From the NCBI GenBank assembly GCA_018433675.1, contig JAHDQS010000045.1, positions 70,356 to 134,355 of the forward strand: a DNA stretch of 64,000 nt, written 5' to 3'. Below the pieces are notes generated by a model that searched no databases, was not told where the DNA came from, and saw only the letters and a list, made by a program, of their open reading frames with translations. Below, piece after piece: positions 1 through 64,000 of the stretch (positions within the stretch are counted from its first letter, which is position 1; each line of letters opens with the position of its first letter). Made by a program: the position numbers and the translations under genes. The stretch comes from Clostridia bacterium (GTDB lineage Bacteria > Bacillota > Peptococcia > DRI-13 > SM3-B62).

Positions 1-1010
1 AGGCAAAGGGGCAGGTGCTGCTGCAGCTTCTGGCGGAAGCGGGAGAGGGTGGGCAGCTTGCTTACGCTTGCGGAGGATTGTTGAGGACCGCTCGTCTGGA
101 AAATCCCAAAATCAACGGGCAAATCATTACGGTGGAGCAATTATCCGGACAGCCGGTAAAGACTGTTGCCCGTCTTTTGCAAAGAGAGGCTGCAGGCTGC
201 AGGGATGGATGCCTGGAGGTATGCTACCGGGGAGAACCCTTGCGACGTTACCGGAAAAAGCTGCGGGAGATAACGGCAAAAGCCGAAAAACGAGCCTCGT
301 GGCTGAAGGAAAACGGGGTTTACCTCATCACCGGCGGTCTAGGGGGATTAGGTCTTTTACTGGCCGGGTATCTGGCCGGTAAGAGCAAGGTCAAACTTGC
401 CTTGTTGGGACGGAAAGAATTAAGTATTAAAACCGAAGAATCGCTCAGGCAATTGAGGAAGAAGGGTGCAGAAGTCCTGTATCGCCAAGTGGATGCAGGT
501 AATAAAGAGGATGTGGTCAAAGTCGTTGAAGATATCAGGAAGACTTTGGGGCCGCTTGCCGGGGTGTTCCACTGCGCCGGGGTGTTAAAGGATAAGGTGA
601 TTATTCAAAAGGGACAGGATGAAATAAAAGAGGTATTCAGACCGAAAGTACACGGTCTGTGGAATTTAGATGAAGCCGTCGGGTCGGAGAAGCTCGACTT
701 TTTTGTGGCCTTTTCTTCCCTTTCGGCTGTGCTGGGAAACCTGGGACAGGCGGATTACGCCGGTGCCAACGCTTTTATGGACAGCTTTGCCGAGCTGCGT
801 CGTCTGAGGGTCGAAAAGGGAGAACGATACGGCAGGACCATGACTGTGAATTGGCCCTTGTGGTCCGCAGGAGGGATGAGGGTCGATTATGAGACAGAGA
901 AAAAGTTTTACCATGATTTGGGATTGAGTCTCTTGCCGACGGTCTTTGGTCTTTGGGCCTTAGAAGCGGTAATGGCTCAAGAAGAAGCCCAGAGTGTGGT
1001 GCTTTACGGA
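1..1010 (+). other. PKS domain KR-a (structural subdomain cut by window edge)
   Basis: LLRTARLENP structural motif; Rossmann GVYLITGGLGGLG (~nt 311); HCAGVLKD; GQADYAGANAF. Confidence 0.85.
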
Positions 1011-4000
1011 CATGAGGAGAGAATTAAAAAGCACCTGGATGGATACAACGAAGGCGGGGAGGCTACAGCAGTCGGAGAGAACAGCGGGGCAGGGACAGAG
1101 GCGGAAATATGGCTGGGTGAAGACCGGAAGTCTGTCGATACTGATGAAGTGGCGATTATTGGGCTGGCGGGTCGTTATCCCCGCTCGGAGACCATCGAGG
1201 AATACTACCGCAACCTGCGGGAAGGGAAGGACTGTATCACCGGTTTTCCCCGGGAAAGATGGAAGAACTACCGGTTTTCCTACGATGTGGAGAAGTTCTA
1301 TCGATATGGCGGTTTTCTTAAGGGCATTGATTGCTTTGATCCCCTCTTTTTTAATATTTCTCCCCGTCAGGCGGAGAGGATGGATCCCCAGGCCAGGTTG
1401 TTCCTGGAAACGGCTTGGGAGGCTTGTGAGGATGCAGGATGGTGTCAGGACAGGCTTTCGCACCATTACCCCTCGTCAAGCGAGAAAAGCGTGGGAGTCT
1501 TTGTCGGGGTGTTTTGGAGTCACTATGAGTTGTTTGGGGCAGAAATTACCCAAAGGGGTATGCCGCTTTCCTTTGGGATAGGGTCGGCGGCCATAGCAAA
1601 CTGGGTGTCGTACTGCCTGAACCTGCACGGGCCGTCGATGGCTGTCGACAGCATGTGCTCATCTTCATTGACGGCCCTTCACTTGGCCTGTGAGAGTCTG
1701 AGAAAGGGCGAGTGCCATTATGCCATTGCCGGCGGCGTGAATCTTGTTACTCATCCTCATAAGTACATTGCCTTACAGGAAGCGGGGTTTTTGGCTTCGG
1801 ACGGAGTCAGCCGTAGCTTTGGGAAAGGCGGGGACGGGTACGTGCCGGGAGAGGGTGTGGGAGCAGTGCTGGTTACTACCCTGTCTAGGGCGGAGAGAGA
1901 AGGTTATCCCATTTACGGCGTTATCAAAGGCTCCGCCCTCAACCATGTCGGCAAGACAGCGGGAGTGACGGTGCCGGATCCTGTGGCTCAAGCAGAGGTG
2001 ATTGCGGATGCCATTAAACGGGCGGGAGTAGATCCGCGTACCATCGGGTATCTCGAGGCTCATGGTACAGGGACTTCCCTGGGGGATCCCATTGAGGTTC
2101 AGGGTTTACAGAGGGCTTTTGCGAAATGGACTGTGGATAAGCAGTTTTGTGCCATAGGCTCTTGTAAGTCGAATATCGGCCATCTGGAAGCGGCTGCGGG
2201 GATGGCCGGCTTAACAAAGGTCCTGTTGCAGTTTAAACACCGGGAAATATTCCCCTCCTTGCATGCTCGAGAGCTAAATCCGCACATCCCTTTCGCTGAG
2301 ACACCTTTTGTGGTGGTCCAAGAGTTGAGGAAGTGGGAGCCATATTCGGCAGGGACAGATAAGGGTAGCGTGGTTCATCCCCGGCGTGCCGGCATCAGTG
2401 CCTTTGGGGCCAACGGTAGCAACGCCCACCTTATACTTGAAGAATATATCAGGCCGGAGCAGGTCCGGCTTAAAGAAGGACCGACGGCGGCAAGGCTACT
2501 CGTACCCCTTTCTGCCGCCAGCAAAGGGCAGCTGTTGCGTTACGCAGAAAAGCTGTTGGCCTTTTTACTGAAAGAAGAAGGAGTTGGCGACGGAAACGGC
2601 AACCCCATTGCTACGGCTGTCAGGGCAACAGACAGGCTGCTTTTGGAGAAGCCGGAAACGGAAATACAGGAAGTTCTCGCGTTATTACTGGGTGTTGAAA
2701 AAAAGGAAATATCGCCGGAACAGGAGTTTAGCGAGTTGACCATAGCCTATCCTGAACTCCTCGCTTTACATCAGGCCTTGTGTACGAAATGGGGGATAGA
2801 GCTGGCGGAGAAAACCGTTCTTAGCGCCGGTTCTGTTAGCGAATTGGCCGCAGAAATAACGAGCAGGCATCGGGAGGAGCTGGCGGAAGATGCCCTCCGG
2901 CGGCTTGATCCGGTCTCCCTGGCCTATACCCTGCAGGTGGGACGGGAAGCCCTAGAGGAAAGGGTCATTTTTCTGGTCGGAAATATCAAGGAACTGGTAC
3001 GGGAATTGCAAGCCTTTATAGATAGAAAAGGAGAGGCCGGTAATGCCGGCAGTTGTTATGTGGGATCGGTCAAGGAAGATTTGACGGAAGCGGAGGAATC
3101 TGCAGTCGCCCCATGGTTCAATGAGGGTAAGGGAGAACGGTTGGCCGAATTGTGGGTACGGGGAAGGAAAATACCTTGGGAAAATCTCTATGGAGAGGTA
3201 AAGCCTCGGCGGATCAATCTGCCTACTTATCCCTTTGCCAGGGAGAACTATTGGCTGCCGGAAGCCGGAGTAGAAGCAGCCGGTAGAATGCCGTTTTTGA
3301 CGGCAGGTCATGCTCTTCATCCTCTGTTGCATCAGAACACCTCCGACCTTTACGAACAAAGATATACCACAAGCTTCAGCGGAGAGGAGTTTTTCCTGGC
3401 AGACCACCAGGTGGAGGGTAAGAAGATCCTGCCGGGAGCAGCCTGCCTGGAAATGGCCGGAGCAGCGGTAGTCCAGGCTACAGGGGTGCAAGGCGGGGTA
3501 GTGCGGCTGAAAGACGTTGTCTGGATCCGGCCCCTGGTGGTTGATGAAGTACCGCTACAGGTAGAGGTCGGGCTTTCCCTCGGTAAGGAGGGTGAGATTG
3601 CCTTTAGGATATATCAAGGGGAGACGATTTGCAGCCAGGGTACGGCTATTGTTTCAGGTGAGGCGGAGGGCCCAGCGACTGTGGATATTTCCAAGCTTTT
3701 GGAGCAATGCGGGGAAGGGGTTCTTGCGGCTGCAGAATGTTATGAGATCTTTAAAAGGATGGGGTTGGAATACGGGCCCGGACACCAAGGCCTGGAAGAG
3801 ATCCATCTCGGAAAGGAACAGGTGCTGGCCAGGTTGGTCCTGCCTTCTTTCCTGGAGGATACCCTGGATGAATATGTGTTACATCCCGGTATGCTGGATG
3901 CGGCTTTGCAGGCGTCACTGGGCTTGTTGACAGCCGAGGCGGGAGGCCGGGCCATTGACAAACCCTTACTGCCCTTTGCGTTGGAGGAAATAGAAATTAT

Positions 4001-7000
4001 AAAGGGCTGTACCTGCAGGATGTGGGCAGTGGTGCGACAAAGTAGCAAAAGCCTGGTTGGAAGCGGAAGCAGGAGATACGATCTGGAACTTTGCAGTGAT
4101 GACGGCAGCGTGTGTGCCCGCTTAAGGGGTTTAACGATGAGAGAAGGAACAAAGCGGGAGCTAGCGTTTTATGCCCCCATCTGGCAAGAAAGCAGCAACG
4201 CCGAGGAAGGCATAACGGCAACGGGATATGGGCAGCACATGGCAGTGGTGTGCGGGACAGACGAGCTATGGTGCGCGAGTGTGACAAAAAGTCTGCAAGA
4301 GCAAATAGCGGGTATAAAGTGTCTTGTCATACCTTCCCCCCAACAGGAGGTAGCCGCAAGATTCCAGGCTTGTGCTGCCATGGTGCTGGAGGAGGTCGCC
4401 GATATTTTTAAGGAAAAAGCCAGCGAGAGGGTTTTGTTGCAGGTCGTCGTTCCCAAGGAGGGAGAGGAACAGGTCTTGGCCGGGCTTTCCGGTCTCCTGA
4501 GGACGGCCAGGTTAGAAAACCCCCGGTTGGTGGGACAGGTGGTGGAAATGCCGGGGCAGATCGAGGGGACCGGCGTGGCAAAAATCTTGCGGGAGAACGC
4601 CGCAAGGCCTCATGAGGATTGGGTGAGCTATAGGGCTGAGAAACGGTTGGTGAAGTGTTGGCAGGAGGTCACGTCAACATACAAAAAGGAGAAGATGCCC
4701 TGGCAGAAAGGCGGTATCTATCTTTTAAGCGGTGGCGCCGGCGGTTTGGGAAGGATACTGGCAGAGGAAATCGTCAAGAAGGTCGGGGACGTGACCTTAA
4801 TCCTTTCCGGTCGTTCGCCGCTTTCGGAAAAGAAGGCGGCTCGGCTTAAAGAGCTAGGGAAAAAACAGAGCCGGGTTGTATATCGACAGGCAGATATCAC
4901 CGATAAAAAAGAGACTGTCAAGTTGATCCAAGACATTGTCAAAGAGTATGGCCCCCTTAACGGGATTATTCATTGTGCCGGGGTGCTGCGCGATTCCTTC
5001 ATTATCAACAAGACCGGGGAGGAACTGCGGGAGGTGTTGGCTCCGAAAGTGGCCGGACTGGTCAATCTGGATGAGGCCTCAAAGGATTTGCAGCTTGATT
5101 TCTTCCTGCTGTTTTCTTCCGGGGCGGCGGTTTTAGGAAATGTAGGTCAGGCCGATTATGCGGCGGCTAATGCCTTTATGGATATGTATGCCAGTCTTCG
5201 TCAGGATTTAGTGAACAAGGGGCAGCGCCGGGGTAGGACGTTGTCTTTGAACTGGCCTCTGTGGAAGGATGGCGGTATGCAGCCGGACGAGAGAACAGCG
5301 GGATTTATTGAGGAAAGCATGGGTATGGCGGTTCTGACAACAGAGGAAGGGATCCGTGCCTTGTATCGCTCTTTTGCCGGTGAAGAGAACCAGGTCATGG
5401 TGGCAGGAAGTGAGTTCAGACTGCCGGCCTTTCTCCGGGGAGAAAAAGAGGTAAAGGCGGAAAACACGGTCGGTTATGCCGGTGGGGAAGGAGCTGGGGA
5501 AAGCACTGAAGGCATTGTCCCGGAAAAAGTGGAGGGCTTTTTGAAGAAGCTTCTTTCCGTCGAACTGAAGCTGCCGCCGGAACGGATAGAGGCAGATGCC
5601 CTGTTGGAGAAATATGGAATAGATTCGGTGATGGTTTTACGATTGACCAACGAGTTGGAAAAAACCTTTGGATCCTTGTCAAAAACCCTCTTTTTTGAAT
5701 ACCGGAGTATTCGGGAATTAAGCGGATACTTTCTGGAATTCCACCGGGGACGGTTGCTTGAATTGATAAAAACAGGGCAAGATACTCCGGCGGCAACGAT
5801 GCGGAGAAACGGCGGGACTCTGAGGATTGCAGGTGGAAACAGTAAGGCTTCCGAGACATACGGACAGCAGAGGTTTTTAACGAAAGCAGACAGTGCGGGG
5901 CTGGGGAATAAAATCGCGCCGCAGAATAGGGATATTGCCGTGATTGGTCTGGCCGGGCGCTATCCCGGAGCAAGGAACATCAGGGAGTTTTGGCGGGTTT
6001 TACGGGAGGGTAGGGATTGTATTACCGAGATTCCGCGGGAACGTTGGAATCACAGTCAATACTATGACGAGGAAAAGGGCAGATTAGACAAAACCTATAG
6101 CAAGTGGGGCGGCTTTTTGGAAGGCGTGGACGAGTTCGATTCCCTCTTTTTCAACATCTCACCCCGGGAAGCGGAACTTATGGACCCACAGACCAGGTTG
6201 TTTCTGGAATGTGCCTATGCCGCCATAGAGGATGCCGGGTATACCCGCAGGTCCCTTGCTCAGCGTAGTATGGCGGGCTTAAAGGGCAATGTTGGCGTCT
6301 ATGTCGGGGTGATGTACGAGGACTATTTATTGTATGGGGCTCAGGGAGAAAAGAGGGAAAACGGAGGGGCCCTTTTCCCGAATACTTCTTCTATTGCCAA
6401 CCGTGTTTCATATTCAGGCGATTTTCACGGTCCCAGCATGGTGGTCAATACCATGTGTTCTTCCTCCTTGACTTCCCTTCATTTAGCGTGTCGGGGTTTG
6501 CAGCGGGGAGAATGTGAGGTTGCCCTGGCGGGAGGCGTCAACCTTTCCCTTCATCCCCTTAAATATCTCTCTCTGGCCCAGGCTAACTTCCTGTCCAGCA
6601 AGGGACGTTGTGAAAGCTTTGGGAAGGACGGGGACGGGTATGTGCCCGGGGAAGGGGTTGGAGCCGTACTGCTCAAACCCTTGGTTCAGGCAGAGGAGGA
6701 CGGTGATCATATTTACGGCGTTATCAAGGGAACCGTTCTTAACCATGGCGGGAAAACCAACGGCTATACCGTTCCTAACCCTCAGGCCCAGTCTGCGGTT
6801 ATCATCTCGGCCTTGGAGGAGGCCGGTATCAACCCGCGACTTCTCAGCTATCTGGAAGCACATGGTACAGGGACGATTCTGGGTGATCCCATTGAGATCA
6901 ATGCCTTGACCGCCGCTTTTCGTAAGTACACCCGGGATGTTGGTTTTTGCGCCATTGGCTCCGTCAAATCAAACATTGGTCACTGTGAGAGCGCGGCGGG

Positions 7001-10000
7001 GATTGCCGGGGTGACAAAGGTGCTGTTGCAATTGAAATATGGTCGGCTTGTGCCTTCCCTGCACTCTGAGATGCTTAACCCTCACATAGATTTTGACCGC
7101 ACTCCTTTTGTGGTGCAACGGGAAGGGGCAGAGTGGAAAGGGTCCCCGGCCAGGATAGCAGGTGTCTCTTCCTTTGGAGCCGGTGGTGCTAACGCCCATG
7201 TCTTGATTGCAGAATACATACCCGAAAAAGAGAGCAAAGAAGGGACCAAAGGGACGGTTCCGGTGGTTCCGGTGGTGCTTTCCGCCAAGAACGAGGAGCG
7301 CCTGCGGGAGCAGGCGGCCCAGTTGGCAGAGGTCCTTGCCACGGAGGAGTACATGTCTGCTGAGCTTGCCGATGTAGCCTATACGCTGCAGGTCGGGCGT
7401 GAAGCCATGACTGAAAGGCTGGGGATAATAGCGGGTTCTGTTATGGAACTGGCAGATAAGTTGCGTGGCTTTGCAAAGGACGGCGACGGGTCGGAGGGGG
7501 TTTATCGGGGACAGGCCAAGGGCGGCCAAGAGGAATTTGCCCTGTTCTCCTCCGATGAAGACATGCAAGAGGCTGTGGACAAATGGATTACCGGCCAGAA
7601 ATACGCCCAGCTTCTCCAAATGTGGGTCAAAGGCTTTGCTTTTGATTGGCGCAAGCTTTATCCGGGAAGGAGGCCGTGCCGCATCAGTCTGCCGACTTAT
7701 CCTTTTGCTCGGGAGCGTTTCCCACTGCCGGAAATTGGGGGCAGTCGGGCTGGCGGGGTGTCAGCCCTTCATCCGCTGCTGGCCTGCAATACATCGGATT
7801 TATCGGAGCAGCGGTATACCACTGTCTTTACGGGTCAGGAGTTTTTCTTGTCTGACCATGTCGTCAATGGACGGCGCATCCTGCCGGGGGTGGTTTATCT
7901 GGAGATGGCTCGAGCTGCGGTAGCGTTGGCCGCAGGGGATTTTCACGGTAGGGAGGAAAGCTGGTCTTGGCAGAACATTGTGTGGAGCCGACCCTGCGAA
8001 GTGTCGGATATACCCAAAGAAGTACATGTCGGGCTTTATCCCGCAGGGGAGAAAGAAATATCCTTTGAAATATATTCAGCAGCGACAGAGGACCCGGAGG
8101 CAAGAGTGGTGTACAGTCAGGGCTCTGGGGTGCTGCTTTTGTTGCAGGAACCGGAGCTCTTGGATATTGAGGGCTGGAAGCAGGCCTGCAGCCGGGAGGT
8201 CATTCTTGCGGAAGATTGTTATGAGGCCTTCAGGGAAATGGGGATCGAATACGGCCCGGGACACCGGGGGATCGAACGGATATATCAAGGGGAAGGCGTC
8301 GTATTGGCCAAGCTGGCTTTGCCTGCTGCTGTGAGCGGAACTCTGGAGCAGTATGTGCTGCATCCTGCTTTACTGGATGCTGCGCTGCAGGCGGCCGTTG
8401 GTTTTAGCCTGAAAGAGTCCGCACCTCCGACGCCGGCTCTGCCTTTTGCCTTGGACAGTCTGGAAGTCTTCGGCAGCTGTACGCCTGTCATGTGGGCTCT
8501 GCTGCGGGTCAGGGAGCAAGACCTTGGCCGCAGTGAAAGACACGGTATTGAAATTGAGTTGAGTGATGCTCAAGGTGTGGTGCGCGCCAGAATGAAAGGG
8601 CTTGTCACCAGACCTGTTGCTGATAAGAAAGCACCGACAGAAACAGCGGATGTCAATCCGGCCCGGGAGGCTACGTCACCGGGGGGCAAAGTGATGCTGC
8701 TGCCGGTCTGGGATGCGGTTACACCCGCCAAAGGACGGGAGTTTCCGTCGGCGACTCAACGGGTAGTAATTATTGGCGGTCAAAGCGGTCTTCTCGAAGC
8801 GGTGCAGCTGCAGTACCCCCAAGGGGCTGTCTTGTCTCTTCAATCTGGAGAGGGAGTGGAAGAGATAACCAAGAAGCTGGCGGACCAGGGGGAGGTGGAG
8901 CATCTTATCTGGCTTCCCTTGGTGACCCGTAACGGTCCGCCGGAGGATGAGGCTCTGTTTAAGGAACAAAAGGCCGAGGTTATTCAGGTGTTGCGGATCA
9001 TCAAGGCTCTGCTGGGGCTGGGATACGGTGATAAAGAACTGGGTTGGACACTGCTTACGATGGGAAACCAGGCGGCTGTTCAAGGTTTAAGCGGCGTCCT
9101 GGCTAAGGAATATCCCCATTGGCAGGTGAGAGTTGTTGACTTGGAAACCTGTGATGACCTGCCCCTTGCGGAGGTGTTCAAAATCTTGCCGGATCCTCAG
9201 GGGGAGCCTTTGCTGTACAGGAAGGGCGAGTGGCTCAGGCAGAAACTGATCCCGCTGAAATATGTCGGAGAGAAACAGACCCTTTACAGAGAGGGAGGGG
9301 TCTACGTCGTAATCGGTGGTGCGGGGGGTATCGGAGAAGTCTGGAGCGAATATATGATCAAGACTTACCGGGCCCAAATCATCTGGTTGGGCAGAAGGAA
9401 GCAGGATCACAAGATCGAGGAAAAAATAGAGAGGCTTGCTCGTTTAGGACCCGCTCCCCTCTACATTCAGGCCGATGCCACGAGGCTTGAGGATATGGAA
9501 CAGGCCTATGGCCTGATTAAGGAAAGGTACGCTCAGGTCAACGGGGTCGTTCATGCAGCCATCGTTTTACGGGATGGGACATTGGCGAATATGCAGGAGA
9601 GTGATTTCCTGGAGGCCTTTGAGGCGAAGGCCGATGTCTGCCTGCGCCTGGCTCAGGTCTTTAAGGGTGTAAAGCCGGACTTTGTTCTTTTCTTCTCCTC
9701 GGCTCAGTCCTTTGCCAAGCCGCCCGGACAGGGGAACTACACCGCCGGCTGTCTTTTCAAGGATGCCTTTGCCAAACGAATTACCCGGGAATGGGGCTGC
9801 CCCGGGAAGGTGATGAATTGGGGATACTGGAGCCAAGTGGGTGCCGTGGCTTCCTCTAACTACGAGAGGCGCATGGCACAAGCGGGAATAGCCCCAATCG
9901 TTCCTAACGAAGCTATGGAGGCTTTGGAAGGGTTGCTTTCCGGTTCGGGGGAGCAGTGTGTGTTGATTAATACGACTAAGCCCTTGGCAATGGAAGGGGT

Positions 10001-13000
10001 TACAACAAAAGAGGTAATCACTGCTTATCCCGCCAAACTGCCTGCGGTCGTTGACCACTTGCCCCGGGAAGTCCTGCCGGAGGACAGCCGACTGCAACTG
10101 GCGGCTGCTTCGCTAAAACAGCAAGAGGAGATGGAAGAGCTGTTGGGCAGGATGCTGTTGGCTAAATTGAACGTTCTGGGGGTTTCACAGCAAGACGGGA
10201 TCAAGGCAGAGGAAATCGCCAACAGGGCCGGGATTCTTCCCTCCTACGAGAGATGGCTGGACGAAAGTCTTGCCAAGATAGCGCAGCTTCAGGGGGAAGG
10301 TTCTGTTTCAACCGAGGATGAGGGCGAGCTTTGGCAGGAATGGGAACAAAAAAAGGTGTCCTGGCCGGAGAATACGGGGCTTAAGGCGCGGGCCGCACTG
10401 GTGGAAAAAACCCTGGCAGCTTTGCCGGAAGTGCTTACCGGGAAAAGAGCGGCTCCGGATGTAGTCTTTCCCGAGGCTTCCTTCGAATTGGTGGACGGGA
10501 TTTACAGGGATAATCCTCTTGCCGATTACTGTAATGAGGTATTGGCAAGAACGGTAGATTTATATATCCAAGAACTCCTGGGGCAAAAGCCAAAAGCCCG
10601 TCTGCGCCTTTTAGAAATCGGGGCGGGGACCGGAGGTACTACCTCCGTTGTCTTAGAAAGGCTGCAGCCTTATCGGGAGCAAATCGCGGAGTACTGTTAT
10701 ACCGATATATCAAGGTCGTTTTTACTATATGGGGAGCGGGAATTTCCTTCCCGGGCTCCGTATTTGACCTGTCAGGTCTTTGATGTGGAGAAGCCGCCGG
10801 CAGAACAGGGTGTGGCGGTGGATCATTACGACCTGGTGATCGCCGCCAATGTCCTGCATGCCACCCGGAACATACGGCAGACCCTGGGCAATGTCAAAGC
10901 GGTGTTGAAACAAAACGGTCTGCTGCTCATAAACGAGATAAGCGAAAGATCTCTGTTTCTGCATTTGACCTTTGGGCTTTTAGAGGGCTGGTGGCGGTAT
11001 GAAGATTCGTTGCTGCGGATACCGGGCTGTCCGGGGCTGGACCCTCAAGGTTGGCAAAATGTTTTGGGGTTAGAGGGTTTCAGGCAGGTATTCTTTCCGG
11101 CCCAAGGGGCCCACGCTTTGGGGCAGCAAATAGTGGCGGGTGCCAGCGATGGCCTCATCCGGCAAAGGCTGCGGGATGAAGAAGAAACGATTTCTGTGAA
11201 GTCCAGCGGGCCTTTTGGGGTAGAGAAGCAGGTTATTCCTTTAAGGATTACTCCGAGGCAGCAGGGTTCAGAGATAACCGACGATTTGCTTCGCCAAAGG
11301 CTTACGGCATATCTGAGAGGTTTGGTAGGGGAGACCTTAAAAATAGCGGAGGATAAGATTGATACGAGGGAGGATTTTAGAAATTACGGCGTAGACTCGA
11401 TTCTTGTCATCCAACTGACAAATGCCCTGCGCCAGGTGCTGGTTGATGTGAGCACTGCCTTGTTTTTTGAGTATCCGACGATTGATGCCCTGACGGAGCA
11501 TTTCCTGGAGACCCAAAGGGATGCGCTGCTGAAGCTGTGGGGCGGGGAGGAAAGGGAAAGGCAAAAGGAGGGAACAGCTCAACAACAAGAAAGAGGATTT
11601 TCCCGGGTGTATTTCCCAGATGCAGTGCCATTTAGCAGCAGACGGCAAAAGGGACGCTTCCTGCAACGGAGTGAAGATAAAGACGGTATTGCCGTGATAG
11701 GGCTGGCCGGACGCTATCCTCAGGCGGAGGATGTTCATCAATACTGGCTTAACCTAAAAGCCGGAAAAGACTGTATCAGCGAGATTCCACGCGAGAGGCG
11801 GACAGAGGGATGGTCCAATAATTGGGGCGGGTTTATGGACGATATAGATAAATTTGATCCGTTGTTTTTCCGGATTTCTCCTCAAGAGGCGGAAAAAATG
11901 GATCCCCAGGAACGCTTGTTTCTACAGACGGCCTACGCCTGTATCGAGGATGCCGGGTATAGGCCGGAGAGGTTGTGTCCTTCCGGGAAGACCGGGGTGT
12001 TTGTAGGGGTCATGAACGGTAATTACTCTGCCGGAACGCCCTACTGGTCGATTGCCAACCGGGTTTCGTACTGTTTGAACCTGCAGGGACCCAGTATGGC
12101 TGTGGATACAGCCTGTTCTTCTTCGTTGACGGCGCTGCATTTAGCCGTGGAGAGCATCTATAACGGGGTGAGCGAGTGTGCCTTGGCAGGAGGGGTCAAC
12201 TTAGTCGTGGATCCTGTGCACTATCGAAGGTTGACTGCTATGAATATGCTCTCTGTCCAGGGTAAGTGCAGGGTGTTCGGAGAAGGTGCCGATGGATTTG
12301 TCGTAGGCGAGGGCGTTGGTGTGGTATTGTTAAAACCTTTGGCACAAGCGATTGCCGATAACGACCATATTTACGGCATCATTAAGGGAACCGGCATCAA
12401 CGCCGGAGGGAAAACAGGAGGATATACCGTTCCGAATCCCCAGGCTCAGGCCCGGGTGGTCCGTGAAACACTGCAAAAAAGCGGGATCCAAGCCCGCAGG
12501 ATCAGCTATTTAGAGGCCCACGGTACAGGCACGGCTTTGGGAGATCCCATTGAAATAGCGGGTTTGTGCAGAGCCTTTGGCGAGGATACTCAGGATACGC
12601 AGTTTTGTGCCATCGGTTCGGCAAAGTCGAACATAGGGCACGCTGAGAGCGCTTCAGGCATTGCCGGTTTAACCAAGGTGCTGCTGCAGTTACAATACGG
12701 GCAGCTTGTGCCTTCCCTGCATTCCCGGAAGCTCAATCCCGAGATAGACTTTGCCGGGAGTCCCTTTGTGGTGCAGCAGGAGTTGAAAGAGTGGAAACGT
12801 CCGGTCTTGGAGATAGGCGGTGCAAGGAAGGAGTATCCGCGTATCGCCGGTATTTCCTCCTTTGGTGCCGGCGGTGCCAATGCCCACGTCATCGTCGAAG
12901 AGTACGTGCCACGGGAGCAAGGGGTCAGCGGGACGATCATGAACACCAGCGAACCTGTGATGATTGTCCTTTCGGCCCAAGATGAAGAACGGCTTGCTGC

Positions 13001-16000
13001 GAGAGCTAAGCAGCTATTAGCGCTGCTCGAAAGGGAGGAGGCACAAACAGGCGGCGGATTAAAGGAAATGGCCTATACCCTGCAGGTGGGGCGTACGCCC
13101 ATGGAGGAGAGACTGGGTATCGTTGTTTCTTCCCGGCAGGAGCTTGCGGAGAAGCTGCAGGATTTCCTAAGTGAAAAGCAGGGAATCCACGGTCTTTACC
13201 GGGGGCAGGTCAAACGCAAAAAAGAGGCGCTGGCAGTGCTGGCTGAGGACGAGGAAATGCAGGAGACCCTCAGTAAATGGATGCAGCGCAAGAAGTATGG
13301 CCGGATCTTGGAAATGTGGGTCCAGGGGTTGGATTTTGACTGGAAACAGCTGTACCAAGGGGAGAACCCCCGTCGGATAAGCCTTCCCACCTATCCCTTT
13401 GCCAAGGAGAGCTATTGGCAAAAGGGCGACCAAAAGGTTTCTGCCGGGGTAGAACACCTCCATCCGCTGTTGCACCGCAACACCTCGGATTTGACGGAAC
13501 AACGTTTTAGTACGGTGTTTACGGGGCAAGAGTCCTTCCTGACAGATCATGTAATAAAGGGTAAGAACATTCTGCCGGGGGTCGTCTGTTTAGAAATGGC
13601 TAGGGCGGCGGCAGAACATGCCGGGGCGGTTTTGTGGGGTGAAAAAGCGGCGGTGAGGCTGCAAAAGGTGGTGTGGCTGCGACCGTTGGTCGTGGAAGAG
13701 GATCCGGTGGAAGTAAATATCGGCCTGTACCCTCAGGAAAACGGTGAGATCGCTTTTGAAGTCTACAGCGGGACAGACGGGGGAACAGAAGAAAACAATG
13801 AGCCTGTCGTCTTTTGCCGGGGCGAAGTGAAGGGTTTTCCCTCTCTGACGGGAGGAAGATGCGAGATAGCGGCCCTGCAGGAGGCCTGTGGGCAAAGAAT
13901 CATGACTAAGGAAGAGTGTTACGAAGCCTTTTGCGGCATGGGGCTGGAATACGGACCGGGGCAGCAAGGCCTGGAGAGGATTGAAGCAGGTCAGGGGCAA
14001 GCCTTGGCCAGGCTCTCTTTGGCCTCTGTCGGGGCAACCCCGGCGGCGGGCAGTGTGCGATCAGGGTACGTGCTGTCTCCGGGTATCATGGATGCCGCCT
14101 TGCAGTCCATTCTGGGGTTAACTGACGGACAGGGAGAGTTAAAACCTGCCTTGCCCTTTGCTTTAGAGGAAATGACGGTATTCGGCGCTTTAGTTCCCTC
14201 AATGTGGGCGTATGTGCGGTACAGCGAGGGCAGCAACGCCGAGGAACGGATTCGCAAGTTCGATATTGATGTGTGTGATGAAGAGGGAAACATCGCAGTG
14301 ATGATTAAAGGCTATTCAACCAGAGAGATGGCAGGCGGTGTGGAGCTGAAGGCTCTGCCCCCTGCGGAGACATTTTTACTGAAGCCTGCTTGGCGGGAAA
14401 AAGCTGTCGCTGGGGAAAACAACGAAAACGAAAAGGGCGGGGCAGCGAAGATTACGATGCAGCGGTTGATTATCTTCTGCGAACCGTCAGAGGAATTCAC
14501 ACAGCGTTATCACCAAAAAGGCGAGAGTTTTATCGAGGGAGGACGCACTTTGCTTTTTACTTCCCGGCAAAAGAGCCTTGCAGATAGGTTTCAGGAATAT
14601 GCCGCCGGTCTTTTGGAGGAAATCAAAAAGATGTGCCGTCAGAAGACAGAAGACGAGGTGCTGATACAAGTGGTGGTTTCCCCGGGGAAAAAGAGACAGC
14701 AGCCTAAAGAGGCAGAGGTTTTTGGAGCTTTGGCGGCTATGCTGAAAACAGCCCGGCTGGAGAATTTCCGGATCAGGGGACAAGTGATCGCAACAAAGGA
14801 TTTGAGGGATATCGAAAGGCTCCTGGCGGAAAACAGCAAAAGCCCCCTGGAGACAAACATCAGCTACCGGGAAGGCAAACGTTTGGTGGAGTCTTGGCAG
14901 GAGGAAGGTGAGCCGGTCAAGGCCAAGGCTGCCATTCCTTGGCGGGAAGGAGGCCGGTATTTGATTACCGGCGGTTTGGGCGGCCTGGGATTTATTGTAG
15001 CCCGGGACATTGCCCAGAAAGCCAAAGGTTCGTTAATTATTCTCACAGGCAGATCCCAACTTGACGGTCACAAGAAGACGAAGCTGCAGGAACTGGAAAG
15101 GTTAGGGGATACTGAAAAAAAAGGCGTGCGGATAGAGTACAGGCAGTTGGACGTTAGCGACCGGCAGGCGGTGACCGGTCTGTTTACAGAGATCAGAGAG
15201 GAATTCGGCGGTTTGGAAGGGATCATCCACAGCGCCGGAGTCATTCGTGACAGCCTGATTCTCAAGAAGACAAAAGAGAACCTTTTAGAGGTGCTGTTGC
15301 CTAAAACAACGGGCTTGGTCAATCTTGATGAAGCGAGTAAGGATCTGTCCCTTGATTTTATCGTGGCCTTTTCCTCGCTAACCGGTGCGTTTGGCAACGT
15401 GGGACAGGTCGGTTATGCTGCCGCCAACGCTTTTATGGATGCCTATGCCGTTTACCGGAAGGAGCTGACGATGAAAAAGCAGCGTCAGGGCAGGATGATT
15501 TCCATCGGTTGGCCCCTTTGGGAAGAGGGCGGCATGAAAGTGGATGAGGCAACCGGGGCGGGGATGAAAGACAGGACCGGACTGGTTCCTTTAGACAGTG
15601 AGAGCGGTCTGCGAGCCTTTTATCAAGCCGTGGCTTCCGGGGAGGAAAGGGTGCTGGTGGTTAAGGGAGACACTACTGAGATTAAGGAGAAGCTGATTCG
15701 GTCGGATGAAGGCACAGCTACGGGTGCAGCCTGTGAAACAAAACAGGAACAGAGTGAGGAAAAAGCAGGAGGGCTGGAGAGAGAAACCGCGATATATTTA
15801 AAAACCCTGTTGTCGGAAGTGCTCAAGCTGCCTCCTGAGAAGATTGATGAAGAGGCGCCTCTGGAGAAGTATGGGATAGATTCTGTCATGGTTATGCAGC
15901 TGACCACTGAATTGGAAAAAACCTTTGGGACATTGTCTAAAACCCTGTTTTTCGAGTATCAGAGTATCTTAGAGCTGGCGCAATACTTTCTTGATCACCA

Positions 16001-18938
16001 CCGGGGGCATTTGTCCCGGCTATCAAGGAAAAACGCGGAGCAGGCGGCAGTGAGTTATGACAAAAATGAAGGGTATAAAGAGACGGCGGCGGTAAGTATG
16101 ATGCCAGAAGGCCGAAGACGGTCGCGTATGGCCCGCTTTGTGGGCGGTGAGAAGCCAGGTGCAATGGAGATCGCTATTGTGGGTTTGGCGGGGCGCTATC
16201 CCGGGGCGAGAAACCTCAGGGAGTTCTGGCAGAACCTTTGTCAGGGGGTGGATTCCATCACGGAGATTCCCCGGGAGCGCTGGGAGCACAGTCGGTACTA
16301 CGATGAAGAGAAAGGTAAGCCGGGGAAAACATACAGCAAATGGGGTGGATTTCTGGAGGGTGCGGCGGAATTTGATCCCCTCTTTTTTAACATCACGCCA
16401 TACGAGGCTGAATTAATGGATCCCCAGGGGAGGCTGTTTTTGCAATGTGCCCATGAGGCCTTGGAAGATGCGGGTTACACCCGGGAAAGACTGAAAAGAA
16501 ACCGGGGCCAAGGGTTGGAAGGCAATGTAGGTGTTTACGTGGGTGTAATGAACGAAGACTATGCGCTTTTGGGAGCCCGGGAACAGGCTTGGGGCAAGCC
16601 GGTGGTTCTGGCGGGCAATCCTTCGGCGATTGCCAATAGGGTTTCATATTTCTACAATTTCCATGGCCCGAGTATGGCTGTGGATACCATGTGTTCATCC
16701 TCCCTGACGGCCATTCATTTGGCCTGCCGGGGAATACAAAAGGGCGAGTGTGAAATGGCTTTGGCCGGGGGGGTCAATCTTTCCCTGCATCCCGGTAAAT
16801 ACATCATGCTCGGACAGAACAACTTTGTCTCCAGTAAAGGACGGTGCGAGAGCTTCGGGGAGGGAGGCGACGGTTACGTGCCCGGTGAAGGCGTGGGCGC
16901 TATCCTTCTTAAACCGCTGGCCAGGGCTGTTGCGGAACAAGATCAGATTTATGGGGTTATTAAGGCCACGGCGGTCAATCACGGCGGGAAAACCAACGGC
17001 TACACCGTTCCTAATCCCCAAGCCCAAGCCGATGTGATCGGCAGGGTTTTCCGGGAGGCCGATATTGATCCCCGGACCATCAGTTATGTAGAAGCCCACG
17101 GGACAGGGACGATCCTGGGGGATCCCATTGAGATAACCGGCTTGAGTAAAGCCATTCGGGAGTATACTCAAGATGCGCAGTTTTGTGCCATCGGTTCCGT
17201 CAAGTCAAACATCGGACACGGTGAAAGTGCGGCAGGAATTGCCGGGTTGACAAAGGTGCTGCTGCAGTTGAAGCATGGCTGTCTGGTACCTTCGCTCCAC
17301 TCCGCCACGCTGAATTCTCACATCGATTTTGCCCAGAGTCCCTTTATTGTTCAGCAGGAATTGGCAGAGTGGGAACGGCCCCTGCTCGAAGAGGGCGGAA
17401 AGATGAAAGAATATCCCCGTCTGGCAGGGGTTTCGGCCTTTGGGGCGGGAGGATCTAATGCTCATTTAGTGGTGGAAGAATACCGGGAGCGGGACGAACT
17501 GCAAACGAGGGGCAGTGAATTTGCAGGGCCGGTTGCGGTGGTGTTGTCGGCAAAAAATGAGGCGAGGCTGAAGGAGCAGGCAGGACAGCTTATTACTTTT
17601 CTTGAGGAGCAGGGGACCGATGGGGTCGCTTTGCACGATCTAGCCTATACCCTGCAGTCCGGGCGGGAAGCGCTGGAAGAACGTTTGGCCTTGGTGGCAG
17701 GAACGATTCCGGAGTTGGTGGAGAAATTAAAGGGCTTTTTGGAGGGTAAGGAAGAAACTGAGCTTTATCGAGGACAGGTGAGAGTAAGGGACGGTCGGCC
17801 GGCAGATATTGCGGCGGATGAGGATCTGGAGAAAACCGTTGCTGCCTGGATCGCCAAGAAAAAGTACGGCAAACTGCTGGAGTTCTGGGTTCAGGGGGCG
17901 GCGATTGATTGGGAAAGGCTCTATGAAGGGGCGAAACCAAGACGTATCAGTCTTCCCACCTATCCCTTCGCGCAAGAAGAGTATTGGGCACCGCAGCCGG
18001 AGGGAGGGAAAACCGCAGATGAGGCGGCAGCAACGGGTAGTTCGGCGGTGCTCCATCCTCTGGTCCACCGGAATACCTCTGATTTTAAGGAGCAGCGGTA
18101 CAGTAGCCGCTTTACGGGCAGTGAATCCTTCTTGACCGGGCACATAGTGCAGGGCAAGGCTATCCTTCCCGGAATTGCCTATCTGGAAATGGCACGGGTA
18201 GCCCGGGAACAGGCCTTAGGAGAAGGTGACAGTCTTTCGGCGGGACTCCGGTTTAAGAAGATGGTCTGGTCACGCCCACTGGCGGCGGCGGAACAAACGG
18301 GCCCGGTACACATCAGGCTTTTCCGCAAAGAAAGGGAGGAAGTCGCTTATGAGATTTACCGTACTTCATCCCCAAAAGGCGGGGAAGTGTTGGTAGCTGG
18401 TCAGGGTGTCATGGCCGGCGAAAAGGGACTGAAAGGCTCCAGGCTGGAGATAGAAGAATTAAAAAGTCAGTGTGACCAGAGTGTTATGGATGCAAACCAA
18501 TATTATGAATCCTGGCGGAAGAAGGGATATGCTTTCAGCCCGATGTACCGGGGGCTGGAGAAGCTCTATCTGGGGAGGGATCAGGCGCTGGCCAAGGTGA
18601 GTCTGCCAACGCCTTTCTCCGACAGACCGGAACGATATGGACTGCATCCCGCTTTGTTGGAGGCAGCCCTGCAGGTTGGTGTAGTGCTGAACAATGGGGT
18701 GGAGAGATTTGGGCCGCTCTTGCCCTTGGCGTTAGAGGAGATGGAGTTTTACGGCACGTGTCCTCCGGTTTTGTGGGTGCTGGTCAGCCGTGCCGAGGGA
18801 GAACAAAGAAAAGGAAATCTGCTGAAGCTCAATCTTAGGCTGGCCGCTGAGGATGGAGCTCTCTGGGCAGCGGCCGAGGGTTTTACGGTCAAGCCGACAA
18901 ATGTGCCGGTGTTTGAACCGGATAAGGGGGGTGTTTGA
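1..18938 (+). CDS. trans-AT type I polyketide synthase subunit 1 (5' end upstream of window): KR / KS-DH-KR-ACP / KS-DH-KR-cMT-ACP / KS-DH-KR-ACP / KS-DH
   Basis: 6307-codon ORF; the frame stays open back to nt 3. Four complete KS with Cys/His/His motifs, each followed by an AT-less flanking region ending LPTYPFA. No acyltransferase domain. Confidence 0.95.
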   Translation, partial: AKGQVLLQLLAEAGEGGQLAYACGGLLRTARLENPKINGQIITVEQLSGQPVKTVARLLQREAAGCRDGCLEVCYRGEPLRRYRKKLREITAKAEKRASWLKENGVYLITGGLGGLGLLLAGYLAGKSKVKLALLGRKELSIKTEESLRQLRKKGAEVLYRQVDAGNKEDVVKVVEDIRKTLGPLAGVFHCAGVLKDKVIIQKGQDEIKEVFRPKVHGLWNLDEAVGSEKLDFFVAFSSLSAVLGNLGQADYAGANAFMDSFAELRRLRVEKGERYGRTMTVNWPLWSAGGMRVDYETEKKFYHDLGLSLLPTVFGLWALEAVMAQEEAQSVVLYGHEERIKKHLDGYNEGGEATAVGENSGAGTEAEIWLGEDRKSVDTDEVAIIGLAGRYPRSETIEEYYRNLREGKDCITGFPRERWKNYRFSYDVEKFYRYGGFLKGIDCFDPLFFNISPRQAERMDPQARLFLETAWEACEDAGWCQDRLSHHYPSSSEKSVGVFVGVFWSHYELFGAEITQRGMPLSFGIGSAAIANWVSYCLNLHGPSMAVDSMCSSSLTALHLACESLRKGECHYAIAGGVNLVTHPHKYIALQEAGFLASDGVSRSFGKGGDGYVPGEGVGAVLVTTLSRAEREGYPIYGVIKGSALNHVGKTAGVTVPDPVAQAEVIADAIKRAGVDPRTIGYLEAHGTGTSLGDPIEVQGLQRAFAKWTVDKQFCAIGSCKSNIGHLEAAAGMAGLTKVLLQFKHREIFPSLHARELNPHIPFAETPFVVVQELRKWEPYSAGTDKGSVVHPRRAGISAFGANGSNAHLILEEYIRPEQVRLKEGPTAARLLVPLSAASKGQLLRYAEKLLAFLLKEEGVGDGNGNPIATAVRATDRLLLEKPETEIQEVLALLLGVEKKEISPEQEFSELTIAYPELLALHQALCTKWGIELAEKTVLSAGSVSELAAEITSRHREELAEDALRRLDPVSLAYTLQVGREALEERVIFLVGNIKELVRELQAFIDRKGEAGNAGSCYVGSVKEDLTEAEESAVAPWFNEGKGERLAELWVRGRKIPWENLYGEVKPRRINLPTYPFARENYWLPEAGVEAAGRMPFLTAGHALHPLLHQNTSDLYEQRYTTSFSGEEFFLADHQVEGKKILPGAACLEMAGAAVVQATGVQGGVVRLKDVVWIRPLVVDEVPLQVEVGLSLGKEGEIAFRIYQGETICSQGTAIVSGEAEGPATVDISKLLEQCGEGVLAAAECYEIFKRMGLEYGPGHQGLEEIHLGKEQVLARLVLPSFLEDTLDEYVLHPGMLDAALQASLGLLTAEAGGRAIDKPLLPFALEEIEIIKGCTCRMWAVVRQSSKSLVGSGSRRYDLELCSDDGSVCARLRGLTMREGTKRELAFYAPIWQESSNAEEGITATGYGQHMAVVCGTDELWCASVTKSLQEQIAGIKCLVIPSPQQEVAARFQACAAMVLEEVADIFKEKASERVLLQVVVPKEGEEQVLAGLSGLLRTARLENPRLVGQVVEMPGQIEGTGVAKILRENAARPHEDWVSYRAEKRLVKCWQEVTSTYKKEKMPWQKGGIYLLSGGAGGLGRILAEEIVKKVGDVTLILSGRSPLSEKKAARLKELGKKQSRVVYRQADITDKKETVKLIQDIVKEYGPLNGIIHCAGVLRDSFIINKTGEELREVLAPKVAGLVNLDEASKDLQLDFFLLFSSGAAVLGNVGQADYAAANAFMDMYASLRQDLVNKGQRRGRTLSLNWPLWKDGGMQPDERTAGFIEESMGMAVLTTEEGIRALYRSFAGEENQVMVAGSEFRLPAFLRGEKEVKAENTVGYAGGEGAGESTEGIVPEKVEGFLKKLLSVELKLPPERIEADALLEKYGIDSVMVLRLTNELEKTFGSLSKTLFFEYRSIRELSGYFLEFHRGRLLELIKTGQDTPAATMRRNGGTLRIAGGNSKASETYGQQRFLTKADSAGLGNKIAPQNRDIAVIGLAGRYPGARNIREFWRVLREGRDCITEIPRERWNHSQYYDEEKGRLDKTYSKWGGFLEGVDEFDSLFFNISPREAELMDPQTRLFLECAYAAIEDAGYTRRSLAQRSMAGLKGNVGVYVGVMYEDYLLYGAQGEKRENGGALFPNTSSIANRVSYSGDFHGPSMVVNTMCSSSLTSLHLACRGLQRGECEVALAGGVNLSLHPLKYLSLAQANFLSSKGRCESFGKDGDGYVPGEGVGAVLLKPLVQAEEDGDHIYGVIKGTVLNHGGKTNGYTVPNPQAQSAVIISALEEAGINPRLLSYLEAHGTGTILGDPIEINALTAAFRKYTRDVGFCAIGSVKSNIGHCESAAGIAGVTKVLLQLKYGRLVPSLHSEMLNPHIDFDRTPFVVQREGAEWKGSPARIAGVSSFGAGGANAHVLIAEYIPEKESKEGTKGTVPVVPVVLSAKNEERLREQAAQLAEVLATEEYMSAELADVAYTLQVGREAMTERLGIIAGSVMELADKLRGFAKDGDGSEGVYRGQAKGGQEEFALFSSDEDMQEAVDKWITGQKYAQLLQMWVKGFAFDWRKLYPGRRPCRISLPTYPFARERFPLPEIGGSRAGGVSALHPLLACNTSDLSEQRYTTVFTGQEFFLSDHVVNGRRILPGVVYLEMARAAVALAAGDFHGREESWSWQNIVWSRPCEVSDIPKEVHVGLYPAGEKEISFEIYSAATEDPEARVVYSQGSGVLLLLQEPELLDIEGWKQACSREVILAEDCYEAFREMGIEYGPGHRGIERIYQGEGVVLAKLALPAAVSGTLEQYVLHPALLDAALQAAVGFSLKESAPPTPALPFALDSLEVFGSCTPVMWALLRVREQDLGRSERHGIEIELSDAQGVVRARMKGLVTRPVADKKAPTETADVNPAREATSPGGKVMLLPVWDAVTPAKGREFPSATQRVVIIGGQSGLLEAVQLQYPQGAVLSLQSGEGVEEITKKLADQGEVEHLIWLPLVTRNGPPEDEALFKEQKAEVIQVLRIIKALLGLGYGDKELGWTLLTMGNQAAVQGLSGVLAKEYPHWQVRVVDLETCDDLPLAEVFKILPDPQGEPLLYRKGEWLRQKLIPLKYVGEKQTLYREGGVYVVIGGAGGIGEVWSEYMIKTYRAQIIWLGRRKQDHKIEEKIERLARLGPAPLYIQADATRLEDMEQAYGLIKERYAQVNGVVHAAIVLRDGTLANMQESDFLEAFEAKADVCLRLAQVFKGVKPDFVLFFSSAQSFAKPPGQGNYTAGCLFKDAFAKRITREWGCPGKVMNWGYWSQVGAVASSNYERRMAQAGIAPIVPNEAMEALEGLLSGSGEQCVLINTTKPLAMEGVTTKEVITAYPAKLPAVVDHLPREVLPEDSRLQLAAASLKQQEEMEELLGRMLLAKLNVLGVSQQDGIKAEEIANRAGILPSYERWLDESLAKIAQLQGEGSVSTEDEGELWQEWEQKKVSWPENTGLKARAALVEKTLAALPEVLTGKRAAPDVVFPEASFELVDGIYRDNPLADYCNEVLARTVDLYIQELLGQKPKARLRLLEIGAGTGGTTSVVLERLQPYREQIAEYCYTDISRSFLLYGEREFPSRAPYLTCQVFDVEKPPAEQGVAVDHYDLVIAANVLHATRNIRQTLGNVKAVLKQNGLLLINEISERSLFLHLTFGLLEGWWRYEDSLLRIPGCPGLDPQGWQNVLGLEGFRQVFFPAQGAHALGQQIVAGASDGLIRQRLRDEEETISVKSSGPFGVEKQVIPLRITPRQQGSEITDDLLRQRLTAYLRGLVGETLKIAEDKIDTREDFRNYGVDSILVIQLTNALRQVLVDVSTALFFEYPTIDALTEHFLETQRDALLKLWGGEERERQKEGTAQQQERGFSRVYFPDAVPFSSRRQKGRFLQRSEDKDGIAVIGLAGRYPQAEDVHQYWLNLKAGKDCISEIPRERRTEGWSNNWGGFMDDIDKFDPLFFRISPQEAEKMDPQERLFLQTAYACIEDAGYRPERLCPSGKTGVFVGVMNGNYSAGTPYWSIANRVSYCLNLQGPSMAVDTACSSSLTALHLAVESIYNGVSECALAGGVNLVVDPVHYRRLTAMNMLSVQGKCRVFGEGADGFVVGEGVGVVLLKPLAQAIADNDHIYGIIKGTGINAGGKTGGYTVPNPQAQARVVRETLQKSGIQARRISYLEAHGTGTALGDPIEIAGLCRAFGEDTQDTQFCAIGSAKSNIGHAESASGIAGLTKVLLQLQYGQLVPSLHSRKLNPEIDFAGSPFVVQQELKEWKRPVLEIGGARKEYPRIAGISSFGAGGANAHVIVEEYVPREQGVSGTIMNTSEPVMIVLSAQDEERLAARAKQLLALLEREEAQTGGGLKEMAYTLQVGRTPMEERLGIVVSSRQELAEKLQDFLSEKQGIHGLYRGQVKRKKEALAVLAEDEEMQETLSKWMQRKKYGRILEMWVQGLDFDWKQLYQGENPRRISLPTYPFAKESYWQKGDQKVSAGVEHLHPLLHRNTSDLTEQRFSTVFTGQESFLTDHVIKGKNILPGVVCLEMARAAAEHAGAVLWGEKAAVRLQKVVWLRPLVVEEDPVEVNIGLYPQENGEIAFEVYSGTDGGTEENNEPVVFCRGEVKGFPSLTGGRCEIAALQEACGQRIMTKEECYEAFCGMGLEYGPGQQGLERIEAGQGQALARLSLASVGATPAAGSVRSGYVLSPGIMDAALQSILGLTDGQGELKPALPFALEEMTVFGALVPSMWAYVRYSEGSNAEERIRKFDIDVCDEEGNIAVMIKGYSTREMAGGVELKALPPAETFLLKPAWREKAVAGENNENEKGGAAKITMQRLIIFCEPSEEFTQRYHQKGESFIEGGRTLLFTSRQKSLADRFQEYAAGLLEEIKKMCRQKTEDEVLIQVVVSPGKKRQQPKEAEVFGALAAMLKTARLENFRIRGQVIATKDLRDIERLLAENSKSPLETNISYREGKRLVESWQEEGEPVKAKAAIPWREGGRYLITGGLGGLGFIVARDIAQKAKGSLIILTGRSQLDGHKKTKLQELERLGDTEKKGVRIEYRQLDVSDRQAVTGLFTEIREEFGGLEGIIHSAGVIRDSLILKKTKENLLEVLLPKTTGLVNLDEASKDLSLDFIVAFSSLTGAFGNVGQVGYAAANAFMDAYAVYRKELTMKKQRQGRMISIGWPLWEEGGMKVDEATGAGMKDRTGLVPLDSESGLRAFYQAVASGEERVLVVKGDTTEIKEKLIRSDEGTATGAACETKQEQSEEKAGGLERETAIYLKTLLSEVLKLPPEKIDEEAPLEKYGIDSVMVMQLTTELEKTFGTLSKTLFFEYQSILELAQYFLDHHRGHLSRLSRKNAEQAAVSYDKNEGYKETAAVSMMPEGRRRSRMARFVGGEKPGAMEIAIVGLAGRYPGARNLREFWQNLCQGVDSITEIPRERWEHSRYYDEEKGKPGKTYSKWGGFLEGAAEFDPLFFNITPYEAELMDPQGRLFLQCAHEALEDAGYTRERLKRNRGQGLEGNVGVYVGVMNEDYALLGAREQAWGKPVVLAGNPSAIANRVSYFYNFHGPSMAVDTMCSSSLTAIHLACRGIQKGECEMALAGGVNLSLHPGKYIMLGQNNFVSSKGRCESFGEGGDGYVPGEGVGAILLKPLARAVAEQDQIYGVIKATAVNHGGKTNGYTVPNPQAQADVIGRVFREADIDPRTISYVEAHGTGTILGDPIEITGLSKAIREYTQDAQFCAIGSVKSNIGHGESAAGIAGLTKVLLQLKHGCLVPSLHSATLNSHIDFAQSPFIVQQELAEWERPLLEEGGKMKEYPRLAGVSAFGAGGSNAHLVVEEYRERDELQTRGSEFAGPVAVVLSAKNEARLKEQAGQLITFLEEQGTDGVALHDLAYTLQSGREALEERLALVAGTIPELVEKLKGFLEGKEETELYRGQVRVRDGRPADIAADEDLEKTVAAWIAKKKYGKLLEFWVQGAAIDWERLYEGAKPRRISLPTYPFAQEEYWAPQPEGGKTADEAAATGSSAVLHPLVHRNTSDFKEQRYSSRFTGSESFLTGHIVQGKAILPGIAYLEMARVAREQALGEGDSLSAGLRFKKMVWSRPLAAAEQTGPVHIRLFRKEREEVAYEIYRTSSPKGGEVLVAGQGVMAGEKGLKGSRLEIEELKSQCDQSVMDANQYYESWRKKGYAFSPMYRGLEKLYLGRDQALAKVSLPTPFSDRPERYGLHPALLEAALQVGVVLNNGVERFGPLLPLALEEMEFYGTCPPVLWVLVSRAEGEQRKGNLLKLNLRLAAEDGALWAAAEGFTVKPTNVPVFEPDKGGV
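1143..2447 (+). other. PKS domain KS1 (elongating)
   Basis: VAIIGLAGRYP; DSMCSSSL (Cys codon 1656-1658); EAHGTGTSLGDP; KSNIGHLE; ends GSNAHLILEEY. Confidence 0.9.
2581..2915 (+). other. ~110-aa insertion in the KS1 flanking subdomain with a carrier-protein-like, serine-less segment
   Basis: Lies between LLAFLLKEE and VSLAYTLQVGREA, which are ~10 aa apart after KS2-KS6. Contains LLLGVEKKEISPEQEFSELTIAYPELLALHQAL...SVSELAAEI. Confidence 0.5.
3311..4145 (+). other. PKS domain DH1
   Basis: LHPLLHQNTSD; LADHQVEGKKILPG (His codon 3405-3407); YGPGHQG; LHPGMLDAALQ. Confidence 0.9.
4425..5410 (+). other. PKS domain KR1
   Basis: LLRTARLENP; GGIYLLSGGAGGLG; HCAGVLRD; GQADYAAANAF. Confidence 0.9.
5529..5745 (+). 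other. PKS domain ACP1
   Basis: LEKYGIDSVMVLRL (Ser codon 5625-5627). Confidence 0.9.
5931..7217 (+). other. PKS domain KS2 (elongating)
   Basis: NTMCSSSL (Cys codon 6456-6458); EAHGTGTILGDP; SNIGHCE. Confidence 0.9.
7764..8615 (+). other. PKS domain DH2
   Basis: LSDHVVNGRRILPG (His codon 7857-7859); YGPGHRG; LHPALLDAALQ. Confidence 0.9.
8760..10000 (+). other. PKS domain KR2
   Basis: GGVYVVIGGAGGIG (~nt 9294); HAAIVLRD; GQGNYTAGCLF. Confidence 0.85.
10180..11155 (+). other. PKS domain C-methyltransferase (cMT)
   Basis: SAM-binding LLEIGAGTGGTT (~nt 10607-10645); DLVIAANVLHAT. Located between KR2 and ACP2. Confidence 0.85.
11284..11520 (+). other. PKS domain ACP2
   Basis: FRNYGVDSILVIQL (Ser codon 11397-11399). 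Confidence 0.9.
11685..12905 (+). other. PKS domain KS3 (elongating)
   Basis: DTACSSSL (Cys codon 12114-12116); EAHGTGTALGDP; SNIGHAE. Confidence 0.9.
13457..14330 (+). other. PKS domain DH3
   Basis: LTDHVIKGKNILPG (His codon 13548-13550); YGPGQQG; LSPGIMDAALQ. Confidence 0.9.
14650..15670 (+). other. PKS domain KR3
   Basis: MLKTARLENF; GGRYLITGGLGGLG; HSAGVIRD; GQVGYAAANAF. Confidence 0.9.
15787..16005 (+). other. PKS domain ACP3
   Basis: LEKYGIDSVMVMQL (Ser codon 15882-15884). Confidence 0.9.
16168..17482 (+). other. PKS domain KS4 (elongating)
   Basis: DTMCSSSL (Cys codon 16692-16694); EAHGTGTILGDP; SNIGHGE. Confidence 0.9.
18051..18900 (+). other. PKS domain DH4 (variant motifs; C-terminal domain of subunit 1)
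   Basis: LTGHIVQGKAILPG (His codon 18141-18143). The YGP motif reads GYAFSPMYRG, and the Asp motif reads LHPALLEAALQ (Glu where DH1, DH2, DH3 and DH5 have Asp). Confidence 0.8.
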
Positions 18939-18939
18939 G

Positions 18940-21900
18940 ATGAAACGACAACAAGAAACGGCTCCTTTAGCCGCGGTATCGGAGAAGACGAGAGTAATGC
19001 TGTACAAACCTTGTTGGCGGGAAGGAAGAATAAAAGGGCAGGGGAATACAGCCGGGGCGGACTTCAGGCGACTGGTGGTTTTTTGCGAACCACAGGGTCT
19101 TCAGGCGGAGGATATTGCCGGGATGATAGAAGGGACAAACTGTCTGATCCTGCAATCCCGGGAAAAGGAAATTGAAAAAAGATATCAGGAATATGCCCTG
19201 GAGTTGCTGCGAGAGATTCAGTCCATCATGGGAAAGAAGGATGAGTCACGGGTGCTGATCCAGGTTATGATATCCTCCCAGGGGGAACAACGCTTATTCG
19301 GCGGACTCTCCGGATTGCTTAAAACCGCCCAGGCTGAGTCCTCCCGCCTGTGGGTTCAGCTCATTATGACGGATGATTGGGAGAAAAAGGGTGTAATCGA
19401 AATGTTGAGGGAGAACGGGTTATCCCCTCAGGATGCCCAGGTCCGTTACCGGGACGGCAAACGGCAGGTGACCGGTTGGGAGGAAGTAACGGGAGCTGAA
19501 CTCGCGGAGAGCATTCCCTGGCAAGATAAAGGCGTTTACCTTATTACCGGAGGCGCGGGGGGCTTAGGCTTGCTCTTTGCCTCGGAAATAGCAAGAAGGG
19601 TCAAAAACCCGGTTATTGTTCTAGCCGGGCGTTCTTCTTTGGATAAGGTGGAAAAGAGGCTGGCCAAGAAGTTTGCCGGTTTGGGGGCCAGGATCGTTTA
19701 CAGACAAGGGGATGTGTCACAAAAAAGGGAGACGGTTGACCTCGTGACAGGCATCAGAGAGGAATTTGGCAGCCTGAACGGCATTATTCACGCCGCCGGT
19801 GTTACCAGGGACAGTTTGATTATTAACAAGACTGCGGATCAACTGCGGGAGGTTTTCGCTGCCAAGGTGGAGGGGTTGCTGAATCTGGAGACGGCTTGCC
19901 GGGGAATGGAGCTTGATTTTCTGGTGCTCTTTTCCTCTGTGGCGGCGAGTTTGGGCAATCCGGGACAGGCTGATTATGCTGCGGCCAATGCTTTTCTTGA
20001 CTGTTATGCTGAATACCGCAGGGAACCGGAAACTGACGAACAAAAGCAGTTCGCCCGCATCATTTCGTATAACTGGCCCCTCTGGCAGGAGGGAGGAATG
20101 CATGTGTCGCCGGAGGCGGAAAGGAGTATGCGGCAGAAAGGGTTCGTTCCTTTGGGGACTGTCGGCGGAATCAAGTCGTTTTATCAGGGTTGGGCTTATG
20201 GCGGGTCGCTGTTTATGGTGCTGGAGGGGGATGGACTCCGGTTGAAGGAAGTGATGTCCGCTCGAGCCTATCCCCGGTTGTCTGACCGGAAGGGCCCGGT
20301 GTCGGTCAAGCCGGAGAGGCTGTTGCAAGAGACACTGGGGCGTTTGAAAGAGTTATTTGGTGAGATCACCGGCTTAAGCAGGGAGCAAATTGATGCCCAG
20401 GAAATCCTGGAAAGTTACGGGATAGATTCTGTCATGATAAGCAAATTGAACAGTAGGCTGGAATCGGTTTTCCGGGAGGTATCCAAGACCCTGTTCTTTG
20501 AAGGACGGACTCTGGAGGCTGTAGCCCGTCGCCTTTGTGAGGACTATCCGGAAGAATGCATGGCCTGGGCTCATTTGCAGGGCGGCGAGGAAGAGCCCGG
20601 AGATAAGGAACTCTTTGGTGATGATGCTTTGGAGTGGGGCGAAGATGAAGAGTTCCCGGTTTTGAGGCCTCTGAAGGCCCCGCAGATGAGGGCAGAGGGA
20701 TTTGAACCGATTGCCGTCATCGGTTTAAGCGGGAAATATCCTCAGGCGGAAAACTTGACGGAGTACTGGGAGAACCTGCAGGCGGGCAAGGACTGCATCA
20801 CGGAAATACCCTCGGAACGCTGGTCTCTGGAGGGTTTTTACCTTCCGGATCAGCAAAAGGCTGCGGCTACGGGGAAGAGCTACTGTAAGTGGGGCGGCTT
20901 TATAGACGGGTTTGCTGACTTTGACCCCCTCTTTTTTAACATTTCTCCCCGGGAGGCCTTAAACATGGATCCCCAGGAACGCTTGTTTATTGAGCATTGC
21001 TGGCAGGTCCTGGAGGACGCGGGATATACCAGGCAGCAGCTGATGGAGGAATACGGCGGTAGGGTCGGGGTTTTTGCGGGTATCACCAAAACCGGCTTTG
21101 CTTTGTATGGTCCGGCCTTGTGGAGGCAGGGGGAGCAGGCCTTTCCCCGAACTTCCTTTAGTTCCTTGGCCAATCGGGTCTCTTACCTTTTTGACCTGCG
21201 GGGGCCCAGCATGCCGGTGGATACGATGTGTTCTTCATCCTCGACGGCAATCCATGAGGCCTGCAGGTGCCTCCAGCGGGGTGAATGTGAAATAGCCATT
21301 GCCGGTGGGGTCAATCTTTATCTCCACCCCGCCAACTATAACGAGCTGTGTGTGCAGCAGATGCTGTCACCGGATGGGAGAAGCCGGGCTTTTGGTGCCG
21401 GTGCCAACGGTTTTGTACCGGGAGAAGGGGTCGGCTGTGTCCTCTTGAAATCGCTGTCACAAGCGGTTGAAGACGGTGATAATATTTATGCCGTCATCAA
21501 AGGAACGGCAGTTAACCATGGCGGAAAAACCAACGGCTACACCGTGCCCAACCCCCAGGCTCAAAGTGAGGTGATTAGGGCGGCTCTGGACAACGCGGGA
21601 GTCAAGGCCAGAGAAGTCAGCTATTTGGAAGCTCATGGCACGGGTACCAGATTGGGTGATCCCATAGAAATTACGGGGGCCAAGCAGGCCTTTGAAAGTG
21701 ATACCCAAGAAAGAGGCTATTGTTCCCTAGGCTCTGTCAAGTCGAATATCGGGCATTTGGAAGCGGCGGCAGGGATTGCGGGGCTGACCAAAATAGTATT
21801 GCAGATGAGGTACAAGAAGCTTGTGCCGAGCCTGCACGCTAAAGTTTTAAACCCAAACATCAACTTTGCCAAAACCCCCTTTGTCGTGCAACAGGAGGCA

Positions 21901-24900
21901 ACGGATTGGAACAGTAAGGAATATCCCAGGATTGCAGGGCTCTCTTCTTTTGGAGCAGGGGGGGCCAATGCCCACATCGTGCTGGAGGAATATCTTCCTG
22001 CCGCAAGAAAACATTCCGTCCCTGCCATTGACGATGAGAGGCCGGCGGTAATCGTACTTTCCGCGCGGAATAAAGAGGATTTAAAGAAACGGGCGGAGGG
22101 GCTTTTGTCCCGGCTTAAGGCCCGGGAATATTCCGAGGCGGACCTGGCCGCTCTTGCCTATACCCTGCAGGTAGGGCGCGAGGCGATGGAAGAAAGGCTG
22201 GGGATGACGGTTGTTTCCTTGCAGGAGCTGGAGGAAAAGCTGCAGGGCTGCTTGGAGGGAGAGGAAGACAAGAGCGACCTTTATTGGGGCCGGGTTGAGC
22301 AAAACAAGGAAAAATTGGCGGCCCTGGCAACGGACGAGGTAGTGCAGGAAAACGTCAGTCGGTGGTTGGAAAACGGGGAATATGGCAGACTTCTTGAGAT
22401 GTGGGTCCGGGGATTGAACCTGAATTGGAACAGGCTCTATCAGGGGGGAAAGCCAAAGAGGCTCAGCCTGCCCGGTTATCCTTTTGCTAGGGAACGCTAC
22501 TGGCTGCCTGAAATAAAGGAGGGAGAAGAAAAGGGTGAGCTTGTCCATTCTTCATTGCATCCCTTGCTGCATAGGAATACATCAGATTTGAAGGAACAGC
22601 GGTATACTTCAATTTTTACGGGTAAAGAGTTCTTTTTACGGGATCATATGGTGCAGGGACGGCACATTCTACCGGGAGTAGCTTATCTGGAGATGGCTCG
22701 GGCCGCAGCAGAACTGGCGGCGGGAGACATGCAGGGGGAGAATTCCTGCTTGAAACTGAAAAACGTGGTGTGGGCGCAGCCTGCCATTGTGGAAGAGGGG
22801 GAAGGGCTGCGTCTGCATTTGGGGCTTTATCCCACAGCGGAAGGGGAGCTGGCCTATGAGGTTTACGGTGCTTCCGTTATCTATAGTCAGGGTACGATCG
22901 AGATCGAGGGAGAAAAAACCAGGCCCAAAATGGATGTGGCGGCGGCCAAGGCGGCTTGCTCCAAGGGCATGCTAACCGGCCAACAGTGCTACGAAATCTT
23001 TTCACAAATGGGTATTGACTATGGCCCGGGGCACCGGGCTATTGAAGAGGTCTATCTGGGAGAGGGTGTGGCGGTGGCAAAACTGGTGTTACCATCTGCC
23101 GTCAAAGAGACATCAGATGGGTTTGTTTTGCACCCGACCATGATGGACGGCGCACTGCAGGCCTCTTTAGGGCTGGTCCTGACCGCGGGTGCTTCTGCTC
23201 CTCTTGTGCCTTTTGCTCTGGAGGAGTTAGAGGTATATGCCGGCTGTGTCCCAAGGATGTGGGTCCTGCTTCGTCGCAGCGGAAGCCTTGATATCGATTG
23301 CTGTGATGAGGAGGGAAATGTCTGCGTTCGGCTGAAAGGGTATTTTTCCAGGGAGCTGAAGGGAGAAGGAACAAAGACGGAGGAAACGATGCTCCTTGAA
23401 CCATGCTGGCGGGAAGAGGACGCTGCCTCATCTGTTGCTTTGTCCCCGGCGGCAGGTTCGGAAAACTACGGGCAGCACCTTGTTATCTTGTGTGAAGCGG
23501 TTAAGGTAAAGCCAAAAGACGTGGAGGGACTTTGGCCCGGGGTGCGTTGTCTAATGTTAAGCTCCCGCAAAAAGGATCCGGCTGTACGGTATGGGGAATA
23601 TGTCTTGCGGGTTCTGCAGGAGATCCAAGGAATCTTACGGCAAAAGCCGAAGGGCCGGGTCTTGCTGCAGGTTGTTATTCCGGGCCACGGAGAAAGCCGG
23701 CTCTTGGCCGGGCTGGCCGGGCTGCTGGTAACCGCAGGGCTGGAGAATCCTCAATTATGCGGACAATTGATTGAACTTGAGGATTGGCAGGGGCTTGAGA
23801 GGATACTGCGGGAGAACAGGGAAAAGCCCACAGCCGGGCGGATCCGTTACCGCGAAGGAACAAGGTATGTAGCGGCCCTGGCAGAGGTGGAGTCTTTCCA
23901 AAAGATGCCGCAGTCTCCCTGGCGGGAAGGTGGCAGGTATTTGATAACAGGAGGTGCAGGCGGGTTGGGCCTGCTCTTCGCCGCAGAGATAGCGCGGACG
24001 ACAAGGAATGTGACCCTGATCCTGACGGGGCGTTCCTTGCTGGATACAGCTCGAGAAAACAAAATCAAAGAGTTGCGGGAAGCGGGCGCCCAAGTTATTT
24101 ACAGGCAGCTGGATGTCATCGATCAAAAGGCGGTGGAGAACCTTGTGCATGCAGTTGTCCAAGAGTTCGGCGGACTTGACGGTATCATTCACAGCGCCGG
24201 TGTCATTCGCGACGCTTTTATTCTTAATCAAAGTGAGGCGGAGAGCCTTGAAGTCTTGTCTCCCAAGGTTAACGGTCTGGTAAACCTGGATGAGGCGACT
24301 CAAGACTTAAAGTTGGATTTCTTCCTGCTCTTTTCCTCCCAGGCGGCTGTTCTGGGTAATCCGGGTCAGGCTGTTTACGCTGCTGCCAACGCCTTTTTGG
24401 ACAGCTATGTTGAGTATCGCAACGAGTTAGTTGCTGTTCAGGAAAGACACGGTGCGACACTTTCCGTCAACTGGGCCCTCTGGCAGGAGGGTGGGATGGG
24501 TATTGAGGACGCAGCCGAGAAAATCATCAGGGAGAATACGGGAATGATACCTTTACGGACCTCCAGCGCTTTTTTGGCCTTGTATCAAGGGATGGAGCAG
24601 GGGAAGGCCCGCCTGATGGTGATGGAAGGCAGTCGTCCTCTGATGGAACGATGGCTCTTTGGCAGACAGGAAAGTGGGGAATACCACGGAAGGGAGAACC
24701 GCAGGATTACAGAGGATCTCTTGGTGAAGGCAGCCGCCTTGCTGCAGGTGGGGGTCGAGGACTTGGAAGAGGATACGGCTTGGGACGAGCACGGCTTCGA
24801 TCAGGTCACTCTGACCAAACTGGTGGGCGAACTCAATCGGGAATATGGTTTGCAGCTTTCCTCTGCCGTCTTTTCCTCTTTTCCTACGTTGCGAAGCCTG

Positions 24901-27900
24901 GCCGGATACCTAAGCGGACAATCGGCCGAGGAAGATGGGGAACAGCCAGGTGCGGCCGTGTCCGTGCCTGCACATGCCACTGCAGACGCGGCAGTGCTCC
25001 CGGCAGGGGAATTGGCGGAAGATGCGGTGGAATATCTCAAAAAGCGACTGTCCGCCGTTATCAAGCTGCCGCCTCACAGGATAGAAGAGAATGCCCCGTT
25101 AGAGAAATATGGGATCGATTCCGTCATGGTCATGCAGCTTACCAACGAACTGGAAAAGACCTTCGGGTCGCTGCCTAAGACCTTGTTTTTTGAGTATCAA
25201 AACCTCCGGGAATTAACAGGGTATTTCCTGGAGGCTCATCGTGTACGGTTATTAGATGCCCTGGGTATGGGAGTGGAAAGGGGAGAGGAGGATAAGCCTG
25301 CTGCTGTGGTGCCTTGGCGCGAGGAGACGCCCCGCCTGGTTTACGAAAGGCCGCGCTTTGCCACGGGGTGGGGGAGGGGCCGGCGGGAGGATACTTCGTT
25401 ATCTTCCGACATTGCCATTATCGGTTTGGCCGGGCGTTATCCCGGGGCCCGTAACTTGCGGGAGTTTTGGCTTAATCTGTCTGAAGGAAAAGACTGTATC
25501 ACAGAGATACCTGCAGAGCGTTGGGATCATAGCAGGTATTTTGATGAAGACAGGAACAAACCGGGTAAGACGTACAGCAAGTGGGGAGGATTTCTGGAGG
25601 GTGTGGATGAGTTTGACCCGCTGTTTTTTAACATTTCTCCCCGGGAAGCCGAAATTATGGAACCCCAGGAACGCCTTTTTCTGGAGTGTGTTTATGAGAC
25701 TTTAGAGGATGCCGGCTATACCAGGGGGTCTCTTGCCTCTTACCGGGGAAGGGACCTGGAGGGCAATATCGGGGTTTATGTGGGAGTCATGTACGAGGAA
25801 TATCAGCTTTATGCGGCTCAGCAGCAGCTTTTGGGCAAACCGGTCACGGTATCCGGGAATCCTTCCTCGGTGGCCAACAGGGTTTCATATTTCTGCAACT
25901 TTCATGGTCCCAGCATGGCGATCGATACCATGTGTTCTTCTTCCATTACTGCCATTCATTTGGCTTGCCGGAGCTTGCAAAACGGGGAATGCCGCCTTGC
26001 TATAGCGGGCGGGGTCAACGTCTCGATTCACCCTAATAAGTATCTTTTCCTTGGTCAGAGTAACTTTGTATCCAGTAAGGGGTTGTGCGAGGCCTTCGGA
26101 GCAGGCGGAGACGGTTATGTGCCGGGTGAAGGCGTGGGTGCCGTGCTGCTAAAACCTTTAAACGAGGCTGTTAAGGACGGTGACCACATTTATGGGATCG
26201 TGAAGGGAACCGCCCTTAATCACGGCGGGAAGACTAACGGCTATTCGGTACCCAACCCCAATGCTCAGGCGGCGGTCATCGGGCAAGCCCTTAAGGGTTC
26301 GGGGGTTAATCCCCGGGCGGTCAGTTACCTGGAGGCTCACGGGACCGGAACTATCTTAGGTGATCCTATCGAAATTGCGGGTCTGAGCAAGGCTTTTCGG
26401 GAGCATACAAAAGATACGCAGTTTTGTGCCATCGGTTCTGTCAAGTCGAATATCGGGCACAGCGAAAGCGCGGCAGGGATTGCCGGGTTGACAAAGGTGC
26501 TTTTGCAGATGAAACACCGCCAATTGGTGCCTTCACTGCATACGGACACCCTTAATCCCAATATCGATTTCGATACCACACCTTTCGTGGTGCAGCAGAA
26601 AAGGGCGGAGTGGAAACCCATAGTAGCGGAGGTTGGCGGGGGTAAGAAGGAATATCCACTGATCGCCGGGGTTTCATCCTTTGGGGCCGGTGGTTCCAAT
26701 GCCCATTTGGTGGTTCAGGAATATATACCCGAAGGGGAAAGAGCTTTACCAGGATTTCTTTCCCGGAAAAGACCGGTGTTGATCGTGCTATCGGCTAAAA
26801 ATGAGGAGCGTCTCAGGGAAAGGGTACTCAGTCTCATCAGTATTTTCCAAGAGGAGGGCTTGGACGAAGATGACCTGGTTAATGTGGCCTATACATTGCA
26901 GGTGGGGCGTGAAGCCATGGAAGAAAGACTGGCGTTGCTGGTGGAATCTGTGGATGAAATGGTTGGGAAGCTACAGGGCTTTCTTTCGCAAAAGAAGGAT
27001 GAGTCCGGGATTTACCGTGGACATATTAGACAAAGTAAGGAAACGATAGCCGTTTTTGCAGCGGACGAGGATATGGAAAAAACCCTTGCGGCCTGGATCG
27101 AGAAGGGAAAGTACGGGAAGCTTGCCAACCTATGGGTTCAGGGCTTGGATATTGATTGGCGGAGGCTCTATACCACCGGTTTACCCCAAAGGGTCAGTTT
27201 GCCCCCTTATCCCTTCGAGCGGGAGCGTTACTGGATACCGGAGAAAGAAGCTTTAGAGGAAGCTTTAGATGCAGGAGTCAGCGGGACAATCAGGAAGACT
27301 TGTTTTTTGCAAAAACAGTGGGAACTCTGTCCTGTTGTTGCCGGTAAGAGCTTTACAGGAAAGGTTGCCATTCTGGCGACAAAAGAGACTCTCAGTCTGG
27401 CAGAAAGGCTGAGGGAATATTTTTCGCCGGGAGTGGTGTTTGAAGAAGAACAGCTTGGGTTGGAAAATGGTGTTTTCCAAGAAGAAGCAGCAGATTGGAA
27501 CGGCTTTATTGACCTGACCGGTTGCGGAAAAGAGGAGCAGGGATCTCTTACCTGGCTTTCCCGGTTGCAGAGGCTGATTGAAAACGGAAAAGACCGAGGA
27601 TTGGTCGTCTTGGGCGTAACCCGGGGATTGGAAGCCTTTTTGCAGACAGAAATCAATCTCGCAGGAGCTTCCCGAGCCGGGCTGTACCGCATGCTGCAAA
27701 GTGAATATGGCCGTCTGAAGTCACGGCATGTGGAGCTGGACCCTGATTCCGCTATTGCCGAAAGTCAATTGGCAGAGCAGATAGCAGCAGAATTTTTTGC
27801 GGCGGGGGACGAAGCGGAGGTATGTTACCGCGACGGCAAACGATATCAAGCTGTTTTACGGGAGATACCGGCAGAAAGGCAGGAAGAGAAAGGTGAGGAG

Positions 27901-30522
27901 AAAGAGGGGTTTGTGGCGGGAGGATTCCCGGCTGAACAGGTTTTATGGATCACCGGCGGGACACGGGGACTTGGATATTTATGTGCCCGGCATTTTGTGG
28001 AGTGTTACGGTGTTAAACGCTTGGTTTTAACAGGACGGGAAGAGCTTCCGCCTCGTAGTGAGTGGGAAGGGTATCTGGAACAGGATGACGGGGTCGGCAA
28101 AAAGCTCAGGAATATTCTTTATCTGGAGGAACAAGGAGTACAGGTCTTGACTCCCCAGGTTTCGCTTACGGATGGCGAAGCTTTCAAAAAGTGTGTACAG
28201 GAAGTTACAAAGGCCCTGGGGCCAATCGGAGGAGTGATTCATTGCGCCGGCAGCAGCGATGCCAAGAATCCGGCTTTTATTCGCAAGCCGCTGCAAGGAC
28301 TAGCAGAGGTGCTGGCGCCGAAGGTCACAGGCATTAATGTTTTATATGAGGCCTTACGAGGGGAGCCCTTGCGGGTTTTCATGGTTTTTTCGTCCGTCGC
28401 CGGTCTTATTCCCACTTTGGGAGTGGGACAGAGCGATTACGCTATGGCCAATGCCTACCTGGATTACTTTGTCCAGGCCAAGGAGGGGGAGTTCCCGCTT
28501 TTGAGCATCCAATGGCCGAGTTGGAAAGAGACGGGGATGGGAGAGGTGAAAACCAGAGCCTTTCAGCAAACGGGGCTGTTGAGTCTGACTGATGAGGAAG
28601 GTTTAAGGCTGATGGATACCATTCTAGCGGCAAAGCTGGGTCCGGTGGTGATGCCGGCGGTGGTGCAAACGGAGTTATGGAAGCCCCAGCGTTTGATGAA
28701 GGCCAGGATCGAACAAGAGCCTGTGGCTGTGACCGGTCCGAGTTATTCGCTGACCGCAAGGGAGAAGAAAGGGGAGGAAGGAGATGCTTTCAGCCGGGTC
28801 CAGGCCTGGCTGGTCGGCTTGTTCTCCCGGGATCTGAAAATTCCTCCTGCCAAACTGGACGTGGATACACCCTTCCAGGAGTATGGGGTTGATTCGATTT
28901 TGCTGGCCCAATTGCTGCGTTCTGTTAATGAAGTGCTCCCGGAGGAAATAGATCCTTCCGTCTTTTATGAGTACTCTACGATCAGGCTTTTGACCTCGTG
29001 GCTGGTGGATAACCACGCCGAAAGCTTCCGGGATGCGGCTGCTTCTGCTGCCCGGGAGGAAGTGGACTCCGAAGTAAGCCGGGCACAACCTCAAGAGGCA
29101 GGTCAGGAGGCACGTTTGGAGTTGCAAGAGAGGGCTTCCGGGGAGGTGACGGTATCTGCGGGCATACCGGCAAGTGACTCTGAGATTGTGGTTGTCGGGA
29201 TGTCCTGCCGCTTTCCGGGAGCAGGTAACCTGGACGAATACTGGCAGCTGTTATCTCAGGGGAAAACAGCCATTCGTCCCGCACCGCCAGGTTGGCGGGA
29301 TTTCTCCAAGGAGTTCTGGGGAGGATTCATCGAAGACGCTACGTATTTTGATCCGGAATTCTTTTTGCTCCCGGAGGAAGACGCGGCGGAAATGGATCCT
29401 CAGGCCTTGTTGGTACTGGAGGAGAGCTTGAAAGCCTGGCATCATGCGGGTTATTCCCTTGCAGAGCTGAAAGGGAGACGTGTCGGGGTCTATTTAGGGG
29501 GCAGGGCACGTTACCAGCCAAGTGAAGCGGGACTGGATAAGACACGTAATCCCATTGTGGTTGTGGGGCAAAACTATCTGGCCGCAAATGTTTCACAATT
29601 CTTTGATCTGCGCGGGCCCAGCCTTGTTGTCGATACGGCGTGTTCTTCCGCTTTGGTAGGAATGCACATGGCACTACAGGCCTTGGTAAGCGGAGAGGTG
29701 GAAGCAGCCTTGGTGGGAGGGGTCAGTCTGTTGCACACGGACAAGACCCACCTGATATTTGAGCAGAGGCGGCTTCTTAATCCTGAGAATCGTTTTCATA
29801 TCTTTGACCGGCGTGCTGCCGGGATTGTGCTGGGGGAAGGGGTAGGCATGGTCGTTGTGAAAACAAAACAGCAAGCCTTGAAGGATAAGGACCGGATTTA
29901 TGCCCGGATCAAGGGGTTGGCCGTCAATAACGACGGGCGTACTGCGGGTCCGGCCACTCCCAATATCCAGGCGCAAAAGGAAGTCATGCTCGCAGCCCTG
30001 GAGAAAAGTAAAAAGAGGCCGGAGGAAATCGCTTATCTTGAGGCAAACGGTTCAGGCAGTGAGGTTACCGATCTGTTGGAATTAAAGGCCATCACCGGCG
30101 TCTATCGTGCGGCAAGCAAAGAACCACTTGCGTTAGGGTCTATTAAGCCAAACATCGGCCATCCTCTTTGTGCCGAGGGGATAGCGGGATTTATCAAGAC
30201 GGTTCTGATGCTGCATCACGGGCGGATGGTTCCCTTTTTATCCGGGCAGGAAGCGATGAAACACTTTGCCCTGGAAGAGACCCCGTTATATTTTTGCCGG
30301 GAGAGCAAAAAGTGGCAAGGTATACCGCGAGTGGCGGCACTCAACTGTTTTGCCGATGGGGGTACTAATGCCCATGTGATTCTACAGGCCCATGACGATT
30401 CGGAGAATAAACGTCCGCACAGGGAGCCCCTTGCACCTTTGACTTTAAAACGCCGTGATGTTCGTTCCACGGGGCAGGGTGGCAGGGAAAGCATCTGGAA
30501 GCGAAAAATTGTGGAGGGATGA
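18940..30522 (+). CDS. trans-AT type I polyketide synthase subunit 2: KR-ACP / KS-DH-KR-ACP0-ACP / KS-KR-ACP / KS0
   Basis: ATG at 18940, 1 nt after the subunit-1 stop (TGAgATG), preceded by AAGGGGGG. The track start at 18853 lies inside the upstream gene. The N-terminus LYKPCWRE matches the KR lead-in of the other modules. Confidence 0.95.
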   Translation: MKRQQETAPLAAVSEKTRVMLYKPCWREGRIKGQGNTAGADFRRLVVFCEPQGLQAEDIAGMIEGTNCLILQSREKEIEKRYQEYALELLREIQSIMGKKDESRVLIQVMISSQGEQRLFGGLSGLLKTAQAESSRLWVQLIMTDDWEKKGVIEMLRENGLSPQDAQVRYRDGKRQVTGWEEVTGAELAESIPWQDKGVYLITGGAGGLGLLFASEIARRVKNPVIVLAGRSSLDKVEKRLAKKFAGLGARIVYRQGDVSQKRETVDLVTGIREEFGSLNGIIHAAGVTRDSLIINKTADQLREVFAAKVEGLLNLETACRGMELDFLVLFSSVAASLGNPGQADYAAANAFLDCYAEYRREPETDEQKQFARIISYNWPLWQEGGMHVSPEAERSMRQKGFVPLGTVGGIKSFYQGWAYGGSLFMVLEGDGLRLKEVMSARAYPRLSDRKGPVSVKPERLLQETLGRLKELFGEITGLSREQIDAQEILESYGIDSVMISKLNSRLESVFREVSKTLFFEGRTLEAVARRLCEDYPEECMAWAHLQGGEEEPGDKELFGDDALEWGEDEEFPVLRPLKAPQMRAEGFEPIAVIGLSGKYPQAENLTEYWENLQAGKDCITEIPSERWSLEGFYLPDQQKAAATGKSYCKWGGFIDGFADFDPLFFNISPREALNMDPQERLFIEHCWQVLEDAGYTRQQLMEEYGGRVGVFAGITKTGFALYGPALWRQGEQAFPRTSFSSLANRVSYLFDLRGPSMPVDTMCSSSSTAIHEACRCLQRGECEIAIAGGVNLYLHPANYNELCVQQMLSPDGRSRAFGAGANGFVPGEGVGCVLLKSLSQAVEDGDNIYAVIKGTAVNHGGKTNGYTVPNPQAQSEVIRAALDNAGVKAREVSYLEAHGTGTRLGDPIEITGAKQAFESDTQERGYCSLGSVKSNIGHLEAAAGIAGLTKIVLQMRYKKLVPSLHAKVLNPNINFAKTPFVVQQEATDWNSKEYPRIAGLSSFGAGGANAHIVLEEYLPAARKHSVPAIDDERPAVIVLSARNKEDLKKRAEGLLSRLKAREYSEADLAALAYTLQVGREAMEERLGMTVVSLQELEEKLQGCLEGEEDKSDLYWGRVEQNKEKLAALATDEVVQENVSRWLENGEYGRLLEMWVRGLNLNWNRLYQGGKPKRLSLPGYPFARERYWLPEIKEGEEKGELVHSSLHPLLHRNTSDLKEQRYTSIFTGKEFFLRDHMVQGRHILPGVAYLEMARAAAELAAGDMQGENSCLKLKNVVWAQPAIVEEGEGLRLHLGLYPTAEGELAYEVYGASVIYSQGTIEIEGEKTRPKMDVAAAKAACSKGMLTGQQCYEIFSQMGIDYGPGHRAIEEVYLGEGVAVAKLVLPSAVKETSDGFVLHPTMMDGALQASLGLVLTAGASAPLVPFALEELEVYAGCVPRMWVLLRRSGSLDIDCCDEEGNVCVRLKGYFSRELKGEGTKTEETMLLEPCWREEDAASSVALSPAAGSENYGQHLVILCEAVKVKPKDVEGLWPGVRCLMLSSRKKDPAVRYGEYVLRVLQEIQGILRQKPKGRVLLQVVIPGHGESRLLAGLAGLLVTAGLENPQLCGQLIELEDWQGLERILRENREKPTAGRIRYREGTRYVAALAEVESFQKMPQSPWREGGRYLITGGAGGLGLLFAAEIARTTRNVTLILTGRSLLDTARENKIKELREAGAQVIYRQLDVIDQKAVENLVHAVVQEFGGLDGIIHSAGVIRDAFILNQSEAESLEVLSPKVNGLVNLDEATQDLKLDFFLLFSSQAAVLGNPGQAVYAAANAFLDSYVEYRNELVAVQERHGATLSVNWALWQEGGMGIEDAAEKIIRENTGMIPLRTSSAFLALYQGMEQGKARLMVMEGSRPLMERWLFGRQESGEYHGRENRRITEDLLVKAAALLQVGVEDLEEDTAWDEHGFDQVTLTKLVGELNREYGLQLSSAVFSSFPTLRSLAGYLSGQSAEEDGEQPGAAVSVPAHATADAAVLPAGELAEDAVEYLKKRLSAVIKLPPHRIEENAPLEKYGIDSVMVMQLTNELEKTFGSLPKTLFFEYQNLRELTGYFLEAHRVRLLDALGMGVERGEEDKPAAVVPWREETPRLVYERPRFATGWGRGRREDTSLSSDIAIIGLAGRYPGARNLREFWLNLSEGKDCITEIPAERWDHSRYFDEDRNKPGKTYSKWGGFLEGVDEFDPLFFNISPREAEIMEPQERLFLECVYETLEDAGYTRGSLASYRGRDLEGNIGVYVGVMYEEYQLYAAQQQLLGKPVTVSGNPSSVANRVSYFCNFHGPSMAIDTMCSSSITAIHLACRSLQNGECRLAIAGGVNVSIHPNKYLFLGQSNFVSSKGLCEAFGAGGDGYVPGEGVGAVLLKPLNEAVKDGDHIYGIVKGTALNHGGKTNGYSVPNPNAQAAVIGQALKGSGVNPRAVSYLEAHGTGTILGDPIEIAGLSKAFREHTKDTQFCAIGSVKSNIGHSESAAGIAGLTKVLLQMKHRQLVPSLHTDTLNPNIDFDTTPFVVQQKRAEWKPIVAEVGGGKKEYPLIAGVSSFGAGGSNAHLVVQEYIPEGERALPGFLSRKRPVLIVLSAKNEERLRERVLSLISIFQEEGLDEDDLVNVAYTLQVGREAMEERLALLVESVDEMVGKLQGFLSQKKDESGIYRGHIRQSKETIAVFAADEDMEKTLAAWIEKGKYGKLANLWVQGLDIDWRRLYTTGLPQRVSLPPYPFERERYWIPEKEALEEALDAGVSGTIRKTCFLQKQWELCPVVAGKSFTGKVAILATKETLSLAERLREYFSPGVVFEEEQLGLENGVFQEEAADWNGFIDLTGCGKEEQGSLTWLSRLQRLIENGKDRGLVVLGVTRGLEAFLQTEINLAGASRAGLYRMLQSEYGRLKSRHVELDPDSAIAESQLAEQIAAEFFAAGDEAEVCYRDGKRYQAVLREIPAERQEEKGEEKEGFVAGGFPAEQVLWITGGTRGLGYLCARHFVECYGVKRLVLTGREELPPRSEWEGYLEQDDGVGKKLRNILYLEEQGVQVLTPQVSLTDGEAFKKCVQEVTKALGPIGGVIHCAGSSDAKNPAFIRKPLQGLAEVLAPKVTGINVLYEALRGEPLRVFMVFSSVAGLIPTLGVGQSDYAMANAYLDYFVQAKEGEFPLLSIQWPSWKETGMGEVKTRAFQQTGLLSLTDEEGLRLMDTILAAKLGPVVMPAVVQTELWKPQRLMKARIEQEPVAVTGPSYSLTAREKKGEEGDAFSRVQAWLVGLFSRDLKIPPAKLDVDTPFQEYGVDSILLAQLLRSVNEVLPEEIDPSVFYEYSTIRLLTSWLVDNHAESFRDAAASAAREEVDSEVSRAQPQEAGQEARLELQERASGEVTVSAGIPASDSEIVVVGMSCRFPGAGNLDEYWQLLSQGKTAIRPAPPGWRDFSKEFWGGFIEDATYFDPEFFLLPEEDAAEMDPQALLVLEESLKAWHHAGYSLAELKGRRVGVYLGGRARYQPSEAGLDKTRNPIVVVGQNYLAANVSQFFDLRGPSLVVDTACSSALVGMHMALQALVSGEVEAALVGGVSLLHTDKTHLIFEQRRLLNPENRFHIFDRRAAGIVLGEGVGMVVVKTKQQALKDKDRIYARIKGLAVNNDGRTAGPATPNIQAQKEVMLAALEKSKKRPEEIAYLEANGSGSEVTDLLELKAITGVYRAASKEPLALGSIKPNIGHPLCAEGIAGFIKTVLMLHHGRMVPFLSGQEAMKHFALEETPLYFCRESKKWQGIPRVAALNCFADGGTNAHVILQAHDDSENKRPHREPLAPLTLKRRDVRSTGQGGRESIWKRKIVEG
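19246..20235 (+). other. PKS domain KR4 (completes the module split across subunits 1 and 2)
   Basis: LLKTAQAESS; KGVYLITGGAGGLG; HAAGVTRD; GQADYAAANAF. Confidence 0.9.
20320..20550 (+). other. PKS domain ACP4
   Basis: LESYGIDSVMISKL (Ser codon 20428-20430). Confidence 0.9.
20710..21993 (+). other. PKS domain KS5 (elongating)
   Basis: DTMCSSSS (Cys codon 21229-21231); EAHGTGTRLGDP; SNIGHLE. Confidence 0.9.
22555..23360 (+). other. PKS domain DH5
   Basis: LRDHMVQGRHILPG (His codon 22645-22647); YGPGHRA; LHPTMMDGALQ. Confidence 0.9.
23652..24632 (+). other. PKS domain KR5
   Basis: LLVTAGLENP; GGRYLITGGAGGLG; HSAGVIRD; GQAVYAAANAF. Confidence 0.9.
24706..24920 (+). other. PKS degenerate carrier domain (ACP0; phosphopantetheinyl Ser replaced by Gln)
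   Basis: Carrier-protein-like segment LLQVGVEDLEEDTAWDEHGFDQVTLTKLVGEL...LRSLAGYL. Gln codon 24802-24804 sits where the other ACPs have the DS Ser. Confidence 0.7.
25024..25240 (+). other. PKS domain ACP5
   Basis: LEKYGIDSVMVMQL (Ser codon 25120-25122). Confidence 0.9.
25411..26724 (+). other. PKS domain KS6 (elongating)
   Basis: DTMCSSSI (Cys codon 25933-25935); EAHGTGTILGDP; SNIGHSE. Confidence 0.9.
27300..28665 (+). other. PKS domain KR6 (no DH in this module)
   Basis: VLWITGGTRGLG (~nt 27940); GQSDYAMANAY. Reads HCAGSSDAKNP where the other six KRs have the xRD/LKD motif. Confidence 0.85.
28795..29015 (+). other. PKS domain ACP6
   Basis: FQEYGVDSILLAQL (Ser codon 28894-28896). Confidence 0.9.
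29185..30393 (+). other. PKS domain KS7 = KS0 (non-elongating)
   Basis: DTACSSAL (Cys codon 29641-29643) and PNIGHPL are retained. EAHGTGT is replaced by EANGSGS (Asn codon 30046-30048). No flanking LPTYPF region; the protein ends ~40 aa later. Confidence 0.85.
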
Positions 30523-30523
30523 A

Positions 30524-31330
30524 ATGGAGGAGAAATATCTTATCGGCATTGATAACCCAATCGTGAAGAACCATCAGGTCTACGGAAACTGTGTGCTGCC
30601 TGGTTTGGCCTATATCGATATGGTGTACCAGCTGTTTCGTGAGCAGGGCTATGACCATACCCGTCTGGAGCTGCGCAATCTTTCGATTTTCAATCCCTTG
30701 ATAGCGAGTAAGGACAAGGAGGTGACCCTCCATGTGCGCTGTGAAGAGGTTGCAAGCGGGAGATGGCGGATAGTCATGGAGGGAGGGGAGGACAACAAGC
30801 GGTATGCCACTGCCGAAATGCTGCAAACGGCACCGGTGGTCTTCGCAAAGGAGCCTGTGGCCCTTGATTGGGCAAAACAAGAGAACAAGAAGGCAAAAGA
30901 GGTTCTTGATTTGGAGGCGGCCTATGAATTCTGCCGTGAGCTTGAACTGCTGCATACAGGTTTCATGAAGGCGAAGGGTAAGGTTTACGGTACCGCTACT
31001 GAAATATGGGTCGATATTTCCCCGGGAGATGAATCCCGGGCCGTTAAGGAAGCTTTCATGTTTCATCCGGTCTTGCTCGACGGTGCCGCTATCGGCACGT
31101 GGGGGCTTCTTGCTACCCGTTTAGGGAAAAAACGGCAGCTAAGCCTGCCGCTTTTCTACGAGTCTTTTAAAGCAACTGGTTTGCTGCAGGAAAGTTGCTT
31201 TGTCAGGATTAAGTCTTCTTCCCTGCGGGAGAAAAAGGAACTCTCTTATCTGAGCATGGAGTTTTTCGATACAACGGGAAGAAAGGTTGCCGAACTGTTA
31301 AATTTCGCCGGTAAGGCGGTCAAAGAGCCC
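30524..31330 (+). other. PKS domain DH6 (divergent DH-like, directly after KS0)
   Basis: VKNHQVYGNCVLPG (His codon 30572-30574); FHPVLLDGAAIG (Asp kept, Gln absent); no YGP motif. Confidence 0.75.
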
Positions 31331-33895
31331 GGGCAGCTTGGACAGGTTGAGACCGAAAGGCCGCGAGCCGCCGAAGTAGAGACATTTTTACGGCAGTTGT
31401 TGGCAGAGAGGATGAGGATCCCGGCGGAGAAAATCAATACACAGGTGGGGTACTACGAGATGGGGCTGGATTCTACCGGCCTGTTAGGGCTGGTGGAGGA
31501 ACTGACCGCAAAAATTGGGGTTGACTTATCTCCTACCCTGTTGTTTGAGTATACGACCATAGCCGAACTGGCGGCCTATTTGAGTGAACATCATTCTGTA
31601 GGTTTTGCCTCCGGAGCCTCTGCCGGTTTGGAAGATGTCGATGAATCATCTGGGCCAAGAGAGAAAGGGGATATTGCCATTATTGGGATGGCGGGGCGTT
31701 ATCCTCAGGCCGGGAACCTTTGGGAGTATTGGGAGAACTTATGCGGGGGGAAGGAGTGTATTACGGAAATTCCCTCCTCCCGTTGGGAAAGGCAAGAGAT
31801 GGAAGGGCTTGAATCCCCGACCGGGAAGAGGATTTCCCAATGGGGCGGCTTTATCGATGATGTGGATTGTTTTGATGCGGAGTTTTTCCGGATTTCGCCG
31901 CGTCATGCGGAGGTCTTCGATCCCCAGGAACGGCTCTTTTTGGAGACCTGTTGGGAAGCCGTAGAGGATGCCGGTTATACCCCGGCCACATTGACCCCGC
32001 TCCGGAAGAACCGGAAGGGTCGGAAGGTAGGGGTTTTTGCCGGTGTAATGCACAGTGATTATCTGTTGTTGAGTGCCGAGGCGGCAGCTAAAGGCAGTTT
32101 TTTTCCCCTGCCCTTAAGCAGCGCCTCTATTTCCAACCGTACTTCCTACTTTTTCGACTTTTGCGGGCCGAGTATTACCCTGGATACGATGTGTTCTTCG
32201 TCGTTGACTGCCGTACACTTGGCAGCGGGTAGTATCAGGTGCGGGGAGTGTGAAGTGGCTTTGGCGGGAGGTGTCAATTTATCGCTCCATCCGTATAAAT
32301 ATATGTCTTACGGTTTGTTGGACATGTACAGTGATAAACCCCATTGTCATGCCTTCGGCAGTGAGGGAGACGGCTATATTTCAGCGGAGGGAGTGGGGGT
32401 GGTTGTCCTCAAACCCCTGGCAAAGGCCGTTGAGGACGGGGACAACATTTACGCGGTGATTAAGGGTAGTGCAATCAATCACGGGGGGACAACCAGCGGC
32501 TTTACGGTGCCAAATCCGGCCGCCCAGGCTGAACTGATTATCTCTTGTCTGGAGGAGGCGGGAATTAATCCCCGGACAATCAGTTACGTGGAGGCTGCCG
32601 CCGTAGGCTCCGCCCTGGGAGACCCGATTGAGGTGGCGGCCCTAACAAAAGCTTTTCGTCGGTACACTGCGGATAGGCAGTATTGTGCCATAGGTTCCGT
32701 TAAGTCCAATATCGGGCACGCGGAATCGGCTGCGGGGATCTCCCAGCTGATGAAGGCCGTCTTGCAAATACGGTACGGAGAACTGCTGCCTAGTATCAAC
32801 GCCGAGCCCTTAAACCCGGAAATAGATTTTACAAAGACCCCTTTTTATCTCCAAAAGGAAAAGAGGAGTTGGGAACGCCCGGAGGTAAATATCGACGGAG
32901 AGAAGCGAGTGTATCCCAGGCGTGGGGCTGTAAATTCTTTTGGGGCGGGGGGTTCTAATGTTCATATGATTATTGAGGAGCATCTTTTGTCAGACGAACC
33001 GTTGGCTGAAAAAGAGCTTTCCGCTGGGGCGGCAGGGGCTCAGGTTGTCATACTTTCAGCGAAAAACCCTTCGCGTTTGCAGGCGGTGGCACAGGGGTTG
33101 CTGGAGTTTCTGGAGTCAAGGAAAGGACAGGGCGGAATATCCCTGCAGGATTTAGCTTATACCTTTCAGGTGGGAAGGGTTGCCTGGGAATCACGCCTGG
33201 CCATGGTGGTCGCAAACCAAGAGGAGCTGGTTCAGGGGTTGAAGGTCTTTCTGGCGGGAGAAAAAGGAGCCAAGAACGTATTTGTTTCCGTTAAAGAAAA
33301 CGAAAATGCGGTAGGAGGAAAGAACACGGGGAAAAGCGGATCGGCAAAGAAACCTTCGGCAGCAGACGACCTTATGGGAGTTGCGGCGTACTGGGCGCAG
33401 GGGGGAGAAGTTGATTGGAAGACGCTGCACAAAGGGGCACGAGTCAAAAGGATTTCTTTGCCCACATATCCTTTTGAGCGTAAGCGTTATTGGGTTTCCC
33501 GCCAGAATGATGAGGAGGCGGTGGAAGGTTCACGGGAAGGTGGCTTGCAAGAATATCTTGTTCGGTTCTTGCAGCAGGAGCTTCGCCTCGCCGAGGGAGG
33601 AGTCGATTTAGACAGGAACCTGCAGGAGTATGGGGTGGATTCGATTATTACCATGAAGCTTTTGCGCAGTCTGGAAAAGGAGTATCGCTTTAAAGCCCCG
33701 CTGCGATCGGTGTTGGAACACCCGACGATTTCCTCGTTGGCTGAACACCTGATGTCATTAAAGACGGAAGCGGAGAGGGCAGTAACGAAAAAGACTGGAA
33801 TTGAAGAGGAAAACGGATATTTGGAAAAATTCAAGCAGGGGCTGTTGACCCTTGAGGAGATAGATGAATTGATTGAAAAAGGAGAGATAGTATGA
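30524..33895 (+). CDS. trans-AT type I polyketide synthase subunit 3: DH-ACP / KS0-ACP plus a short C-terminal helical tail
   Basis: ATG at 30524, 1 nt after the subunit-2 stop (GGAGGGATGAaATG). The track start at 30455 lies inside the upstream gene. Confidence 0.95.
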   Translation: MEEKYLIGIDNPIVKNHQVYGNCVLPGLAYIDMVYQLFREQGYDHTRLELRNLSIFNPLIASKDKEVTLHVRCEEVASGRWRIVMEGGEDNKRYATAEMLQTAPVVFAKEPVALDWAKQENKKAKEVLDLEAAYEFCRELELLHTGFMKAKGKVYGTATEIWVDISPGDESRAVKEAFMFHPVLLDGAAIGTWGLLATRLGKKRQLSLPLFYESFKATGLLQESCFVRIKSSSLREKKELSYLSMEFFDTTGRKVAELLNFAGKAVKEPGQLGQVETERPRAAEVETFLRQLLAERMRIPAEKINTQVGYYEMGLDSTGLLGLVEELTAKIGVDLSPTLLFEYTTIAELAAYLSEHHSVGFASGASAGLEDVDESSGPREKGDIAIIGMAGRYPQAGNLWEYWENLCGGKECITEIPSSRWERQEMEGLESPTGKRISQWGGFIDDVDCFDAEFFRISPRHAEVFDPQERLFLETCWEAVEDAGYTPATLTPLRKNRKGRKVGVFAGVMHSDYLLLSAEAAAKGSFFPLPLSSASISNRTSYFFDFCGPSITLDTMCSSSLTAVHLAAGSIRCGECEVALAGGVNLSLHPYKYMSYGLLDMYSDKPHCHAFGSEGDGYISAEGVGVVVLKPLAKAVEDGDNIYAVIKGSAINHGGTTSGFTVPNPAAQAELIISCLEEAGINPRTISYVEAAAVGSALGDPIEVAALTKAFRRYTADRQYCAIGSVKSNIGHAESAAGISQLMKAVLQIRYGELLPSINAEPLNPEIDFTKTPFYLQKEKRSWERPEVNIDGEKRVYPRRGAVNSFGAGGSNVHMIIEEHLLSDEPLAEKELSAGAAGAQVVILSAKNPSRLQAVAQGLLEFLESRKGQGGISLQDLAYTFQVGRVAWESRLAMVVANQEELVQGLKVFLAGEKGAKNVFVSVKENENAVGGKNTGKSGSAKKPSAADDLMGVAAYWAQGGEVDWKTLHKGARVKRISLPTYPFERKRYWVSRQNDEEAVEGSREGGLQEYLVRFLQQELRLAEGGVDLDRNLQEYGVDSIITMKLLRSLEKEYRFKAPLRSVLEHPTISSLAEHLMSLKTEAERAVTKKTGIEEENGYLEKFKQGLLTLEEIDELIEKGEIV
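31375..31595 (+). other. PKS domain ACP7
   Basis: YYEMGLDSTGLLGL (Ser codon 31472-31474). Confidence 0.85.
31673..32983 (+). other. PKS domain KS8 = KS0 (non-elongating)
   Basis: DTMCSSSL (Cys codon 32192-32194) and SNIGHAE are retained. EAHGTGT is replaced by EAAAVGS (Ala codon 32597-32599). Confidence 0.85.
33545..33765 (+). other. PKS domain ACP8 (terminal)
   Basis: LQEYGVDSIITMKL (Ser codon 33641-33643). Followed by a 43-aa charged tail, ...GLLTLEEIDELIEKGEIV. Confidence 0.85.
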
Positions 33896-35154
33896 CAGGG
33901 GAAAAATCAAATCCGTTGAGTTTTTTGCTTCGCTCTTTCCAATACAGGAACTATCGCCTGTATTTTGGGGGACAGAGTGTTTCACAGATAGGGACCTGGA
34001 TTCAGACTATTGCGCTAAGCTGGCTGGTTTACAGTTTGACCGGCTCTGCTTTGTATTTGGGAATCGTGGGTTTTATCGGGCAGATCCCAATTTTGGTGTT
34101 ATCGTTTTTAACCGGGGTTTTGATGGACAGGTGGAATCGCCATCGCACCTTTATCGCCACCCAGGTTTTGACGATGATACTGGCTTTCGTGCTGTCCGCA
34201 TTAGTGTTGACCGGAAGGATAGAGGTTTGGCACATTATTGTTTTAAGCTTGTTAAACGGCTTGGTGGCTTCTTTTGAATTAACATCCAGTCAAACGTTTT
34301 TGTACCATATTATCGAGAAGAAGGAGGACATTGGTAATGCCATTGCCCTCAACTCTATGCTGGTCAACCTGGCACGTATGCTGGGACCTTCTATAGCAGG
34401 TATTCTGATTGCCAGTATAGGAGAGGGACTGTGCTTCTTTGTCAACGGTGCGAGCTATCTTCCCGTTATTGCGGCCTTGCTTCTCATGAGGGTTAAGCCT
34501 CAGCCGCCTGCCGCTTCTAAACGAAATATTTTAAAGGGGCTGCAGGAAGGGATTAACTACGCCTGTGGCTCTACTCCCATCATCTCCATCATACTGCTTC
34601 AGTCTCTGATTAGCCTGATTGGGATGCCCTTTCAGGTGCTGATGCCGGTTTTTGTTCAGGAGATTTTAAATGGCGGACCTCACGCCCTCGGTTTCATCAT
34701 GGGATGTTCCGGCGTAGGGGCTATTGTCGCCACCCTTTATCTGGCCACACGGCGGGATCCTTTCGGTCTGGTTAAATTAGTACCCGTGGCCGCCGCTATT
34801 CTGGGTGCGGGTTTGATTGCTTCTTCTTTGTCGCGTCTTACGGTGTTGTCGATGTTTTTTGCCTTGTTTACCGGCTTTGGCGCTATTCTTTTAATGGCGG
34901 TGAATAATACGGTTTTGCAGACAATAGTCGCTGACGATAAAAGGGCTCGGGTCATGAGCTTATATACTATTTCTTTTTTAGGTATTTATCCCTTTGGAAA
35001 TTTGTTGGCAGGGGGTTTGGCCAATTTAATCGGTGTACCGAACGAGTTCATGTTGAGCGGAATTTGCTGTTTGGTAGGGTCGCTGGTTTTTGCCAGCAGG
35101 TTAGGGGCTATCAAAGCCGGTATCAAGCGGCCCTCCCAGCAGGTATCTTCTTGA
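33892..35154 (+). CDS. MFS transporter (MFS_3 / EntS-like exporter family)
   Basis: Start overlaps the PKS stop (ATGA at 33892-33895); RBS AAGGAGAG. Multi-TM protein, FRNYRLYFGGQSVSQIGTW...MDRWNRH, typical of the enterobactin-exporter-like MFS family. Confidence 0.85.
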   Translation: MTGEKSNPLSFLLRSFQYRNYRLYFGGQSVSQIGTWIQTIALSWLVYSLTGSALYLGIVGFIGQIPILVLSFLTGVLMDRWNRHRTFIATQVLTMILAFVLSALVLTGRIEVWHIIVLSLLNGLVASFELTSSQTFLYHIIEKKEDIGNAIALNSMLVNLARMLGPSIAGILIASIGEGLCFFVNGASYLPVIAALLLMRVKPQPPAASKRNILKGLQEGINYACGSTPIISIILLQSLISLIGMPFQVLMPVFVQEILNGGPHALGFIMGCSGVGAIVATLYLATRRDPFGLVKLVPVAAAILGAGLIASSLSRLTVLSMFFALFTGFGAILLMAVNNTVLQTIVADDKRARVMSLYTISFLGIYPFGNLLAGGLANLIGVPNEFMLSGICCLVGSLVFASRLGAIKAGIKRPSQQVSS

Positions 35155-35183
35155 AAACCGAAATATGGGGAGAGGTGAGATGA

Positions 35184-37265
35184 GTGGGTGAAAGGATCGA
35201 TTTAAAGGATAAGGTGGAGGAAGGATTACAGGACGAGGATTCGCGTCGGGGGCGTTTGAAGGCATTGAGCGTTATTAAACCAGGGATAGTGAGAATGGCA
35301 ACCCTGGAGCCTGAGTTAAGGGACAGGTTGCGGGAAATCAAAGAGAGTTCACTGGCTGATCTTCCAAGGTTGCTGGATGAGGCTGTTTGCTCGTTAAGAG
35401 AAAACGGCTGCCGGGTGCTGGTTGCCGATTCCCATGAAGAGGCCGTCCAATATATAAAGGGTATTGTCCGGCAGGGCTTGGTAGTCAAGTCTAAAACAAA
35501 TGCTGGGCAGGAGATAGGAATCTCCAGGCATCTTAAGGAACAAGGAGCAGAGGTCATCGAGACGGATCTGGGGGATCGTATCAATCAGTTGGCGGAAAGC
35601 GGTGCCAGTCATTCCCTGGCTCCCGCCATCCATATCCCGATTGAGAAGGTAGCCGAGCTTTTTGTCTCAGAAACGGGTGAGAAGTTGGAGTGCAATACAC
35701 AAGTTCTGGTGGGAGCGGCTCGGAAGAGCTTGCGGGGCTACCTGGAACGGGCGGATGTGGGTATAACCGGGGCGAACGCGATTGCTGCCGAAACCGGCTC
35801 GATCCTGCTGACGGAGAACGAGGGTAATATCAGGGCAGTGAGCGGGATGCCTCCGGTACATATTGTGATCGCCGGGGTGGAGAAAATCGTGCCAAGCCTG
35901 GACGATGCTCTTGTGGTAGCCAGGGCGGCGGCAGTTTATGGCTTGGGTCAGGACATCGGCACCTATGTCTCCGTTATTTCCGGAACCGGACGCTGCGGCG
36001 GAAGTACCCAGCAAGAGGCGGCAGGAGGCTTGGGGACCCGGGAAGTGCATGTGGTATTGCTGCGGCAAGGCCGGGAAAAAGCAATTAGAGACGGCTTTGC
36101 CCCAGCCCTTTATTGCATCAATTGCGGAAGTTGTTTGAATTTCTGTCCCGTGTACACCGAAATAGGGGAGAAGTTCGGCTATAAGTATCTGGGAGGGCGG
36201 GGAGCGGTCTTTGCAGCCTTTCATGATCAACTGCAAAAAGCGGAGGAGGCGGGGCTGGATCTTTGTCTTGGGTGTGGGAGATGTCAGGAGGTCTGCCCTG
36301 CCGGGATCAACATTGCCGAGATGGTGATGCGGCTTAAGGCAAAGGTGGTTGAAGAAAACGGGCTAAAGCCAACAGACCGTTTTTTTGTCTCGTTATTGAC
36401 GGAGGAAGAACTTCGGCACAAAATCAAGACGGCACGTGGTATTTTGAAAAAAGCGGGGTCCAAAGACCGCCTGTTTCCTGAGAGTGCTAAAGGGCGCAGC
36501 TCTGTGAAAAACCCTGTTTTGAGGGTTTCTTTTTTTGCCGGTTGCGGGGTTAATTTTCTCCGACCGCGGCTCGGAGTGGCCTTGCTGGATGTTCTCGCGG
36601 CGCAAAACGTTGAGGTTGTACGGCATGAGAATGAAGCCTGCTGCGGCATGCCCCTGTTAAAGAACGGAGCCGTGCAGGAGGCTTTAACTTTGGTAAAGCG
36701 GAATATTGCCTTGCTGGCGAAGGACGATAGTGATTACCTCTTGTTTGTGTGCCCAGCCTGTGCGGCTGCCGTGAAAAATGAATGGCCCCTCTTAGCCGAG
36801 AGAGAAGGGGCCGGTTTAACAAAACAGGCCCGGGGTTTGGCAGATAAGGTGATGGATGTCAACCGGTTTTTGACCGAGGTATTGGCCTTTAGAGGAGAGT
36901 GGCCGGACGGGGAGAGCAAGGTGACCTACCATGATCCCTGTTATCTTGCCAGGGGTCTGGGGGTGAGAGAAGAACCCCGCAAGCTTTTGCAGGCCATCAA
37001 GGGCCTAGAGCTGGTGGAAATGTCGGAACCTGACAGTTGCTGCGGTTTGGCCTCGAGTTTCAGTTTGGACTATTACAACCTGTCAAAAAGGATCGGGCTG
37101 AGGAAGGCGGAGATGATTGAAAGAACCGGAGCGGATTTTGTGGCGACAAGCTGTCCGGGCTGTATGATTCATTTAGCGAACGGGCTGCATCATCTTGCAA
37201 GGGGCAAGAGGGTGTTTCATACAATCGAATTGGCTGCTGCCGCCATGAAAGGAGGAAGCAAGTGA
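35184..37265 (+). CDS. LUD-domain / 4Fe-4S / CCG-domain oxidoreductase (LutB-LutA-like fusion)
   Basis: GTG start after GGGGAGAGGTGAG. LUD (DUF162)-like N-terminal half. Two ferredoxin motifs, CINCGSCLNFCP and CLGCGRCQEVCP. C-terminal half has two CCG motifs (EACCGMP, DSCCGLA), as in LutA/GlpC/HdrD. Confidence 0.8.
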   Translation: MGERIDLKDKVEEGLQDEDSRRGRLKALSVIKPGIVRMATLEPELRDRLREIKESSLADLPRLLDEAVCSLRENGCRVLVADSHEEAVQYIKGIVRQGLVVKSKTNAGQEIGISRHLKEQGAEVIETDLGDRINQLAESGASHSLAPAIHIPIEKVAELFVSETGEKLECNTQVLVGAARKSLRGYLERADVGITGANAIAAETGSILLTENEGNIRAVSGMPPVHIVIAGVEKIVPSLDDALVVARAAAVYGLGQDIGTYVSVISGTGRCGGSTQQEAAGGLGTREVHVVLLRQGREKAIRDGFAPALYCINCGSCLNFCPVYTEIGEKFGYKYLGGRGAVFAAFHDQLQKAEEAGLDLCLGCGRCQEVCPAGINIAEMVMRLKAKVVEENGLKPTDRFFVSLLTEEELRHKIKTARGILKKAGSKDRLFPESAKGRSSVKNPVLRVSFFAGCGVNFLRPRLGVALLDVLAAQNVEVVRHENEACCGMPLLKNGAVQEALTLVKRNIALLAKDDSDYLLFVCPACAAAVKNEWPLLAEREGAGLTKQARGLADKVMDVNRFLTEVLAFRGEWPDGESKVTYHDPCYLARGLGVREEPRKLLQAIKGLELVEMSEPDSCCGLASSFSLDYYNLSKRIGLRKAEMIERTGADFVATSCPGCMIHLANGLHHLARGKRVFHTIELAAAAMKGGSK

Positions 37266-38257
37266 AGAAAGCGAAGAAAAAGGAATTGGCCGAGTTGCGT
37301 GAAGAAGATATCAAGAGGCTGCCGGAGCTGATTGAGTTGGCCACCAAAACTTTGCAGGCCAAGGGATGCCGGGTCTATGATGCCGCTGATACCGCCCAGG
37401 CCCGGGGAATTATCGGAGAACTGCTGGTAGGACAAAAGAGAGTCGTGCGTTCTTTTAGCCAGACCCTGTACGAGATAGGCTTCGATGGACTGATGAAAGA
37501 AAAGGGAATCGAAGTAGAAAAGACGAGTACCGCTGAAATATTGTGGTCCGAAGAAGGAAGACATCCGGACGGGCTGCCTCCTTTCCCTGTCGTTGACAGA
37601 GAAAGCGCGTCTTTGTCCGAATCGGAACTGCCGTTCGCTGAAAGGGTCAGGGAGCGAGTGAAGGAGAGTGAGTACGGTATTACAGGTATTAACAGTATTG
37701 CGGCAGAAAGAGGTACTTTGGTTCTGGCAGAAAACGAAGGAAACGGCAGAACAGTCTCGAATCTTCCTTACCACCACGTGGTAGTAGCCGGTGTGGATAA
37801 GATAACAGCTTCCCTGACAGGGGCTGTGGATGTTGTTTGCTGTGCTTCCGAGCACGGTCAAAACCGTAAAGTTCCGGTTTATATTTCTTTGATTTCAGGG
37901 CCGAGCCGCACGGGGGATATAGAGTTTCGTCTTACTTACGGGATGCACGGTCCGAAAGAGGTACATGTCATCTTGCTGGATAACGGCAGGCAAGAGTTGT
38001 GCCGGCAAGGATACGGCTATTTGCTGAAATGCATTGATTGTGGGTCTTGTTGTGAGCAGTGCCGGGAAATGGCTCTTGCTAACGGATGGTCCGGCATTAC
38101 CCTGACTATGAAAGGGCTAGCCCTGGCCTTGATTGGCGGGAGAATTGCTCCTCCCGTTTTGCAAAATAGACTGGGGAATTTTTCCTGCCAGGTGGGAATC
38201 ACGCCGAAAATGGCTGCAGAGGCATTGAAAGGGCTAAACACAGTAAAATCCTTTTAG
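37262..38257 (+). CDS. LUD-domain protein (LutC-like) with C-terminal Cys cluster
   Basis: GTGA start/stop overlap with the upstream gene. ITGINSIAAERGTLVLAENEGNGR parallels ITGANAIAAETGSILLTENEGNIR in the upstream protein. CIDCGSCCEQC near the C-terminus. Confidence 0.75.
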   Translation: MKKAKKKELAELREEDIKRLPELIELATKTLQAKGCRVYDAADTAQARGIIGELLVGQKRVVRSFSQTLYEIGFDGLMKEKGIEVEKTSTAEILWSEEGRHPDGLPPFPVVDRESASLSESELPFAERVRERVKESEYGITGINSIAAERGTLVLAENEGNGRTVSNLPYHHVVVAGVDKITASLTGAVDVVCCASEHGQNRKVPVYISLISGPSRTGDIEFRLTYGMHGPKEVHVILLDNGRQELCRQGYGYLLKCIDCGSCCEQCREMALANGWSGITLTMKGLALALIGGRIAPPVLQNRLGNFSCQVGITPKMAAEALKGLNTVKSF

Positions 38258-38278
38258 GGTGCATTAAGAGAGGACAAA

Positions 38279-38287
38279 TGTTATAAT
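38279..38287 (+). promoter_or_regulatory. extended -10 promoter element (TGTTATAAT)
   Basis: TGnTATAAT match 60-70 nt upstream of the 38352 start. The -35 is weak. Confidence 0.35.
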
Positions 38288-38351
38288 GGCTCTAACGCTG
38301 TAGAAAGATATAAAAGGCGAGCAACCTTTTTTATACGAGGGAGAGATGAAT

Positions 38352-38717
38352 ATGCCTTGGTGTCCGAAGTGCAAAACGGAATTCAGGGAAGGGGTCACTG
38401 TTTGCAGCGATTGCCAAGCAGAACTGGTTGAAGAATTGCCGGTGGAGGATGAGGAAATACAGGAAGAGGAACTGCTGGAGGAAGAAGAGTGGGCATTCCT
38501 TCAAACCGTTGAAGACGACAGAGAACTCGACGTGATCGAGTCGGTCTTGAGGTCCTTCGACATTATCACATTGAGAAAATACCGGTGGGCCGGGGGGTAT
38601 TTAAAGGTTGTGATGGGCGTGTCCACCTTTGGAGTGGATTTGTATGTACCGGAAAGCCGGTTGGCGTTGGCCCGGGAAGTATTAAACGGCGATTTTGAGG
38701 ATGTTGAGCAGGAATAA
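38352..38717 (+). CDS. zinc-ribbon / DUF2007-like small protein
   Basis: CPKC...CSDC zinc ribbon, an acidic linker, then a small alpha/beta domain. RBS GAGGGAGAG favours the ATG at 38352 over 38346. Confidence 0.6.
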   Translation: MPWCPKCKTEFREGVTVCSDCQAELVEELPVEDEEIQEEELLEEEEWAFLQTVEDDRELDVIESVLRSFDIITLRKYRWAGGYLKVVMGVSTFGVDLYVPESRLALAREVLNGDFEDVEQE

Positions 38718-38946
38718 ATCGATAAGTTCAACGTTTTAGCTCCCCCAGTATTTATTGAAAATCACCAAGTGACGACAATAGTAATAAAATAGGAGTAATA
38801 TGTAAACTAATAATGCTCTAAACTGCCTATATTTACCAGGACATGATTAGAGGATATTCGACATATTAGGGAGAATTAACAAAAGGGTAGGATAAACAGT
38901 CTAGATCAAAGCAATGTGATGAAGCTGGAGAAAAGGAGGTGAAACG

Positions 38947-40851
38947 GTGAAGATAAAACACCGCCAGCGGTGGTTTTTTTGTATTTTGGCGGCAATTTTC
39001 CTGTTAGTTAGTATTCCTGTATGGGGAGCCGCGGATGGGTTTGTTACCGGTAATGTGGTAAATGTGCGCAGCGGAGCCGGTACGTCTTATTCGATCATTG
39101 CCAAAGCGGAAGCCGGTCAACGGTTTGAGCTGTTGGAACGTTCAGGCGATTGGCAGAAGGTTACTCTACATACCGGGCAGGTAGGTTGGATGCATATTGA
39201 TTATATCCAGGCTAAAGAGGTTATTAAGAAGGTTATTGTCAAAGGCAATGTGGTTAATTTGCGTACAGGGCCGGGAACCGGATATGCCAAGGCCGACCAG
39301 GTGTCGTCAGGCACATCCCTTTCCGTTTATCAGGAAAAAGACGGTTGGTATCAGGTATATGTGAACGGACCGGGCCTATGCTGGATTGCAGGCTGGCTGG
39401 TTGAGGATGCGGTCTCAAGTTCGAGCTACATAGTGGTCAAGACCGAGGTCCTTAATGTGAGAAGCGGTCCGGGTACCAATTATTCTCTTGCCACCAAAAT
39501 TGGGATGAATGAAAAGCACGCTGTTATTCAGGAAGATAACGGCTGGTATAAAATAGCTATCGGAAGTGTTCAAGGCTGGGTCAGCGGTGATTATGTAGAT
39601 GTTATTCGCCCGGACGGTCAGACGGTGGTTGCACCTAATCCTCCGGATACGGGCGGTGAATCTGAAGGAAACGCTTCCGAGCCGTCCAATAAAACAGTGA
39701 TAGTAAACGGCGGTGTGGTGAATGTAAGGAGTGCGGGCTCATTGAACGCCCAAGTTGTTGCCAAGGTTTATGCGGGGGAACGTTTGACGGTCACCGGACA
39801 GCAAGGTGACTGGTACCAAGTAACGTTGACAAACGGTACGAAAGGCTGGATAGCCAGTTGGCTTACAAATCCTGAAGGAACTCCATCTGCTTCGCAGGAT
39901 AACAGTGCTGCGGAGAGTGATGTTCTCATCGCACCTATTACTGAGGGTAAAGTATTCAAAATCGTTAATGACAGAGGGAGTCCCGTTCTGGTATTGGAAG
40001 GTTGGAACACTGATGAATACAGGGTCAGACAGGATTCGGGAACGGAAAACACTTTAATATTGGAAATGGACGGAGCCTGTGAAAGAAACTACACCGGCAA
40101 GGTGACAAACCTGGGAATAACTGAGGTTAGTATTAAGCCTGTTTCCGGAAAGGGGCAAATAAGGCTCACATTTACGTTTCCTCCGGTTACGGCTGTTGCA
40201 TACGATACTGCCCATAAGGTCGCTCGGATACGTGTCAGTACCGGTACCGCACAGACGAAGGAATTGACAGGGAAGGTCATTGTGATTGACCCCGGTCATG
40301 CCAGTGTACAGCCGGGTGGTTGGTTGGATCCGGGCGCAATAGGCAACAGGCTTGGGCTTCAGGAAAAGGATGTTAATTTGAGTGTTTCCCTTAAGCTGAA
40401 GACTCTCTTGGAAAATGCCGGGGCCAGGGTTGTCATGACCCATGCGGGGAGCACAAACTTGTCATTGGCCGGGCGAGCGAATGTTGCCAACAGCATTAAC
40501 GCAGATATCTTTGTCAGCGTTCATGCCAATTACAATAACAACAGCAGTATTGCAGGACATTCCGTTTATTATTATGCTCCTTCCTCCAATCCGGTGTTGG
40601 CCTCCCAAAGGTACAGTCGACAAAAGCTGGCTACCATGGTACAGAGGGAAATGGTTAAGGCCGGAGGGAGAAGTGATTTGGGCACTAAGGAGAGCAACTT
40701 TGCTGTATTGCGGGAAACGAGGGTGCCCTCCATCCTGATTGAAACGGCCTATCTTTCCAATAGTATTGAGGAGGCAATGTTGGCAAGCGACGCTTTCCGG
40801 CAAAAATTAGCTGAAGGTATTTCCAACGGGATAGTTGCATATTTCAAATAG
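38947..40851 (+). CDS. secreted N-acetylmuramoyl-L-alanine amidase with four SH3b repeats
   Basis: GTG start 7 nt after GGAGG; signal peptide. Four repeats of the form VVNVRSGPGT..Y......G......DGWYKV. C-terminal Amidase_3 motifs VIVIDPGHA, DIFVSVHAN, LIETAYLSN. Confidence 0.9.
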   Translation: MKIKHRQRWFFCILAAIFLLVSIPVWGAADGFVTGNVVNVRSGAGTSYSIIAKAEAGQRFELLERSGDWQKVTLHTGQVGWMHIDYIQAKEVIKKVIVKGNVVNLRTGPGTGYAKADQVSSGTSLSVYQEKDGWYQVYVNGPGLCWIAGWLVEDAVSSSSYIVVKTEVLNVRSGPGTNYSLATKIGMNEKHAVIQEDNGWYKIAIGSVQGWVSGDYVDVIRPDGQTVVAPNPPDTGGESEGNASEPSNKTVIVNGGVVNVRSAGSLNAQVVAKVYAGERLTVTGQQGDWYQVTLTNGTKGWIASWLTNPEGTPSASQDNSAAESDVLIAPITEGKVFKIVNDRGSPVLVLEGWNTDEYRVRQDSGTENTLILEMDGACERNYTGKVTNLGITEVSIKPVSGKGQIRLTFTFPPVTAVAYDTAHKVARIRVSTGTAQTKELTGKVIVIDPGHASVQPGGWLDPGAIGNRLGLQEKDVNLSVSLKLKTLLENAGARVVMTHAGSTNLSLAGRANVANSINADIFVSVHANYNNNSSIAGHSVYYYAPSSNPVLASQRYSRQKLATMVQREMVKAGGRSDLGTKESNFAVLRETRVPSILIETAYLSNSIEEAMLASDAFRQKLAEGISNGIVAYFK

Positions 40852-40854
40852 TAC

Positions 40855-40881
40855 GAGCCCTGCCAAGGCGGGGCTTTTTTC
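40855..40881 (+). terminator. rho-independent terminator
   Basis: GAGCCCTGCCAAGGCGGGGCTTTTTT immediately after the amidase stop. Confidence 0.6.
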
Positions 40882-40997
40882 TTGCTTGTCCATAGAAAAT
40901 TTATGATGGTTTATCTGACGGAAGCATGATAACATGGTATACTGATATATGTTTACAATAGTTTTCCCAGGACTTATGATTTATGGAGGGGTTTGAA

Positions 40998-41519
40998 GTG
41001 TTGGGCGTTTTAGGAGGATATCTGCTGGTTTTTGCTGCTCGTGTCTGTGATGTTTCAATGTGCACCGTTCGTACGTTAATGGTGGTCAGAGGCAAAAAAT
41101 TCTATGCCGCTTTAATCGGCTTTTTTGAGGTAATAATATATGTGCTGGTTTTGAATAAAGTATTCGCCAACCTGGACAATCCTTTAAACATAATCTTCTA
41201 TGCCGCTGGTTTTGCAACGGGGAATATTGTCGGCGGTGTAATAGAGGAAAAGTTGGCAGTGGGTGTTCTGACTGTGCAAGTTATTACTATGAAATCGCCG
41301 TTGGAGCTGACCGAAATACTGAGGAAACAAGGATATGGAGTAACTTTGATAGAGGGGCAGGGACGCGAAGGAGTCCGTTATATTTTGCAAATAATCTTGG
41401 TGAGAAAAATGTTGTGTAAACTGAAAAAGACAATCGACGATTGGGATTCCCATGCTTTTTGGACGGTATTTGATGCCCGTCAAACAAGAGGAGGAGTTCT
41501 TCTCCGCAAGGGCAAATAA
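40998..41519 (+). CDS. UPF0316 / DUF2179 family membrane protein
   Basis: Three TM helices plus a C-terminal DUF2179-like domain (GYGVTLIEGQGREG). GTG at 40998 sits 7 nt after GGAGGGG; the alternative ATG is at 40983. Confidence 0.8.
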   Translation: MLGVLGGYLLVFAARVCDVSMCTVRTLMVVRGKKFYAALIGFFEVIIYVLVLNKVFANLDNPLNIIFYAAGFATGNIVGGVIEEKLAVGVLTVQVITMKSPLELTEILRKQGYGVTLIEGQGREGVRYILQIILVRKMLCKLKKTIDDWDSHAFWTVFDARQTRGGVLLRKGK

Positions 41520-41551
41520 CATGCGTTAATTCCCGGGAATGGGGTGGAAGA

Positions 41552-42358
41552 ATGGTAAAAAACTTAACAGCACCGGTGGGTGTGTTTGATTCGGGTGTTG
41601 GTGGACTGACTGTAGTACTGGAAATGTTGCGGCAAATGCCTTATGAAAGTTTGCTGTACTACGGTGATACAGCCCATGTGCCTTATGGACCGCGGGAGCC
41701 ACAGGAGCTTAAAGGGTTTGCCTTTTCAATAACGGAGCATCTGGTGAAACAAGGTTGCAAAATGGTAATAATTGCCTGTAATACGAGTACTTCACTTGCT
41801 TATGAGGAATTATGCGCCGGCTTTAGAATTCCAATAATTGGGGTGATTGAGCCTGGTGTCGATAAGGCGTTGGAGACTACGAAAAATATGAAGGTCGGAG
41901 TGATTGCAACATCGGCAACCGTCAACAGCGGAGTATATCAGAATCTTTTAAAACAGAAAAATCCCGATATTGACGTTTTTGCTGCATCCTGTCCCTCGTT
42001 TGTACCGCTGGTTGAAGCAGGAAAAACGGAGGGAGAGCAGGCCGAGGCTGCTGCAGAGCTATATTTAAGACCGTTGGTGGAAAAGGGAATAGACACCCTC
42101 ATTCTTGGTTGTACCCATTATCCGTTTTTGCTGTCGGTGATAACAAAAACTATAGGACCTTTCGTTACAAGTGTTGATCCGGCCAGAGAAACGGTAAGTC
42201 GAGCTAAAAAGACTTTAGAGGATATCGGCGGATTAAGACCGGAAGGAGAACCCATGCACCGGTTCTGCTCAAGCGGCGATGCGGTTAAGTTCAGGAAAAC
42301 TGCGACTGTTTTTTTAGGACGGGATATAGGCAGGGCGGAGAGGGTTTGTCTTGATTGA
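41552..42358 (+). CDS. murI: glutamate racemase
   Basis: VGVFDSGVGGLTV; IIACNTST; LGCTHYPFL. Confidence 0.95.
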   Translation: MVKNLTAPVGVFDSGVGGLTVVLEMLRQMPYESLLYYGDTAHVPYGPREPQELKGFAFSITEHLVKQGCKMVIIACNTSTSLAYEELCAGFRIPIIGVIEPGVDKALETTKNMKVGVIATSATVNSGVYQNLLKQKNPDIDVFAASCPSFVPLVEAGKTEGEQAEAAAELYLRPLVEKGIDTLILGCTHYPFLLSVITKTIGPFVTSVDPARETVSRAKKTLEDIGGLRPEGEPMHRFCSSGDAVKFRKTATVFLGRDIGRAERVCLD

Positions 42359-42417
42359 AGCAGGGAAGAATAAATAAAAGAAAAGGTTAATCAGCAAAAG
42401 AAGATGGAGTGATGATT

Positions 42418-43152
42418 ATGGTTAGAAAAGATGGCAGAAAAAAAGAAGAATTGAGACCGGTAAAGCTGTCCGCTGATTACATTAAATATGCGGAGGGCTC
42501 TGTTTTGATAGAGATGGGGGAAACAAAGGTCATTTGCAACGCAACTATTGAGGACAGAGTTCCGCCCTTTTTGAAGGGAATGAATAAAGGCTGGGTTACC
42601 GCCGAATATTCAATGCTCCCACGGTCAACGCCCGTGAGAAACCAGAGAGAGGCTATTAGGGGCAGGATCAGCGGTCGTACCAACGAGATACAGCGATTAA
42701 TAGGGCGTTCCCTGCGTGCCGTTGTTGACTTGGAAGCTTTAGGGGAGCGTACAGTGACTTTGGATTGTGATGTTTTGCAAGCCGATGGTGGAACCCGGAC
42801 GGCTGCAATAACCGGTTCGTTTGTGGCCCTGGTAATTGCCTTAAGGAAGCTTGTGCAAGAGGGTGTCTTAGAAAAAATGCCTATTAGGGATTGGTTGGCA
42901 GCGGTGAGTGTCGGGAAGGTGGAAGATGACCTTGTACTTGATCTTTGCTTCACCGAGGATTCCGGTGCCGTGGTTGATATGAATATTGTGATGACGGGTA
43001 AAGGACAATTTGTGGAGATTCAAGGAACGGCAGAAGGTTATCCCTTTACCGAGAAAGAATTGAGCGGGCTATTGGATTTGGGAAAAAAAGGCGTAAGTGA
43101 ATTAATAGAATTACAGAAGAGTATACTTGCGGAGGAAGGATATGAGTTCTAA
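42418..43152 (+). CDS. rph: ribonuclease PH
   Basis: [13 protein letters not shown]...[12 protein letters not shown]...[22 protein letters not shown] lies 8 nt upstream of the ATG at 42418; the track start is 42409. Confidence 0.95.
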
Positions 43153-43768
43153 GGGTCATCTGGGATATGACAGATTGTTGCTGGCTACGAGAAACAAGGG
43201 AAAAATGCTGGAGTTGAAGGAACATATAATCGGTATGCCAATTGAAATATTGACAATGGACGATATTTTCGGTATACCTGAAGTTGAAGAGGATGGGGAT
43301 ACATTCCTCGAAAATGCGAAAAAGAAAGCGGTCACAGCGGCAAAAAAAAGCGGACTTTTGACATTAGCTGATGATTCAGGCCTAGCGGTGGATGCTTTAA
43401 ATGGTCTTCCCGGGGTTCACTCGGCTCGCTTCGCCGGGGATGAAAGAAACGATGACCTGAATAACGTGAAGCTGCTGGAAATGCTGAAGGATGTGCCGCC
43501 ATCCCGGAGAACGGCCCGTTTTGTTTGTGCGATTGTTATCGCTACACCCGGAGGGCAGACGTATGCCGCCGAGGGTTTATCTGAAGGAGTAATACTTGAT
43601 AAGCTGAGGGGCACAGGGGGATTTGGCTATGATCCGCTTTTTTATGTGCCGGAATTAAAGAAAACCTTTGCCGAGTTGGATAAGAAGGAGAAAAACCTGG
43701 TCAGCCATCGGGGAAGGGCGCTGCAACAGGCGGCAGGGACACTAAAGATGCTTATTGAGGTAGGATGA
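43142..43768 (+). CDS. rdgB: dITP/XTP pyrophosphatase (RdgB/HAM1 family)
   Basis: [14 protein letters not shown]...ADDSGL.VDALNG.PGV.SAR...FGYDP.F...SHRG. ATG at 43142 after GGAGGAAGGA; overlaps the rph end. Confidence 0.9.
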
Positions 43769-43785
43769 AGGATGGCGTAAATCGG

Positions 43786-43814
43786 TTGACAGAAAGCGGT
43801 TTTTTTGTTAACAT
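43786..43814 (+). promoter_or_regulatory. sigma-A-type promoter for the tRNA cluster
   Basis: TTGACA, 17 nt, TAACAT, about 25 nt upstream of the first tRNA. Confidence 0.5.
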
Positions 43815-43840
43815 ATCATTTGCTGTATATTGATTATTTT

Positions 43841-43917
43841 GTGCCCATAGCTCAGCTGGATAGAGCAACGGCCTTCTAAGCCGTGAGTCCGGGGTTCGAA
43901 TCCCTGTGGGCACGCCA
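43841..43917 (+). tRNA. tRNA-Arg (anticodon TCT)
   Basis: Cloverleaf with acceptor GTGCCCA/TGGGCAC, anticodon loop CTTCTAA, GGTTCGAATCC T-arm and encoded CCA. Confidence 0.9.
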
Positions 43918-43924
43918 TAAACAT

Positions 43925-44001
43925 GGTGGCTGTGGCGAAGTGGTTAACGCACCGGATTGTGGCTCCGGCACTCGTGGGTTCAAGTCCCATCAGTCACCCC
44001 A
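43925..44001 (+). tRNA. tRNA-His (anticodon GTG)
   Basis: Extra 5' G(-1), anticodon loop TTGTGGC, GGTTCAAGTCC T-arm and encoded CCA. Confidence 0.9.
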
Positions 44002-44020
44002 TACTAAAATACCGTTTTTT

Positions 44021-44095
44021 TGGGGCGTCGCCAAGCGGTAAGGCAACGGACTCTGACTCCGTCATCCGTAGGTTCGAATCCTACCGCCCCAGCCA
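44021..44095 (+). tRNA. tRNA-Gln (anticodon CTG)
   Basis: Acceptor TGGGGCG/CGCCCCA, anticodon loop CTCTGAC, GGTTCGAATCC and encoded CCA. Confidence 0.9.
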
Positions 44096-44110
44096 TTTAA
44101 AATACAATGA

Positions 44111-44186
44111 GGGCCATTAGCTCAGCTGGTAGAGCACCTGACTCTTAATCAGGGTGTCCCGGGTTCGAATCCCTGATGGCCCACCA
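44111..44186 (+). tRNA. tRNA-Lys (anticodon CTT)
   Basis: GGGCCATTAGCTCAGCTGGTAGAGC, anticodon loop CTCTTAA, GGTTCGAATCC and encoded CCA. Confidence 0.9.
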
Positions 44187-44201
44187 TATTTCCCTTGATA
44201 T

Positions 44202-44284
44202 GCGGGAGTGGCGGAACTGGCAGACGCGCTGGATTTAGGTTCCAGTGGGAGACCGTGGGGGTTCAAGTCCCTTCTCCCGCACCA
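44202..44284 (+). tRNA. tRNA-Leu (anticodon TAG)
   Basis: Long variable arm, anticodon loop TTTAGGT, GGTTCAAGTCC and encoded CCA. Confidence 0.9.
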
Positions 44285-44299
44285 TTAGATTGGGTAGAT

Positions 44300-44330
44300 T
44301 AGTGCCAGGTTATCAGCACTAGTTTTTTAT
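44300..44330 (+). terminator. rho-independent terminator after the tRNA cluster
   Basis: TAGTGC-CAGGTTATCA-GCACTA hairpin followed by a T-rich run (GTTTTTTATTATTT). Confidence 0.6.
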
Positions 44331-44447
44331 TATTTGTTTTATTATTTGAATGAAGATAATAATAATTAATTGCCATGCGAATGGATTAAATTGGTTATAC
44401 TGTAGAGGTTATACTTAGAGAAGTTACGATGTATGGGAGGAGAACAA

Positions 44448-45740
44448 ATGAAAGTTACTGCTGAAAGATTGGACAAAACAAGGGCCCAGGTAACTGTGGA
44501 AATATCCGAAGAGGAATTTGAGCCCTCGTTACAAAAGGCTTACCGGATAGTTGTGAAAAAAGTCCAAATTCCGGGGTTTAGAAAAGGAAAAGCACCACGC
44601 CGCATTCTTGAAAATATGTATGGTAGGGAAATACTTTTAGAGGATGCCATCAATGATGCAATTCCCACTGCTTATGCGAAAGCACTTGAGGAGATAAAGG
44701 ATGAATACGTAGCGGTAGGGCAACCGGAATATGACATTGTCCAGGTCGAAAAAGATGAACCTGTCATTTTTAAAGCCGCATTTGATATCAAGCCCGAGGT
44801 GGTTTTGGGGCAATACAAAGGGTTGGAGCTCAAGAAGGAGAAGGTTGACGTAACAAAAGAGCATGTTGATAAAGAGATATCCCTGATGCAGCAGCGTTAT
44901 GCCAAACTGGAAGTTGTGGAAGGTCCTGCACAAGAGGGAGATATAGTGAGTATTGACTTTGAGGGCAGGATCGGCGAAGAAGCATTCCAGGGCGGCAAAG
45001 GGGAAGACTATTCTCTGGAATTAGGTTCAAACACCTTTATTCCAGGCTTTGAGGAACAGGTTGTCGGAATGGCAAAGGATGAAACAAAAGATATTAAGGT
45101 TATGTTTCCCGAAGATTACCAAGCTGAAGAATTGGCAGGAAAGGAAGCAGTATTTACGGTAACAATTAAGGAGATAAAAAGGAAGGAACTGACTGAGCTG
45201 GACGACGAGTTCGCAAAAGACGTATCCGAATTTGCTACAATGCAGGAATTAAGGGATGATATCGAGAATAAATTAAAGGAAGCGGCAGAGAAGAAAGCCG
45301 AGGAAGCATTAAAAGAAAGCGCCGTTAAATTAGCTGCGGAAAGTGCCGAAATAGATGTGCCGCAGTCGATGATAGAAAGCAGGATCGATACATTGGTTGG
45401 GAATTTTGCTCAAGAGATCCAGCGCCAGGGAATACCTTTCGAGTATTATCTTGAGGTCACAAAAAACACTCTTGAGGGGATAAGAGACGGTTATCGTCCC
45501 AATGCGGAAGCTTCGGTACGTTCCGATCTGGTTTTGGAGGCTATAGCGAAGGAAGAAAAAATTGAAGTCACTCCCGAAGATGTTGATGAAGAGATAGAAA
45601 AAATTGCCAAACAGGTTAATCAGGAAAAAGAAAAGGTTCGCGAGATCATGGAAAAGCAGGGACAGATTTCTTCGATAGAATTTGGTATAATGATGACGAA
45701 AGCGGTAGACCTTATAATTGCAGAGGCAAAAGTAGAGTAG
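44448..45740 (+). CDS. tig: trigger factor
   Basis: MKVTAERLDKTRAQVTVEI...IPGFRKGKAPRRI. GGAGGAG lies 7 nt upstream of the ATG at 44448; the track start is 44433. Confidence 0.95.
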   Translation: MKVTAERLDKTRAQVTVEISEEEFEPSLQKAYRIVVKKVQIPGFRKGKAPRRILENMYGREILLEDAINDAIPTAYAKALEEIKDEYVAVGQPEYDIVQVEKDEPVIFKAAFDIKPEVVLGQYKGLELKKEKVDVTKEHVDKEISLMQQRYAKLEVVEGPAQEGDIVSIDFEGRIGEEAFQGGKGEDYSLELGSNTFIPGFEEQVVGMAKDETKDIKVMFPEDYQAEELAGKEAVFTVTIKEIKRKELTELDDEFAKDVSEFATMQELRDDIENKLKEAAEKKAEEALKESAVKLAAESAEIDVPQSMIESRIDTLVGNFAQEIQRQGIPFEYYLEVTKNTLEGIRDGYRPNAEASVRSDLVLEAIAKEEKIEVTPEDVDEEIEKIAKQVNQEKEKVREIMEKQGQISSIEFGIMMTKAVDLIIAEAKVE

Positions 45741-45777
45741 AAAAAAGTGTTAACGGTTCCAAACGGAGGTGTTAGTT

Positions 45778-46419
45778 GTGTATAATAATAAACAGGGCTT
45801 CGACGGTCCGTCTTTGCAGACGCTTGTTCCCATGGTTGTTGAACAGTCAAGCAGGGGCGAGCGTGCTTATGATATATATTCCAGGCTGTTGAAGGACAGA
45901 ATCATTTTTTTGGGTTCGGCAATAGATGATAACGTGGCTAATCTGGTTATTGCTCAGTTATTGTTTTTATACGCGGAAGACCCTGATAAGGATATTTCGC
46001 TGTATATTAACAGCCCGGGCGGTTCTATTACAGCAGGTATGGCTATTTATGACACAATGCAATATATCCGCGCAGATGTGTCGACTATTTGTGTGGGTCT
46101 GGCGGCATCGATGGGGGCATTTTTGTTGGCTGCGGGAGCAAAGGGTAAGCGCTATGCTTTGCCTAATGCGGAGATACTAATCCATCAGCCTTCGGGAGGT
46201 GCCCAAGGGCAGGCTACCGATATTGAAATCCATGCAAAAAGAATCATACACATCAGGGAGAAACTGAATAAGATATTAGCACAGAACACAGGACAGTCAA
46301 TCCAAAGAATACAAGAAGATACAGAGCGAGATCGTTTTATGGATACTGAAGAGGCTAAGAAATATGGTATTATTGACGATTTACTTTTAAGGATTCCTGA
46401 AAACCCCAAGACCAAATAG
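45778..46419 (+). CDS. clpP: ATP-dependent Clp protease proteolytic subunit
   Basis: [30 protein letters not shown]; active-site context [11 protein letters not shown]; HQP. The start is uncertain: GTG at 45778 is 8 nt after GGAGG, and the ATG at 45832 is the alternative. Confidence 0.9.
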
Positions 46420-46434
46420 TTAAGAGGTGAAACT

Positions 46435-47697
46435 ATGTACAAATTTGGGGACGAGAAAGGGCAACTGAAGTGTTCTTTTTGTGGCAAAATGCAAGATCAG
46501 GTAAAAAAACTGGTGGCAGGTCCGGGCGTTTACATCTGCGACGAATGTATTGAGCTTTGCAACGAGATAATTGAAGAAGAATTAGCAGAGGACGTTGGTC
46601 TTGATATCGGTGAAATACCGAAACCTAAGGAAATTAAAGATATTCTTGATCAATATGTCATTGATCAGGAACCGGCGAAAAAAACGATGGCAGTTGCCGT
46701 TTATAACCATTATAAACGGATAAACATGGGAATAAGGACAGACGATGTGGAACTGCAAAAGAGTAACATTATTATGCTGGGGCCCACGGGAAGCGGCAAG
46801 ACCTTATTGGCGCAAACCTTGGCACGTATCTTGAATGTTCCTTTTGCTATCGCCGATGCCACATCCCTTACTGAGGCGGGATATGTGGGCGAAGATGTGG
46901 AAAACATCTTACTGAAGCTTATTCAGGCCGCGGATTATGATGTGGAAAAGGCAGAGAAGGGTATAGTATACATTGATGAAATCGACAAGGTTGCCAGGAA
47001 ATCCGAGAACCCCTCGATTACAAGAGATGTTTCCGGTGAAGGGGTGCAACAGGCCCTCCTGAAAATATTGGAGGGAACTGTGGCCAGCGTTCCACCTCAG
47101 GGTGGGCGTAAACACCCTCATCAGGAATTTATTCAGTTGGATACGACCAACATTCTCTTTATCTGTGGAGGAGCCTTTGAAGGTATTGATAAGATTATCC
47201 ATAATCGTATCGGTAAGAAGGTAATGGGCTTTGGCGCAGATATCAAGAGCAAGACGGAAGTCAAGGTGGGGGAGGTTCTCAGCAAGATACTGCCTACGGA
47301 TCTTGTTAAGTATGGGTTGATTCCCGAATTTGTCGGGAGGATGCCGATAGTTGTCACCTTGGATGCTCTTGACGAGAATGCCTTGGTACGCATCTTGACA
47401 GAGCCTAAAAATGCCTTGGTTAAGCAGTACCAGAAGTTTCTCGAGCTTGACAATGTCTCCTTGGAGTTCAAGGCTGATGCACTTCAGGCCATTGCGGCTG
47501 AAGCAATCAAACGAAACACCGGCGCCCGGGGCTTGCGGTCAATAATCGAGTCATTGATGCGCGATGTGATGTATGAGATACCTTCAAGGAGAGACATCAA
47601 CAAGTGCATTGTCACAAAAGAAGTTGTTAAGAACAATGAAGAGCCGTTGCTCGTTACGACCAGTGAACGCAAAAAGAAGAAAGAGGAATCAGCTTAA
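46435..47697 (+). CDS. clpX: ATP-dependent Clp protease ATP-binding subunit ClpX
   Basis: N-terminal zinc finger CSFCGK...CDEC; Walker A GPTGSGKT; IVYIDEIDK. Confidence 0.97.
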
Positions 47698-47720
47698 AAA
47701 ACAACATAAAGAGTAGATAA

Positions 47721-47745
47721 ATAGCCAGGCATAACGCCTGGCTAT
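47721..47745. terminator. bidirectional terminator hairpin between clpX and the SASP gene
   Basis: Perfect 10-bp stem ATAGCCAGGC / GCCTGGCTAT with a 5-nt loop, between convergent genes. Confidence 0.7.
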
Positions 47746-47757
47746 TGAGCTTCGAAA

Positions 47758-47946
47758 CTAAAGAGGATTAGCATTAGCTGTTGTTAAGTTTCTCTGTGCC
47801 ATTTGGATGGCGGTTTTAACCATGTTGCCGCAGTTGCGGGATGAGACGTTGCCGAAGTCCCCGTCTGCTCGTACCTGATCAAAGAAACCCAACTCCTTGG
47901 CAATTTCCATCTTAAGAGAATCTGACATTACGCGTCCATTTCTCAT
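47758..47946 (-). CDS. alpha/beta-type small acid-soluble spore protein
   Basis: SDSLKMEIAKELGF......NVSSRNCGNMVKTAIQMAQ matches the SASP signature. The ATG at 47946 is preceded by AAAGGAGGA; the track start at 47994 is an upstream extension. Confidence 0.85.
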   Translation of the reverse strand: MRNGRVMSDSLKMEIAKELGFFDQVRADGDFGNVSSRNCGNMVKTAIQMAQRNLTTANANPL

Positions 47947-48113
47947 GGGATGATCCTCCTTTTTTGTTTTTCGGCCCGTTATTATTGTCTGCAAAATAGA
48001 TTTAATAATTTAATAAAAATATTTCCATAGATGTCATTTTTCATAGAAAGGCCGCCGAGGAAATCACGGTGGCTTATTCTGACTTTCCAGCATCGACTTT
48101 TGCCCGAAAAGCA

Positions 48114-48143
48114 GGATAAAAGAGCCTGTGGCAGGCCATAATA
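48114..48143 (+). promoter_or_regulatory. candidate forespore-type (sigma-F/G-like) promoter upstream of lonB
   Basis: GGATA, 18 nt, CATAATA, about 17 nt upstream of the lonB ORF start. By-eye consensus match only. Confidence 0.3.
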
Positions 48144-48159
48144 AGAGCACAGTGGAAAT

Positions 48160-49872
48160 ATGGGAAGTGATGATGTGTTGAACGGGGAATTTGCCGGAAT
48201 ATTTATGATGCTGCAGGTATTTTTTGTTATCGTGATAGGTCTTTATTTTTTAAATCTCTTGCGTGGACAGCAGGGAAGCAAGACGGCTGTTTCTAAAGAA
48301 TCCCGGAAGGAGCTGGACAAACTTGAACGCATGAGGAAGGTGAAACTAAGCCAGCCGTTGGCAGAACGGACCAGGCCCAGCAGCTTTGCCGATATAGTAG
48401 GGCAAGAAGAAGGCATACAGGCTTTGCGGGCGGCTTTATGCGGCCCTAATCCTCAACACATCATAGTTTACGGTCCGCCGGGTGTAGGGAAAACTGCGGC
48501 GGCAAGGCTTGTTTTGGAGGAAGCAAAAAAGAACCCCCTTTCTCCTTTTGACAAAGAAGCAAAATTTTTAGAGGTAGATGGGGCAACTTCCCGTTTTGAC
48601 GAAAGGGGTATTGCCGATCCTTTGATTGGTTCGGTCCATGATCCCATTTATCAGGGAGCGGGGGCAATGGGGGTAGCGGGTATCCCTCAGCCTAAGCCGG
48701 GAGCGGTAACAAAGGCTCACGGAGGAGTGCTGTTCATCGATGAGATCGGGGAGCTTCATCATATGCAGATCAATAAGCTGTTGAAGGTCCTGGAAGACAG
48801 AAAGGTAACGATGGAAAGCGCGTATTACTCCACTGAGGATGCCAATATACCCAGCCATATCCATGATATCTTCCAAAACGGCTTGCCAGCTGATTTTCGT
48901 TTGATTGCGGCAACAACAAGGCAGCCCCAAGAGATTCCGCCGGCGATACGTTCGCGTTGCGTAGAGGTATTTTTTCGTAATCTCCTGCCTCATGAAATAG
49001 GCATTATCGGAAAAAACGGTGCGGATAAAATCGGTGTTCCGGCTGAAAAAGAGGCTTTGGATGTGCTTGTTAAATATGCCAACAACGGTAGGGAGGCAGT
49101 GAATATCATTCAGATTGCCGCCGGTTTGGCCTTGATGAAGAAGAAAAAAGTGATAACAGCTAAAGAAATTGAATGGGTCGTAAACTGCGGACACTATTCG
49201 CCGCGACCGGAGAAAAAGGTGCCGGACGAACCGCAGGTCGGGCAGGTGAGCGGTCTGGCGGTTTACGGATGCAATATGGGCATGCTTTTAGAGATAGAAG
49301 TGTGCGTAATGCCGGTGAATACAACAAACGGCAATATTATTATAACGGGCATCGTCGAAGAAGAGGAAATGCACGCCACGGCTGGATATACCACACGTCG
49401 CAAGAGCATGGCCAAGGGATCGGTGGAGAATGTTTTGACGGTGCTTAGACATAGCTTAGGCTTGGATTGCAGGAACTATGATTTGCATGTAAATTTTCCG
49501 GGGGGTATCCCTGCAGACGGACCGTCGGCAGGGATAGCGATTGCTGTTGCCATTTATTCAGCTATTACTGGGACTCCTGTCGACAACACCGTTGCCATGA
49601 CGGGAGAGCTTTCGATACGGGGTAAGGTAAAGCCGGTGGGAGGAATAGCGGCAAAGGTAGAGGCAGCACGATTAGCGGGTGCGGAAAAGGTGATTATTCC
49701 GCAAGAGAATTGGCAAACGGTTTTTTCTGAGATGGGAATAACAGTGGTTGGCGTTGAGAAGATAGAGGAAGTGATAGAACAAGCGTTATTACCTAAACAT
49801 ACAGAGTGCAATACGGTTGTTAACAATGTGAAGCAAGCGAAACAGAGCCAAGTATGTCCCCTGATTTCGTAG
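48160..49872 (+). CDS. lonB: sporulation protease LonB
   Basis: N-terminal TM helix; [40 protein letters not shown]; C-terminal Lon protease domain DGPSAGIA...K. The start codon is uncertain. Confidence 0.9.
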   Translation: MGSDDVLNGEFAGIFMMLQVFFVIVIGLYFLNLLRGQQGSKTAVSKESRKELDKLERMRKVKLSQPLAERTRPSSFADIVGQEEGIQALRAALCGPNPQHIIVYGPPGVGKTAAARLVLEEAKKNPLSPFDKEAKFLEVDGATSRFDERGIADPLIGSVHDPIYQGAGAMGVAGIPQPKPGAVTKAHGGVLFIDEIGELHHMQINKLLKVLEDRKVTMESAYYSTEDANIPSHIHDIFQNGLPADFRLIAATTRQPQEIPPAIRSRCVEVFFRNLLPHEIGIIGKNGADKIGVPAEKEALDVLVKYANNGREAVNIIQIAAGLALMKKKKVITAKEIEWVVNCGHYSPRPEKKVPDEPQVGQVSGLAVYGCNMGMLLEIEVCVMPVNTTNGNIIITGIVEEEEMHATAGYTTRRKSMAKGSVENVLTVLRHSLGLDCRNYDLHVNFPGGIPADGPSAGIAIAVAIYSAITGTPVDNTVAMTGELSIRGKVKPVGGIAAKVEAARLAGAEKVIIPQENWQTVFSEMGITVVGVEKIEEVIEQALLPKHTECNTVVNNVKQAKQSQVCPLIS

Positions 49873-50045
49873 ATTCATATCTTAACTTTCTTCATAATAC
49901 CCGCCGCATACTCGTGGCCTCAGTCGTGAGTCAGGCGGGCTTAGTTGCTTAAGCCACTATAATTATTGTCTTGTACATGTTAAAATATATATGATGTTGA
50001 ATAAGGGGATAGAATTGTATTATCAGCGGGAGGTGTAATACAAAC

Positions 50046-52382
50046 ATGACAAAAACGGAACAAAATGAACGTACAATGCCGCTGCTTCCCCTGCGAGGTG
50101 TAATGGTCTTTCCATATATGGTCATACACCTTGATGTAGGGCGGGAGAAGTCGATTAAAGCTCTCGAAGAAGCAATGCTCAATGACCGCGAGATATTTTT
50201 AGCTGCCCAAAAGGATGCCCAGCATGATGACCCGCAACAGAATGACATCTATCAAGTCGGCAGCGTAGCTGAAATAAAACAGTTACTAAAACTTCCGGGG
50301 GGCACAATCCGGGTTTTAGTTGAGGGCTTAAGCCGTGGGAAAATTGAAGAATATCTTGAAGAGGAGCCTTATTACCGTGTCAGAATTGTAGAATTTGAGG
50401 AGGATACGGACAAGACTTCGGAGATTACGGCTCTTATGCAAAACCTCATTAGCCAATTTGAGCAATACGTTAAGCTGAGTAAAAGGATTGCTCCGGAGAG
50501 TGTGGTAGGGATTGTTACTATTGAAGAACCACATCGCTTGGCTGACCTTATTGCTGCCCATTTGAACCTGAAAATACCCGATAAACAGGCGCTGCTCGAA
50601 GCGGTAGATATTAAAACCAGGTTAGAAAGGCTGTCTTTGATTATTGCGGGAGAGCTTGAAATTTTGGAACTTGAGCGAAAAATCAACATGCGCGTACGCA
50701 AGCAGATGGAAAAAACTCAGAAGGAATACTACCTGCGGGAGCAAATGAAGGCTATTCAAAAGGAACTGGGGGAAAAGGACGAACGCGGTGTGGAAAATGA
50801 GGAGTATCGTAAGAAGATCAAGGAAGCTGGGTTGACCGGAGAGGTTGAAGAAAAGGCCCTCAAGGAACTGGATAGATTAAACAAGATGCCTCCAATGGTA
50901 GCGGAATCGGCAGTTATCAGGAATTACTTAGATTGGTTGCTGTCCATTCCCTGGAACAAGACAACGGAAGATAAGATAGACATTAAAAGGGCTGAACGAA
51001 TACTCAACGAAGACCATTACGGATTAGAGAAGGCTAAGGAAAGAATCCTGGAATATTTGGCAGTCAGGAAGCTGACGCAAAAAATCAAAGGGCCCATTAT
51101 TTGTTTTGTCGGTCCTCCCGGGGTAGGGAAAACCTCTTTGGCAAAATCGGTGGCCAGGGCTTTGGAACGCAAGTTTGTACGGATGTCTTTAGGCGGAGTG
51201 CGAGACGAAGCCGAAATACGGGGCCATCGGCGGACATACGTAGGAGCGATGCCGGGACGGATTGTGCAAGGACTGAAGAATGCCGGGACGAAGAATCCGG
51301 TTTTTCTCCTTGATGAAGTAGATAAAATGAGCACGGATTTCCGCGGAGACCCTTCTGCCGCTCTTTTGGAAGTGCTCGATCCGGAGCAGAATAATACGTT
51401 CAGTGATCATTACATCGAAGTACCGGTGGATTTATCCCAGGTATTATTTATTACCACTGCCAATGTTTCATATAGCATTCCCCGGCCTTTGCTGGATAGG
51501 ATGGAACTAATCTACATTTCCGGTTATACGGAAGATGATAAGCTGAATATCGCGAAAAGCTATCTCTTGCCCAAGCAGGTTAAGGAGCATGGCTTGAAAA
51601 AAAGTCAGTTTACGCTCAGTGAAAATGCCATCGTTGGGATTATTCGTCTTTACACAAGGGAAGCCGGGGTCAGAAATCTGGAGAGGGAATTAGCCAGTCT
51701 TTGCCGTAAGGCTGCCAAAAAGATTGCCGCGGGAACAAAAAAAAGGGTAAGTATCAACAGTAAAAACCTTGCCGAGTATTTAGGTATCCCACGTTATCGC
51801 TATGGTGTGTCCGAAAAGGAAAACATAGTTGGAGTCGTGACCGGGCTTGGCTGGACCGAGGTAGGCGGAGACGTTTTGAATATCGAGGTTACGATGGTTA
51901 AAGGCAAAGGCAAGCTGACACTTACCGGGAAACTGGGGGACGTAATGAAAGAATCCGCCCAAGCAGGGTTTACCTACGTACGTTCCAGGGCCGAAGAGTT
52001 GGGGATTGCCGAGAGTTCTTACGGGGACTATGATATCCATATCCACGTTCCGGAGGGGGCTATACCAAAAGACGGTCCTTCCGCCGGTATCACCATGGCA
52101 ACTGCTTTGGCTTCCGCTTTGACCAACAGAAAAGTAAAGAGCGAAGTGGCTATGACAGGAGAGATTACTTTGCGGGGACGGGTACTGCCGGTTGGCGGCA
52201 TCAAGGAAAAGGTCTTAGCCGCCCACAGGGCGGGAAGTAAAGTGATTATTTTACCGTCGGAGAATAAAAAGGATTTAGAAGATATCCCTGTAAATATAAA
52301 AAAGAACCTGGAATTTGTTCTGGTCGAACATATGGATCAGGTCCTGGAGGTCGCTTTGGAAGATGAAGGTAAAAAAAGCTGA
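50046..52382 (+). CDS. lon: ATP-dependent protease Lon (LonA)
   Basis: LON N-terminal domain [13 protein letters not shown]; Walker [10 protein letters not shown]; protease [13 protein letters not shown]...K. Confidence 0.97.
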
Positions 52383-52956
52383 ATACATTATTAGTGCCGT
52401 CGGGCCTGGGCAGTATCCTGACGGCGAACAACCGGAAATTGCCCTGCTCGGGCGTTCAAATGTGGGCAAATCTTCATTGATTAACAAGTTTGTCAACAGA
52501 AAAAACCTGGCACGTACCAGCAGTCGTCCCGGAAAAACACAGGCCATAAATTTTTATCACATCAACGAGGCCTGGTATTTCGTTGACCTTCCGGGTTACG
52601 GTTTTGCGAAGGTATCAAAGGAGCAAAAGGCGGTCTGGGGTAAGTTCATTAACGAGTACTTATCTTCTCGGGAACAATTAGCCGGTCTTATTCAAATTGT
52701 TGACCTTCGACATCCGCCCTCCGCAGACGATGTAACGATGTACGAGTGGGTTGTGGCCTCGGGTATTCCCTATCTGATTGTTGCGACCAAGGCTGATAAG
52801 ATTTCCCGGGGGCAGTGGCAAAAGCATGAAATGATTATTCGAAAAAGGCTGAATGCCTCGAAGGATGCTTCTGTTGTGTTGTTTTCGTCCATATCCGGAT
52901 CAGGAAGTGAAGAGTTGGGAGGCTGGTTGGAGAAACTGTTAGAGGAGATTAATTAA
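52363..52956 (+). CDS. engB: ribosome biogenesis GTPase EngB/YsxC
   Basis: [12 protein letters not shown]; DLPGYGFA; TKADK. The ATG at 52363 overlaps the lon 3' end. Confidence 0.92.
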
Positions 52957-52960
52957 AAAA

Positions 52961-52983
52961 AGCCGTAGCTTTTTGCTACAGCT
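52961..52983. terminator. possible bidirectional terminator hairpin
   Basis: AGCCGTAGC-TTTTT-GCTACAGCT between convergent genes, preceded by an A-run. The stem is short and overlaps the minus-strand stop codon. Confidence 0.35.
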
Positions 52984-53635
52984 TTCTCTTAACCTCCAAC
53001 GCTTTCCCCATCACTTTTATTTTTAATGATTCCCCGCCCGCATAAATCTTAACGGGGTATGCCGTATTTGACGGTTGCAGGACGATGGTGGAGTCCTTTC
53101 TGTAAATACGGAACAGCTTCCCCGTGTCATTATCCACCGAGACCAGAGCAATTTCGCCGTTTTTTACTTGGGTGGTCTCTTTGATTAAACACAAATCGCC
53201 GGGTATAATATAGTCATTTTTCATAGAATCGTCCCGAATCCTTAGCCAATAATATTTATCGTTTAGAAGATTGTCACCGCACACACACTCGCGGTCAGAG
53301 CAGTATTCGTGGGAAAAAATCTTTTGGCCGGGTCGGATGTCTGATAATACGGGAAGTGTGCGGTATATCGTTTTTGTTTCGTCGTTTGTACTATTTTCAG
53401 AAAACTCCTCCTCCGTAAAAACCCGGGGGCAGATATCTTCCGTATAGCCTAACAGATAGTCGGTCGTAACGTTGAAGAATAAAGCAAATTTCTTGAGCAT
53501 TTCATAATCAGGGGATCTTTTCCCGGATTCATATAGAGAAATCGTTGATTCGGCAAGGTTGAAATGTGAACCGAGTTGGGATTGTGTAAGGCTCTTTTCC
53601 TGTCTTAATGCTCGAAGTCTTTCACCCAATTGCAT
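52976..53635 (-). CDS. XRE-family HTH repressor fused to an S24 (LexA/CI-like) peptidase domain
   Basis: N-terminal LGERLRALRQEKSLTQSQLG...STISLYESGKRSP. C-terminal S24 signature LRIRDDSMKNDYIIPGDL...NGEIAL. The ATG at 53635 is preferred over the TTG at 53656. Confidence 0.85.
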   Translation of the reverse strand: MQLGERLRALRQEKSLTQSQLGSHFNLAESTISLYESGKRSPDYEMLKKFALFFNVTTDYLLGYTEDICPRVFTEEEFSENSTNDETKTIYRTLPVLSDIRPGQKIFSHEYCSDRECVCGDNLLNDKYYWLRIRDDSMKNDYIIPGDLCLIKETTQVKNGEIALVSVDNDTGKLFRIYRKDSTIVLQPSNTAYPVKIYAGGESLKIKVMGKALEVKRKL

Positions 53636-53659
53636 AAAAAACCTACCGCCTTTCAACTA

Positions 53660-53687
53660 CATTATATCCTTTATAAACTATAAAGGA
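53660..53687 (-). promoter_or_regulatory. promoter -10 (TATAAT on the minus strand) with an abutting perfect inverted-repeat operator
   Basis: ATCCTTTATA-AAC-TATAAAGGAT (10-bp arms, ~53665-53687) abuts a minus-strand TATAAT (~53660-53665), about 25 nt upstream of the repressor ATG. Confidence 0.5.
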
Positions 53688-53815
53688 TAGCCGAGGCGTC
53701 TTTGCGATGCGAAAATAGCAGATAAACCTTGACACAACGCAAAGAACTGAGTTAGAATAAAATATATAATATTGTTAATAAAAGAGAATATTACAGCAAA
53801 AAGGTATTAAAATGT

Positions 53816-54823
53816 CTATTCCGGAAAACTCTCAAGGGGTATTTTTCTTACAGGTATTTTTTCGTTTATTTCTTTTCCTTTCAGCAAAACATCTTGCAGG
53901 TTGGTTAATTCCTTGATGCTGAGGCAGGAGTTTGAGGGCCAGCAGTTACCGCTCTTGCAACGGCTGACAGCCTTTAGCAGCACATTGGACTGCAAAGCGG
54001 GAAAATGTTCTTGAACGCTAAGAGTGATTTCTTCCGGAAACAGTTCTTTTGTCCGTTCTATTCCTTGGCGGTATGCCTTGATGAATTTTTGACAAGCCGT
54101 CCGATGTGCAGACAGAAATTCGGAAGTGGTTAGGAAAACGTTTGTTACCAGAGGGGTGTCGGCAAGTTCCAAGGAGGCAACGATATGTCCGATATTGCTG
54201 CTTTCCGCCAGTGAAGCCAAGGGCTCGGAAAGTACTATATACTGGCCGGTCCCGGCTTGAAAAGAGCCCAGCATCATTTCCGGGGGCAGGTTATTGATGA
54301 TATGAACGTCGACAAAGGGACGCAGGTTATGCTGTCTGAGGATGTGTTCGAAAACTATTTGCGGCAGTTCACCATTCTTGTGACCGATAACGACCTTTCC
54401 TTTCAAATCATTCCAATCAAACGGTTTGTCGTTTTTTCTGGTTAGGAGAAAGCAGCAGTTGGCATTTGAAGCGGGAGCGATTATTACCAATTCTTCAGTT
54501 TTGTCTTGCTGAAGGTGGAAGAAGACTATTTCAGGTCCAGTCAGGATGATGTCTGTTTCGCCCGCTAAGAGTGTGTTATATGCATCCCACTGTGATGTAC
54601 AGGTGGCGACGGATACTTCCAGTCCGTAAGACGCAAAGACGTTTTTTTCCAGAGCGACATAAAAGGGTAGGAAAAGCGTGGAATGGGAAACGAGGGAGAC
54701 ATTTAATTGTTGGCTAGGAGTAGCTTCTTCTGTAGGTGTCTCGCTTTTGATATTTAAAATGAATATTGCAGAGACGATTGATAGAACCAGGAGGATAAAA
54801 AGGACAATGGATTTTTTTCGCAA
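53816..54823 (-). CDS. membrane-anchored NMT1/SsuA-like ABC substrate-binding protein (orphan)
   Basis: TTG at 54823, 10 nt after AAGGGGGAA, gives MRKKSIVLFILLVLSIVSAIFIL (TM anchor) followed by a periplasmic-binding-protein-like fold. The track extension to 55099 is antisense to the HTH gene. Confidence 0.7.
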   Translation of the reverse strand: MRKKSIVLFILLVLSIVSAIFILNIKSETPTEEATPSQQLNVSLVSHSTLFLPFYVALEKNVFASYGLEVSVATCTSQWDAYNTLLAGETDIILTGPEIVFFHLQQDKTEELVIIAPASNANCCFLLTRKNDKPFDWNDLKGKVVIGHKNGELPQIVFEHILRQHNLRPFVDVHIINNLPPEMMLGSFQAGTGQYIVLSEPLASLAESSNIGHIVASLELADTPLVTNVFLTTSEFLSAHRTACQKFIKAYRQGIERTKELFPEEITLSVQEHFPALQSNVLLKAVSRCKSGNCWPSNSCLSIKELTNLQDVLLKGKEINEKIPVRKIPLESFPE

Positions 54824-54977
54824 AATAGTGGTTCCCCCTTGAGTGGGAATGTATTGTGATAATTTATATGCAAACTTGAAGATGAATATTATTATGAGAT
54901 ATTTGTTGAATTCAGAAATGCCAGGACATAGTCTGTAGTTTGGCGTGATAACACAACTTTGCATGGAGGTGGATTTT

Positions 54978-55187
54978 TTGTCAATCAGGGAAGAGATTAA
55001 ATCAATGATTGTTAAATCGGGATGGACAATGAGTGCTGTGATAAAGGTAATAAACGAAAAGGAATCTCGGCATGATACACTACAAAATCTGAGCAACAAA
55101 TTAACCCGCGGTACTATCCAGTACAGGGACGTAAAAAAGATCGCAGAGGTGATTGGCTACAGAATCGAGTGGGTAAAAATAGAATGA
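54978..55187 (+). CDS. small HTH DNA-binding protein (XRE-like)
   Basis: TTG 7 nt after GGAGGTG. IREEIKSMIVKSGWTMSAVIKVINEK...LQNLSNKLTRGTIQYRDVKKIAEVIGYRIEW. Confidence 0.6.
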   Translation: MSIREEIKSMIVKSGWTMSAVIKVINEKESRHDTLQNLSNKLTRGTIQYRDVKKIAEVIGYRIEWVKIE

Positions 55188-55306
55188 AACAGGAAAGTTG
55201 GTTTGTGCGTCGGGGTTCGTACATAAAATGTTCATAAAATATTGATGTCTGCATAAAATATAGCAGCAAGATAATTCAGTAATTGTTATCGGTTGGAGGA
55301 ATCCCT

Positions 55307-55744
55307 TTGAAGGAGCGGGTGCGGCAGCGTGAGAATACAAGAACAAAACGCAGATTAGCAGAAGGAAAGGCAATTTTAGTCGGTTGTATCGCAACTTTGG
55401 CAGTCTGGCTTCTTGCGGCGCTGTTGGCAGCACTTTGGGTTTATTTTAAAGGTACGGGTACGTACTTGTTTAGCACTTATATTTACCTTTTAGGAGTAGT
55501 TGGAGTTTTTGCCGGTGGTCTGGCCGCGGGTCTTCTAGCGGACAAAAGCGGTTGGACCAGCGGTGCAGCAGTCGGATTGCTGCTTGGCATAGTAGGGGTA
55601 GCGGTCGGTTTAGAAGTCATACCCCAAGCATATACCTTATTGGAGGGAGTTCGTTGTGTTCTGGTGTGGTCTTTGTGGGGTTTGAGCGGAGGTTATCTCG
55701 GATCTAGTATAAAGGCTGTTTTGAAGAAAACAAAGGAATCATAA
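55307..55744 (+). CDS. small integral membrane protein (YrzE / TIGR04086-like)
   Basis: TTG 6 nt after GGAGGA. Basic N-terminus, then four Gly/Ala-rich TM helices. Confidence 0.65.
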   Translation: MKERVRQRENTRTKRRLAEGKAILVGCIATLAVWLLAALLAALWVYFKGTGTYLFSTYIYLLGVVGVFAGGLAAGLLADKSGWTSGAAVGLLLGIVGVAVGLEVIPQAYTLLEGVRCVLVWSLWGLSGGYLGSSIKAVLKKTKES

Positions 55745-56315
55745 CATTAGCGAGTTTGCAAAATTAATATGGGATTATATAGAAAGAGATTACCCTTCTA
55801 TTGGTAGGATAGTTACTAAAAACCAATCATGCCGAGGAAGGAATAATCTCTTTATTGTTTTGTATAAAAAAGTATGAGTGGAGCCTCTGTCTTGGTCGAT
55901 CATGGTCACAGACAGGAGGTGATGCCCCGTGGAAATCTCAACATTGGTAAACCTTCTAATACTCATCGTAATGATCATGGCTTTAGCTCAAAAAAAGAAT
56001 TAGAACTGTGCTGTCACACAGTCCTATAGGGTGATGAAAACCTTATTAACGGCTGTGACCGGCCAAGAGGGGACAGCCACTCATTAAGGGACCTTCGGTG
56101 TTCACCGCACCGGAGGTTTCCATTTATATTATGCATAAAACAAAAAAAAATATCAAGATTTTTTCCCTTAGAAGATTATGCCAGATTATATCGTACGAAA
56201 TATAGAAAAAAGAGAACAAAAAAAGACGAAATAAAGAACAAAAGCAAGGAGGTAAATGAGCAAAAGTATTGCAATATATTGTGTAAAATGATATGCTGTT
56301 TTCGGAGGTGGTTGC

Positions 56316-57083
56316 ATGAAACCGTTAGAACCAAGGGAAGGTATCGTAGTAACTGCGAGCGAGTTGAAAAAAAACTTTGGGAAGTATTTGAATTGTGTTA
56401 GAAAGCAACATGATGTGGTCATTACTAAAAATGGCAGAAAAATTGCGAGGTTAACGCCTTATGTAACAGACATAGAGCAATATTTTACGGTAAGAGAGAA
56501 CGCCTTGGATTACCAATATGGCGGGAAAAAGGTATCCTATGAAGAATTTATGGTGATTAACGAAAATAGTAAGCTGAGAATGGAATTGATCAACGGTGAA
56601 GTCTACTTATTGGATTCGCCGAATATTATACATCAAGAAATCCTGGGAAGACTTTACCTCATGTATAACGAATACTTCAAGGATAAAAAATGCAGGGTAT
56701 TTTTTGCGCCTTTTGATGTGCACTTAAAGAAAAAGAAAATGAAGACACCGGACGTTGTGCAGCCCGATATCTTAGTGGTTTGTGATCTTGAAGGCAGTGT
56801 CGCGGAAAAAGGTCGGTATATGGGCACCCCGGATTTGGTCGTTGAAATCTTGTCAGACACCACCCGCAGCAAGGATATGATAGATAAACTGAATTCATAT
56901 ATGCTGTCCGAAGTAAAGGAGTATTGGATTATTGATCCGAAACAGGAGAATATAATCGTGTACGTTTACGATAATCATGAAGTTGAAAGGATCAGGACGT
57001 TTGAAAAAGGAGATATTGCTCAGTCCTTTGTATTTGAAGGACTAGCGGTAAATGTCCGGGAACTCTTTGAGGATTTGATATGA
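56316..57083 (+). CDS. Phd/YefM antitoxin-like domain fused to a Uma2 (DUF820, PD-(D/E)xK) endonuclease domain
   Basis: The N-terminal ~55 aa, VVTASELKKNFGKYLNCVRKQHDVVITKNGRKIARLTPY, are Phd/YefM-like. The C-terminal part, PDVVQPDILVV...TPDLVVEILSDTTRSKDMIDKLNSYMLSEVKEYWIIDP, carries the Uma2 core. Confidence 0.8.
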   Translation: MKPLEPREGIVVTASELKKNFGKYLNCVRKQHDVVITKNGRKIARLTPYVTDIEQYFTVRENALDYQYGGKKVSYEEFMVINENSKLRMELINGEVYLLDSPNIIHQEILGRLYLMYNEYFKDKKCRVFFAPFDVHLKKKKMKTPDVVQPDILVVCDLEGSVAEKGRYMGTPDLVVEILSDTTRSKDMIDKLNSYMLSEVKEYWIIDPKQENIIVYVYDNHEVERIRTFEKGDIAQSFVFEGLAVNVRELFEDLI

Positions 57084-57128
57084 GTCCGGGTACCTGAAAT
57101 AACTTGGTTTTATGAAAGGACGGACATA

Positions 57129-57137
57129 TGGTATAAT
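57129..57137 (+). promoter_or_regulatory. extended -10 promoter element (TGGTATAAT) upstream of the MNT/HepT pair
   Basis: TGnTATAAT about 40 nt upstream of the MNT start. Confidence 0.4.
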
Positions 57138-57175
57138 AAGTTTGGATTTTATAAGAATGCTTGGGAGGGGTAATT

Positions 57176-57463
57176 ATGTTAACCCTGACTCAAATTAAAG
57201 ATTCAATTACAGAGGTAGTAAATAAATATCCGGTTAAAAAACTGTCTATATTTGGGTCTTATGCAGATGGAAGCGCGACAGAAGGAAGTGATCTTGATAT
57301 GTTAATTGAGTTTTCATCAACAGAAGTTTCGCTTTTTTTACTATCTGAAATAAAAGATGAGATTCAATCTAAATTAAATAGAGAAATTGACTTGATTCAT
57401 GCGCCAATTGACGAAGGTGCTTTAATAAAAATTGACAGGGTCGTTGATATTTATGAACAGTAG
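57176..57463 (+). CDS. MNT nucleotidyltransferase antitoxin (type VII TA)
   Basis: LSIFGSYADGSATEGSDLDMLIEF (GSx10DxD). ATG after GGGAGGGG. Confidence 0.85.
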   Translation: MLTLTQIKDSITEVVNKYPVKKLSIFGSYADGSATEGSDLDMLIEFSSTEVSLFLLSEIKDEIQSKLNREIDLIHAPIDEGALIKIDRVVDIYEQ

Positions 57464-57788
57464 GGACAAGCAAATAGTGAAGAAAATTCTCCAAGAGATA
57501 AATGTAATAGGGCATTTAATTGCAGGGTACAACTTAGAAAAATTTATCCTCGATGAACGGACAAAGAGAGCCATATGCATGACATTAATAAACATTGGAG
57601 AGTTAAGCAAAAGCCTTACGGAAAGTTTTAAACAACAACATAATTATATTGCGTGGCGAGCTGTTGCAGGAATGAGAGATGTTACAGCGCATAAATATCA
57701 AACATTGAAAATGGGTGATGTATGGGTTACCGTCGTAAATGATATTCCAATACTAAAAAAGCAATTAAATGACATATTGAGCCAATGA
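57453..57788 (+). CDS. HepT (DUF86) RNase toxin
   Basis: Rx4HxY motif as RDVTAHKY. Overlaps the MNT gene by 11 nt. Confidence 0.85.
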   Translation: MNSRDKQIVKKILQEINVIGHLIAGYNLEKFILDERTKRAICMTLINIGELSKSLTESFKQQHNYIAWRAVAGMRDVTAHKYQTLKMGDVWVTVVNDIPILKKQLNDILSQ

Positions 57789-57809
57789 CATTTTATGGGA
57801 CAACCTTAG

Positions 57810-57839
57810 TTGGACAACTACATTCTTACATGCTATAAT
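57810..57839 (+). promoter_or_regulatory. sigma-A promoter with extended -10
   Basis: TTGGAC, 18 nt, TGCTATAAT. Followed by a ~130-nt leader before the ECF S-component gene. Confidence 0.55.
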
Positions 57840-57977
57840 ATTTGCAATACCATGAAGGTATTTGCTTTCTTGAAAGAAAGCGCAGGCCTCGTGGTGTTTT
57901 TTTTGTGCGAACGGGGTTCTAACTGTGTTTAAGATTAACGCAGGTCAAGAATTCAGAATAAGGATGGTTGATGAGAA

Positions 57978-58523
57978 GTGAAAAAACAAGAAGTGAGAAA
58001 GTTGGTTTTAGCCGGTTTGTTTCTGGCGCTGTGTTTAGTACTTCCGTTCTTGACGGGTCAACTCAAGGAGCTTGGTAATGCTCTCTCGCCGATGCATATT
58101 CCGGTCTTGCTGTGCGGTTTTATTTGTGGGTGGCAGTACGGTTTGGCAGTAGGGTTTATAGCACCGTTGCTTCGCTTTTTACTGTTTGGGATGCCACCCA
58201 TTTTTCCCATTGGAATTTCCATGGCCTTTGAACTGGCCGCTTATGGCCTTTTATCAGGGCTTCTTTACAATCTGCTTCCCAAAAAGACGGGTAATATCTA
58301 TGTGACACTGATTGTCTCGATGCTCCTTGGCCGTATCGTCTGGGGTATTACCAGGGTAGTAATACTGGGAGTAGCCGGTATTGAATTTACCTGGGCCATG
58401 TTTATCACCGCGGCCTTTATTAAATCTGTTCCCGGTATTATAATTCACATCATTTTAATACCTCTCATAGTGATTGCCCTGCAAAAAGCTAACCTTATGG
58501 AGGATAAGAAAGAGTCTTGTTGA
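57978..58523 (+). CDS. ECF transporter S component (substrate unknown)
   Basis: Six-TM small protein: LVLAGLFLALCLVLPFLTG...MHIPVLLCGF...GRIVWG. ECF_trnsprt-like. Confidence 0.75.
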   Translation: MKKQEVRKLVLAGLFLALCLVLPFLTGQLKELGNALSPMHIPVLLCGFICGWQYGLAVGFIAPLLRFLLFGMPPIFPIGISMAFELAAYGLLSGLLYNLLPKKTGNIYVTLIVSMLLGRIVWGITRVVILGVAGIEFTWAMFITAAFIKSVPGIIIHIILIPLIVIALQKANLMEDKKESC

Positions 58524-58547
58524 AACGGATTTAGCCGGAGGTGCGTC

Positions 58548-59132
58548 ATGCCGAAGCATGAGAAGTATGATCCTTTGTATTCCGCTATCGAAAGGCTAGC
58601 GGCGGAAAAAGAAACCGTAAACATCGTAATTGACGGAAAATGCGGGGCGGGAAAAACCACCTTTGCCGCGTATCTTGTTGCTGTTTACGAGTGCAATGTC
58701 ATACACATGGATGATTTTTTCCTGCCGCCGGCTTTGCGTAAGGAGGGAAGACTCACGGTTCCGGGAGGGAATGTACATTACGAAAGGTTTATAGATGAGG
58801 TGGGGCCGGGGTTAAGAAACGGAGAGCCTATAACATACCGAGTTTTTGATTGTGCGATGATGGATTACAACGGGGTAGTCACTTTGCCTCCAAAACCGCT
58901 CAATATTGTCGAAGGTTCTTACAGCCTTCATCCTGAATTAGCCTCGCTCTACGATCTCAAGGTATTCATGACCGTTTCCGAGGAGGAACAAAAAAGAAGG
59001 CTTCTGGAAAGAAGTAAGGGAAAAAGCAAGGAAAAGGGAGGATACCAGCTTTACCTCGATAAATGGATACCCTTGGAGAATCGTTACTTTAAGGCGTATA
59101 GGATCCCCCAAAACTGCGATTTTATCTTCTGA
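58548..59132 (+). CDS. P-loop kinase of the uridine kinase-like family
   Basis: Walker A IVIDGKCGAGKTT; HMDDFF; overall uridine/nucleoside kinase-like layout. Confidence 0.65.
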   Translation: MPKHEKYDPLYSAIERLAAEKETVNIVIDGKCGAGKTTFAAYLVAVYECNVIHMDDFFLPPALRKEGRLTVPGGNVHYERFIDEVGPGLRNGEPITYRVFDCAMMDYNGVVTLPPKPLNIVEGSYSLHPELASLYDLKVFMTVSEEEQKRRLLERSKGKSKEKGGYQLYLDKWIPLENRYFKAYRIPQNCDFIF

Positions 59133-59137
59133 ATGAA

Positions 59138-59170
59138 AAAGGCCGGCTCGAAAGCCGGCCTTTGATTTTT
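59138..59170. terminator. bidirectional rho-independent terminator
   Basis: AAAGGCCGGCT-CGAA-AGCCGGCCTTT flanked by A- and T-runs, between convergent genes. Confidence 0.8.
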
Positions 59171-59172
59171 AC

Positions 59173-61299
59173 TTACATGCTTACCTCGTCGAGTGGATAG
59201 AGATTATATTGCTTGATGATGTTGATGAGTTTCAGCGGGTACTTGGAATCCGTAGCGTATCCGCACCTTCTCAAGGCCCAAGCGCCCAGGGTGTAATCAT
59301 TCATGACTTCCCTGAACGGAGCGTATCTGTCCTTAAGCAAGAGGAGGTCCTTGTGGTCATCCCAGCTGTCCTCCGCCTGCTGATAGGCTCGAAAGGCTGC
59401 GTCTACGCGGAAGGTATTGCCGTTGTACTCCTCCCAGGTGTTGGAGGTTACCGAGCCCGCGGAACCCTGTCCTTTGATGCCAAAGATGTTGTTGGAAAGC
59501 TTCCCGGTGTACTTATCCACCGGTGTGCTTTGTCCCCAGCCTGTTTCCAGGATGGCTTGCGCAGCCTGCAAGGCCGCAGACATGCCGGTTTTCTGCTGGG
59601 ATTTAACGGCTAATTGAGAAACAAAGCTCAGGAAGCTGTTTTTTTCCATCAGGGGCTTGGCAGGAAAGATGGTGCCCAGGTAAAAGCGAATAGGGATTGT
59701 CTCGCTGTTAATTACCTGTCCCGCATTCGTTCTTCCTGTGGCCTGGATGAGCCAGTTGCCTCCATCCGCACTTGTTGGTGTATAGGAGTATTCTGCGGAA
59801 GAATCATTTCCGGAGGCGATAACTCTTTTTGCTCCGGTCTGCGGATTGATCAGCAGGTATTCGATACTGCCGAGTTCGACATTAGCGATTGATTTCAGTT
59901 TTACCGCGTCTGTCAATACCTGATTGGGGCCGACGGTTTGTAAAAGCAGCTTGGGGGTATTCGTTACATTTACTGTGACGCTTTCTGTCAGATGAGTATT
60001 TCCCGCCGTATCCTTGACTCTGGCCGACAGCTCCCATGTTCCGGCCTGTGCCGGTCCGGGAAACCAAGTACTGCCTGAATACCCATCGGCCGGAGCGATG
60101 ATTTCTGTCTGTCCGGTGGCGGTGTTTTTCAACAGGTATTCAGTCATGGTGACGGGATAATTCCTCCAGACCCAGAGGGTAACAGGTTTGTTGATTGTTG
60201 ATCCTGCTGAGACTCCGCGGAATTCTTGTTTTTTGGGGACTTCCACTGACAGTGAAACCGAAGGGCTGTTAAAGGCACGTCCCAAGCTGTCGTATGCAAT
60301 AGTCCGGACATTGGTAGCGGCGTTGTCGGCAGGCTCCGGCGACCATTGGTAAGGGCCGTCCGGATCAACTTCATCAGTGATAGTGATTTTCCCCGTTTTA
60401 TGGTTGGTAAACTCATATTTTATGTATTCTGCCAAAAAGTTAGTGTTGGACCTAATACTAACAGTGTCGGCAACTGTTTGCCCGTTTACTATCCCTGTTA
60501 AACTGACTTGCGGTGTGACCGCCATATTCACAGGGTAAGCGCATCCAGCCAGAAAGTTACCGCTTTTATCATAAAGGGAGGCTGCGAGAACTTGTCTGCC
60601 CTGCTTCGTTGTATCGGGTAACCAGCGATAAGAAGAGGTGAGTTCGGAACCTCTGGCGATTACTACGCCTTTTCCTGTCCCGGGGTCGAGGAGGAAAAAC
60701 CTGATTTCCGTGGCATCGGAGGGCAATGTTCCCGAGAAAGACGCTCTTAGTTCCTGAGCACCTGTAATAGCTTGTCCCGTCTGAATATTAGGGATAGTTA
60801 CGGCAAAAGTCTGGGTTTCCTCCGGCGGCAGGGAGGAGTTGACATATACCGTTCTGCTTGCGTCGTCCCATTTCACTTCAACCCCCAGGGCGTTGCTGAT
60901 CAACCGCAAGGGGACAAAAGTACGATTATCTATGATTTGGGGTGGAACATCGGTGACCCCTAATACTGCTCCGTCTGCTTGATAATCAACCAGGCGATTG
61001 TCGATCCGCAGCCGGACGAAACGTTCTCCCTTGGCAATTATTACGTTTCTTTCAGCTTCCAGCCATTCCACTTGGGCCTTAAGGGACTCGGAAACAAGCC
61101 GTACCGGTATCAAGGTTCGACCATTTTTAATAACCGGTTGAGGCGAGGATGTTACTTCCACCCCGTCAATTACCAGCCTTATACCGGCAGCCTCAATATC
61201 CGAAGAAGCTATTCCCAATGTCAGGATAAGGGCCATCATCGGTACAAGCAGTACTTTCACTTTCCTTGAAGAGAAAAACCTTTTAAAGATCATCAGCAT
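59173..61299 (-). CDS. secreted cell-wall hydrolase: copper-amine-oxidase-N-like stalk domains, Ig-like repeats and a C-terminal GH73 glucosaminidase
   Basis: ATG at 61299 after GAGGAGGG; signal peptide. Two IDGV......P.I.N.RT.VPLR repeats. C-terminal AQAILETGWGQS...NNIFGIKG. Confidence 0.85.
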   Translation of the reverse strand: MLMIFKRFFSSRKVKVLLVPMMALILTLGIASSDIEAAGIRLVIDGVEVTSSPQPVIKNGRTLIPVRLVSESLKAQVEWLEAERNVIIAKGERFVRLRIDNRLVDYQADGAVLGVTDVPPQIIDNRTFVPLRLISNALGVEVKWDDASRTVYVNSSLPPEETQTFAVTIPNIQTGQAITGAQELRASFSGTLPSDATEIRFFLLDPGTGKGVVIARGSELTSSYRWLPDTTKQGRQVLAASLYDKSGNFLAGCAYPVNMAVTPQVSLTGIVNGQTVADTVSIRSNTNFLAEYIKYEFTNHKTGKITITDEVDPDGPYQWSPEPADNAATNVRTIAYDSLGRAFNSPSVSLSVEVPKKQEFRGVSAGSTINKPVTLWVWRNYPVTMTEYLLKNTATGQTEIIAPADGYSGSTWFPGPAQAGTWELSARVKDTAGNTHLTESVTVNVTNTPKLLLQTVGPNQVLTDAVKLKSIANVELGSIEYLLINPQTGAKRVIASGNDSSAEYSYTPTSADGGNWLIQATGRTNAGQVINSETIPIRFYLGTIFPAKPLMEKNSFLSFVSQLAVKSQQKTGMSAALQAAQAILETGWGQSTPVDKYTGKLSNNIFGIKGQGSAGSVTSNTWEEYNGNTFRVDAAFRAYQQAEDSWDDHKDLLLLKDRYAPFREVMNDYTLGAWALRRCGYATDSKYPLKLINIIKQYNLYPLDEVSM

Positions 61300-61564
61300 C
61301 ACACCCTCCTCTTTGAAACCATCATATCCTATATTGACGATCAGGGGGAGGGGTTTGTTCCCGGTGTCATTATTTGGCAGATGTTGTCGAAATATGATGG
61401 AAAAAAATGCTATAAAAGTAAGAAAAAATGATGTATACTTTATATTGACCAATGAATACCTGCTAATTTGCTATATTCGGAGTTAGTACGTGTTTGGGGT
61501 TTTCGTAAAAATATCAACAGAAATAAATAAAAACAGGCAAGAAAAAATAAGGGGGAATATACTG

Positions 61565-64000
61565 ATGAATATTAGAAAAGGATGCAAAATTATAACAACT
61601 GTTGTTTTATTAATAGCATTTTTATCTACTAACTTTGCGTTTGCAATGGATAATAGCGAAACGCCGATTAATAACGATAAGGTAATAGATGAAGTAATAC
61701 CGGAAATAATACCGGTGTCCGGTGTTGTTTTGGATGATGAGACCTTGAGTATAGAAATAGATAACAGCCATGAACTGGCTATAAATATATCCCCGGAAAA
61801 TGCAACCAATCAAGAAGTGACTTGGACAAGCAGTGATGACGATGTGGCAACAGTGAATGAAAATGGCACAGTAACAGGGCTTTCCTTAGGGACTTCTACT
61901 ATTACGGTAATCACAGCAGATGGGGGATTCACTGCTGAGTGCCTTGTTGGAATAATAGAGAAAGAAATTAAAGAAAAGAATGTAATAAAAGACCTCCGCC
62001 CTGTTGTTATAGGGTCAGAGGAATACCAAACAGATAGATTCATCATCAAATATAAGGATAATAACGGCGAGAAAGAAAGGCTACAGCATAGTGAACTCTT
62101 TCAAGACAAGCTTGCCAAGGTAAAAAAGATCAAGGAAGCAAAGAGTCAAAACTATGAACAGGTAGTTTTAAATCAGTCCCTTAAAACAAAAGACTTTATT
62201 GATGCCATAAGCGGTAAAAGCCAGACTGCCGAAATCGAATACATTCAGCCTGACTATCAATTAAGTCTTTCTTCAAGCGATCCCTATTTTAATAGTCAAT
62301 GGGGGGTAGAGAATTCGGAAAACGAATCTGTATCACAAGATGAACCATTGAGGCAAGAAAGAATTCACCGGCTTCCCCCCCATTTAAGGGATATGCTGGA
62401 GAGATATCCTGAATTAATGGAAATGGTTCTGAACACACCGCCGGAGGAATTGAGGGAAACCCTTCTGCGGGGCGATGCGGCAGGTGATATGCCCGGCGAT
62501 ATTCCCCCTCATGTATTTTTTGAACTGGCCCATCAACTTCCATATTGGGAGATGGCGGATAATGAAGCCGCGCAACAGGGGTATCTTTGTGACGCCGATG
62601 TCGTCGGAGCCTGGGAGAAATCATTGGGAGAAGGAACCATCGTTGCGGTAATCGACACCGGAATCGACATAAACCACGAAGACTTAGCCGAGAATATCTG
62701 GATAAATACAGGGGAAATACCCGGAAACGGCATTGATGATGATAACAACGGTTATGTTGATGACGTCAACGGATGGAACTTTCCTGATGATAACAGTATT
62801 ATTTTTAACAATGGAAATCCTCAGGAAGAAAAGCATGGAACCCACATTGCCGGAACAATTGCCGCTGTTAAGGATAACGAAAAAGGCATCACAGGAACTG
62901 CCCCTAAGGCAGAAGTCATGGCGCTGAAAGCGTTTGCCAATGGAACTGCCTATACCAGCGATATAATTGCGGCGATAGAATATGCCGAAAAGATGGGGGC
63001 AAAAATTGCAAACTGCAGTTGGGGCAGTACTATGGATAATCCGGCACTGGAGGAAGCAATAGAAGAAAGCGAGATGCTTTTTGTCTGTGCCGCAGGGAAC
63101 AGTGGAGCAGATATAGATTCTAATCCGGTTTATCCCGCATCCTTTGGATATGACAACATTATTTCCGTAGCTTCGGTGGGCAGGTGCGGACAATTATCAT
63201 CCTTTTCCAATTATGGGCAGACAGCGGTCGATGTGGCGGCGCCGGGGGAAGACATCATCAGCACAACACCGGGAAACAACTATGAAAATATGAGCGGCAC
63301 CTCCATGGCCGCAGCTTTTGTATCGGGAGAAGCGGCGCTTTTATTAGGCATGGAAAGCAGTTTAAGCCCGGTGGGTGTCAAGGATAGGATCATAAGGTAC
63401 AGTGACAGGTTATCTTCTCTGACAGAAAAAGTGCTTTCAAGCAATAAGGTAAACTTCACAAACGCGGTTTATGAAATATATAACGATGAGATTATTATGG
63501 TGGAAGAGGGAACAAGTAGTGGGACAAACAATATGATATTCCCCGGTTCGGACGGATTCACCTTGTTCGATGCTTCGTCAACCGGACTGTTGAATGTGGT
63601 ACAAGTAGCCGGAGGGTATTATCACAGTTTGGCGTTAAAGGAAGACGGGACAGTGTGGACCTGGGGACGTAATAATTATGGGCAACTGGGAGATGGAACG
63701 ACAACGCAGAGGACAAGTCCGGTACAAGTGAGCGGTTTGAGTGGGGTAAAAGCCATAGCTGGAGGAAGTGATTACAGTATGGCGTTGAAGGAAGACGGGA
63801 CAGTGTGGACATGGGGACGGAATTATTATGGGCAATTGGGAGATGGAACTACGACAAATAGGACAAGTCCGGTGCAGGTGAGCGGATTAACAGGAGTAAA
63901 AGCCATAGCAGGAGGAGGTTATTACAGTCTGGCATTGAAGGAAGATGGGACAGTGTGGTCCTGGGGAGATAATAATTATGGGCAATTGGGAGATGGAACT
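61565..64000 (+). CDS. secreted Big_2 / subtilisin (S8) / RCC1-repeat protein, 3'-truncated by window edge (not in the supplied ORF track)
   Basis: Hand translation from the ATG at 61565 gives 812 codons open to nt 64000. Signal peptide MNIRKGCKIITTVVLLIAFLSTNFAFA. Big_2 segment NQEVTWTSSDDDVATVNENGTVTGLSLGTSTITV. Catalytic triad VAVIDTGID (62654), HGTHIAG (62834), SGTSMAAAF (63302). Followed by RCC1 blades. Confidence 0.85.
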   Translation, partial: MNIRKGCKIITTVVLLIAFLSTNFAFAMDNSETPINNDKVIDEVIPEIIPVSGVVLDDETLSIEIDNSHELAINISPENATNQEVTWTSSDDDVATVNENGTVTGLSLGTSTITVITADGGFTAECLVGIIEKEIKEKNVIKDLRPVVIGSEEYQTDRFIIKYKDNNGEKERLQHSELFQDKLAKVKKIKEAKSQNYEQVVLNQSLKTKDFIDAISGKSQTAEIEYIQPDYQLSLSSSDPYFNSQWGVENSENESVSQDEPLRQERIHRLPPHLRDMLERYPELMEMVLNTPPEELRETLLRGDAAGDMPGDIPPHVFFELAHQLPYWEMADNEAAQQGYLCDADVVGAWEKSLGEGTIVAVIDTGIDINHEDLAENIWINTGEIPGNGIDDDNNGYVDDVNGWNFPDDNSIIFNNGNPQEEKHGTHIAGTIAAVKDNEKGITGTAPKAEVMALKAFANGTAYTSDIIAAIEYAEKMGAKIANCSWGSTMDNPALEEAIEESEMLFVCAAGNSGADIDSNPVYPASFGYDNIISVASVGRCGQLSSFSNYGQTAVDVAAPGEDIISTTPGNNYENMSGTSMAAAFVSGEAALLLGMESSLSPVGVKDRIIRYSDRLSSLTEKVLSSNKVNFTNAVYEIYNDEIIMVEEGTSSGTNNMIFPGSDGFTLFDASSTGLLNVVQVAGGYYHSLALKEDGTVWTWGRNNYGQLGDGTTTQRTSPVQVSGLSGVKAIAGGSDYSMALKEDGTVWTWGRNYYGQLGDGTTTNRTSPVQVSGLTGVKAIAGGGYYSLALKEDGTVWSWGDNNYGQLGDGT
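63585..64000 (+). repeat. tandem 150-nt (50-codon) RCC1-blade repeats, at least 2.7 copies, continuing past the window
   Basis: GGCGTTAAAGGAAGACGGGACAGTGTGGAC-type units recur at 63631, 63781 and 63931. The peptide unit is GGxxYSxALKEDGTVWTWGxNxYGQLGDGTTTxRTSPVQVSGLxGVKAIA. Confidence 0.85.

Follow-up and report, generated by a model that had tools for sequence, protein, structure and literature searches.

An orphan gene cluster for a hybrid trans-AT PKS/NRPS

ORFs A, B and C at the left end of the analysed window (a stretch of 64,000 nucleotides) are part of an intact orphan gene cluster of the antibiotic type, encoding a hybrid trans-AT PKS/NRPS, in an uncultured spore-forming Clostridia bacterium, and the product, which is undescribed so far, is predicted to be a methyl-branched polyene joined to glycine. 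Trans-AT PKSs are a very large and well-studied class. With a probability of roughly 0.7, the locus as a whole is best explained as an orphan hybrid trans-AT PKS/NRPS in which a polyene is handed over to glycine. The cluster spans ~66 kb on one strand and starts ~28 kb upstream of the window on the same contig of the same genome; the window carries the downstream ~35 kb of the PKS/NRPS operon, a share that probably extends to ~38 kb. Five megasynthase subunits with 13 KSs altogether are encoded, three of which are ORFs A-C:

1-18938, + strand: ORF A ("Pks3"), a trans-AT PKS subunit of 6831 aa, of which the 3' 6311 codons are in the window
18940-30522, + strand: ORF B ("Pks4"), a 3860-aa PKS subunit
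30524-33895, + strand: ORF C ("Pks5"), a 1123-aa DH-ACP-KS0-ACP subunit

A preliminary description of this DNA had proposed a single AT-less line of three tightly joined ORFs in a Clostridia-like spore former. Host type and junctions (TGA-g-ATG at 18936-18942, TGA-a-ATG at 30520-30526 and ATGA at 33892-33895) agree with our data, and so do the domain counts: Pfam and a separate HMM mapping both return 8 KS, 6 DH, 7 KR and 1 cMT, and the nine ACP-like domains comprise the 8 functional ACPs counted before and an "ACP0", so called because it lacks the phosphopantetheine serine. Searching ORFs A-C at E<=10 with the AT domains found elsewhere in the cluster detected no AT; likewise, these ORFs contain no embedded ER and have no Pfam match to a TE, C or A domain. 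The motif LP(T/G/P)YPF follows six of six elongating KSs in the window, as had been noted, and is also present after the KS0 of ORF C; together with RhiE-like KS-MAT linkers (Pfam) it is consistent with the AT-less nature of the three proteins. Two points need correction. The range 1-35154 is a PKS line only as far as ORFs A-C are concerned, whereas the fourth ORF (33892-35154) encodes an MFS transporter. Moreover, the "ACP-less KR-KS junction" arises from the position of the window edge: ORF A is open at the left window edge, the full protein begins 1.56 kb further upstream with DH-ACP-KR, and the junction appears to lack an ACP because the edge cuts this module and leaves its DH-ACP upstream.

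Upstream genes and intactness of the cluster

The upstream ~28 kb encode LoaP, a PPTase, an AH-AT-ER protein, a hydrolase, an adenylating (ANL) enzyme, an MT, Pks1, a free ACP and Pks2, with a consensus sigma-70 promoter ahead of the first gene. The LoaP antiterminator matches NF033641 (202.6 bits, cut-off 125). The AT that the preliminary description expected from a separate protein is free-standing in the tridomain AH-AT-ER protein (AH with GASLG, AT with GHSLG and GAFH), to which the trans-ER that was to be sought upstream is fused as a PfaD-type ER (647 bits). Of the other functions to be sought there, a beta-branching (HMG-CoA synthase) cassette is found nowhere in the cluster, and as a candidate release enzyme there is a discrete alpha/beta hydrolase, whose GHSMG motif is intact, but no TE anywhere in the cluster. 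Pks1 (4552 aa) has the order C-A-PCP-KS-KR-MT-ACP-KS-MT-ACP-KS0, and its A-domain code, DILQLGMIWK (read by hand), points to Gly; the earlier picture of a PKS line was therefore incomplete. No second amino-acid module was found in the cluster. Pks2 is a KS-KR-ACP-KS subunit preceded by the free ACP of 86 aa.

The missing TE, one degenerate DH and an ANL enzyme that lacks its C-terminal subdomain (394 aa vs 482 aa) might be taken as signs of a decaying or silent cluster without a product. We consider this very improbable: all ORFs of the cluster are intact, the longest reading frame having 6831 codons, dN/dS relative to the sister genome is 0.18 over 4165 codons, 10 KSs as well as the KRs, MTs and ACPs retain their catalytic motifs, and the sister genome retains the same short form of the ANL enzyme.

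Modules in the window and the predicted polyene chain

The modules and their features are in order (all on the + strand):

315-866, +: KR of the module KS5 / DH-ACP-KR (HMM mapping)
1143-5729, +: module KS6-DH-KR-ACP; KS elongating, KR B-type-like (LRD), DH motifs intact
5928-11501, +: module KS7-DH-KR-cMT-ACP, the sole C-methylating module in the window
11682-15986, +: module KS8-DH-KR-ACP (HMM mapping, motif reading)
16164-20529, +: split module KS9-DH / KR-ACP, crossing the ORF A/B junction
18054-18908, +: degenerate DH (FSP replaces YGP, E the D of DxxxQ, and LPL the LPF motif)
20704-25224, +: module KS10-DH-KR-(ACP-like)-ACP (HMM mapping)
24721-24909, +: serine-less ACP-like domain (GFDQ in place of GxDS)
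25405-29001, +: module KS11-KR-ACP; KR without the LDD-type aspartate
29179-31579, +: KS12(0) / DH-ACP, second half of a dehydrating bimodule, crossing the ORF B/C junction
31667-33748, +: KS13(0)-ACP, non-elongating transfer module (motif reading, KS neighbours)

This order reproduces the five KS-DH-KR(-cMT)-ACP modules followed by a KS-KR-ACP / KS0 / DH-ACP bimodule proposed before. Six KSs of the window are elongating and reside in DH/KR(/cMT) modules, and the KRs of the DH modules are B-type-like; the last two KSs are non-elongating KS0s because the HGTGT histidine is lost, the motif reading EANGSG and EAAAVG. Across the 13 KSs of the cluster, KS3, KS12 and KS13 were assigned as KS0. A serine-less ACP-like feature such as that in the KS10 module is also encountered in other trans-AT PKSs.

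For KS5-9 and KS11-13, the contexts of the nearest-neighbour KSs agree with the type of module upstream; KS10 is the exception. Specifically, 11 of the 12 nearest neighbours of KS8 come after DH-KR-MT-ACP, DH-ACP precedes all 12 nearest neighbours of KS13, and KS7, KS9 and KS11 are similar to KSs located after DH-containing modules. These contexts fit enoyl and alpha-methyl-enoyl intermediates and in that respect support the suggested polyene with one alpha-methyl branch. We suggest that the modules of the window would build a polyenoyl chain that is conjugated for the most part, bears a single alpha-methyl branch and contains six to seven C=C, with KS12(0) / DH-ACP completing the dehydrating bimodule.

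The conjugated chain of the preliminary description did not stand in the same way: full conjugation is not guaranteed because a PfaD-type trans-ER is present in the cluster, fused to the ATs. In addition, the three altered motifs suggest that the DH at 18054-18908 may be inactive, in which case the position from KS9-DH / KR-ACP may stay hydroxylated, and of the 12 nearest non-sibling KSs of KS10, 7-8 follow KR-only modules and 2 follow DH-containing modules. Trans-ER and degenerate DH could thus interrupt conjugation and give a chain that is saturated and/or hydroxylated in part and has shorter diene-to-tetraene units in place of a long polyene. This outcome is a tentative alternative of some weight, which we do not favor: an embedded ER is absent upstream of all nearest neighbours of the KSs in the window, KS6-KS11 included, six KSs carry a Met before the catalytic Cys, a residue found in 0 of 17 ER-context KSs, and KS7, KS9 and KS11 have the neighbours described above.

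Probable hand-over from ORF C to the glycine module

Both terminal KSs of the window are KS0s, in keeping with the "double KS0 end" described before; this end, however, is probably a PKS-to-NRPS hand-over, and ORF C, judging from its C-terminal tail, probably does not terminate the line. The relevant element is:

33818-33892, + strand: C-terminal tail (...LEKFKQGLLTLEEIDELIEKGEIV) of ORF C, a probable docking element

This tail recurs in conserved form in 22 of 24 stand-alone DH-ACP-KS-ACP proteins, and in three of three other genomes (Methylomusa, a JGI contig and Trinickia) the gene following that of the tail-bearing subunit begins with C-A. These three C-A partners share with Pks1 the N-terminal helix M..E(L/I)L.AY..GK(I/L)(S/T), and over 1600 aa Pks1 and the Methylomusa partner subunit share 48.7% identity. 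The uncharacterised DH-ACP-KS0-ACP subunits of Methylomusa anaerophila, Trinickia sp. and metagenomes match ORF C in the four domains, the KS0 and the tail, and their partners match Pks1 in the N-terminal helix and the C-A-PCP-KS start; the partner gene comes directly after in those loci, whereas here it lies ~20 kb upstream of the window.

Based on the homology of these short terminal segments and the three analogous loci, we infer that (i) KS13(0)-ACP of ORF C would pass the chain, via the tail, to C-A(Gly)-PCP at the N-terminus of Pks1, (ii) Pks1 would add glycine and two C-methylated ketide units, and (iii) the biosynthetic order would be Pks2 > A > B > C > Pks1 and would therefore differ from gene order.

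Several observations speak against this order. Pks1 is encoded first and not after ORF C, and a line with Pks1 last would end in a KS0 lacking an ACP or TE in cis. Furthermore, the KS0 at the end of Pks1 falls among hand-over KS0s and is directly followed by the cluster's only free ACP, which fits assembly in gene order instead. In such a collinear scheme, an acyl donor and glycine would be joined on the starter C domain of Pks1, KS3(0) would pass the chain to the free ACP and on to Pks2, A, B and C, the KS0-ACP of ORF C would be the true terminus and the alpha/beta hydrolase, with its intact motif at hand, would release a free polyenoic acid. One tightly packed operon holds all genes in that order, in both close genomes the gene for the free ACP is located between the KS0 ending Pks1 and the KS starting Pks2, and KS-ACP modules often precede more distant neighbours of KS4. 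Nevertheless, we regard this scheme, taken with its release step, as unlikely. It leaves the tail of ORF C and the N-terminal helix of Pks1 partnerless, although these belong to consecutive subunits in all three other loci; an acyl donor for the C domain of Pks1 is not evident; and the Peptococcaceae cluster has three genes between the KS0 and the free ACP, the latter being grouped with the ANL and MT genes immediately ahead of Pks2.

Chain initiation

With hand-over from ORF C to Pks1, the chain would probably begin on the free ACP ahead of Pks2; in the Peptococcaceae relative a hydrolase-ANL-MT-ACP block lies directly upstream of the Pks2 orthologue. In aurantinin (art) initiation, the malonyl-ACP O-methyltransferase Art28 acts with the esterase Art9, and active homologues have been reported in Clostridium, Pelosinus and other Firmicutes (PMC8302727). 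Initiation here may follow a similar methyl-ester protecting-group logic involving the BioC/UbiE-like MT and the alpha/beta hydrolase. Here as in art, a Firmicute trans-AT cluster encodes a loading-type ACP together with an alpha/beta hydrolase and a discrete UbiE/BioC-like MT. However, the similarity to BioC (69.8 bits, cut-off 185) and BioH (32.6 bits, cut-off 207) is sub-threshold and the two proteins are likened to Art28 and Art9 by description; the cassette here also includes an ANL enzyme, which the art scheme lacks, and its ACP is free-standing, unlike that of art.

Relation to characterised assembly lines

The preliminary description could not place the domain order on bacillaene, difficidin or macrolactin and considered the product possibly undescribed; protein comparisons gave the same result, with no collinear match to a characterised line or cluster. 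It is hardly conceivable that the locus is orthologous to one of the characterised trans-AT clusters of Firmicutes (bacillaene, difficidin, macrolactin or aurantinin). The polyene modules, a Gly module like that of bacillaene, LoaP as in difficidin and macrolactin, and the presence of Bacillus PksM and B. velezensis proteins among the best named matches would suggest it, but identities are <=51% over parts of proteins only, subunit sizes and domain orders are unlike, an HMG-CoA synthase cassette, a second amino-acid module and a TE are missing, and close subunit homologues are confined to the sister genome (85-90%) and Peptococcaceae MAGs (49-70%).

Bacillaene (pks/bae, Bacillus subtilis / B. 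velezensis) is likewise made by a Firmicute hybrid NRPS/trans-AT PKS in which the AT is free-standing and fused with a PfaD-type ER, and which has split modules, KS0s and a C-A(Gly)-PCP module that places an amide next to a conjugated polyene (predicted here), and one KS of PksM is 67% identical to KS8, both following DH-KR-MT-ACP. Its HMG-CoA synthase cassette, second (Ala) module, P450 and TE are missing here, subunit sizes and domain order differ, and whole-protein identity is ~40% over ~38% of the query; the two are not orthologues. Similarly, the difficidin and macrolactin (dfn, mln; B. velezensis) operons are very long trans-AT polyene operons on a single strand (the polyene being a prediction here) regulated by LoaP, a paralogue of which is encoded beside the PKS operon here, and a B. 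velezensis protein is the best named relative of ORF C (51% over 79%). In contrast, dfn and mln are pure PKS macrolactone lines ending in a TE, whereas the line described here has an NRPS module, no TE and another domain order.

Probable exporter and other genes downstream of ORF C

Three genes follow ORF C:

33892-35154, + strand: MFS_3 (EntS-like) transporter, its start overlapping the ORF C stop codon
35184-37265, + strand: LutB-LutA-like fusion (LUD, 4Fe-4S and 2 CCG domains; Pfam)
37262-38257, + strand: LutC-like LUD-domain protein (Pfam, Peptococcaceae comparison)

The transporter, which is 70% identical to its positional counterpart in the Peptococcaceae cluster, is a probable exporter of the product. 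The LutB-LutA-like gene has a GC content of 0.526, similar to the PKS genes, and adjoins the MFS gene in the Peptococcaceae MAG too, where the flank beyond differs; it probably belongs to the cluster, as probably does the LutC-like gene.

Architecture of the assembly line

The three megasynthase ORFs in the window follow one another across 1-nt junctions, as the preliminary description had them, and the third overlaps a fourth ORF that encodes an MFS_3 transporter; the PKS genes do not fill the range 1-35154 that had been assigned to them.

Megasynthase and transporter ORFs in the window
1-18938, + strand: ORF A (Pks3), open frame crossing the left edge of the window
18940-30522, + strand: ORF B (Pks4), after a TGA-g-ATG junction
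30524-33895, + strand: ORF C (Pks5), after a TGA-a-ATG junction
33892-35154, + strand: fourth ORF, MFS_3 transporter, after an ATGA junction

Pfam matches and a self-trained HMM map give the domain orders KR-KS-DH-KR-ACP-KS-DH-KR-MT-ACP-KS-DH-KR-ACP-KS-DH for ORF A, KR-ACP-KS-DH-KR-ACP*-ACP-KS-KR-ACP-KS for ORF B (ACP*, serine-less ACP-like domain) and DH-ACP-KS-ACP for ORF C. The totals of 8 KS, 6 DH, 7 KR, 1 MT and 9 ACP-like domains, with GFDQ replacing the serine motif in the ACP-like domain at 24721-24909 and thus 8 functional ACPs, reproduce the earlier counts, including the pair then termed ACP0-ACP. The supposed ACP-less KR-KS junction at the start of ORF A is a DH-ACP-KR module severed by the window edge.

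In ORFs A-C, Pfam finds no Acyl_transf_1 match, and the AT domains of the cluster itself retrieve none as queries at E<=10; Pfam likewise shows neither ER or TE nor C or A domains, and an ER seed taken from a reference protein retrieves no embedded ER. In these respects the earlier reading holds, as it does for the motif LP(T/G/P)YPF, which together with a RhiE-like KS-MAT linker follows 11 of the 13 KSs of the whole cluster (KS1-KS13), including every elongating KS in the window. Behind KS5 and KS12, both protein-terminal, there is neither the motif nor a linker match. The junctions between proteins in the cluster are of the KS|DH, DH|KR and KS0|DH types (KS0, non-elongating KS). ORFs A-C are trans-AT PKSs: they lack an integrated AT, are accompanied by a free AT, retain the KS-flanking remnant and contain split modules, KS0s and dehydrating bimodules.

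The upstream half of the cluster and its borders

The ORF C product is identical to a database protein on an 81-kb Logan contig and on a 134-kb NCBI contig. Walking upstream from there recovered 30.6 kb 5' of window position 1, with a 3-kb overlap that is identical to the window.

Features of the upstream locus (L004, same contig) and of the region 3' of the transporter gene
L004, start of the stretch: lgt and gerM, housekeeping genes
L004 1540-2061, - strand: LoaP-type NusG paralogue (NF033641 antiterm_LoaP, 202.6 bits vs a cut-off of 125)
L004 2200-2228: promoter-like site TTGACA-17-TATAAT, between loaP and the first + strand gene
L004, after loaP: metallophosphoesterase
L004, after the metallophosphoesterase: Sfp-type PPTase
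L004 3961-7215: AH-AT-ER protein, 1084 aa, 23-27 kb 5' of the window
L004, after AH-AT-ER: alpha/beta hydrolase, 271 aa
L004 8044-9228: ANL (adenylate-forming) enzyme, 394 aa
L004, after the ANL enzyme: UbiE/BioC-like methyltransferase, 254 aa
L004: Pks1, 4552 aa, C-A-PCP-KS-KR-ACP*-MT-ACP-KS-MT-ACP-KS
L004, between Pks1 and Pks2: free ACP, 86 aa
L004: Pks2, 1703 aa, KS-KR-ACP-KS
L004, 5' of the window: true start of ORF A, which opens with DH-ACP
Window 35184-38257, 3' of the MFS gene: LutB-LutA-like fusion, then LutC-like gene
Window, after the LutC-like gene: housekeeping genes amidase, racE, rph, rdgB, tRNA array, tig, clpP, clpX, lonB, lon

The walk locates the missing AT and ER and a regulator, and sets the borders of the cluster. 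The AT that had been predicted to be encoded separately is part of the AH-AT-ER protein (487 bits to the FabD model TIGR00128 and 647 bits to the PfaD-type enoyl reductase), in which the first AT-like domain carries GASLG and is proofreading-hydrolase-like and the second carries GHSLG and GAFH and is of the malonyl type. Of the functions expected upstream, a free AT and a trans-ER are present; the stretch bounded by the housekeeping flanks contains no HMGS or ECH gene for beta-branching and no TE domain. The divergent loaP gene, some 28.5 kb 5' of window position 1, is situated just before the cluster begins and has the same position in the sister genome; the promoter-like site that separates it from the cluster matches the sigma-70 consensus at 12 of 12 positions. 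An Rfam scan of the window and the upstream locus returned five tRNAs alone and no leader RNA element.

On the 3' side, the MFS gene and the LutBA/LutC-like genes also adjoin the ORF C orthologue in the Peptococcaceae MAGs that carry a related cluster, in which the Lut-like orthologues occupy the same position (56% and 49% identity) and the outer flank consists of mraZ, rsmH, PBP and murE. The GC content of the Lut-like pair (0.526) is close to that of the PKS genes (0.52-0.54 in window 1-35000 vs 0.45-0.46 in the chromosomal flanks, 38258-64000 and L004 1-2061); the MFS gene and the small accessory genes have 0.465-0.475. We conclude that all three genes, MFS and LutBA/LutC-like, are probably cluster members, which places the end of the cluster at ~38257 rather than 35154. 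To our knowledge, lactate-utilization-type Fe-S oxidoreductases are unusual in PKS clusters. The whole cluster spans about 66 kb, of which the window holds about 55%, and because of this the picture gained from the window changes in four respects: (i) an NRPS module is added, (ii) a trans-ER is added, (iii) one dehydration becomes doubtful, and (iv) an internal hand-over becomes probable.

Two features lie further downstream. Five tRNA genes (Arg-TCT, His-GTG, Gln-CTG, Lys-CTT and Leu-TAG) form an array at 43841-44284 between rdgB and tig, and a 759-aa protein encoded at 59173-61452 (- strand) has 190 C-terminal residues that resemble glucosaminidase/FlgJ-type cell-wall hydrolases.

Catalytic state of the domains and the predicted chain

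Loss of the HGTGT histidine is an established criterion for non-elongating KS0s in trans-AT PKSs. Ten of the KSs retain the Cys, the HGTGT histidine and the second histidine, and the first histidine is replaced by N in KS3 (end of Pks1), N in KS12 (end of ORF B) and A in KS13 (ORF C); by sequence, these three are KS0s. The HxxxGxxxxP, YGP, DxxxQ and LPF motifs are intact in four canonical DHs out of five (Pks3_1626, 3110, 5007 and Pks4_1207), and the terminal DH of ORF A (18054-18908) has FSP, ExxxQ and LPL in place of canonical motifs. The DHs that open subunits (N-terminus of Pks3, 5' of the window, and N-terminus of ORF C) belong to a divergent subtype that retains His and Asp. KRs of DH-containing modules carry an xRD/xKD motif and are B-type-like; the two KRs of KS-KR-ACP modules are without it. 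In Pks1, the A-domain code read by hand at the Stachelhaus positions is DILQLGMIWK, which we take to specify glycine. Both serine-less ACP-like domains, at 24721-24909 (GFDQ) and at residues 2268-2331 of Pks1 (GFDP), lie directly 3' of a KR, and the reference set contains trans-AT PKSs from Paenibacillus, Brevibacillus and Streptomyces in which comparable GFDP/GFDQ/GFDH domains follow KRs.

The substrates of the KSs were assessed against 843 KS domains from 357 proteins returned by searches, each labeled by its preceding domains. Most of the cluster's KSs have nearest non-sibling neighbors with the upstream module type found here: neighbors of KS8 follow DH-KR-MT-ACP in 11 of 12 cases, including B. 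subtilis PksM, those of KS7, KS9 and KS11 follow DH-containing modules, those of KS5 and KS12 follow KR-ACP, and those of KS13 follow DH-ACP in 12 of 12. In the 843-KS set, none of these nearest neighbors has an embedded ER upstream. Together, these contexts support enoyl and alpha-methyl-enoyl intermediates and hence the earlier proposal that the modules in the window would build a methyl-branched polyene. Full conjugation of this polyene is not assured, given the trans-ER and the exception of KS10, the closest relatives of which (68-74% identity) are mostly located behind KR-only modules and which is itself preceded by the degenerate DH; this combination suggests that the position before KS10 may keep its hydroxyl, splitting the chromophore.

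Met precedes the catalytic Cys in six KSs of the cluster and in none of the 17 KSs with an ER context. Met or Ala at this position was considered as a marker of enoyl-accepting KSs and rejected: KSs behind DH modules are enriched in Met, but some behind KR-only modules have it too, and we use it solely as weak evidence against saturated substrates.

Order of the subunits

The C-terminus of ORF C bears on the question of where the chain goes from there.

C-terminal tail of ORF C
33818-33892, + strand: ...LEKFKQGLLTLEEIDELIEKGEIV, conserved as LE(K/Q)F(K/R)QG.L.LEEI..L(I/L)..G

Of the 24 stand-alone DH-ACP-KS-ACP proteins of the reference set, 22 keep this tail (LE.F..G.L.LEEI..L...G). In three of three unrelated genomes (Methylomusa anaerophila, a JGI metagenome contig and Trinickia sp.), the gene after the one for the DH-ACP-KS-ACP protein opens with C-A, and the partner begins with a helix of the form M..E(L/I)L.AY..GK(I/L)(S/T). 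The same helix opens Pks1, the sole C-domain protein of the cluster, which is encoded upstream rather than next to ORF C; over 1600 residues, Pks1 and the Methylomusa partner share 48.7% identity. The conserved tail, the partner helix and the likeness of Pks1 together suggest that ORF C serves for hand-over from PKS to NRPS and passes the chain to Pks1, a reading to which we assign a probability of roughly 0.6. The chain would then travel along Pks2 > A > B > C > Pks1, where Pks1 would first join glycine to the polyenoyl chain as an amide and subsequently add two C-methylated ketide units. Alternatively, the subunits act in gene order, with Pks1 first and the chain passing via the free ACP to Pks2 and onward. 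The free ACP gene is directly 3' of the KS0-ended Pks1, and by its KS neighbors the terminal KS0 of Pks1 (KS3) is of the hand-over type, both as expected from gene order. The two connections are mutually exclusive because the line would close into a loop, and in view of the tail and its partner helix we regard function in gene order as rather unlikely and favor transfer from ORF C to Pks1.

The preliminary description took the two successive KS0s (KS12 and KS13) as the terminus of the line. Both are KS0s; given the tail and the partners of such proteins, they probably mark an internal hand-over, and a prediction from the window alone would place the wrong end on the molecule. The tail/helix pair may be a general marker, with which subunit order could be recognized in other non-collinear trans-AT clusters.

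In Trinickia sp. (L013, 1-9597), the cluster opens with the DH-ACP-KS-ACP gene, which adjoins type III secretion genes of opposite orientation; this reflects either another non-collinear order or a loading role for such subunits. A further protein ending in KS0-LPTYPF..RCW (P0003) was considered as a clue to termination and set aside, as it is followed by genes of the beta-branching type and offers no clarification. On ENA contig_31726 (L014, 10001-20045), a DH-ACP-KS-ACP-KS0 protein ends in ...LPTYPFKKQRCW, resembling the C-terminus of Pks1; the genes behind it encode ECH, a discrete KS, an AT and a free 82-aa ACP. The present cluster is thus not alone in having a C-terminal KS0 on its final megasynthase gene.

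Initiation and release

The free 86-aa ACP is encoded immediately 5' of Pks2 in three of three genomes, the place of a loading ACP if Pks2 is, as we infer, the first subunit. In Peptococcaceae the genes for hydrolase, ANL enzyme, methyltransferase and ACP form one block directly 5' of the Pks2 orthologue, and the PKS gene ahead of this block overlaps the hydrolase gene at its 3' end. Synthesis of aurantinin, also a trans-AT product, starts with methylation of malonyl-ACP by Art28 and finishes with removal of the ester by the esterase Art9 (PMC8302727). This role of a stand-alone UbiE/BioC-like methyltransferase and a BioH-like esterase is experimentally established, and active homologues exist in Clostridium and Pelosinus (PMC8302727). 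Here, the 254-aa methyltransferase scores 54.5 bits to UbiE (PF01209) and 69.8 bits to BioC (TIGR02072), below its cut-off of 185, with generic matches to assorted methyltransferases in the PDB. The 271-aa hydrolase contains GHSMG and scores 32.6 bits to BioH, below the family threshold; its best PDB relatives include, as weak matches, the plant methyl esterases SABP2 and PNAE. The nearest solved relatives of the ANL enzyme in a PDB search, likewise generic, are MenE (o-succinylbenzoate ligase) and the oxalate and malonate ligases, all of them activators of dicarboxylates. In both close genomes this enzyme is without its C-terminal subdomain (394 aa vs 482 aa in Peptococcaceae), and conservation of the short form in the sister genome argues against a recent accident. 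By analogy with aurantinin, a methyl-ester initiation of the Art28/Art9 kind is a tentative proposal, with the odds leaning somewhat against it. Cluster-wide, no TE, reductase or terminal C domain was found for release.

Relatives and comparison with characterized systems

All reading frames of the cluster are intact, the longest having 6831 codons. The genes are arranged identically in the sister genome (Clostridia bacterium SV3-B7.1, a GTDB representative MAG), and against it the first 4165 codons of ORF A show 87% protein identity and a dN/dS of 0.18. In the Peptococcaceae MAGs all components of the related cluster are 49-70% identical and collinear where contigs permit comparison, and close relatives of the subunits are confined to these MAGs and the sister genome. 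We conclude that this hybrid trans-AT PKS/NRPS cluster is real, intact and an orphan, and that the preliminary description was accurate in its observations and correct in its central reading. We found no report in the literature on trans-AT clusters of these relatives, of Peptococcaceae or of anaerobes; the product may be undescribed. We know of few polyketides from strict anaerobes and of none characterized from this lineage. An intact 66-kb line under purifying selection is a reasonable target for genome mining, and the predicted chromophoric polyene amide would be easily detected.

Combining these elements, the small family in the two Clostridia genomes and the Peptococcaceae MAGs might make an undescribed polyene-glycine-ketide metabolite of anaerobic spore formers by means of (i) a cryptic start on a free ACP, by methyl ester or otherwise, with an ANL enzyme truncated at its C-terminus, (ii) hand-over from a docking-tailed KS0-ACP to the first-encoded NRPS subunit, (iii) TE-less release, and (iv) a LutABC-like pair for tailoring or precursor supply. 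Taken as a whole we consider this combination improbable; if true, the four features have not been described together, and the LutABC-like Fe-S oxidoreductase pair would be new for polyketide pathways.

By its sequence, the cluster appears to work like the hybrid and polyene trans-AT lines of Firmicutes, as a further example of a well-known kind. It would not surprise a specialist and does not overturn the current understanding of these enzymes. The cluster was also considered as an orthologue of those for bacillaene, difficidin or macrolactin, and this was rejected: the best named Bacillus matches reach at most 51% identity with partial coverage, and subunit sizes and domain order differ, in agreement with the earlier impression that the line could not be placed on a characterized, collinear one. 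An AT-ER protein, a Gly module, split modules and KS0s are common to this cluster and bacillaene; the second amino-acid module of bacillaene is absent here, as are the HMGS cassette of bacillaene and difficidin and the terminal TE of all three. With difficidin and macrolactin the cluster shares a loaP gene beside a long polyene operon and, by analogy, LoaP may act in read-through here.

Follow-up and report, generated by a model that had tools for sequence, protein, structure and literature searches.

In cis-AT PKSs and FAS a catalytically active AT is nested in the KS–AT linker domain, and in cis-AT PKSs the linker subdomain contributes to the ACP docking cleft. Megasynthases also contain domains that have kept their fold, lost a catalytic or cofactor residue and taken on structural roles, such as the psi-KR and psi-ME domains of FAS and PKSs and the KS0 and inactive DH and MT domains of trans-AT PKSs. 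The function of the ketosynthase (KS) flanking subdomain has been stated to be unclear (PMC11260071). One element of it, LINKS, is described in PMC9491710 (after Gay et al. 2016) as a three-helix element of about 36 residues following AYTLQVGRE, and is considered there to mediate lateral protein–protein contacts of the KS dimer. For the KS0-OR linker of MmpE (mupirocin), an overlooked ACP with its serine has been argued to be active and contrasted with an "evolutionary structural remnant (ACP0)" (PMC7619045).

The window, i.e. the whole stretch of 64,000 nucleotides analysed here, encodes eight KS domains on ORF1 to ORF3, as identified by blastp with KS1 as query. The translation of ORF1 places 112 residues (GVGDGNG...RRLDPV; window 2580–2915, 112 codons) between the post-KS helix of KS1 and AYTLQVGRE. 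The first-pass annotation had described an insertion of about 110 aa at 2581–2915; the end of this span and every peptide string it quoted were recovered, while its start lies one base off frame, the in-frame start being 2580. The features around KS1, in window coordinates, are:

300–992, + strand: upstream KR domain, running directly into KS1 across an ACP-less junction (translation, home-made domain HMMs)
1146–2438, + strand: KS1 ketosynthase (Pfam ketoacyl-synt 1.7e-79, Ketoacyl-synt_C 5.6e-41)
2439–2579, + strand: first part of the flanking subdomain, with strand LLVPLSAAS and helix KGQLLRYAEKLLAFLLKEE (Pfam KAsynt_C_assoc)
2580–2648, + strand: N-terminal linker of the insert, Gly-rich GVGDGNGNPIAT followed by a short pre-helix
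2649–2867, + strand: pseudo-ACP core with four ACP-fold helices (AlphaFold, Foldseek, profiles, dN/dS 0.23)
2748–2750, + strand: Tyr codon TAT at the position of the phosphopantetheine serine, TIAY for G-x-D-S (HMMER, MAFFT, codon read-out)
2868–2915, + strand: C-terminal linker of the insert, HREELAEDALRRLDPV, predicted to continue helix IV
2916–3269, + strand: remainder of the flanking subdomain, SLAYTLQVGRE to LPTYPFARENYW, including the LINKS helix region (Pfam RhiE-like_linker 2.1e-12)
3318–4172, + strand: DH of the module started by KS1, KS1-DH-KR-ACP (Pfam PKS_DH_N; architecture)

The Cys-His-His triad of KS1 is intact (DSMCSSS, EAHGTGT, SNIGH). Upstream, the domain order is DH-ACP-KR-KS1, and the ACP of this module precedes the KR; DH and PP-binding domains N-terminal of the KR were seen in the full-length protein P0066 and at locus L009, and the orthologue in L001 has the same order. 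In the AlphaFold model of KS1 plus flank, the first flank part comprises a strand (residues 458–464) and a helix (467–484), and the flank remainder contains helices at 655–667, 670–678 and 685–688. Between them, the N-terminal linker has pLDDT values below 50 (residues 487–505), and the C-terminal linker is modelled as a helix (571–593) with a pLDDT of 64 at residues 581–590. The L001 orthologue has 12 additional residues in this C-terminal linker.

Both halves of the trans-AT KS flanking subdomain are present in order around the insert (PF16197 at 5.2e-09 before it, PF22336 at 2.1e-12 after it), the flank ends in LPTYPF, and its landmarks align with those of the other six flank-bearing KSs of the window. 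As first described, KS1 alone is long: the post-KS helix and [AL]AYT[LF]QVGR are separated by 10–20 aa in KS2–KS6 and KS8 versus 112 aa in KS1. A flanking subdomain is missing from KS7, and the insert is found in one of seven flank-bearing KSs. When the distance from the KS end to AYTLQ was surveyed in 214 collected PKS proteins and the window ORFs, a bimodal distribution was obtained, with 297 KSs at 50–79 aa, 52 at 140–189 aa and a nearly empty gap. Such a length is not common in ordinary KS flanks; the long form stands apart as a minority, with 12% of the KSs in a sample that is enriched for it. Downstream of the insert, the AYTLQ-to-LPTYPF segment was measured in KSs other than KS1, and its median length is 104 aa whether or not they bear an insert. 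A replacement of LINKS by the insert was rejected on account of this unchanged length. The insert is not LINKS, since it precedes AYTLQVGRE and the LINKS-bearing part is of normal length.

The insert has a genuine ACP four-helix fold, nested in the KS1 flanking subdomain. AlphaFold predicted the isolated insert with a pLDDT of 87.6 and a pTM of 0.75, with helices at residues 15–27, 47–61, 67–72 and 76–87 in ACP order, and the core retained pLDDT values of about 90–95 inside the KS1-plus-flank model. The best 50 Foldseek matches in the PDB were all carrier proteins (TM 0.65–0.83, rmsd 1.3–3.1 Å). Profile data agree with the fold: the insert scored 27.2 bits against an HMM built from 150 canonical ACPs of other proteins, compared to a maximum of 6.4 bits in 2000 shuffles, and its resemblance to carrier proteins thus greatly exceeds chance. 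When a profile search of the PDB was run with the inserts of the window and of L001, the best nine matches were ACPs, and in the best PDB matches the Tyr of TIAYPEL stood opposite the DSL serine at residue level. A profile of 72 inserts gave 156 PDB matches at E<0.01 (best 2.5e-16), and the 60 matches listed of these 156 were carrier proteins or synthase carrier domains. With the Pfam PP-binding model (PF00550), the window insert reached 17.5 bits versus a gathering score of 20.8, over profile positions 2–27, i.e. the N-terminal half only. Homologues were thus required, and it is the fold together with the family profile that places the insert in the PP-binding family; three homologous inserts exceeded the threshold (P0001 with 30.8, P0006 with 34.2 and MlnG with 32.8 bits). 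The carrier-like segment proposed in the first-pass annotation is supported by the fold and by the canonical-ACP and family profiles.

The same holds for its lack of the DSL serine, for which IAYPEL had been pointed out. In a MAFFT alignment of 78 inserts and 300 canonical ACPs, the Tyr of the window insert (2748–2750) falls in a column that is Ser in 100% of the canonical ACPs; the three residues on either side of this Tyr include no Ser. Among the 78 inserts the column is occupied mainly by Pro (29), followed by Thr (8), Ile (7), Arg, Gln and Ala (6 each), Leu (5) and Tyr (3); Ser occurs in two, both from P0146. PPTases need the Ser hydroxyl, and as Tyr replaces Ser, phosphopantetheinylation is not expected at the canonical site. 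The subfamily is also without the helix-III region T-L-F-[FY]-E-[YH]-P-T of working trans-AT ACPs, and four members have lost loop I. The hydrophobic core is retained, as is the [ED]-Y-G-x-[DE] turn that leads into helix II. The mean net charge is −7 for the inserts and −5 for canonical ACPs.

The insertion is not an oddity of one protein. In a search with an insert-flank profile, 66 giant PKS proteins, spanning at least five phyla, were found to contain a total of 78 full-length flanks with the insert; inserts were found in Clostridia, Bacillus, Paenibacillus, Brevibacillus, Aquimarina, Pyrinomonadaceae, Methylobacter, Planctomycetes and Klebsiella, and, at about residues 1115–1225, in MlnG, part of the macrolactin synthase of Bacillus velezensis. 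The KS1 flank matched profile positions 1–176 in a single full-length stretch. Identity across inserts is 12–33%. They form a distinct ACP subfamily, always at this flank site of trans-AT PKS ketosynthases: 35 of 39 held-out inserts favoured an insert HMM over a canonical-ACP HMM (median +21 bits), as did none of 250 canonical ACPs. Members were defined by a site between the post-KS helix and AYTLQ, a length of about 100 aa and a higher score with the insert HMM than with the canonical-ACP HMM. The window insert has all of these properties, scoring 46.9 versus 24.8 bits when held out of training. A protein homologue search with 179 aa of insert and flanks gave no match at E<=1e-3, among returns shorter than about 600 aa, a range that giant PKSs may escape. 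A metagenome contig scan with a two-sequence alignment gave no relatives, and the insert was absent from the approximately 15 trans-AT KS-linker solved structures checked.

Judged by their active-site residues, the host KSs are nearly all catalytically intact, the full C-H-H triad being present in 87% of them. A clade of insert-bearing KSs was rejected: the nearest neighbour was insert-bearing in 38% of cases versus 11%, which amounts to partial clustering. A tie between insert and module chemistry was likewise rejected, as the contexts are as varied as for ordinary KSs, and this variety singles out no particular chemistry or trans-acting enzyme. Insert-bearing and ordinary KSs are followed by the same domain sets, and an upstream DH-KR-ACP differs mildly (48% versus 29%). 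Among insert-bearing cases, 9 of 22 have an N-terminal DH-ACP(-KR) ahead of the first KS, compared to 5 of 126 ordinary ones; the pattern is conspicuous but no rule, as ORF3 starts with DH-ACP-KS8 and is insert-free. KS7 and KS8 of this cluster are of the KS0 type.

Taken together, the insert is probably a degenerate, non-carrier pseudo-ACP that elongating KSs have retained for a structural or an interaction role. It lies within the loop that joins the first helix of the KS1 flank to the AYTLQ element; it would have lost substrate carriage and would act as a folded, doubly tethered interaction or scaffolding module on the lateral, outward-facing side of the KS dimer. Its disordered N-terminal linker (pLDDT <50) next to a confidently modelled core (about 90–95) is in line with tethering. 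Only topology suggests this location on the dimer and the placement with respect to KS, LINKS helices and ACP docking sites; the region would be the one in which trans-AT synthases have their LINKS lateral contacts and cis-AT synthases their AT. A partner, either a trans-acting enzyme or a neighbouring synthase, could bind the pseudo-ACP, and the docking or adaptor role proposed from the first inspection is plausible. Alternatively, as an ACP look-alike, it may modulate the access of real ACPs to the KS. The wider proposal, that the nested serine-less ACP is an unrecognised and widespread functional module, serving at selected KSs as a dedicated adaptor or gate, either by recruiting a partner or by controlling lateral assembly or the access of ACPs, is put forward only tentatively.

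A special case of the retained-module reading is a docking platform for a specific trans-acting enzyme, where the insert would recruit a trans-AT or another reader of ACP surfaces and raise its local concentration. This is rather unlikely. The acidic, ACP-like fold (−7 versus −5), its flexible-linker tether and a flanking subdomain whose function is called unclear (PMC11260071) are compatible with it, whereas the surface that partners read is degenerate (Ser, start of helix II, helix-III motif). Moreover, the insert sits on one or few KSs per assembly line, although a trans-AT is needed by every module, and downstream domain sets are uncorrelated with it.

An intramolecular ACP mimic, which would gate chain transfer or elongation by shielding or occupying an ACP-docking site of the KS or flank it belongs to, is improbable. 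Both ends of the insert are tied to the linker subdomain, whose cis-AT counterpart contributes to the ACP docking cleft, the host KSs are elongating, and the near-absence of Ser (2 of 78 inserts) would be expected if a second loadable thiol beside the KS were selected against; the recognition features of helices II and III, however, are not conserved.

The first-pass annotation had also considered a relic. Comparison of the window with L001 (one pair, 73 core codons) gave dN/dS values of 0.23 for the core, 0.64 for the N-terminal and 0.54 for the C-terminal linker; the rest of the flank (0.21) and the DH (0.23) are similar to the core. These ratios point to purifying selection on the pseudo-ACP core and to relaxation in both linkers. 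With a coherent, widespread subfamily at one insertion site, a decaying relic is not supported. A neutral, functionless remnant of an ancient domain insertion, tolerated in a permissive loop, would account for the scatter of insert-bearing KSs over KS clades (insert-bearing nearest neighbour in 38%) and for the four members without loop I. It is nonetheless quite improbable, as the core evolves like functional neighbour domains, the fold and subfamily signature are retained across phyla at 12–33% identity, and length and position are tightly conserved.

A working carrier, loaded on a non-canonical residue or on some other serine close by, is highly improbable, given the Tyr in a Ser-free surrounding, a family with mostly Pro, an unmodifiable residue, and the demand of PPTases for a Ser hydroxyl. 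The two P0146 inserts with Ser at the canonical position and the precedent of the overlooked active ACP in the MmpE KS0-OR linker (PMC7619045) are the points in its favour.

The nested domain has practical consequences. As several members exceed the Pfam PP-binding threshold, Pfam-based pipelines can call an extra "ACP" directly after a KS, and such spurious calls would distort both the module boundaries and the products predicted for trans-AT PKSs; checking for the serine or applying a subfamily HMM would be the remedy. Engineering of trans-AT PKSs takes the KS and its flanking subdomain as one unit, and it is thus worth knowing that some units contain an extra folded domain. A selected, conserved pseudo-carrier in the flank also offers a handle on the role of this surface in lateral assembly, partner docking or ACP gating. 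If the adaptor or gate reading were true, the flanking subdomain would gain a concrete, testable role, open to genetics in macrolactin MlnG, whose host B. velezensis is genetically tractable and makes a product that is easily read out.

In comparison with known systems, the insert shares the four-helix fold, the [ED]-Y-G-x-[DE] turn and the hydrophobic core with canonical trans-AT ACPs (PF00550), and profile-level homology extends to the mupirocin, DisA and CurA ACPs (E=2.5e-16). In contrast to canonical ACPs, which lie between domains on flexible linkers, it is nested within another subdomain, lacks the Ser (Tyr here, mostly Pro in the family) as well as the helix-III T-L-F-F-E-Y-P-T, and belongs to a separable subfamily. 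The overlooked MmpE ACP is similarly a carrier-protein sequence after a trans-AT KS; the serine is kept there and absent here (PMC7619045). Like the other pseudo-domains of megasynthases, the pseudo-ACP is a retained fold without its cofactor residue, whereas full-text literature searches found no earlier description of a pseudo-carrier at this position. LINKS (PMC9491710) likewise elaborates this linker subdomain with helices; it follows AYTLQVGRE, while the ACP fold of about 75 residues precedes it. The AT of cis-AT synthases, finally, is also a whole globular domain that interrupts a loop in this small alpha/beta linker subdomain, yet the loop and the fold are different ones, and the AT is active.

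A trans-AT polyketide synthase cluster ends within the window, where its terminal part fills the first 33.9 kb; over the first 28.9 kb the window is 100% identical to a contig from the public run SRR13787005 (L009). ORF1 is truncated by the left edge; when complete (P0066) it encodes 6793 aa in the order DH-ACP-KR-KS1-DH-KR-ACP-KS2-DH-KR-cMT-ACP-KS3-DH-KR-ACP-KS4-DH. A blastp search with KS1 as query revealed eight KS domains, none of the domains annotated was an AT, and an AT-less flanking subdomain follows every KS but KS7. The relevant features are as follows.

2580–2915, insert in the KS1 flanking subdomain, 112 codons (GVGDGNG...RRLDPV)
2649–2867 (+), pseudo-ACP, the ACP-fold core of the insert
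10020–11372, C-methyltransferase domain (Methyltransf_12, 4.5e-17) between KR and ACP in the KS2 module
18853–30522, ORF2
29182–30384, KS7 at the end of ORF2, EANGSGS replacing EAHGTGT (KS0 type), without flanking subdomain
30455–33895, ORF3
30455–31474, DH-ACP at the start of ORF3
31670–32974, KS8, EAAAVGS replacing EAHGTGT (non-elongating type)
33572–33895, end of ORF3, with the tail …LTLEEIDELIEKGEIV
33892–52382, MFS transporter, then housekeeping genes (LUD-domain lactate-utilisation proteins, SH3 amidase, racemase, RNase PH, trigger factor, ClpX, two Lon-type proteases)

KS7 and the DH-ACP at the start of ORF3 constitute a split dehydrating bimodule, and the subsequent KS8 carries no insert. 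The assembly line terminates in KS8-flank-ACP with the tail listed, and no thioesterase is present within the window; the unrelated fragments P0035 and P0037 share this type of ending. As the PKS genes are followed by the transporter and housekeeping genes, the cluster ends there. The overlaps ORF1/ORF2 (18853–18938) and ORF2/ORF3 (30455–30522) arise because the start codon farthest upstream was chosen for each ORF; the ORF2 call in L009 begins at the codon immediately after the ORF1 stop and gives 3860 rather than 3889 aa. Upstream of ORF1, L009 also encodes a free-standing 86-aa carrier protein with intact serine (GVIDSF, 4507–4767), whose neighbours on the two sides are an NRPS/PKS hybrid of 4552 aa and a PKS gene of 1703 aa.

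The first-pass annotation had described a serine-less, carrier-like segment after KS1. All peptide strings it cited were found in the translation and the location holds, except that its start at 2581 is off frame by one base. The spacing between the post-KS helix and AYTLQVGRE is indeed 10–20 residues in KS2–KS6 and KS8, far shorter than the 112 in KS1. When KS end and AYTLQ are compared across 214 collected PKS proteins and the window ORFs, their spacing falls into two sharply separated classes (50–79 aa, n = 297; 140–189 aa, n = 52), so that the long form represents a discrete state rather than an extreme of a continuous range. The insert is genuine, neither an artefact nor a one-off.

On its own, the window insert scored 17.5 bits on Pfam PP-binding (cut-off 20.8 bits), with only its N-terminal half aligned. 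On an HMM trained with 150 canonical ACPs taken from unrelated PKS proteins it reached 27.2 bits, compared to at most 6.4 bits for 2000 shuffles. A profile that combined the insert with its orthologue in L001, a Clostridia MAG (74% identity), retrieved ACPs as the top nine PDB matches; residue by residue, the Tyr of TIAYPEL aligned to the DSL serine in the best of these, and the three residues on either side of the attachment position include no serine. AlphaFold, supplied with a 72-member family alignment, predicted helices at 15–27, 47–61, 67–72 and 76–87 (pLDDT 87.6, pTM 0.75), and the top 50 Foldseek matches of this model in the PDB were all carrier proteins (TM-score 0.65–0.83, rmsd mostly 1.3–2.5 Å). 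Sequence and predicted structure together give an ACP fold that lacks the serine. When KS1 was modelled by AlphaFold together with its flank (overall pLDDT 86.8), values fell below 50 in the Gly-rich N-terminal linker vs. ~90–95 in the pseudo-ACP core, and helix IV extends as a long helix back toward the flank.

Whether other trans-AT PKSs carry the insert was likewise answered in the affirmative. Searching with the KS end plus flank revealed it at the identical point in three Planctomycetes fragments (P0001, P0005, P0006); P0001 (30.8 bits) and P0006 (34.2 bits), the two scanned separately, exceeded the Pfam PP-binding cut-off. When a flank-insert-flank profile was run against 1.84 billion representative proteins, the best 150 matches contained 78 stretches, distributed over 66 proteins, that covered it in full, with named sources including Ruminiclostridium cellulolyticum, Aquimarina aggregata, Methylobacter, Clostridia MAGs and a Pyrinomonadaceae MAG (three proteins, one cluster). 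Further sources, found by tblastn in a plasmid collection, are Brevibacillus laterosporus, Bacillus thuringiensis, B. cereus, Paenibacillus sonchi, Klebsiella grimontii and Bacillus velezensis. Four inserts (P0068 6382–6547, P0120 2357–2533, P0185 3073–3241, P0199 3867–4027) are even more degenerate because ~11 residues of loop I are missing (…LKT----GYE…).

The B. velezensis match falls in mlnG of the macrolactin cluster (L010 16701–24083, plasmid pDMB05-1), as identified by the adjoining pdhA and by gene lengths and overlaps in agreement with the mlnD–I table of PMC6873887. Located after the first KS of MlnG (~aa 1115–1225), the insert is serine-less (SEFGVGPLEL; …SEFGVGPLELSRM…) and scored 60.8 bits on an insert HMM vs. 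45.3 bits on the canonical-ACP HMM. With 32.8 bits it passes the Pfam PP-binding threshold, and Pfam-based annotation would therefore probably label it an ACP. A review of macrolactin cluster architecture does not mention a nested serine-less domain.

The family has a signature of its own. At the attachment column the 78 inserts show P29, T8, I7, R6, Q6, A6, L5 and Y3, and the two P0146 inserts are the only ones with Ser, whereas 300 canonical ACPs carry Ser in 100% of cases. The turn before helix II, [ED]-Y-G-[FLV]-[DE], which directly precedes this column, is retained (Gly in 72/78); conversely, working trans-AT ACPs show strong conservation of T-L-F-[FY]-E-[YH]-P-T in the helix III region, and the inserts do not. 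In cross-validation the insert HMM was preferred by 35 of 39 held-out inserts (median gain 21 bits) and by none of 250 held-out canonical ACPs; the window insert, left out of training, scored 46.9 vs. 24.8 bits. The Ser-bearing inserts of P0146 (Pyrinomonadaceae MAG; GLDSA, 1364–1532; GLESA, 4498–4654) also score higher on the insert HMM, and may reflect either an ancestral form that can still be loaded or a reversion.

That the segment might be a relic, one of the options initially proposed, finds no support in its conservation. Between the window and L001, dN/dS is 0.23 in the pseudo-ACP core, similar to the DH (0.23) and the rest of the flanking subdomain (0.21), vs. 0.64 and 0.54 in the N- and C-terminal linkers. 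As this codon comparison concerns a single sequence pair and 73 codons it is supportive rather than conclusive; it agrees with the finding that members from different phyla, at 12–33% identity, preserve both the fold and the signature.

The surroundings of the insert offer few clues to its role. A complete C-H-H is found in 87% of insert-bearing vs. 72% of ordinary KSs, few of the former are KS0, their LINKS-bearing region (the helical lateral-contact element after AYTLQVGRE) is of normal length, and the downstream modules show the same spectrum in both groups. Clustering in KS similarity space is only partial (nearest neighbour also insert-bearing, 38% vs. 11%). The closest relative of KS1, at 69% identity, is an insert-bearing KS in P0202, a protein with the same unusual order DH-ACP-KR-KS. 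ORF1 starts in this order, with no ACP between KR and KS1 (window 300–1150; L001 5960–9700; L009 10001–11445), and the preceding gene terminates in a KS without flanking subdomain. P0146 and P0177 are arranged like P0202, and all three carry the insert in the KS after the KR; all four ACP-less KR-KS junctions among the listed architectures have an insert-bearing KS. The most conspicuous association is an N-terminal DH-ACP(-KR) ahead of the first KS, which occurs in 9/22 insert-bearing vs. 5/126 ordinary cases; this is no rule, as ORF3 starts DH-ACP-KS8 without insert.

In summary, a known subdomain here houses a nested pseudo-carrier domain. The safest statement is that the pseudo-ACP is a carrier fold which, judged from sequence, is no longer loadable and has lost surface features that are conserved in working ACPs, yet is held under selection at one defined site of the flanking subdomain. 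By elimination, its role would be structural or interactional. The flanking subdomain makes up the lateral face of the KS dimer and bears the LINKS contacts (PMC9491710), and its function has been called unclear (PMC11260071); the preferred reading is therefore a module for interaction or scaffolding at this face. In narrower versions, the pseudo-ACP may recruit a trans-acting partner, or may act as an intramolecular ACP mimic. The trans-AT KS-linker structures that have been solved and deposited in the PDB all lack the insert, and they match the profile only in the part after it. Full-text literature searches, in which subscription journals were sparsely represented, gave no account of a serine-less ACP within a KS flanking subdomain, so that an earlier mention is possible. 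The pseudo-ACP matters mainly as a widespread, selected and apparently unremarked domain that is testable in a model producer. The nearest published case is the overlooked ACP in the KS0-OR linker of MmpE; in contrast to the pseudo-ACP it bears the serine, and its authors set it against a hypothetical structural remnant, “ACP0” (PMC7619045).

Follow-up and report, generated by a model that had tools for sequence, protein, structure and literature searches.

A KS0-ACP module with a conserved C-terminal tail as a probable PKS-to-NRPS hand-over within a bacillaene-like assembly line

PksJ, PksL, PksM, and PksN, along with PksR, form the established core assembly line for bacillaene, and PksN is an NRPS/PKS hybrid (PMC6199538). 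Non-elongating KS0-ACP modules are ubiquitous in trans-AT PKSs; for example, NRPS modules 12 and 13 of the ptx cluster come after a KS0-ACP (module 11) (PMC5764310). Type A dehydrating bimodules also contain a KS0: they have the order KS-KR-ACP-KS0//DH-ACP, with Cys-Asn-His in the KS0 (PMC8456789). In the enacyloxin system, the chain passes from the KS0 of Bamb_5919 to Bamb_5917 (PCP-SLiM) and then to Bamb_5915 (βHD-C) (PMC9113145, PMC13324335). Trans-AT systems also use heterodimeric four-helix-bundle (4HB) docking domains, with characterised pairs from virginiamycin (VirA/VirFG) and macrolactin (PMC11221535).

We analyzed a window of 64,000 nucleotides, which is the whole stretch, along with the genes of the same cluster that lie upstream of it (Table 1). 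The last megasynthase gene, ORF3, ends with a KS0, an ACP, and a short tail (31673-33895), and the original prediction was that the assembly line ends there. We think it quite probable that the KS0-ACP-tail is instead an internal hand-over from PKS to NRPS in a bacillaene-like trans-AT PKS/NRPS.

Table 1. Features of the window near the KS0-ACP-tail
Feature	Position	Strand	Description
ORF1, cut at the window's left edge (full length 6793 aa)	1..18938	+	...KR-KS-DH-KR-ACP-KS-DH-KR-MT-ACP-KS-DH-KR-ACP-KS-DH within the window
ORF2 (3860 aa)	18940..30522	+	KR-ACP-KS-DH-KR-ACP-ACP-KS-x-KR-ACP-KS0
Last KS of ORF2 (aa 3415-3769), KS0	29182..30522	+	EANGSGS (Cys-Asn-His), from alignments
ORF3 (P0121)	30524..33895	+	1123 aa; DH-ACP-KS0-flank-ACP-tail
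ORF3 DH domain	30527..31225	+	second half of type A dehydrating bimodule
ORF3 first ACP	31385..31582	+	GLDST; Ser codon 31472-31474
ORF3 KS0	31670..32803	+	predicted non-elongating transacylase (by motifs); Cys557, Ala692, His732
KS flanking (linker) subdomain and linker to ACP	32804..33544	+	Pfam KAsynt_C_assoc, RhiE-like_linker, CurL-like_PKS_C
ORF3 terminal ACP	33545..33784	+	GVDSI; Ser1040 (TCG, 33641-33643)
Putative C-terminal docking tail	33806..33892	+	two-helix element NGYLEKFKQG-LLT-LEEIDELIEKGEIV after disordered linker
MFS_3 (EntS-like) exporter gene	33892..35154	+	Pfam MFS_3, MFS_1; ATG at 33892 overlaps ORF3 stop (ATGA)
Two LUD-domain genes	35184..38257	+	one LutB/LdhH-like with Fe-S and CCG domains; one LUD only

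The N-terminus of ORF1 (DH-ACP-KR) lies outside the window and, by the published definition of dehydrating bimodules (PMC8456789), completes a type B bimodule with the upstream subunit P0230. An exact look-up of the 3860-aa ORF2 protein found no record. The KS0 at its end is followed by a 91-aa C-terminal extension and lacks a flanking subdomain. Together, the last domains of ORF2 and the first of ORF3 have the order of a type A dehydrating bimodule, KS-KR-ACP-KS0//DH-ACP, split after the KS0. The residues fit as well: the ORF2 KS0 has Cys-Asn-His, and the ORF3 DH retains its catalytic His17 (30572-30574) and Asp186 (31079-31081), which are unchanged across 20 homologs. The type A bimodules of hangtaimycin, gladiolin, bacillaene, and difficidin share the order, the split, and the Cys-Asn-His. 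Unlike those bimodules, the one at ORF2//ORF3 is directly trailed by a second KS0-ACP unit.

ORF3 begins one base past the stop codon of ORF2, and an identical gene was called on Logan contig SRR13787005_1063. Its domains are a DH (amino acids 2-234), an ACP (288-353), a KS0 (383-760), a flanking subdomain, and the terminal ACP (1011-1075). In the KS0, EAAAVGS (amino acids 690-696) replaces EAHGTGT. The Ala codon at the position of the His of HGTGT (GCC, 32597-32599) and the active-site Ser codon of the terminal ACP are both where the original prediction placed them. In homologs of ORF3, the equivalent motif is EAAANGS, EASANGS, EATNGS, or similar. The active-site Cys (in DTMCSSS, amino acid 557, first base 32192) and the second His (in SNIGH, amino acid 732, first base 32717) are present. 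Because Cys557 is kept, the KS0 should be able to accept a chain and pass it on, and because the His of HGTGT is lost, it should not perform decarboxylative condensation. Judging from these motifs and from the literature on bimodules (PMC8456789), the ORF3 KS0 is probably a transacylase that does not extend the chain. Both the His substitution and the tail are kept in 20 full-length homologs of ORF3 (40-88% identity), so they are not due to chance. Helix II of the terminal ACP (DSIITMKLLRSLEKEY) resembles that of ACPs that feed the clade of C domains found in this cluster, such as the ACP of PksJ and the ACPs that end the tail-family subunits.

As originally predicted, no TE, reductase, or C domain follows the KS0-ACP in ORF3, and none was found further downstream. 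PF00975 and other hydrolase domains are absent from ORF3 and all six carrier and megasynthase proteins. Terminal KS0-ACP-TE modules have a thioesterase after the last ACP, and ORF3 has none. Proteins with the order DH-ACP-KS0-ACP-TE are homologous to the whole of ORF3 (41-43% identity) and are found in Chitinophaga (P0211/P0214), Ruminiclostridium papyrosolvens (P0218/P0243), and Brevibacillus laterosporus (P0254/P0256). These proteins have the cis thioesterase and no tail, while ORF3 has the tail and no TE. The exporter gene does overlap the ORF3 stop codon, and it has the same position after ORF3 in a 54%-identical cluster from Peptococcaceae. The LUD genes may be part of the cluster, as they keep their synteny with the PKS and MFS genes in L083/L084 despite different housekeeping genes on the flanks. 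From ORF3 to position 64000, there are no PKS or NRPS ORFs, and by eye, the translations past 38257 look like housekeeping genes.

The 48 residues after the terminal ACP (LMSLKTEAER...LIEKGEIV) include 12 acidic and 7 basic residues, which bears out the prediction of a charged tail. The tail was also expected to be helical. AlphaFold2 modeled a disordered linker (pLDDT below 50 at 1089-1096) and two short helices, at 1095-1104 and 1110-1118, with a pLDDT of only about 50-70. (Such tails finish with 3-4 hydrophobic residues, EIV, GVI, or GIVA, for which a strand is still conceivable.) The tail fits the pattern φxxφ(E/Q)x(F/V)xxGxφ(S/T/D)φxxφxxφ(I/L), behind the last ACP and at the C-terminus of the subunit. 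The tail motif, LExFKxGxL(S/T)xEEIxxLIxxG, forms the C-terminus of 36 homologous megasynthase subunits among the 368 proteins that we compared. In P0125, which is 54% identical to ORF3 across the whole protein, the tail is LEKFKQGLLTLEEIEELIDKGEIIK instead of LEKFKQGLLTLEEIDELIEKGEIV, so the tail appears to be conserved beyond the background of the protein. Among the 150 matches listed from a search of 1.84 billion representatives, 21 reach into the tail, and 19 of these 21 end within 15 amino acids of the C-terminus. These patterns point to a conserved, putative docking element.

A candidate partner is encoded in the same cluster. P0249 is a hybrid subunit of 4552 amino acids whose gene starts about 20.6 kb upstream of base 1 of the window (L082 10001). 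Its order is dock-C-A-PCP-KS-KR-ACP-MT-ACP-KS-MT-ACP-KS0. The dock motif starts at Met14 (L082 10040), fits M..(E/D)(I/L)LxAY(K/R)xGx(I/L)(S/T)xxE, and is followed by C-A-PCP-KS. The N-terminal element as a whole has about 33 amino acids before the C1 motif and looks like a helix-turn-helix (MTRQELLLAYREGKISAQEVRRAL). Among the proteins encoded from the PPTase to the MFS gene, only P0249 has the dock motif.

We compared the cluster to 79 loci from a scan of genome contigs; the best match was 56-60% identical. Across all of the compared loci, 17 subunits (including P0249) have the dock motif and a C domain at the N-terminus. In 15 of the 16 other loci, the ORF directly upstream of the dock-C subunit ends with the tail motif. 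The partner subunits start with M..E(I/L)LxAY(K/R)xGK(I/L)S and continue with C-A-PCP-KS. Four loci (L085 from Methylomusa, L087 from a JGI contig, L088 from Trinickia, and L089 from GCA_023265095) have a DH-ACP-KS0-ACP-tail gene and, directly after it, a gene that starts with Condensation-AMP-binding-PCP-KS. (Trinickia also has a permuted order with respect to the subunit that lies upstream of the tail gene.) Other paired loci are the Bacillus pks clusters (L011, L022, L023, L024), where we identified the pair as the PksM→PksN junction, and loci from Brevibacillus, Pelosinus, and SAR324. Overall, the docking pair recurs in Bacillota, Pseudomonadota, Bacteroidota, and SAR324. The tail and dock sequences show covariation that is only suggestive. 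We found no description of this ACP→C docking pair.

P0249 resembles the partner subunits beyond its N-terminus. Across the dock and C domain, it is 40-45% identical to five of them; over about 1700-2300 amino acids, it is collinear with seven of them (43-49% identity); and it is 48% identical to PksN from B. atrophaeus over 1714 amino acids. The 13 C domains from the compared loci that are most similar to that of P0249 (about 42-46% identity) are all dock-type (11 by script and two by eye). C domains of the cis AL-ACP-C types are 38-42% identical, which is a modest margin, and an ordinary NRPS C domain is 24% identical. When the whole C-A-PCP region is considered, the PksJ type is a slightly better match to P0249 (about 50%, versus 44-46%), which counts against a hand-over from ORF3. 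The closest P0249-like locus among the genome-contig loci examined (L004, from a Pelosinus MAG) is not collinear past the NRPS-KS unit.

The conserved tail, its fixed partner elsewhere, and the presence of that partner in the same cluster imply that ORF3 is probably an internal PKS→NRPS hand-over. The claim that the line ends here is thus unsupported, and of the possibilities first raised for the tail, docking to another megasynthase subunit is favored. The suggestion that gene order is not collinear with biosynthesis also holds up, because the P0249 gene lies some 50 kb upstream of the tail and comes before the other megasynthase genes. (P0249 comes after a methyltransferase gene and ORF3 before the MFS gene, so that here the tail gene and the dock-C gene are neither adjacent nor collinear.) The original prediction also proposed that an upstream TE, along with a subunit with a matching N-terminal dock, would mark the module as internal. 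A C-starting subunit with the dock motif is indeed encoded upstream, but the cluster lacks a TE domain and has just a discrete α/β-hydrolase.

In the hand-over that we favor, the last elongating module of ORF2 (KS-x-KR-ACP) would build a β-hydroxyacyl chain, and the KS0 of ORF2 would pass it on to the next subunit, for dehydration on the DH-ACP of ORF3. The KS0 of ORF3 (Cys-Ala-His) would then transacylate the chain onto the terminal ACP, without extension. The two-helix tail would dock to the two-helix element at the N-terminus of P0249, whose C domain would couple the polyketide to an amino acid, and two further PKS modules would extend the chain. Physical docking of the tail to P0249 is putative, and we infer the direction of chain flow.

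Bacillaene is the closest parallel. PksM, like ORF3, is a trans-AT subunit that ends with an ACP and a two-helix tail (...IIGLMQEVALGKLDFKSVQNIIEGSKSYES), and the next subunit starts with MNHKEILDA(F/Y)RSGELTITEVEE and continues with C-A-PCP-KS, as P0249 does after its dock. Both lines have dehydrating bimodules and build polyenes. The PksM and PksN genes are adjacent and collinear in Bacillus, in contrast to the separated genes here. Also, the AL and ACP are fused in PksJ, while they are free-standing in the present cluster, which unlike bacillaene has no cis TE and, in the region examined, no HMG-CoA synthase (β-branching) cassette. By description alone, the pair is also like 4HB docking domains, with short α-helical elements on both partners (the tail here is predicted to form two helices).

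Could the KS0-ACP-tail be the true last module, with the chain released in trans by the α/β-hydrolase that is encoded upstream? The tail would then recruit the hydrolase or be a relic. The hydrolase (271 amino acids) is a discrete serine hydrolase with a GHSMG motif, and its gene adjoins the trans-AT gene. Its relatives in the PDB include enzymes that cleave thioesters or esters, such as methylketone synthase 1 and chain 3qit_A, which was deposited as "Polyketide synthase" and which we take to be the TE of CurM. The homologs of ORF3 that end with a cis TE (P0211, P0214, P0218, P0254) would also fit with termination at this point, as would the location of ORF3: no megasynthase gene comes after it, and an exporter gene is next, even in the 54%-identical ortholog, while P0249 is the first megasynthase gene. 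(This location counts against the hand-over.) However, the TE-terminated homologs lack the tail, the N-terminus of the hydrolase (MKLEILSCLPQGK...) lacks the dock motif, and in 15 of 16 other loci, the partner of the tail is a dock-C subunit, and it is never a hydrolase. Also, the partner motif of P0249 would be left without a function. We consider release at ORF3 to be improbable.

Alternatively, the chain might undergo dual transacylation as in enacyloxin biosynthesis, with the C domain of P0249 as the only release catalyst, acting on a free nucleophile. A KS0, a tailed carrier, and a C-domain partner are formally the enacyloxin logic (PMC9113145, PMC13324335): in both systems, the KS0 transacylates to the last carrier, whose C-terminal appendage recruits (or here would recruit) the C domain. 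However, the C domain of enacyloxin is a stand-alone off-loader. The P0249 C domain lies inside a full elongation module and is fused to all of the domains from A through the terminal KS0, as in PksN of bacillaene. It is the sole C domain between the PPTase and the LUD genes, so we rejected a stand-alone off-loading C domain. The docking elements differ as well: enacyloxin uses a SLiM and an αββαα βHD domain, unlike the tail of two helices and the helical N-terminal element of 33 amino acids here. In type 3 docking (enacyloxin, epothilone, tubulysin), the SLiM is disordered, has fewer than 15 amino acids, and adds a β-strand to its partner. A βHD domain has about 50-60 amino acids. We rejected SLiM-βHD docking because P0249 has only about 33 residues before the C1 motif and no Pfam match to TubC_N (E ≤ 0.01), and classical βHD sequences from three of the loci (L058, L072, L074) look quite unlike its N-terminus. 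Release by this C domain thus seems highly unlikely.

If the chain passes from ORF3 to P0249, then the junctions form a circle (P0249-KS0 // ACP86 // KS-P0230 // ORF1 // ORF2 // ORF3 // P0249), which counts against the hand-over. (ACP86 is a free-standing ACP of 86 amino acids.) One apparently good junction around ACP86 must then not be a chain-transfer step. Or the circle could be real, so that the line re-enters itself (it would be iterative or oligomerising) or ACP86 both loads and off-loads. Every subunit end has a matching partner, and the cluster has no TE, reductase, or terminal C domain. The terminal KS0 of P0249 is similar both to KS0s of the tail family (58-62% identity to P0188, P0172, and P0217) and to KS0s of TE-terminated homologs (56-61% identity to P0211 and P0218). 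ACP86 resembles carriers, among them AsbD and DltC, that work with stand-alone ligases, but its similarity to any class of ACPs is weak (22-26% identity), and in a circle, the substrate specificity of the KS would need to allow for two chain lengths. We know of no precedent for a circular assembly line that re-enters itself, and we give this scenario very little credence.

As for where the hand-over line starts and exits, the start is likely to be the truncated AMP-ligase and/or ACP86, feeding the first KS of P0230. The exit is likely to run from the C-terminal KS0 of P0249 to ACP86, from which the discrete α/β-hydrolase would release the chain. The step from a KS0 to a stand-alone carrier is also enacyloxin-like. 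A search of the compared loci for other pairs of a KS0 and a small free ACP yielded only unrelated ACPs from Paenibacillus. The evidence on the role of ACP86 is mixed: the clade of the KS0 points to off-loading, and ACP family names point to a ligase-loaded carrier. More tentatively, and with the odds against it as a whole, the lack of a release domain, this exit, and a widespread docking class that lacks a structural description may all go together. The KS0 of P0249 would then hand a β-keto-α-methyl chain to ACP86, and the hydrolase, which is similar to SABP2 and methylketone synthase, would free it, perhaps along with a decarboxylation. Such an exit would amount to a split, hydrolytic form of the KS0→carrier exit of enacyloxin, and the tail and the N-terminal element would be a docking class for ACP→C junctions in trans-AT systems, including PksM/PksN.

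The KS0-ACP-tail junction is most probably a standard docking junction of the PksM→PksN type and not an unusual end of the line. For annotation, this means that when the last PKS gene ends with a KS0-ACP, this module should not be taken as the terminus of the line. The cluster is an orphan from a spore-forming lineage of Bacillota, with no TE anywhere, and the question of how its product is released belongs to the KS0 of P0249 and the free ACP, not to the feature at 31673-33895. The tail motif and the partner motif give a simple sequence rule for the order of subunits in non-collinear trans-AT PKS/NRPS clusters, and the docking pair is a candidate for a portable connector in engineered PKS→NRPS junctions. 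The rule directly changes the predicted product: a naive reading of the gene order would predict an amino-acid-primed polyene acid, while we predict a polyene acyl chain that is followed by an amino acid and then by two C-methylated ketide units.

The earlier reading of this sequence placed the end of the assembly line at ORF3, whose product closes with a non-elongating ketosynthase (KS0), an ACP and a C-terminal tail. Every coordinate in that description was accurate. The alanine and serine codons lie where they were placed, the tail is charged (12 acidic and 7 basic of 48 residues), and the start codon of the MFS gene overlaps the ORF3 stop (ATGA). Apart from the alanine at the position of the HGTGT histidine, the ketosynthase keeps Cys557 and a second histidine, His732. 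As was also stated, no offloading domain follows: Pfam found no TE, reductase or C domain in ORF3, and there are no PKS or NRPS ORFs downstream, to 64000. The gene is called in the same way on a contig of the Logan set, SRR13787005_1063, and over 23 kb this contig and the window do not differ by a single base.

The tail itself is conserved. Besides an 87% ortholog (P0122) and a 54% ortholog from a Peptococcaceae MAG (P0125, whose tail is nearly identical), our homology search with ORF3 found a broad family of stand-alone DH-ACP-KS0-ACP proteins of about 1140-1230 aa, with around 40% identity at full coverage, from Methylomusa, Flavivirga, Trinickia, Chitinophaga and metagenomes. Some homologs terminate in a cis TE. 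All members that do not have a TE end with the motif LExFKxGxL(S/T)xEEIxxLIxxG. We found this motif at the C-terminus of 36 of the 368 proteins that we fetched, including PksM of B. subtilis. We also searched 1.84 billion representatives exhaustively: of the 150 proteins listed, 21 had a match that reached into the tail, and in 19 of these the match stops no more than 15 residues from the protein's own C-terminus.

In four distant loci with ORF3 homologs (Methylomusa, JGI locus L087, Trinickia and GCA_023265095 locus L089; the Methylomusa and Trinickia loci are L085 and L088), the gene directly after the tail gene starts with Condensation-AMP-binding-PCP-KS. These partners share an N-terminal motif, M..(E/D)(I/L)LxAY(K/R)xGK(I/L)(S/T)xxE(V/L), about 33 residues before the C1 core motif (the "dock"). 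When we scanned all of the fetched loci, 17 subunits started with this motif and a C domain. One of these is P0249, which is encoded upstream of the window; for the other 16, the ORF directly upstream ends in the tail motif in 15 cases. Among these loci are some from Brevibacillus, Hazenella, Paenibacillus, Pelosinus, and SAR324, as well as Bacillus pks loci, where we identified the pair as PksM→PksN, a junction with an established order in the bacillaene line (PMC6199538). The one remaining dock-C subunit, at L007 2777 from an uncultured Veillonellaceae MAG (CAWDTA010000003.1), has no ORF with a tail directly upstream; the same 377-kb contig encodes an ORF3-like protein, P0123, that ends in the KS flanking subdomain, without a tail.

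We reached P0249 by walking upstream along the Logan contig: the homolog search with ORF3 gave P0230, a long query gave P0249, and we then fetched the region around it (L082). (The longest proteins returned for queries of 800, 1123, and 2650 aa had 1400, 1965, and 4635 aa, or about 1.75 times the query length.) The cluster is shown in the table; further upstream are genes from unrelated Pfam families (ACT, LGT, Germane/GerM-type, and NusG).

Features of the cluster in their order along the DNA. Coordinates are in the window unless marked L082; position x of L082 corresponds to window position x - 30642.
Feature	Coordinates	Description
Metallophosphoesterase		
PPTase		
AT-AT-ER		1084 aa
α/β-hydrolase	L082 7232-9989 (with next two)	271 aa, GHSMG
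Truncated AMP-ligase		394 aa, without C-terminal subdomain
BioC-like methyltransferase		SAM methyltransferase
P0249		4552 aa; C-A-PCP-KS-KR-ACP-MT-ACP-KS-MT-ACP-KS0
ACP86		free ACP, 86 aa
P0230	L082 23980-29091	KS-KR-ACP-KS
ORF1	L082 29199 onward	6793 aa; starts DH-ACP-KR
ORF1, N-terminal part in window	15-2600	
ORF2		ends in KS-x-KR-ACP-KS0
ORF3	30524-33895	1123 aa, ATG one base past ORF2 stop; DH(2-234)-ACP(288-353)-KS(383-760)-flanking subdomain-ACP(1011-1075)-tail, by Pfam and seed-based mapping
ORF3 KS, EAAAVGS	32597-32599	Ala692 (GCC) in place of HGTGT-His
ORF3 terminal ACP	33641-33643	serine codon
MFS exporter, two LUD-domain genes	33892-38257	
255-aa ORF, overlapping gene pair	56316-57788	100 aa + 118 aa, by eye from translations

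From Met14, P0249 reads MTRQELLLAYREGKISAQEVRRAL, which is the dock motif, and no other protein of the cluster has one. Over the dock and C domain together, P0249 has 40-45% identity with the partners from other loci, versus 24% with an NRPS C domain of the ordinary kind. The 13 C domains from the fetched loci that are closest to its C domain are of the dock type (11 were flagged by our script and two were recognized by eye), and those of the cis AL-ACP-C type score lower. P0249 is also collinear with seven dock-C subunits, including PksN, at 43-49% identity over about 1700-2300 aa. With a conserved tail and a dock-C partner in the same cluster, the assembly line does not appear to end at ORF3. 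Instead, the matching motifs make it quite likely that KS0-ACP-tail is an internal hand-over from PKS to NRPS of the PksM→PksN kind, and this favours the second possibility in the original prediction, that the tail docks onto another megasynthase subunit. Because P0249 is encoded first, the genes would not lie in the order in which their products act, unlike in bacillaene. The original prediction had pointed upstream, to a subunit with a matching N-terminal docking domain along with a TE, as what would make this module internal. A C-starting subunit with the dock is there; a TE domain is not, and there is only the discrete α/β-hydrolase.

The tail and the dock resemble each other, with the common pattern φφxx(F/Y)(K/R)xGxφ(S/T)xxEφxxxL, so a four-helix arrangement like the 4HB docking domain class of trans-AT PKSs (PMC11221535) is plausible. 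AlphaFold2, with an alignment of 20 sequences, predicts that the ORF3 tail is a disordered linker followed by helices at 1095-1104 and 1110-1118, with modest confidence. The N-terminal element of P0249 has no match to TubC_N in Pfam. We rejected a βHD domain for the dock, which is too short and is unlike the classical βHD N-termini of loci L058, L072, and L074. We found no structural description of the tail/dock pair in the searchable literature.

On its other side, ORF3 follows a second KS0. In an alignment of all of the KS domains, the last KS of ORF2 has EANGSGS (Cys-Asn-His) and is succeeded by the EAAAVGS of ORF3. Together, the end of ORF2 and the DH-ACP at the start of ORF3 make up a split type A dehydrating bimodule as described in the literature, down to its Cys-Asn-His KS0 (PMC8456789). 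Farther up the line, P0230 and the N-terminus of ORF1 form a type B dehydrating bimodule, KS-KR-ACP-KS // DH-ACP-KR (// marks a subunit boundary). Neither Pfam nor phmmer gave an ACP signal in the ~93 residues between the KR of ORF1 and the next KS (full-length residues 772-863).

If ORF3→P0249 is accepted, then the junctions close into a circle: P0249 ...KS0 // ACP86 // KS...P0230...KS // DH-ACP-KR...ORF1...DH // KR-ACP...ORF2...KS0 // DH-ACP-KS0-ACP-tail (ORF3) // dock-C of P0249. The circle must break at ACP86, because there is no TE, reductase, or terminal C domain anywhere in the cluster (in ORF1-3, P0230, P0249, or ACP86). The chain might leave here, via the last KS0 of P0249, ACP86, and a trans-acting hydrolase. 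This is favoured by that KS0 (EANANGM), which has 58-62% identity with the KS0s of tail-family proteins P0188, P0172, and P0217 and 56-61% with those of P0211 and P0218, two homologs that end in a TE; the KS0 of ORF3 itself is farther from them. On the other hand, ACP86 falls within ligase-loaded carrier families (AsbD, DltC, AmcB) and a ligase is encoded nearby, which favours ACP86 as a loading carrier. Proteins in the PDB that are related to the hydrolase cleave methyl esters or thioesters (SABP2, methylketone synthase 1, polyneuridine aldehyde esterase, and 3qit_A, which was deposited solely as "Polyketide synthase" and which we take to be the CurM TE). The hydrolase and the BioC-like methyltransferase could equally run a cycle of methyl-ester protection and deprotection. 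Overall, we hold the exit at the P0249 KS0, ACP86, and the hydrolase only tentatively, at a little under an even chance.

Within the stretch from P0249 to P0230 (L082 10001-29091), the terminal KS0 of P0249 and the free ACP86 resemble the KS0-ACP exit at the enacyloxin PKS terminus as a split unit. The trio of hydrolase, truncated ligase, and methyltransferase is unusual, and could provide a methyl-ester protected starter (BioC/BioH logic) or hydrolytic and decarboxylative release.

The window holds the 3' two-thirds of the trans-AT PKS locus. G+C is 52-55% across the PKS genes (1-38000) versus 43-47% in the adjacent region (38000-64000), which suggests that the cluster was horizontally acquired; by eye, the genes from about 38 kb onward look like housekeeping genes. 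The MFS exporter and two LUD genes come after the tail gene in this cluster and also in its 54%-identical counterpart from the Peptococcaceae MAG (L083 7491-12038), while the flanking housekeeping genes differ (tig-clpP-clpX-lon here versus mraZ and dcw genes there), so the LUD genes may be part of the biosynthetic cluster. Of the two, the first kind resembles LutB/LdhH and contains Fe-S and CCG domains, and the second has just the LUD domain. Farther along, the 100-aa and 118-aa gene pair looks, by eye, like a toxin-antitoxin module of the nucleotidyltransferase/HEPN type.

In the Trinickia locus (JBFLUK010000011.1), the cluster opens with the DH-ACP-KS0-ACP-tail gene, and upstream of it there are type III secretion genes that run divergently. 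The KS0-ending upstream partner must therefore be encoded elsewhere, and this is a second instance of non-collinear order around this type of module. KS0-ACP units have been described as ubiquitous among trans-AT PKSs; one in the ptx cluster (module 11) precedes NRPS modules 12 and 13 (PMC5764310). In trans-AT hybrids, a KS0-ACP-tail junction is nothing unusual, though it is seldom annotated as such. We consider it mildly interesting that a TE is absent from the whole cluster, that the tail/dock pair is so widespread, and that the non-collinear order alters the predicted product.
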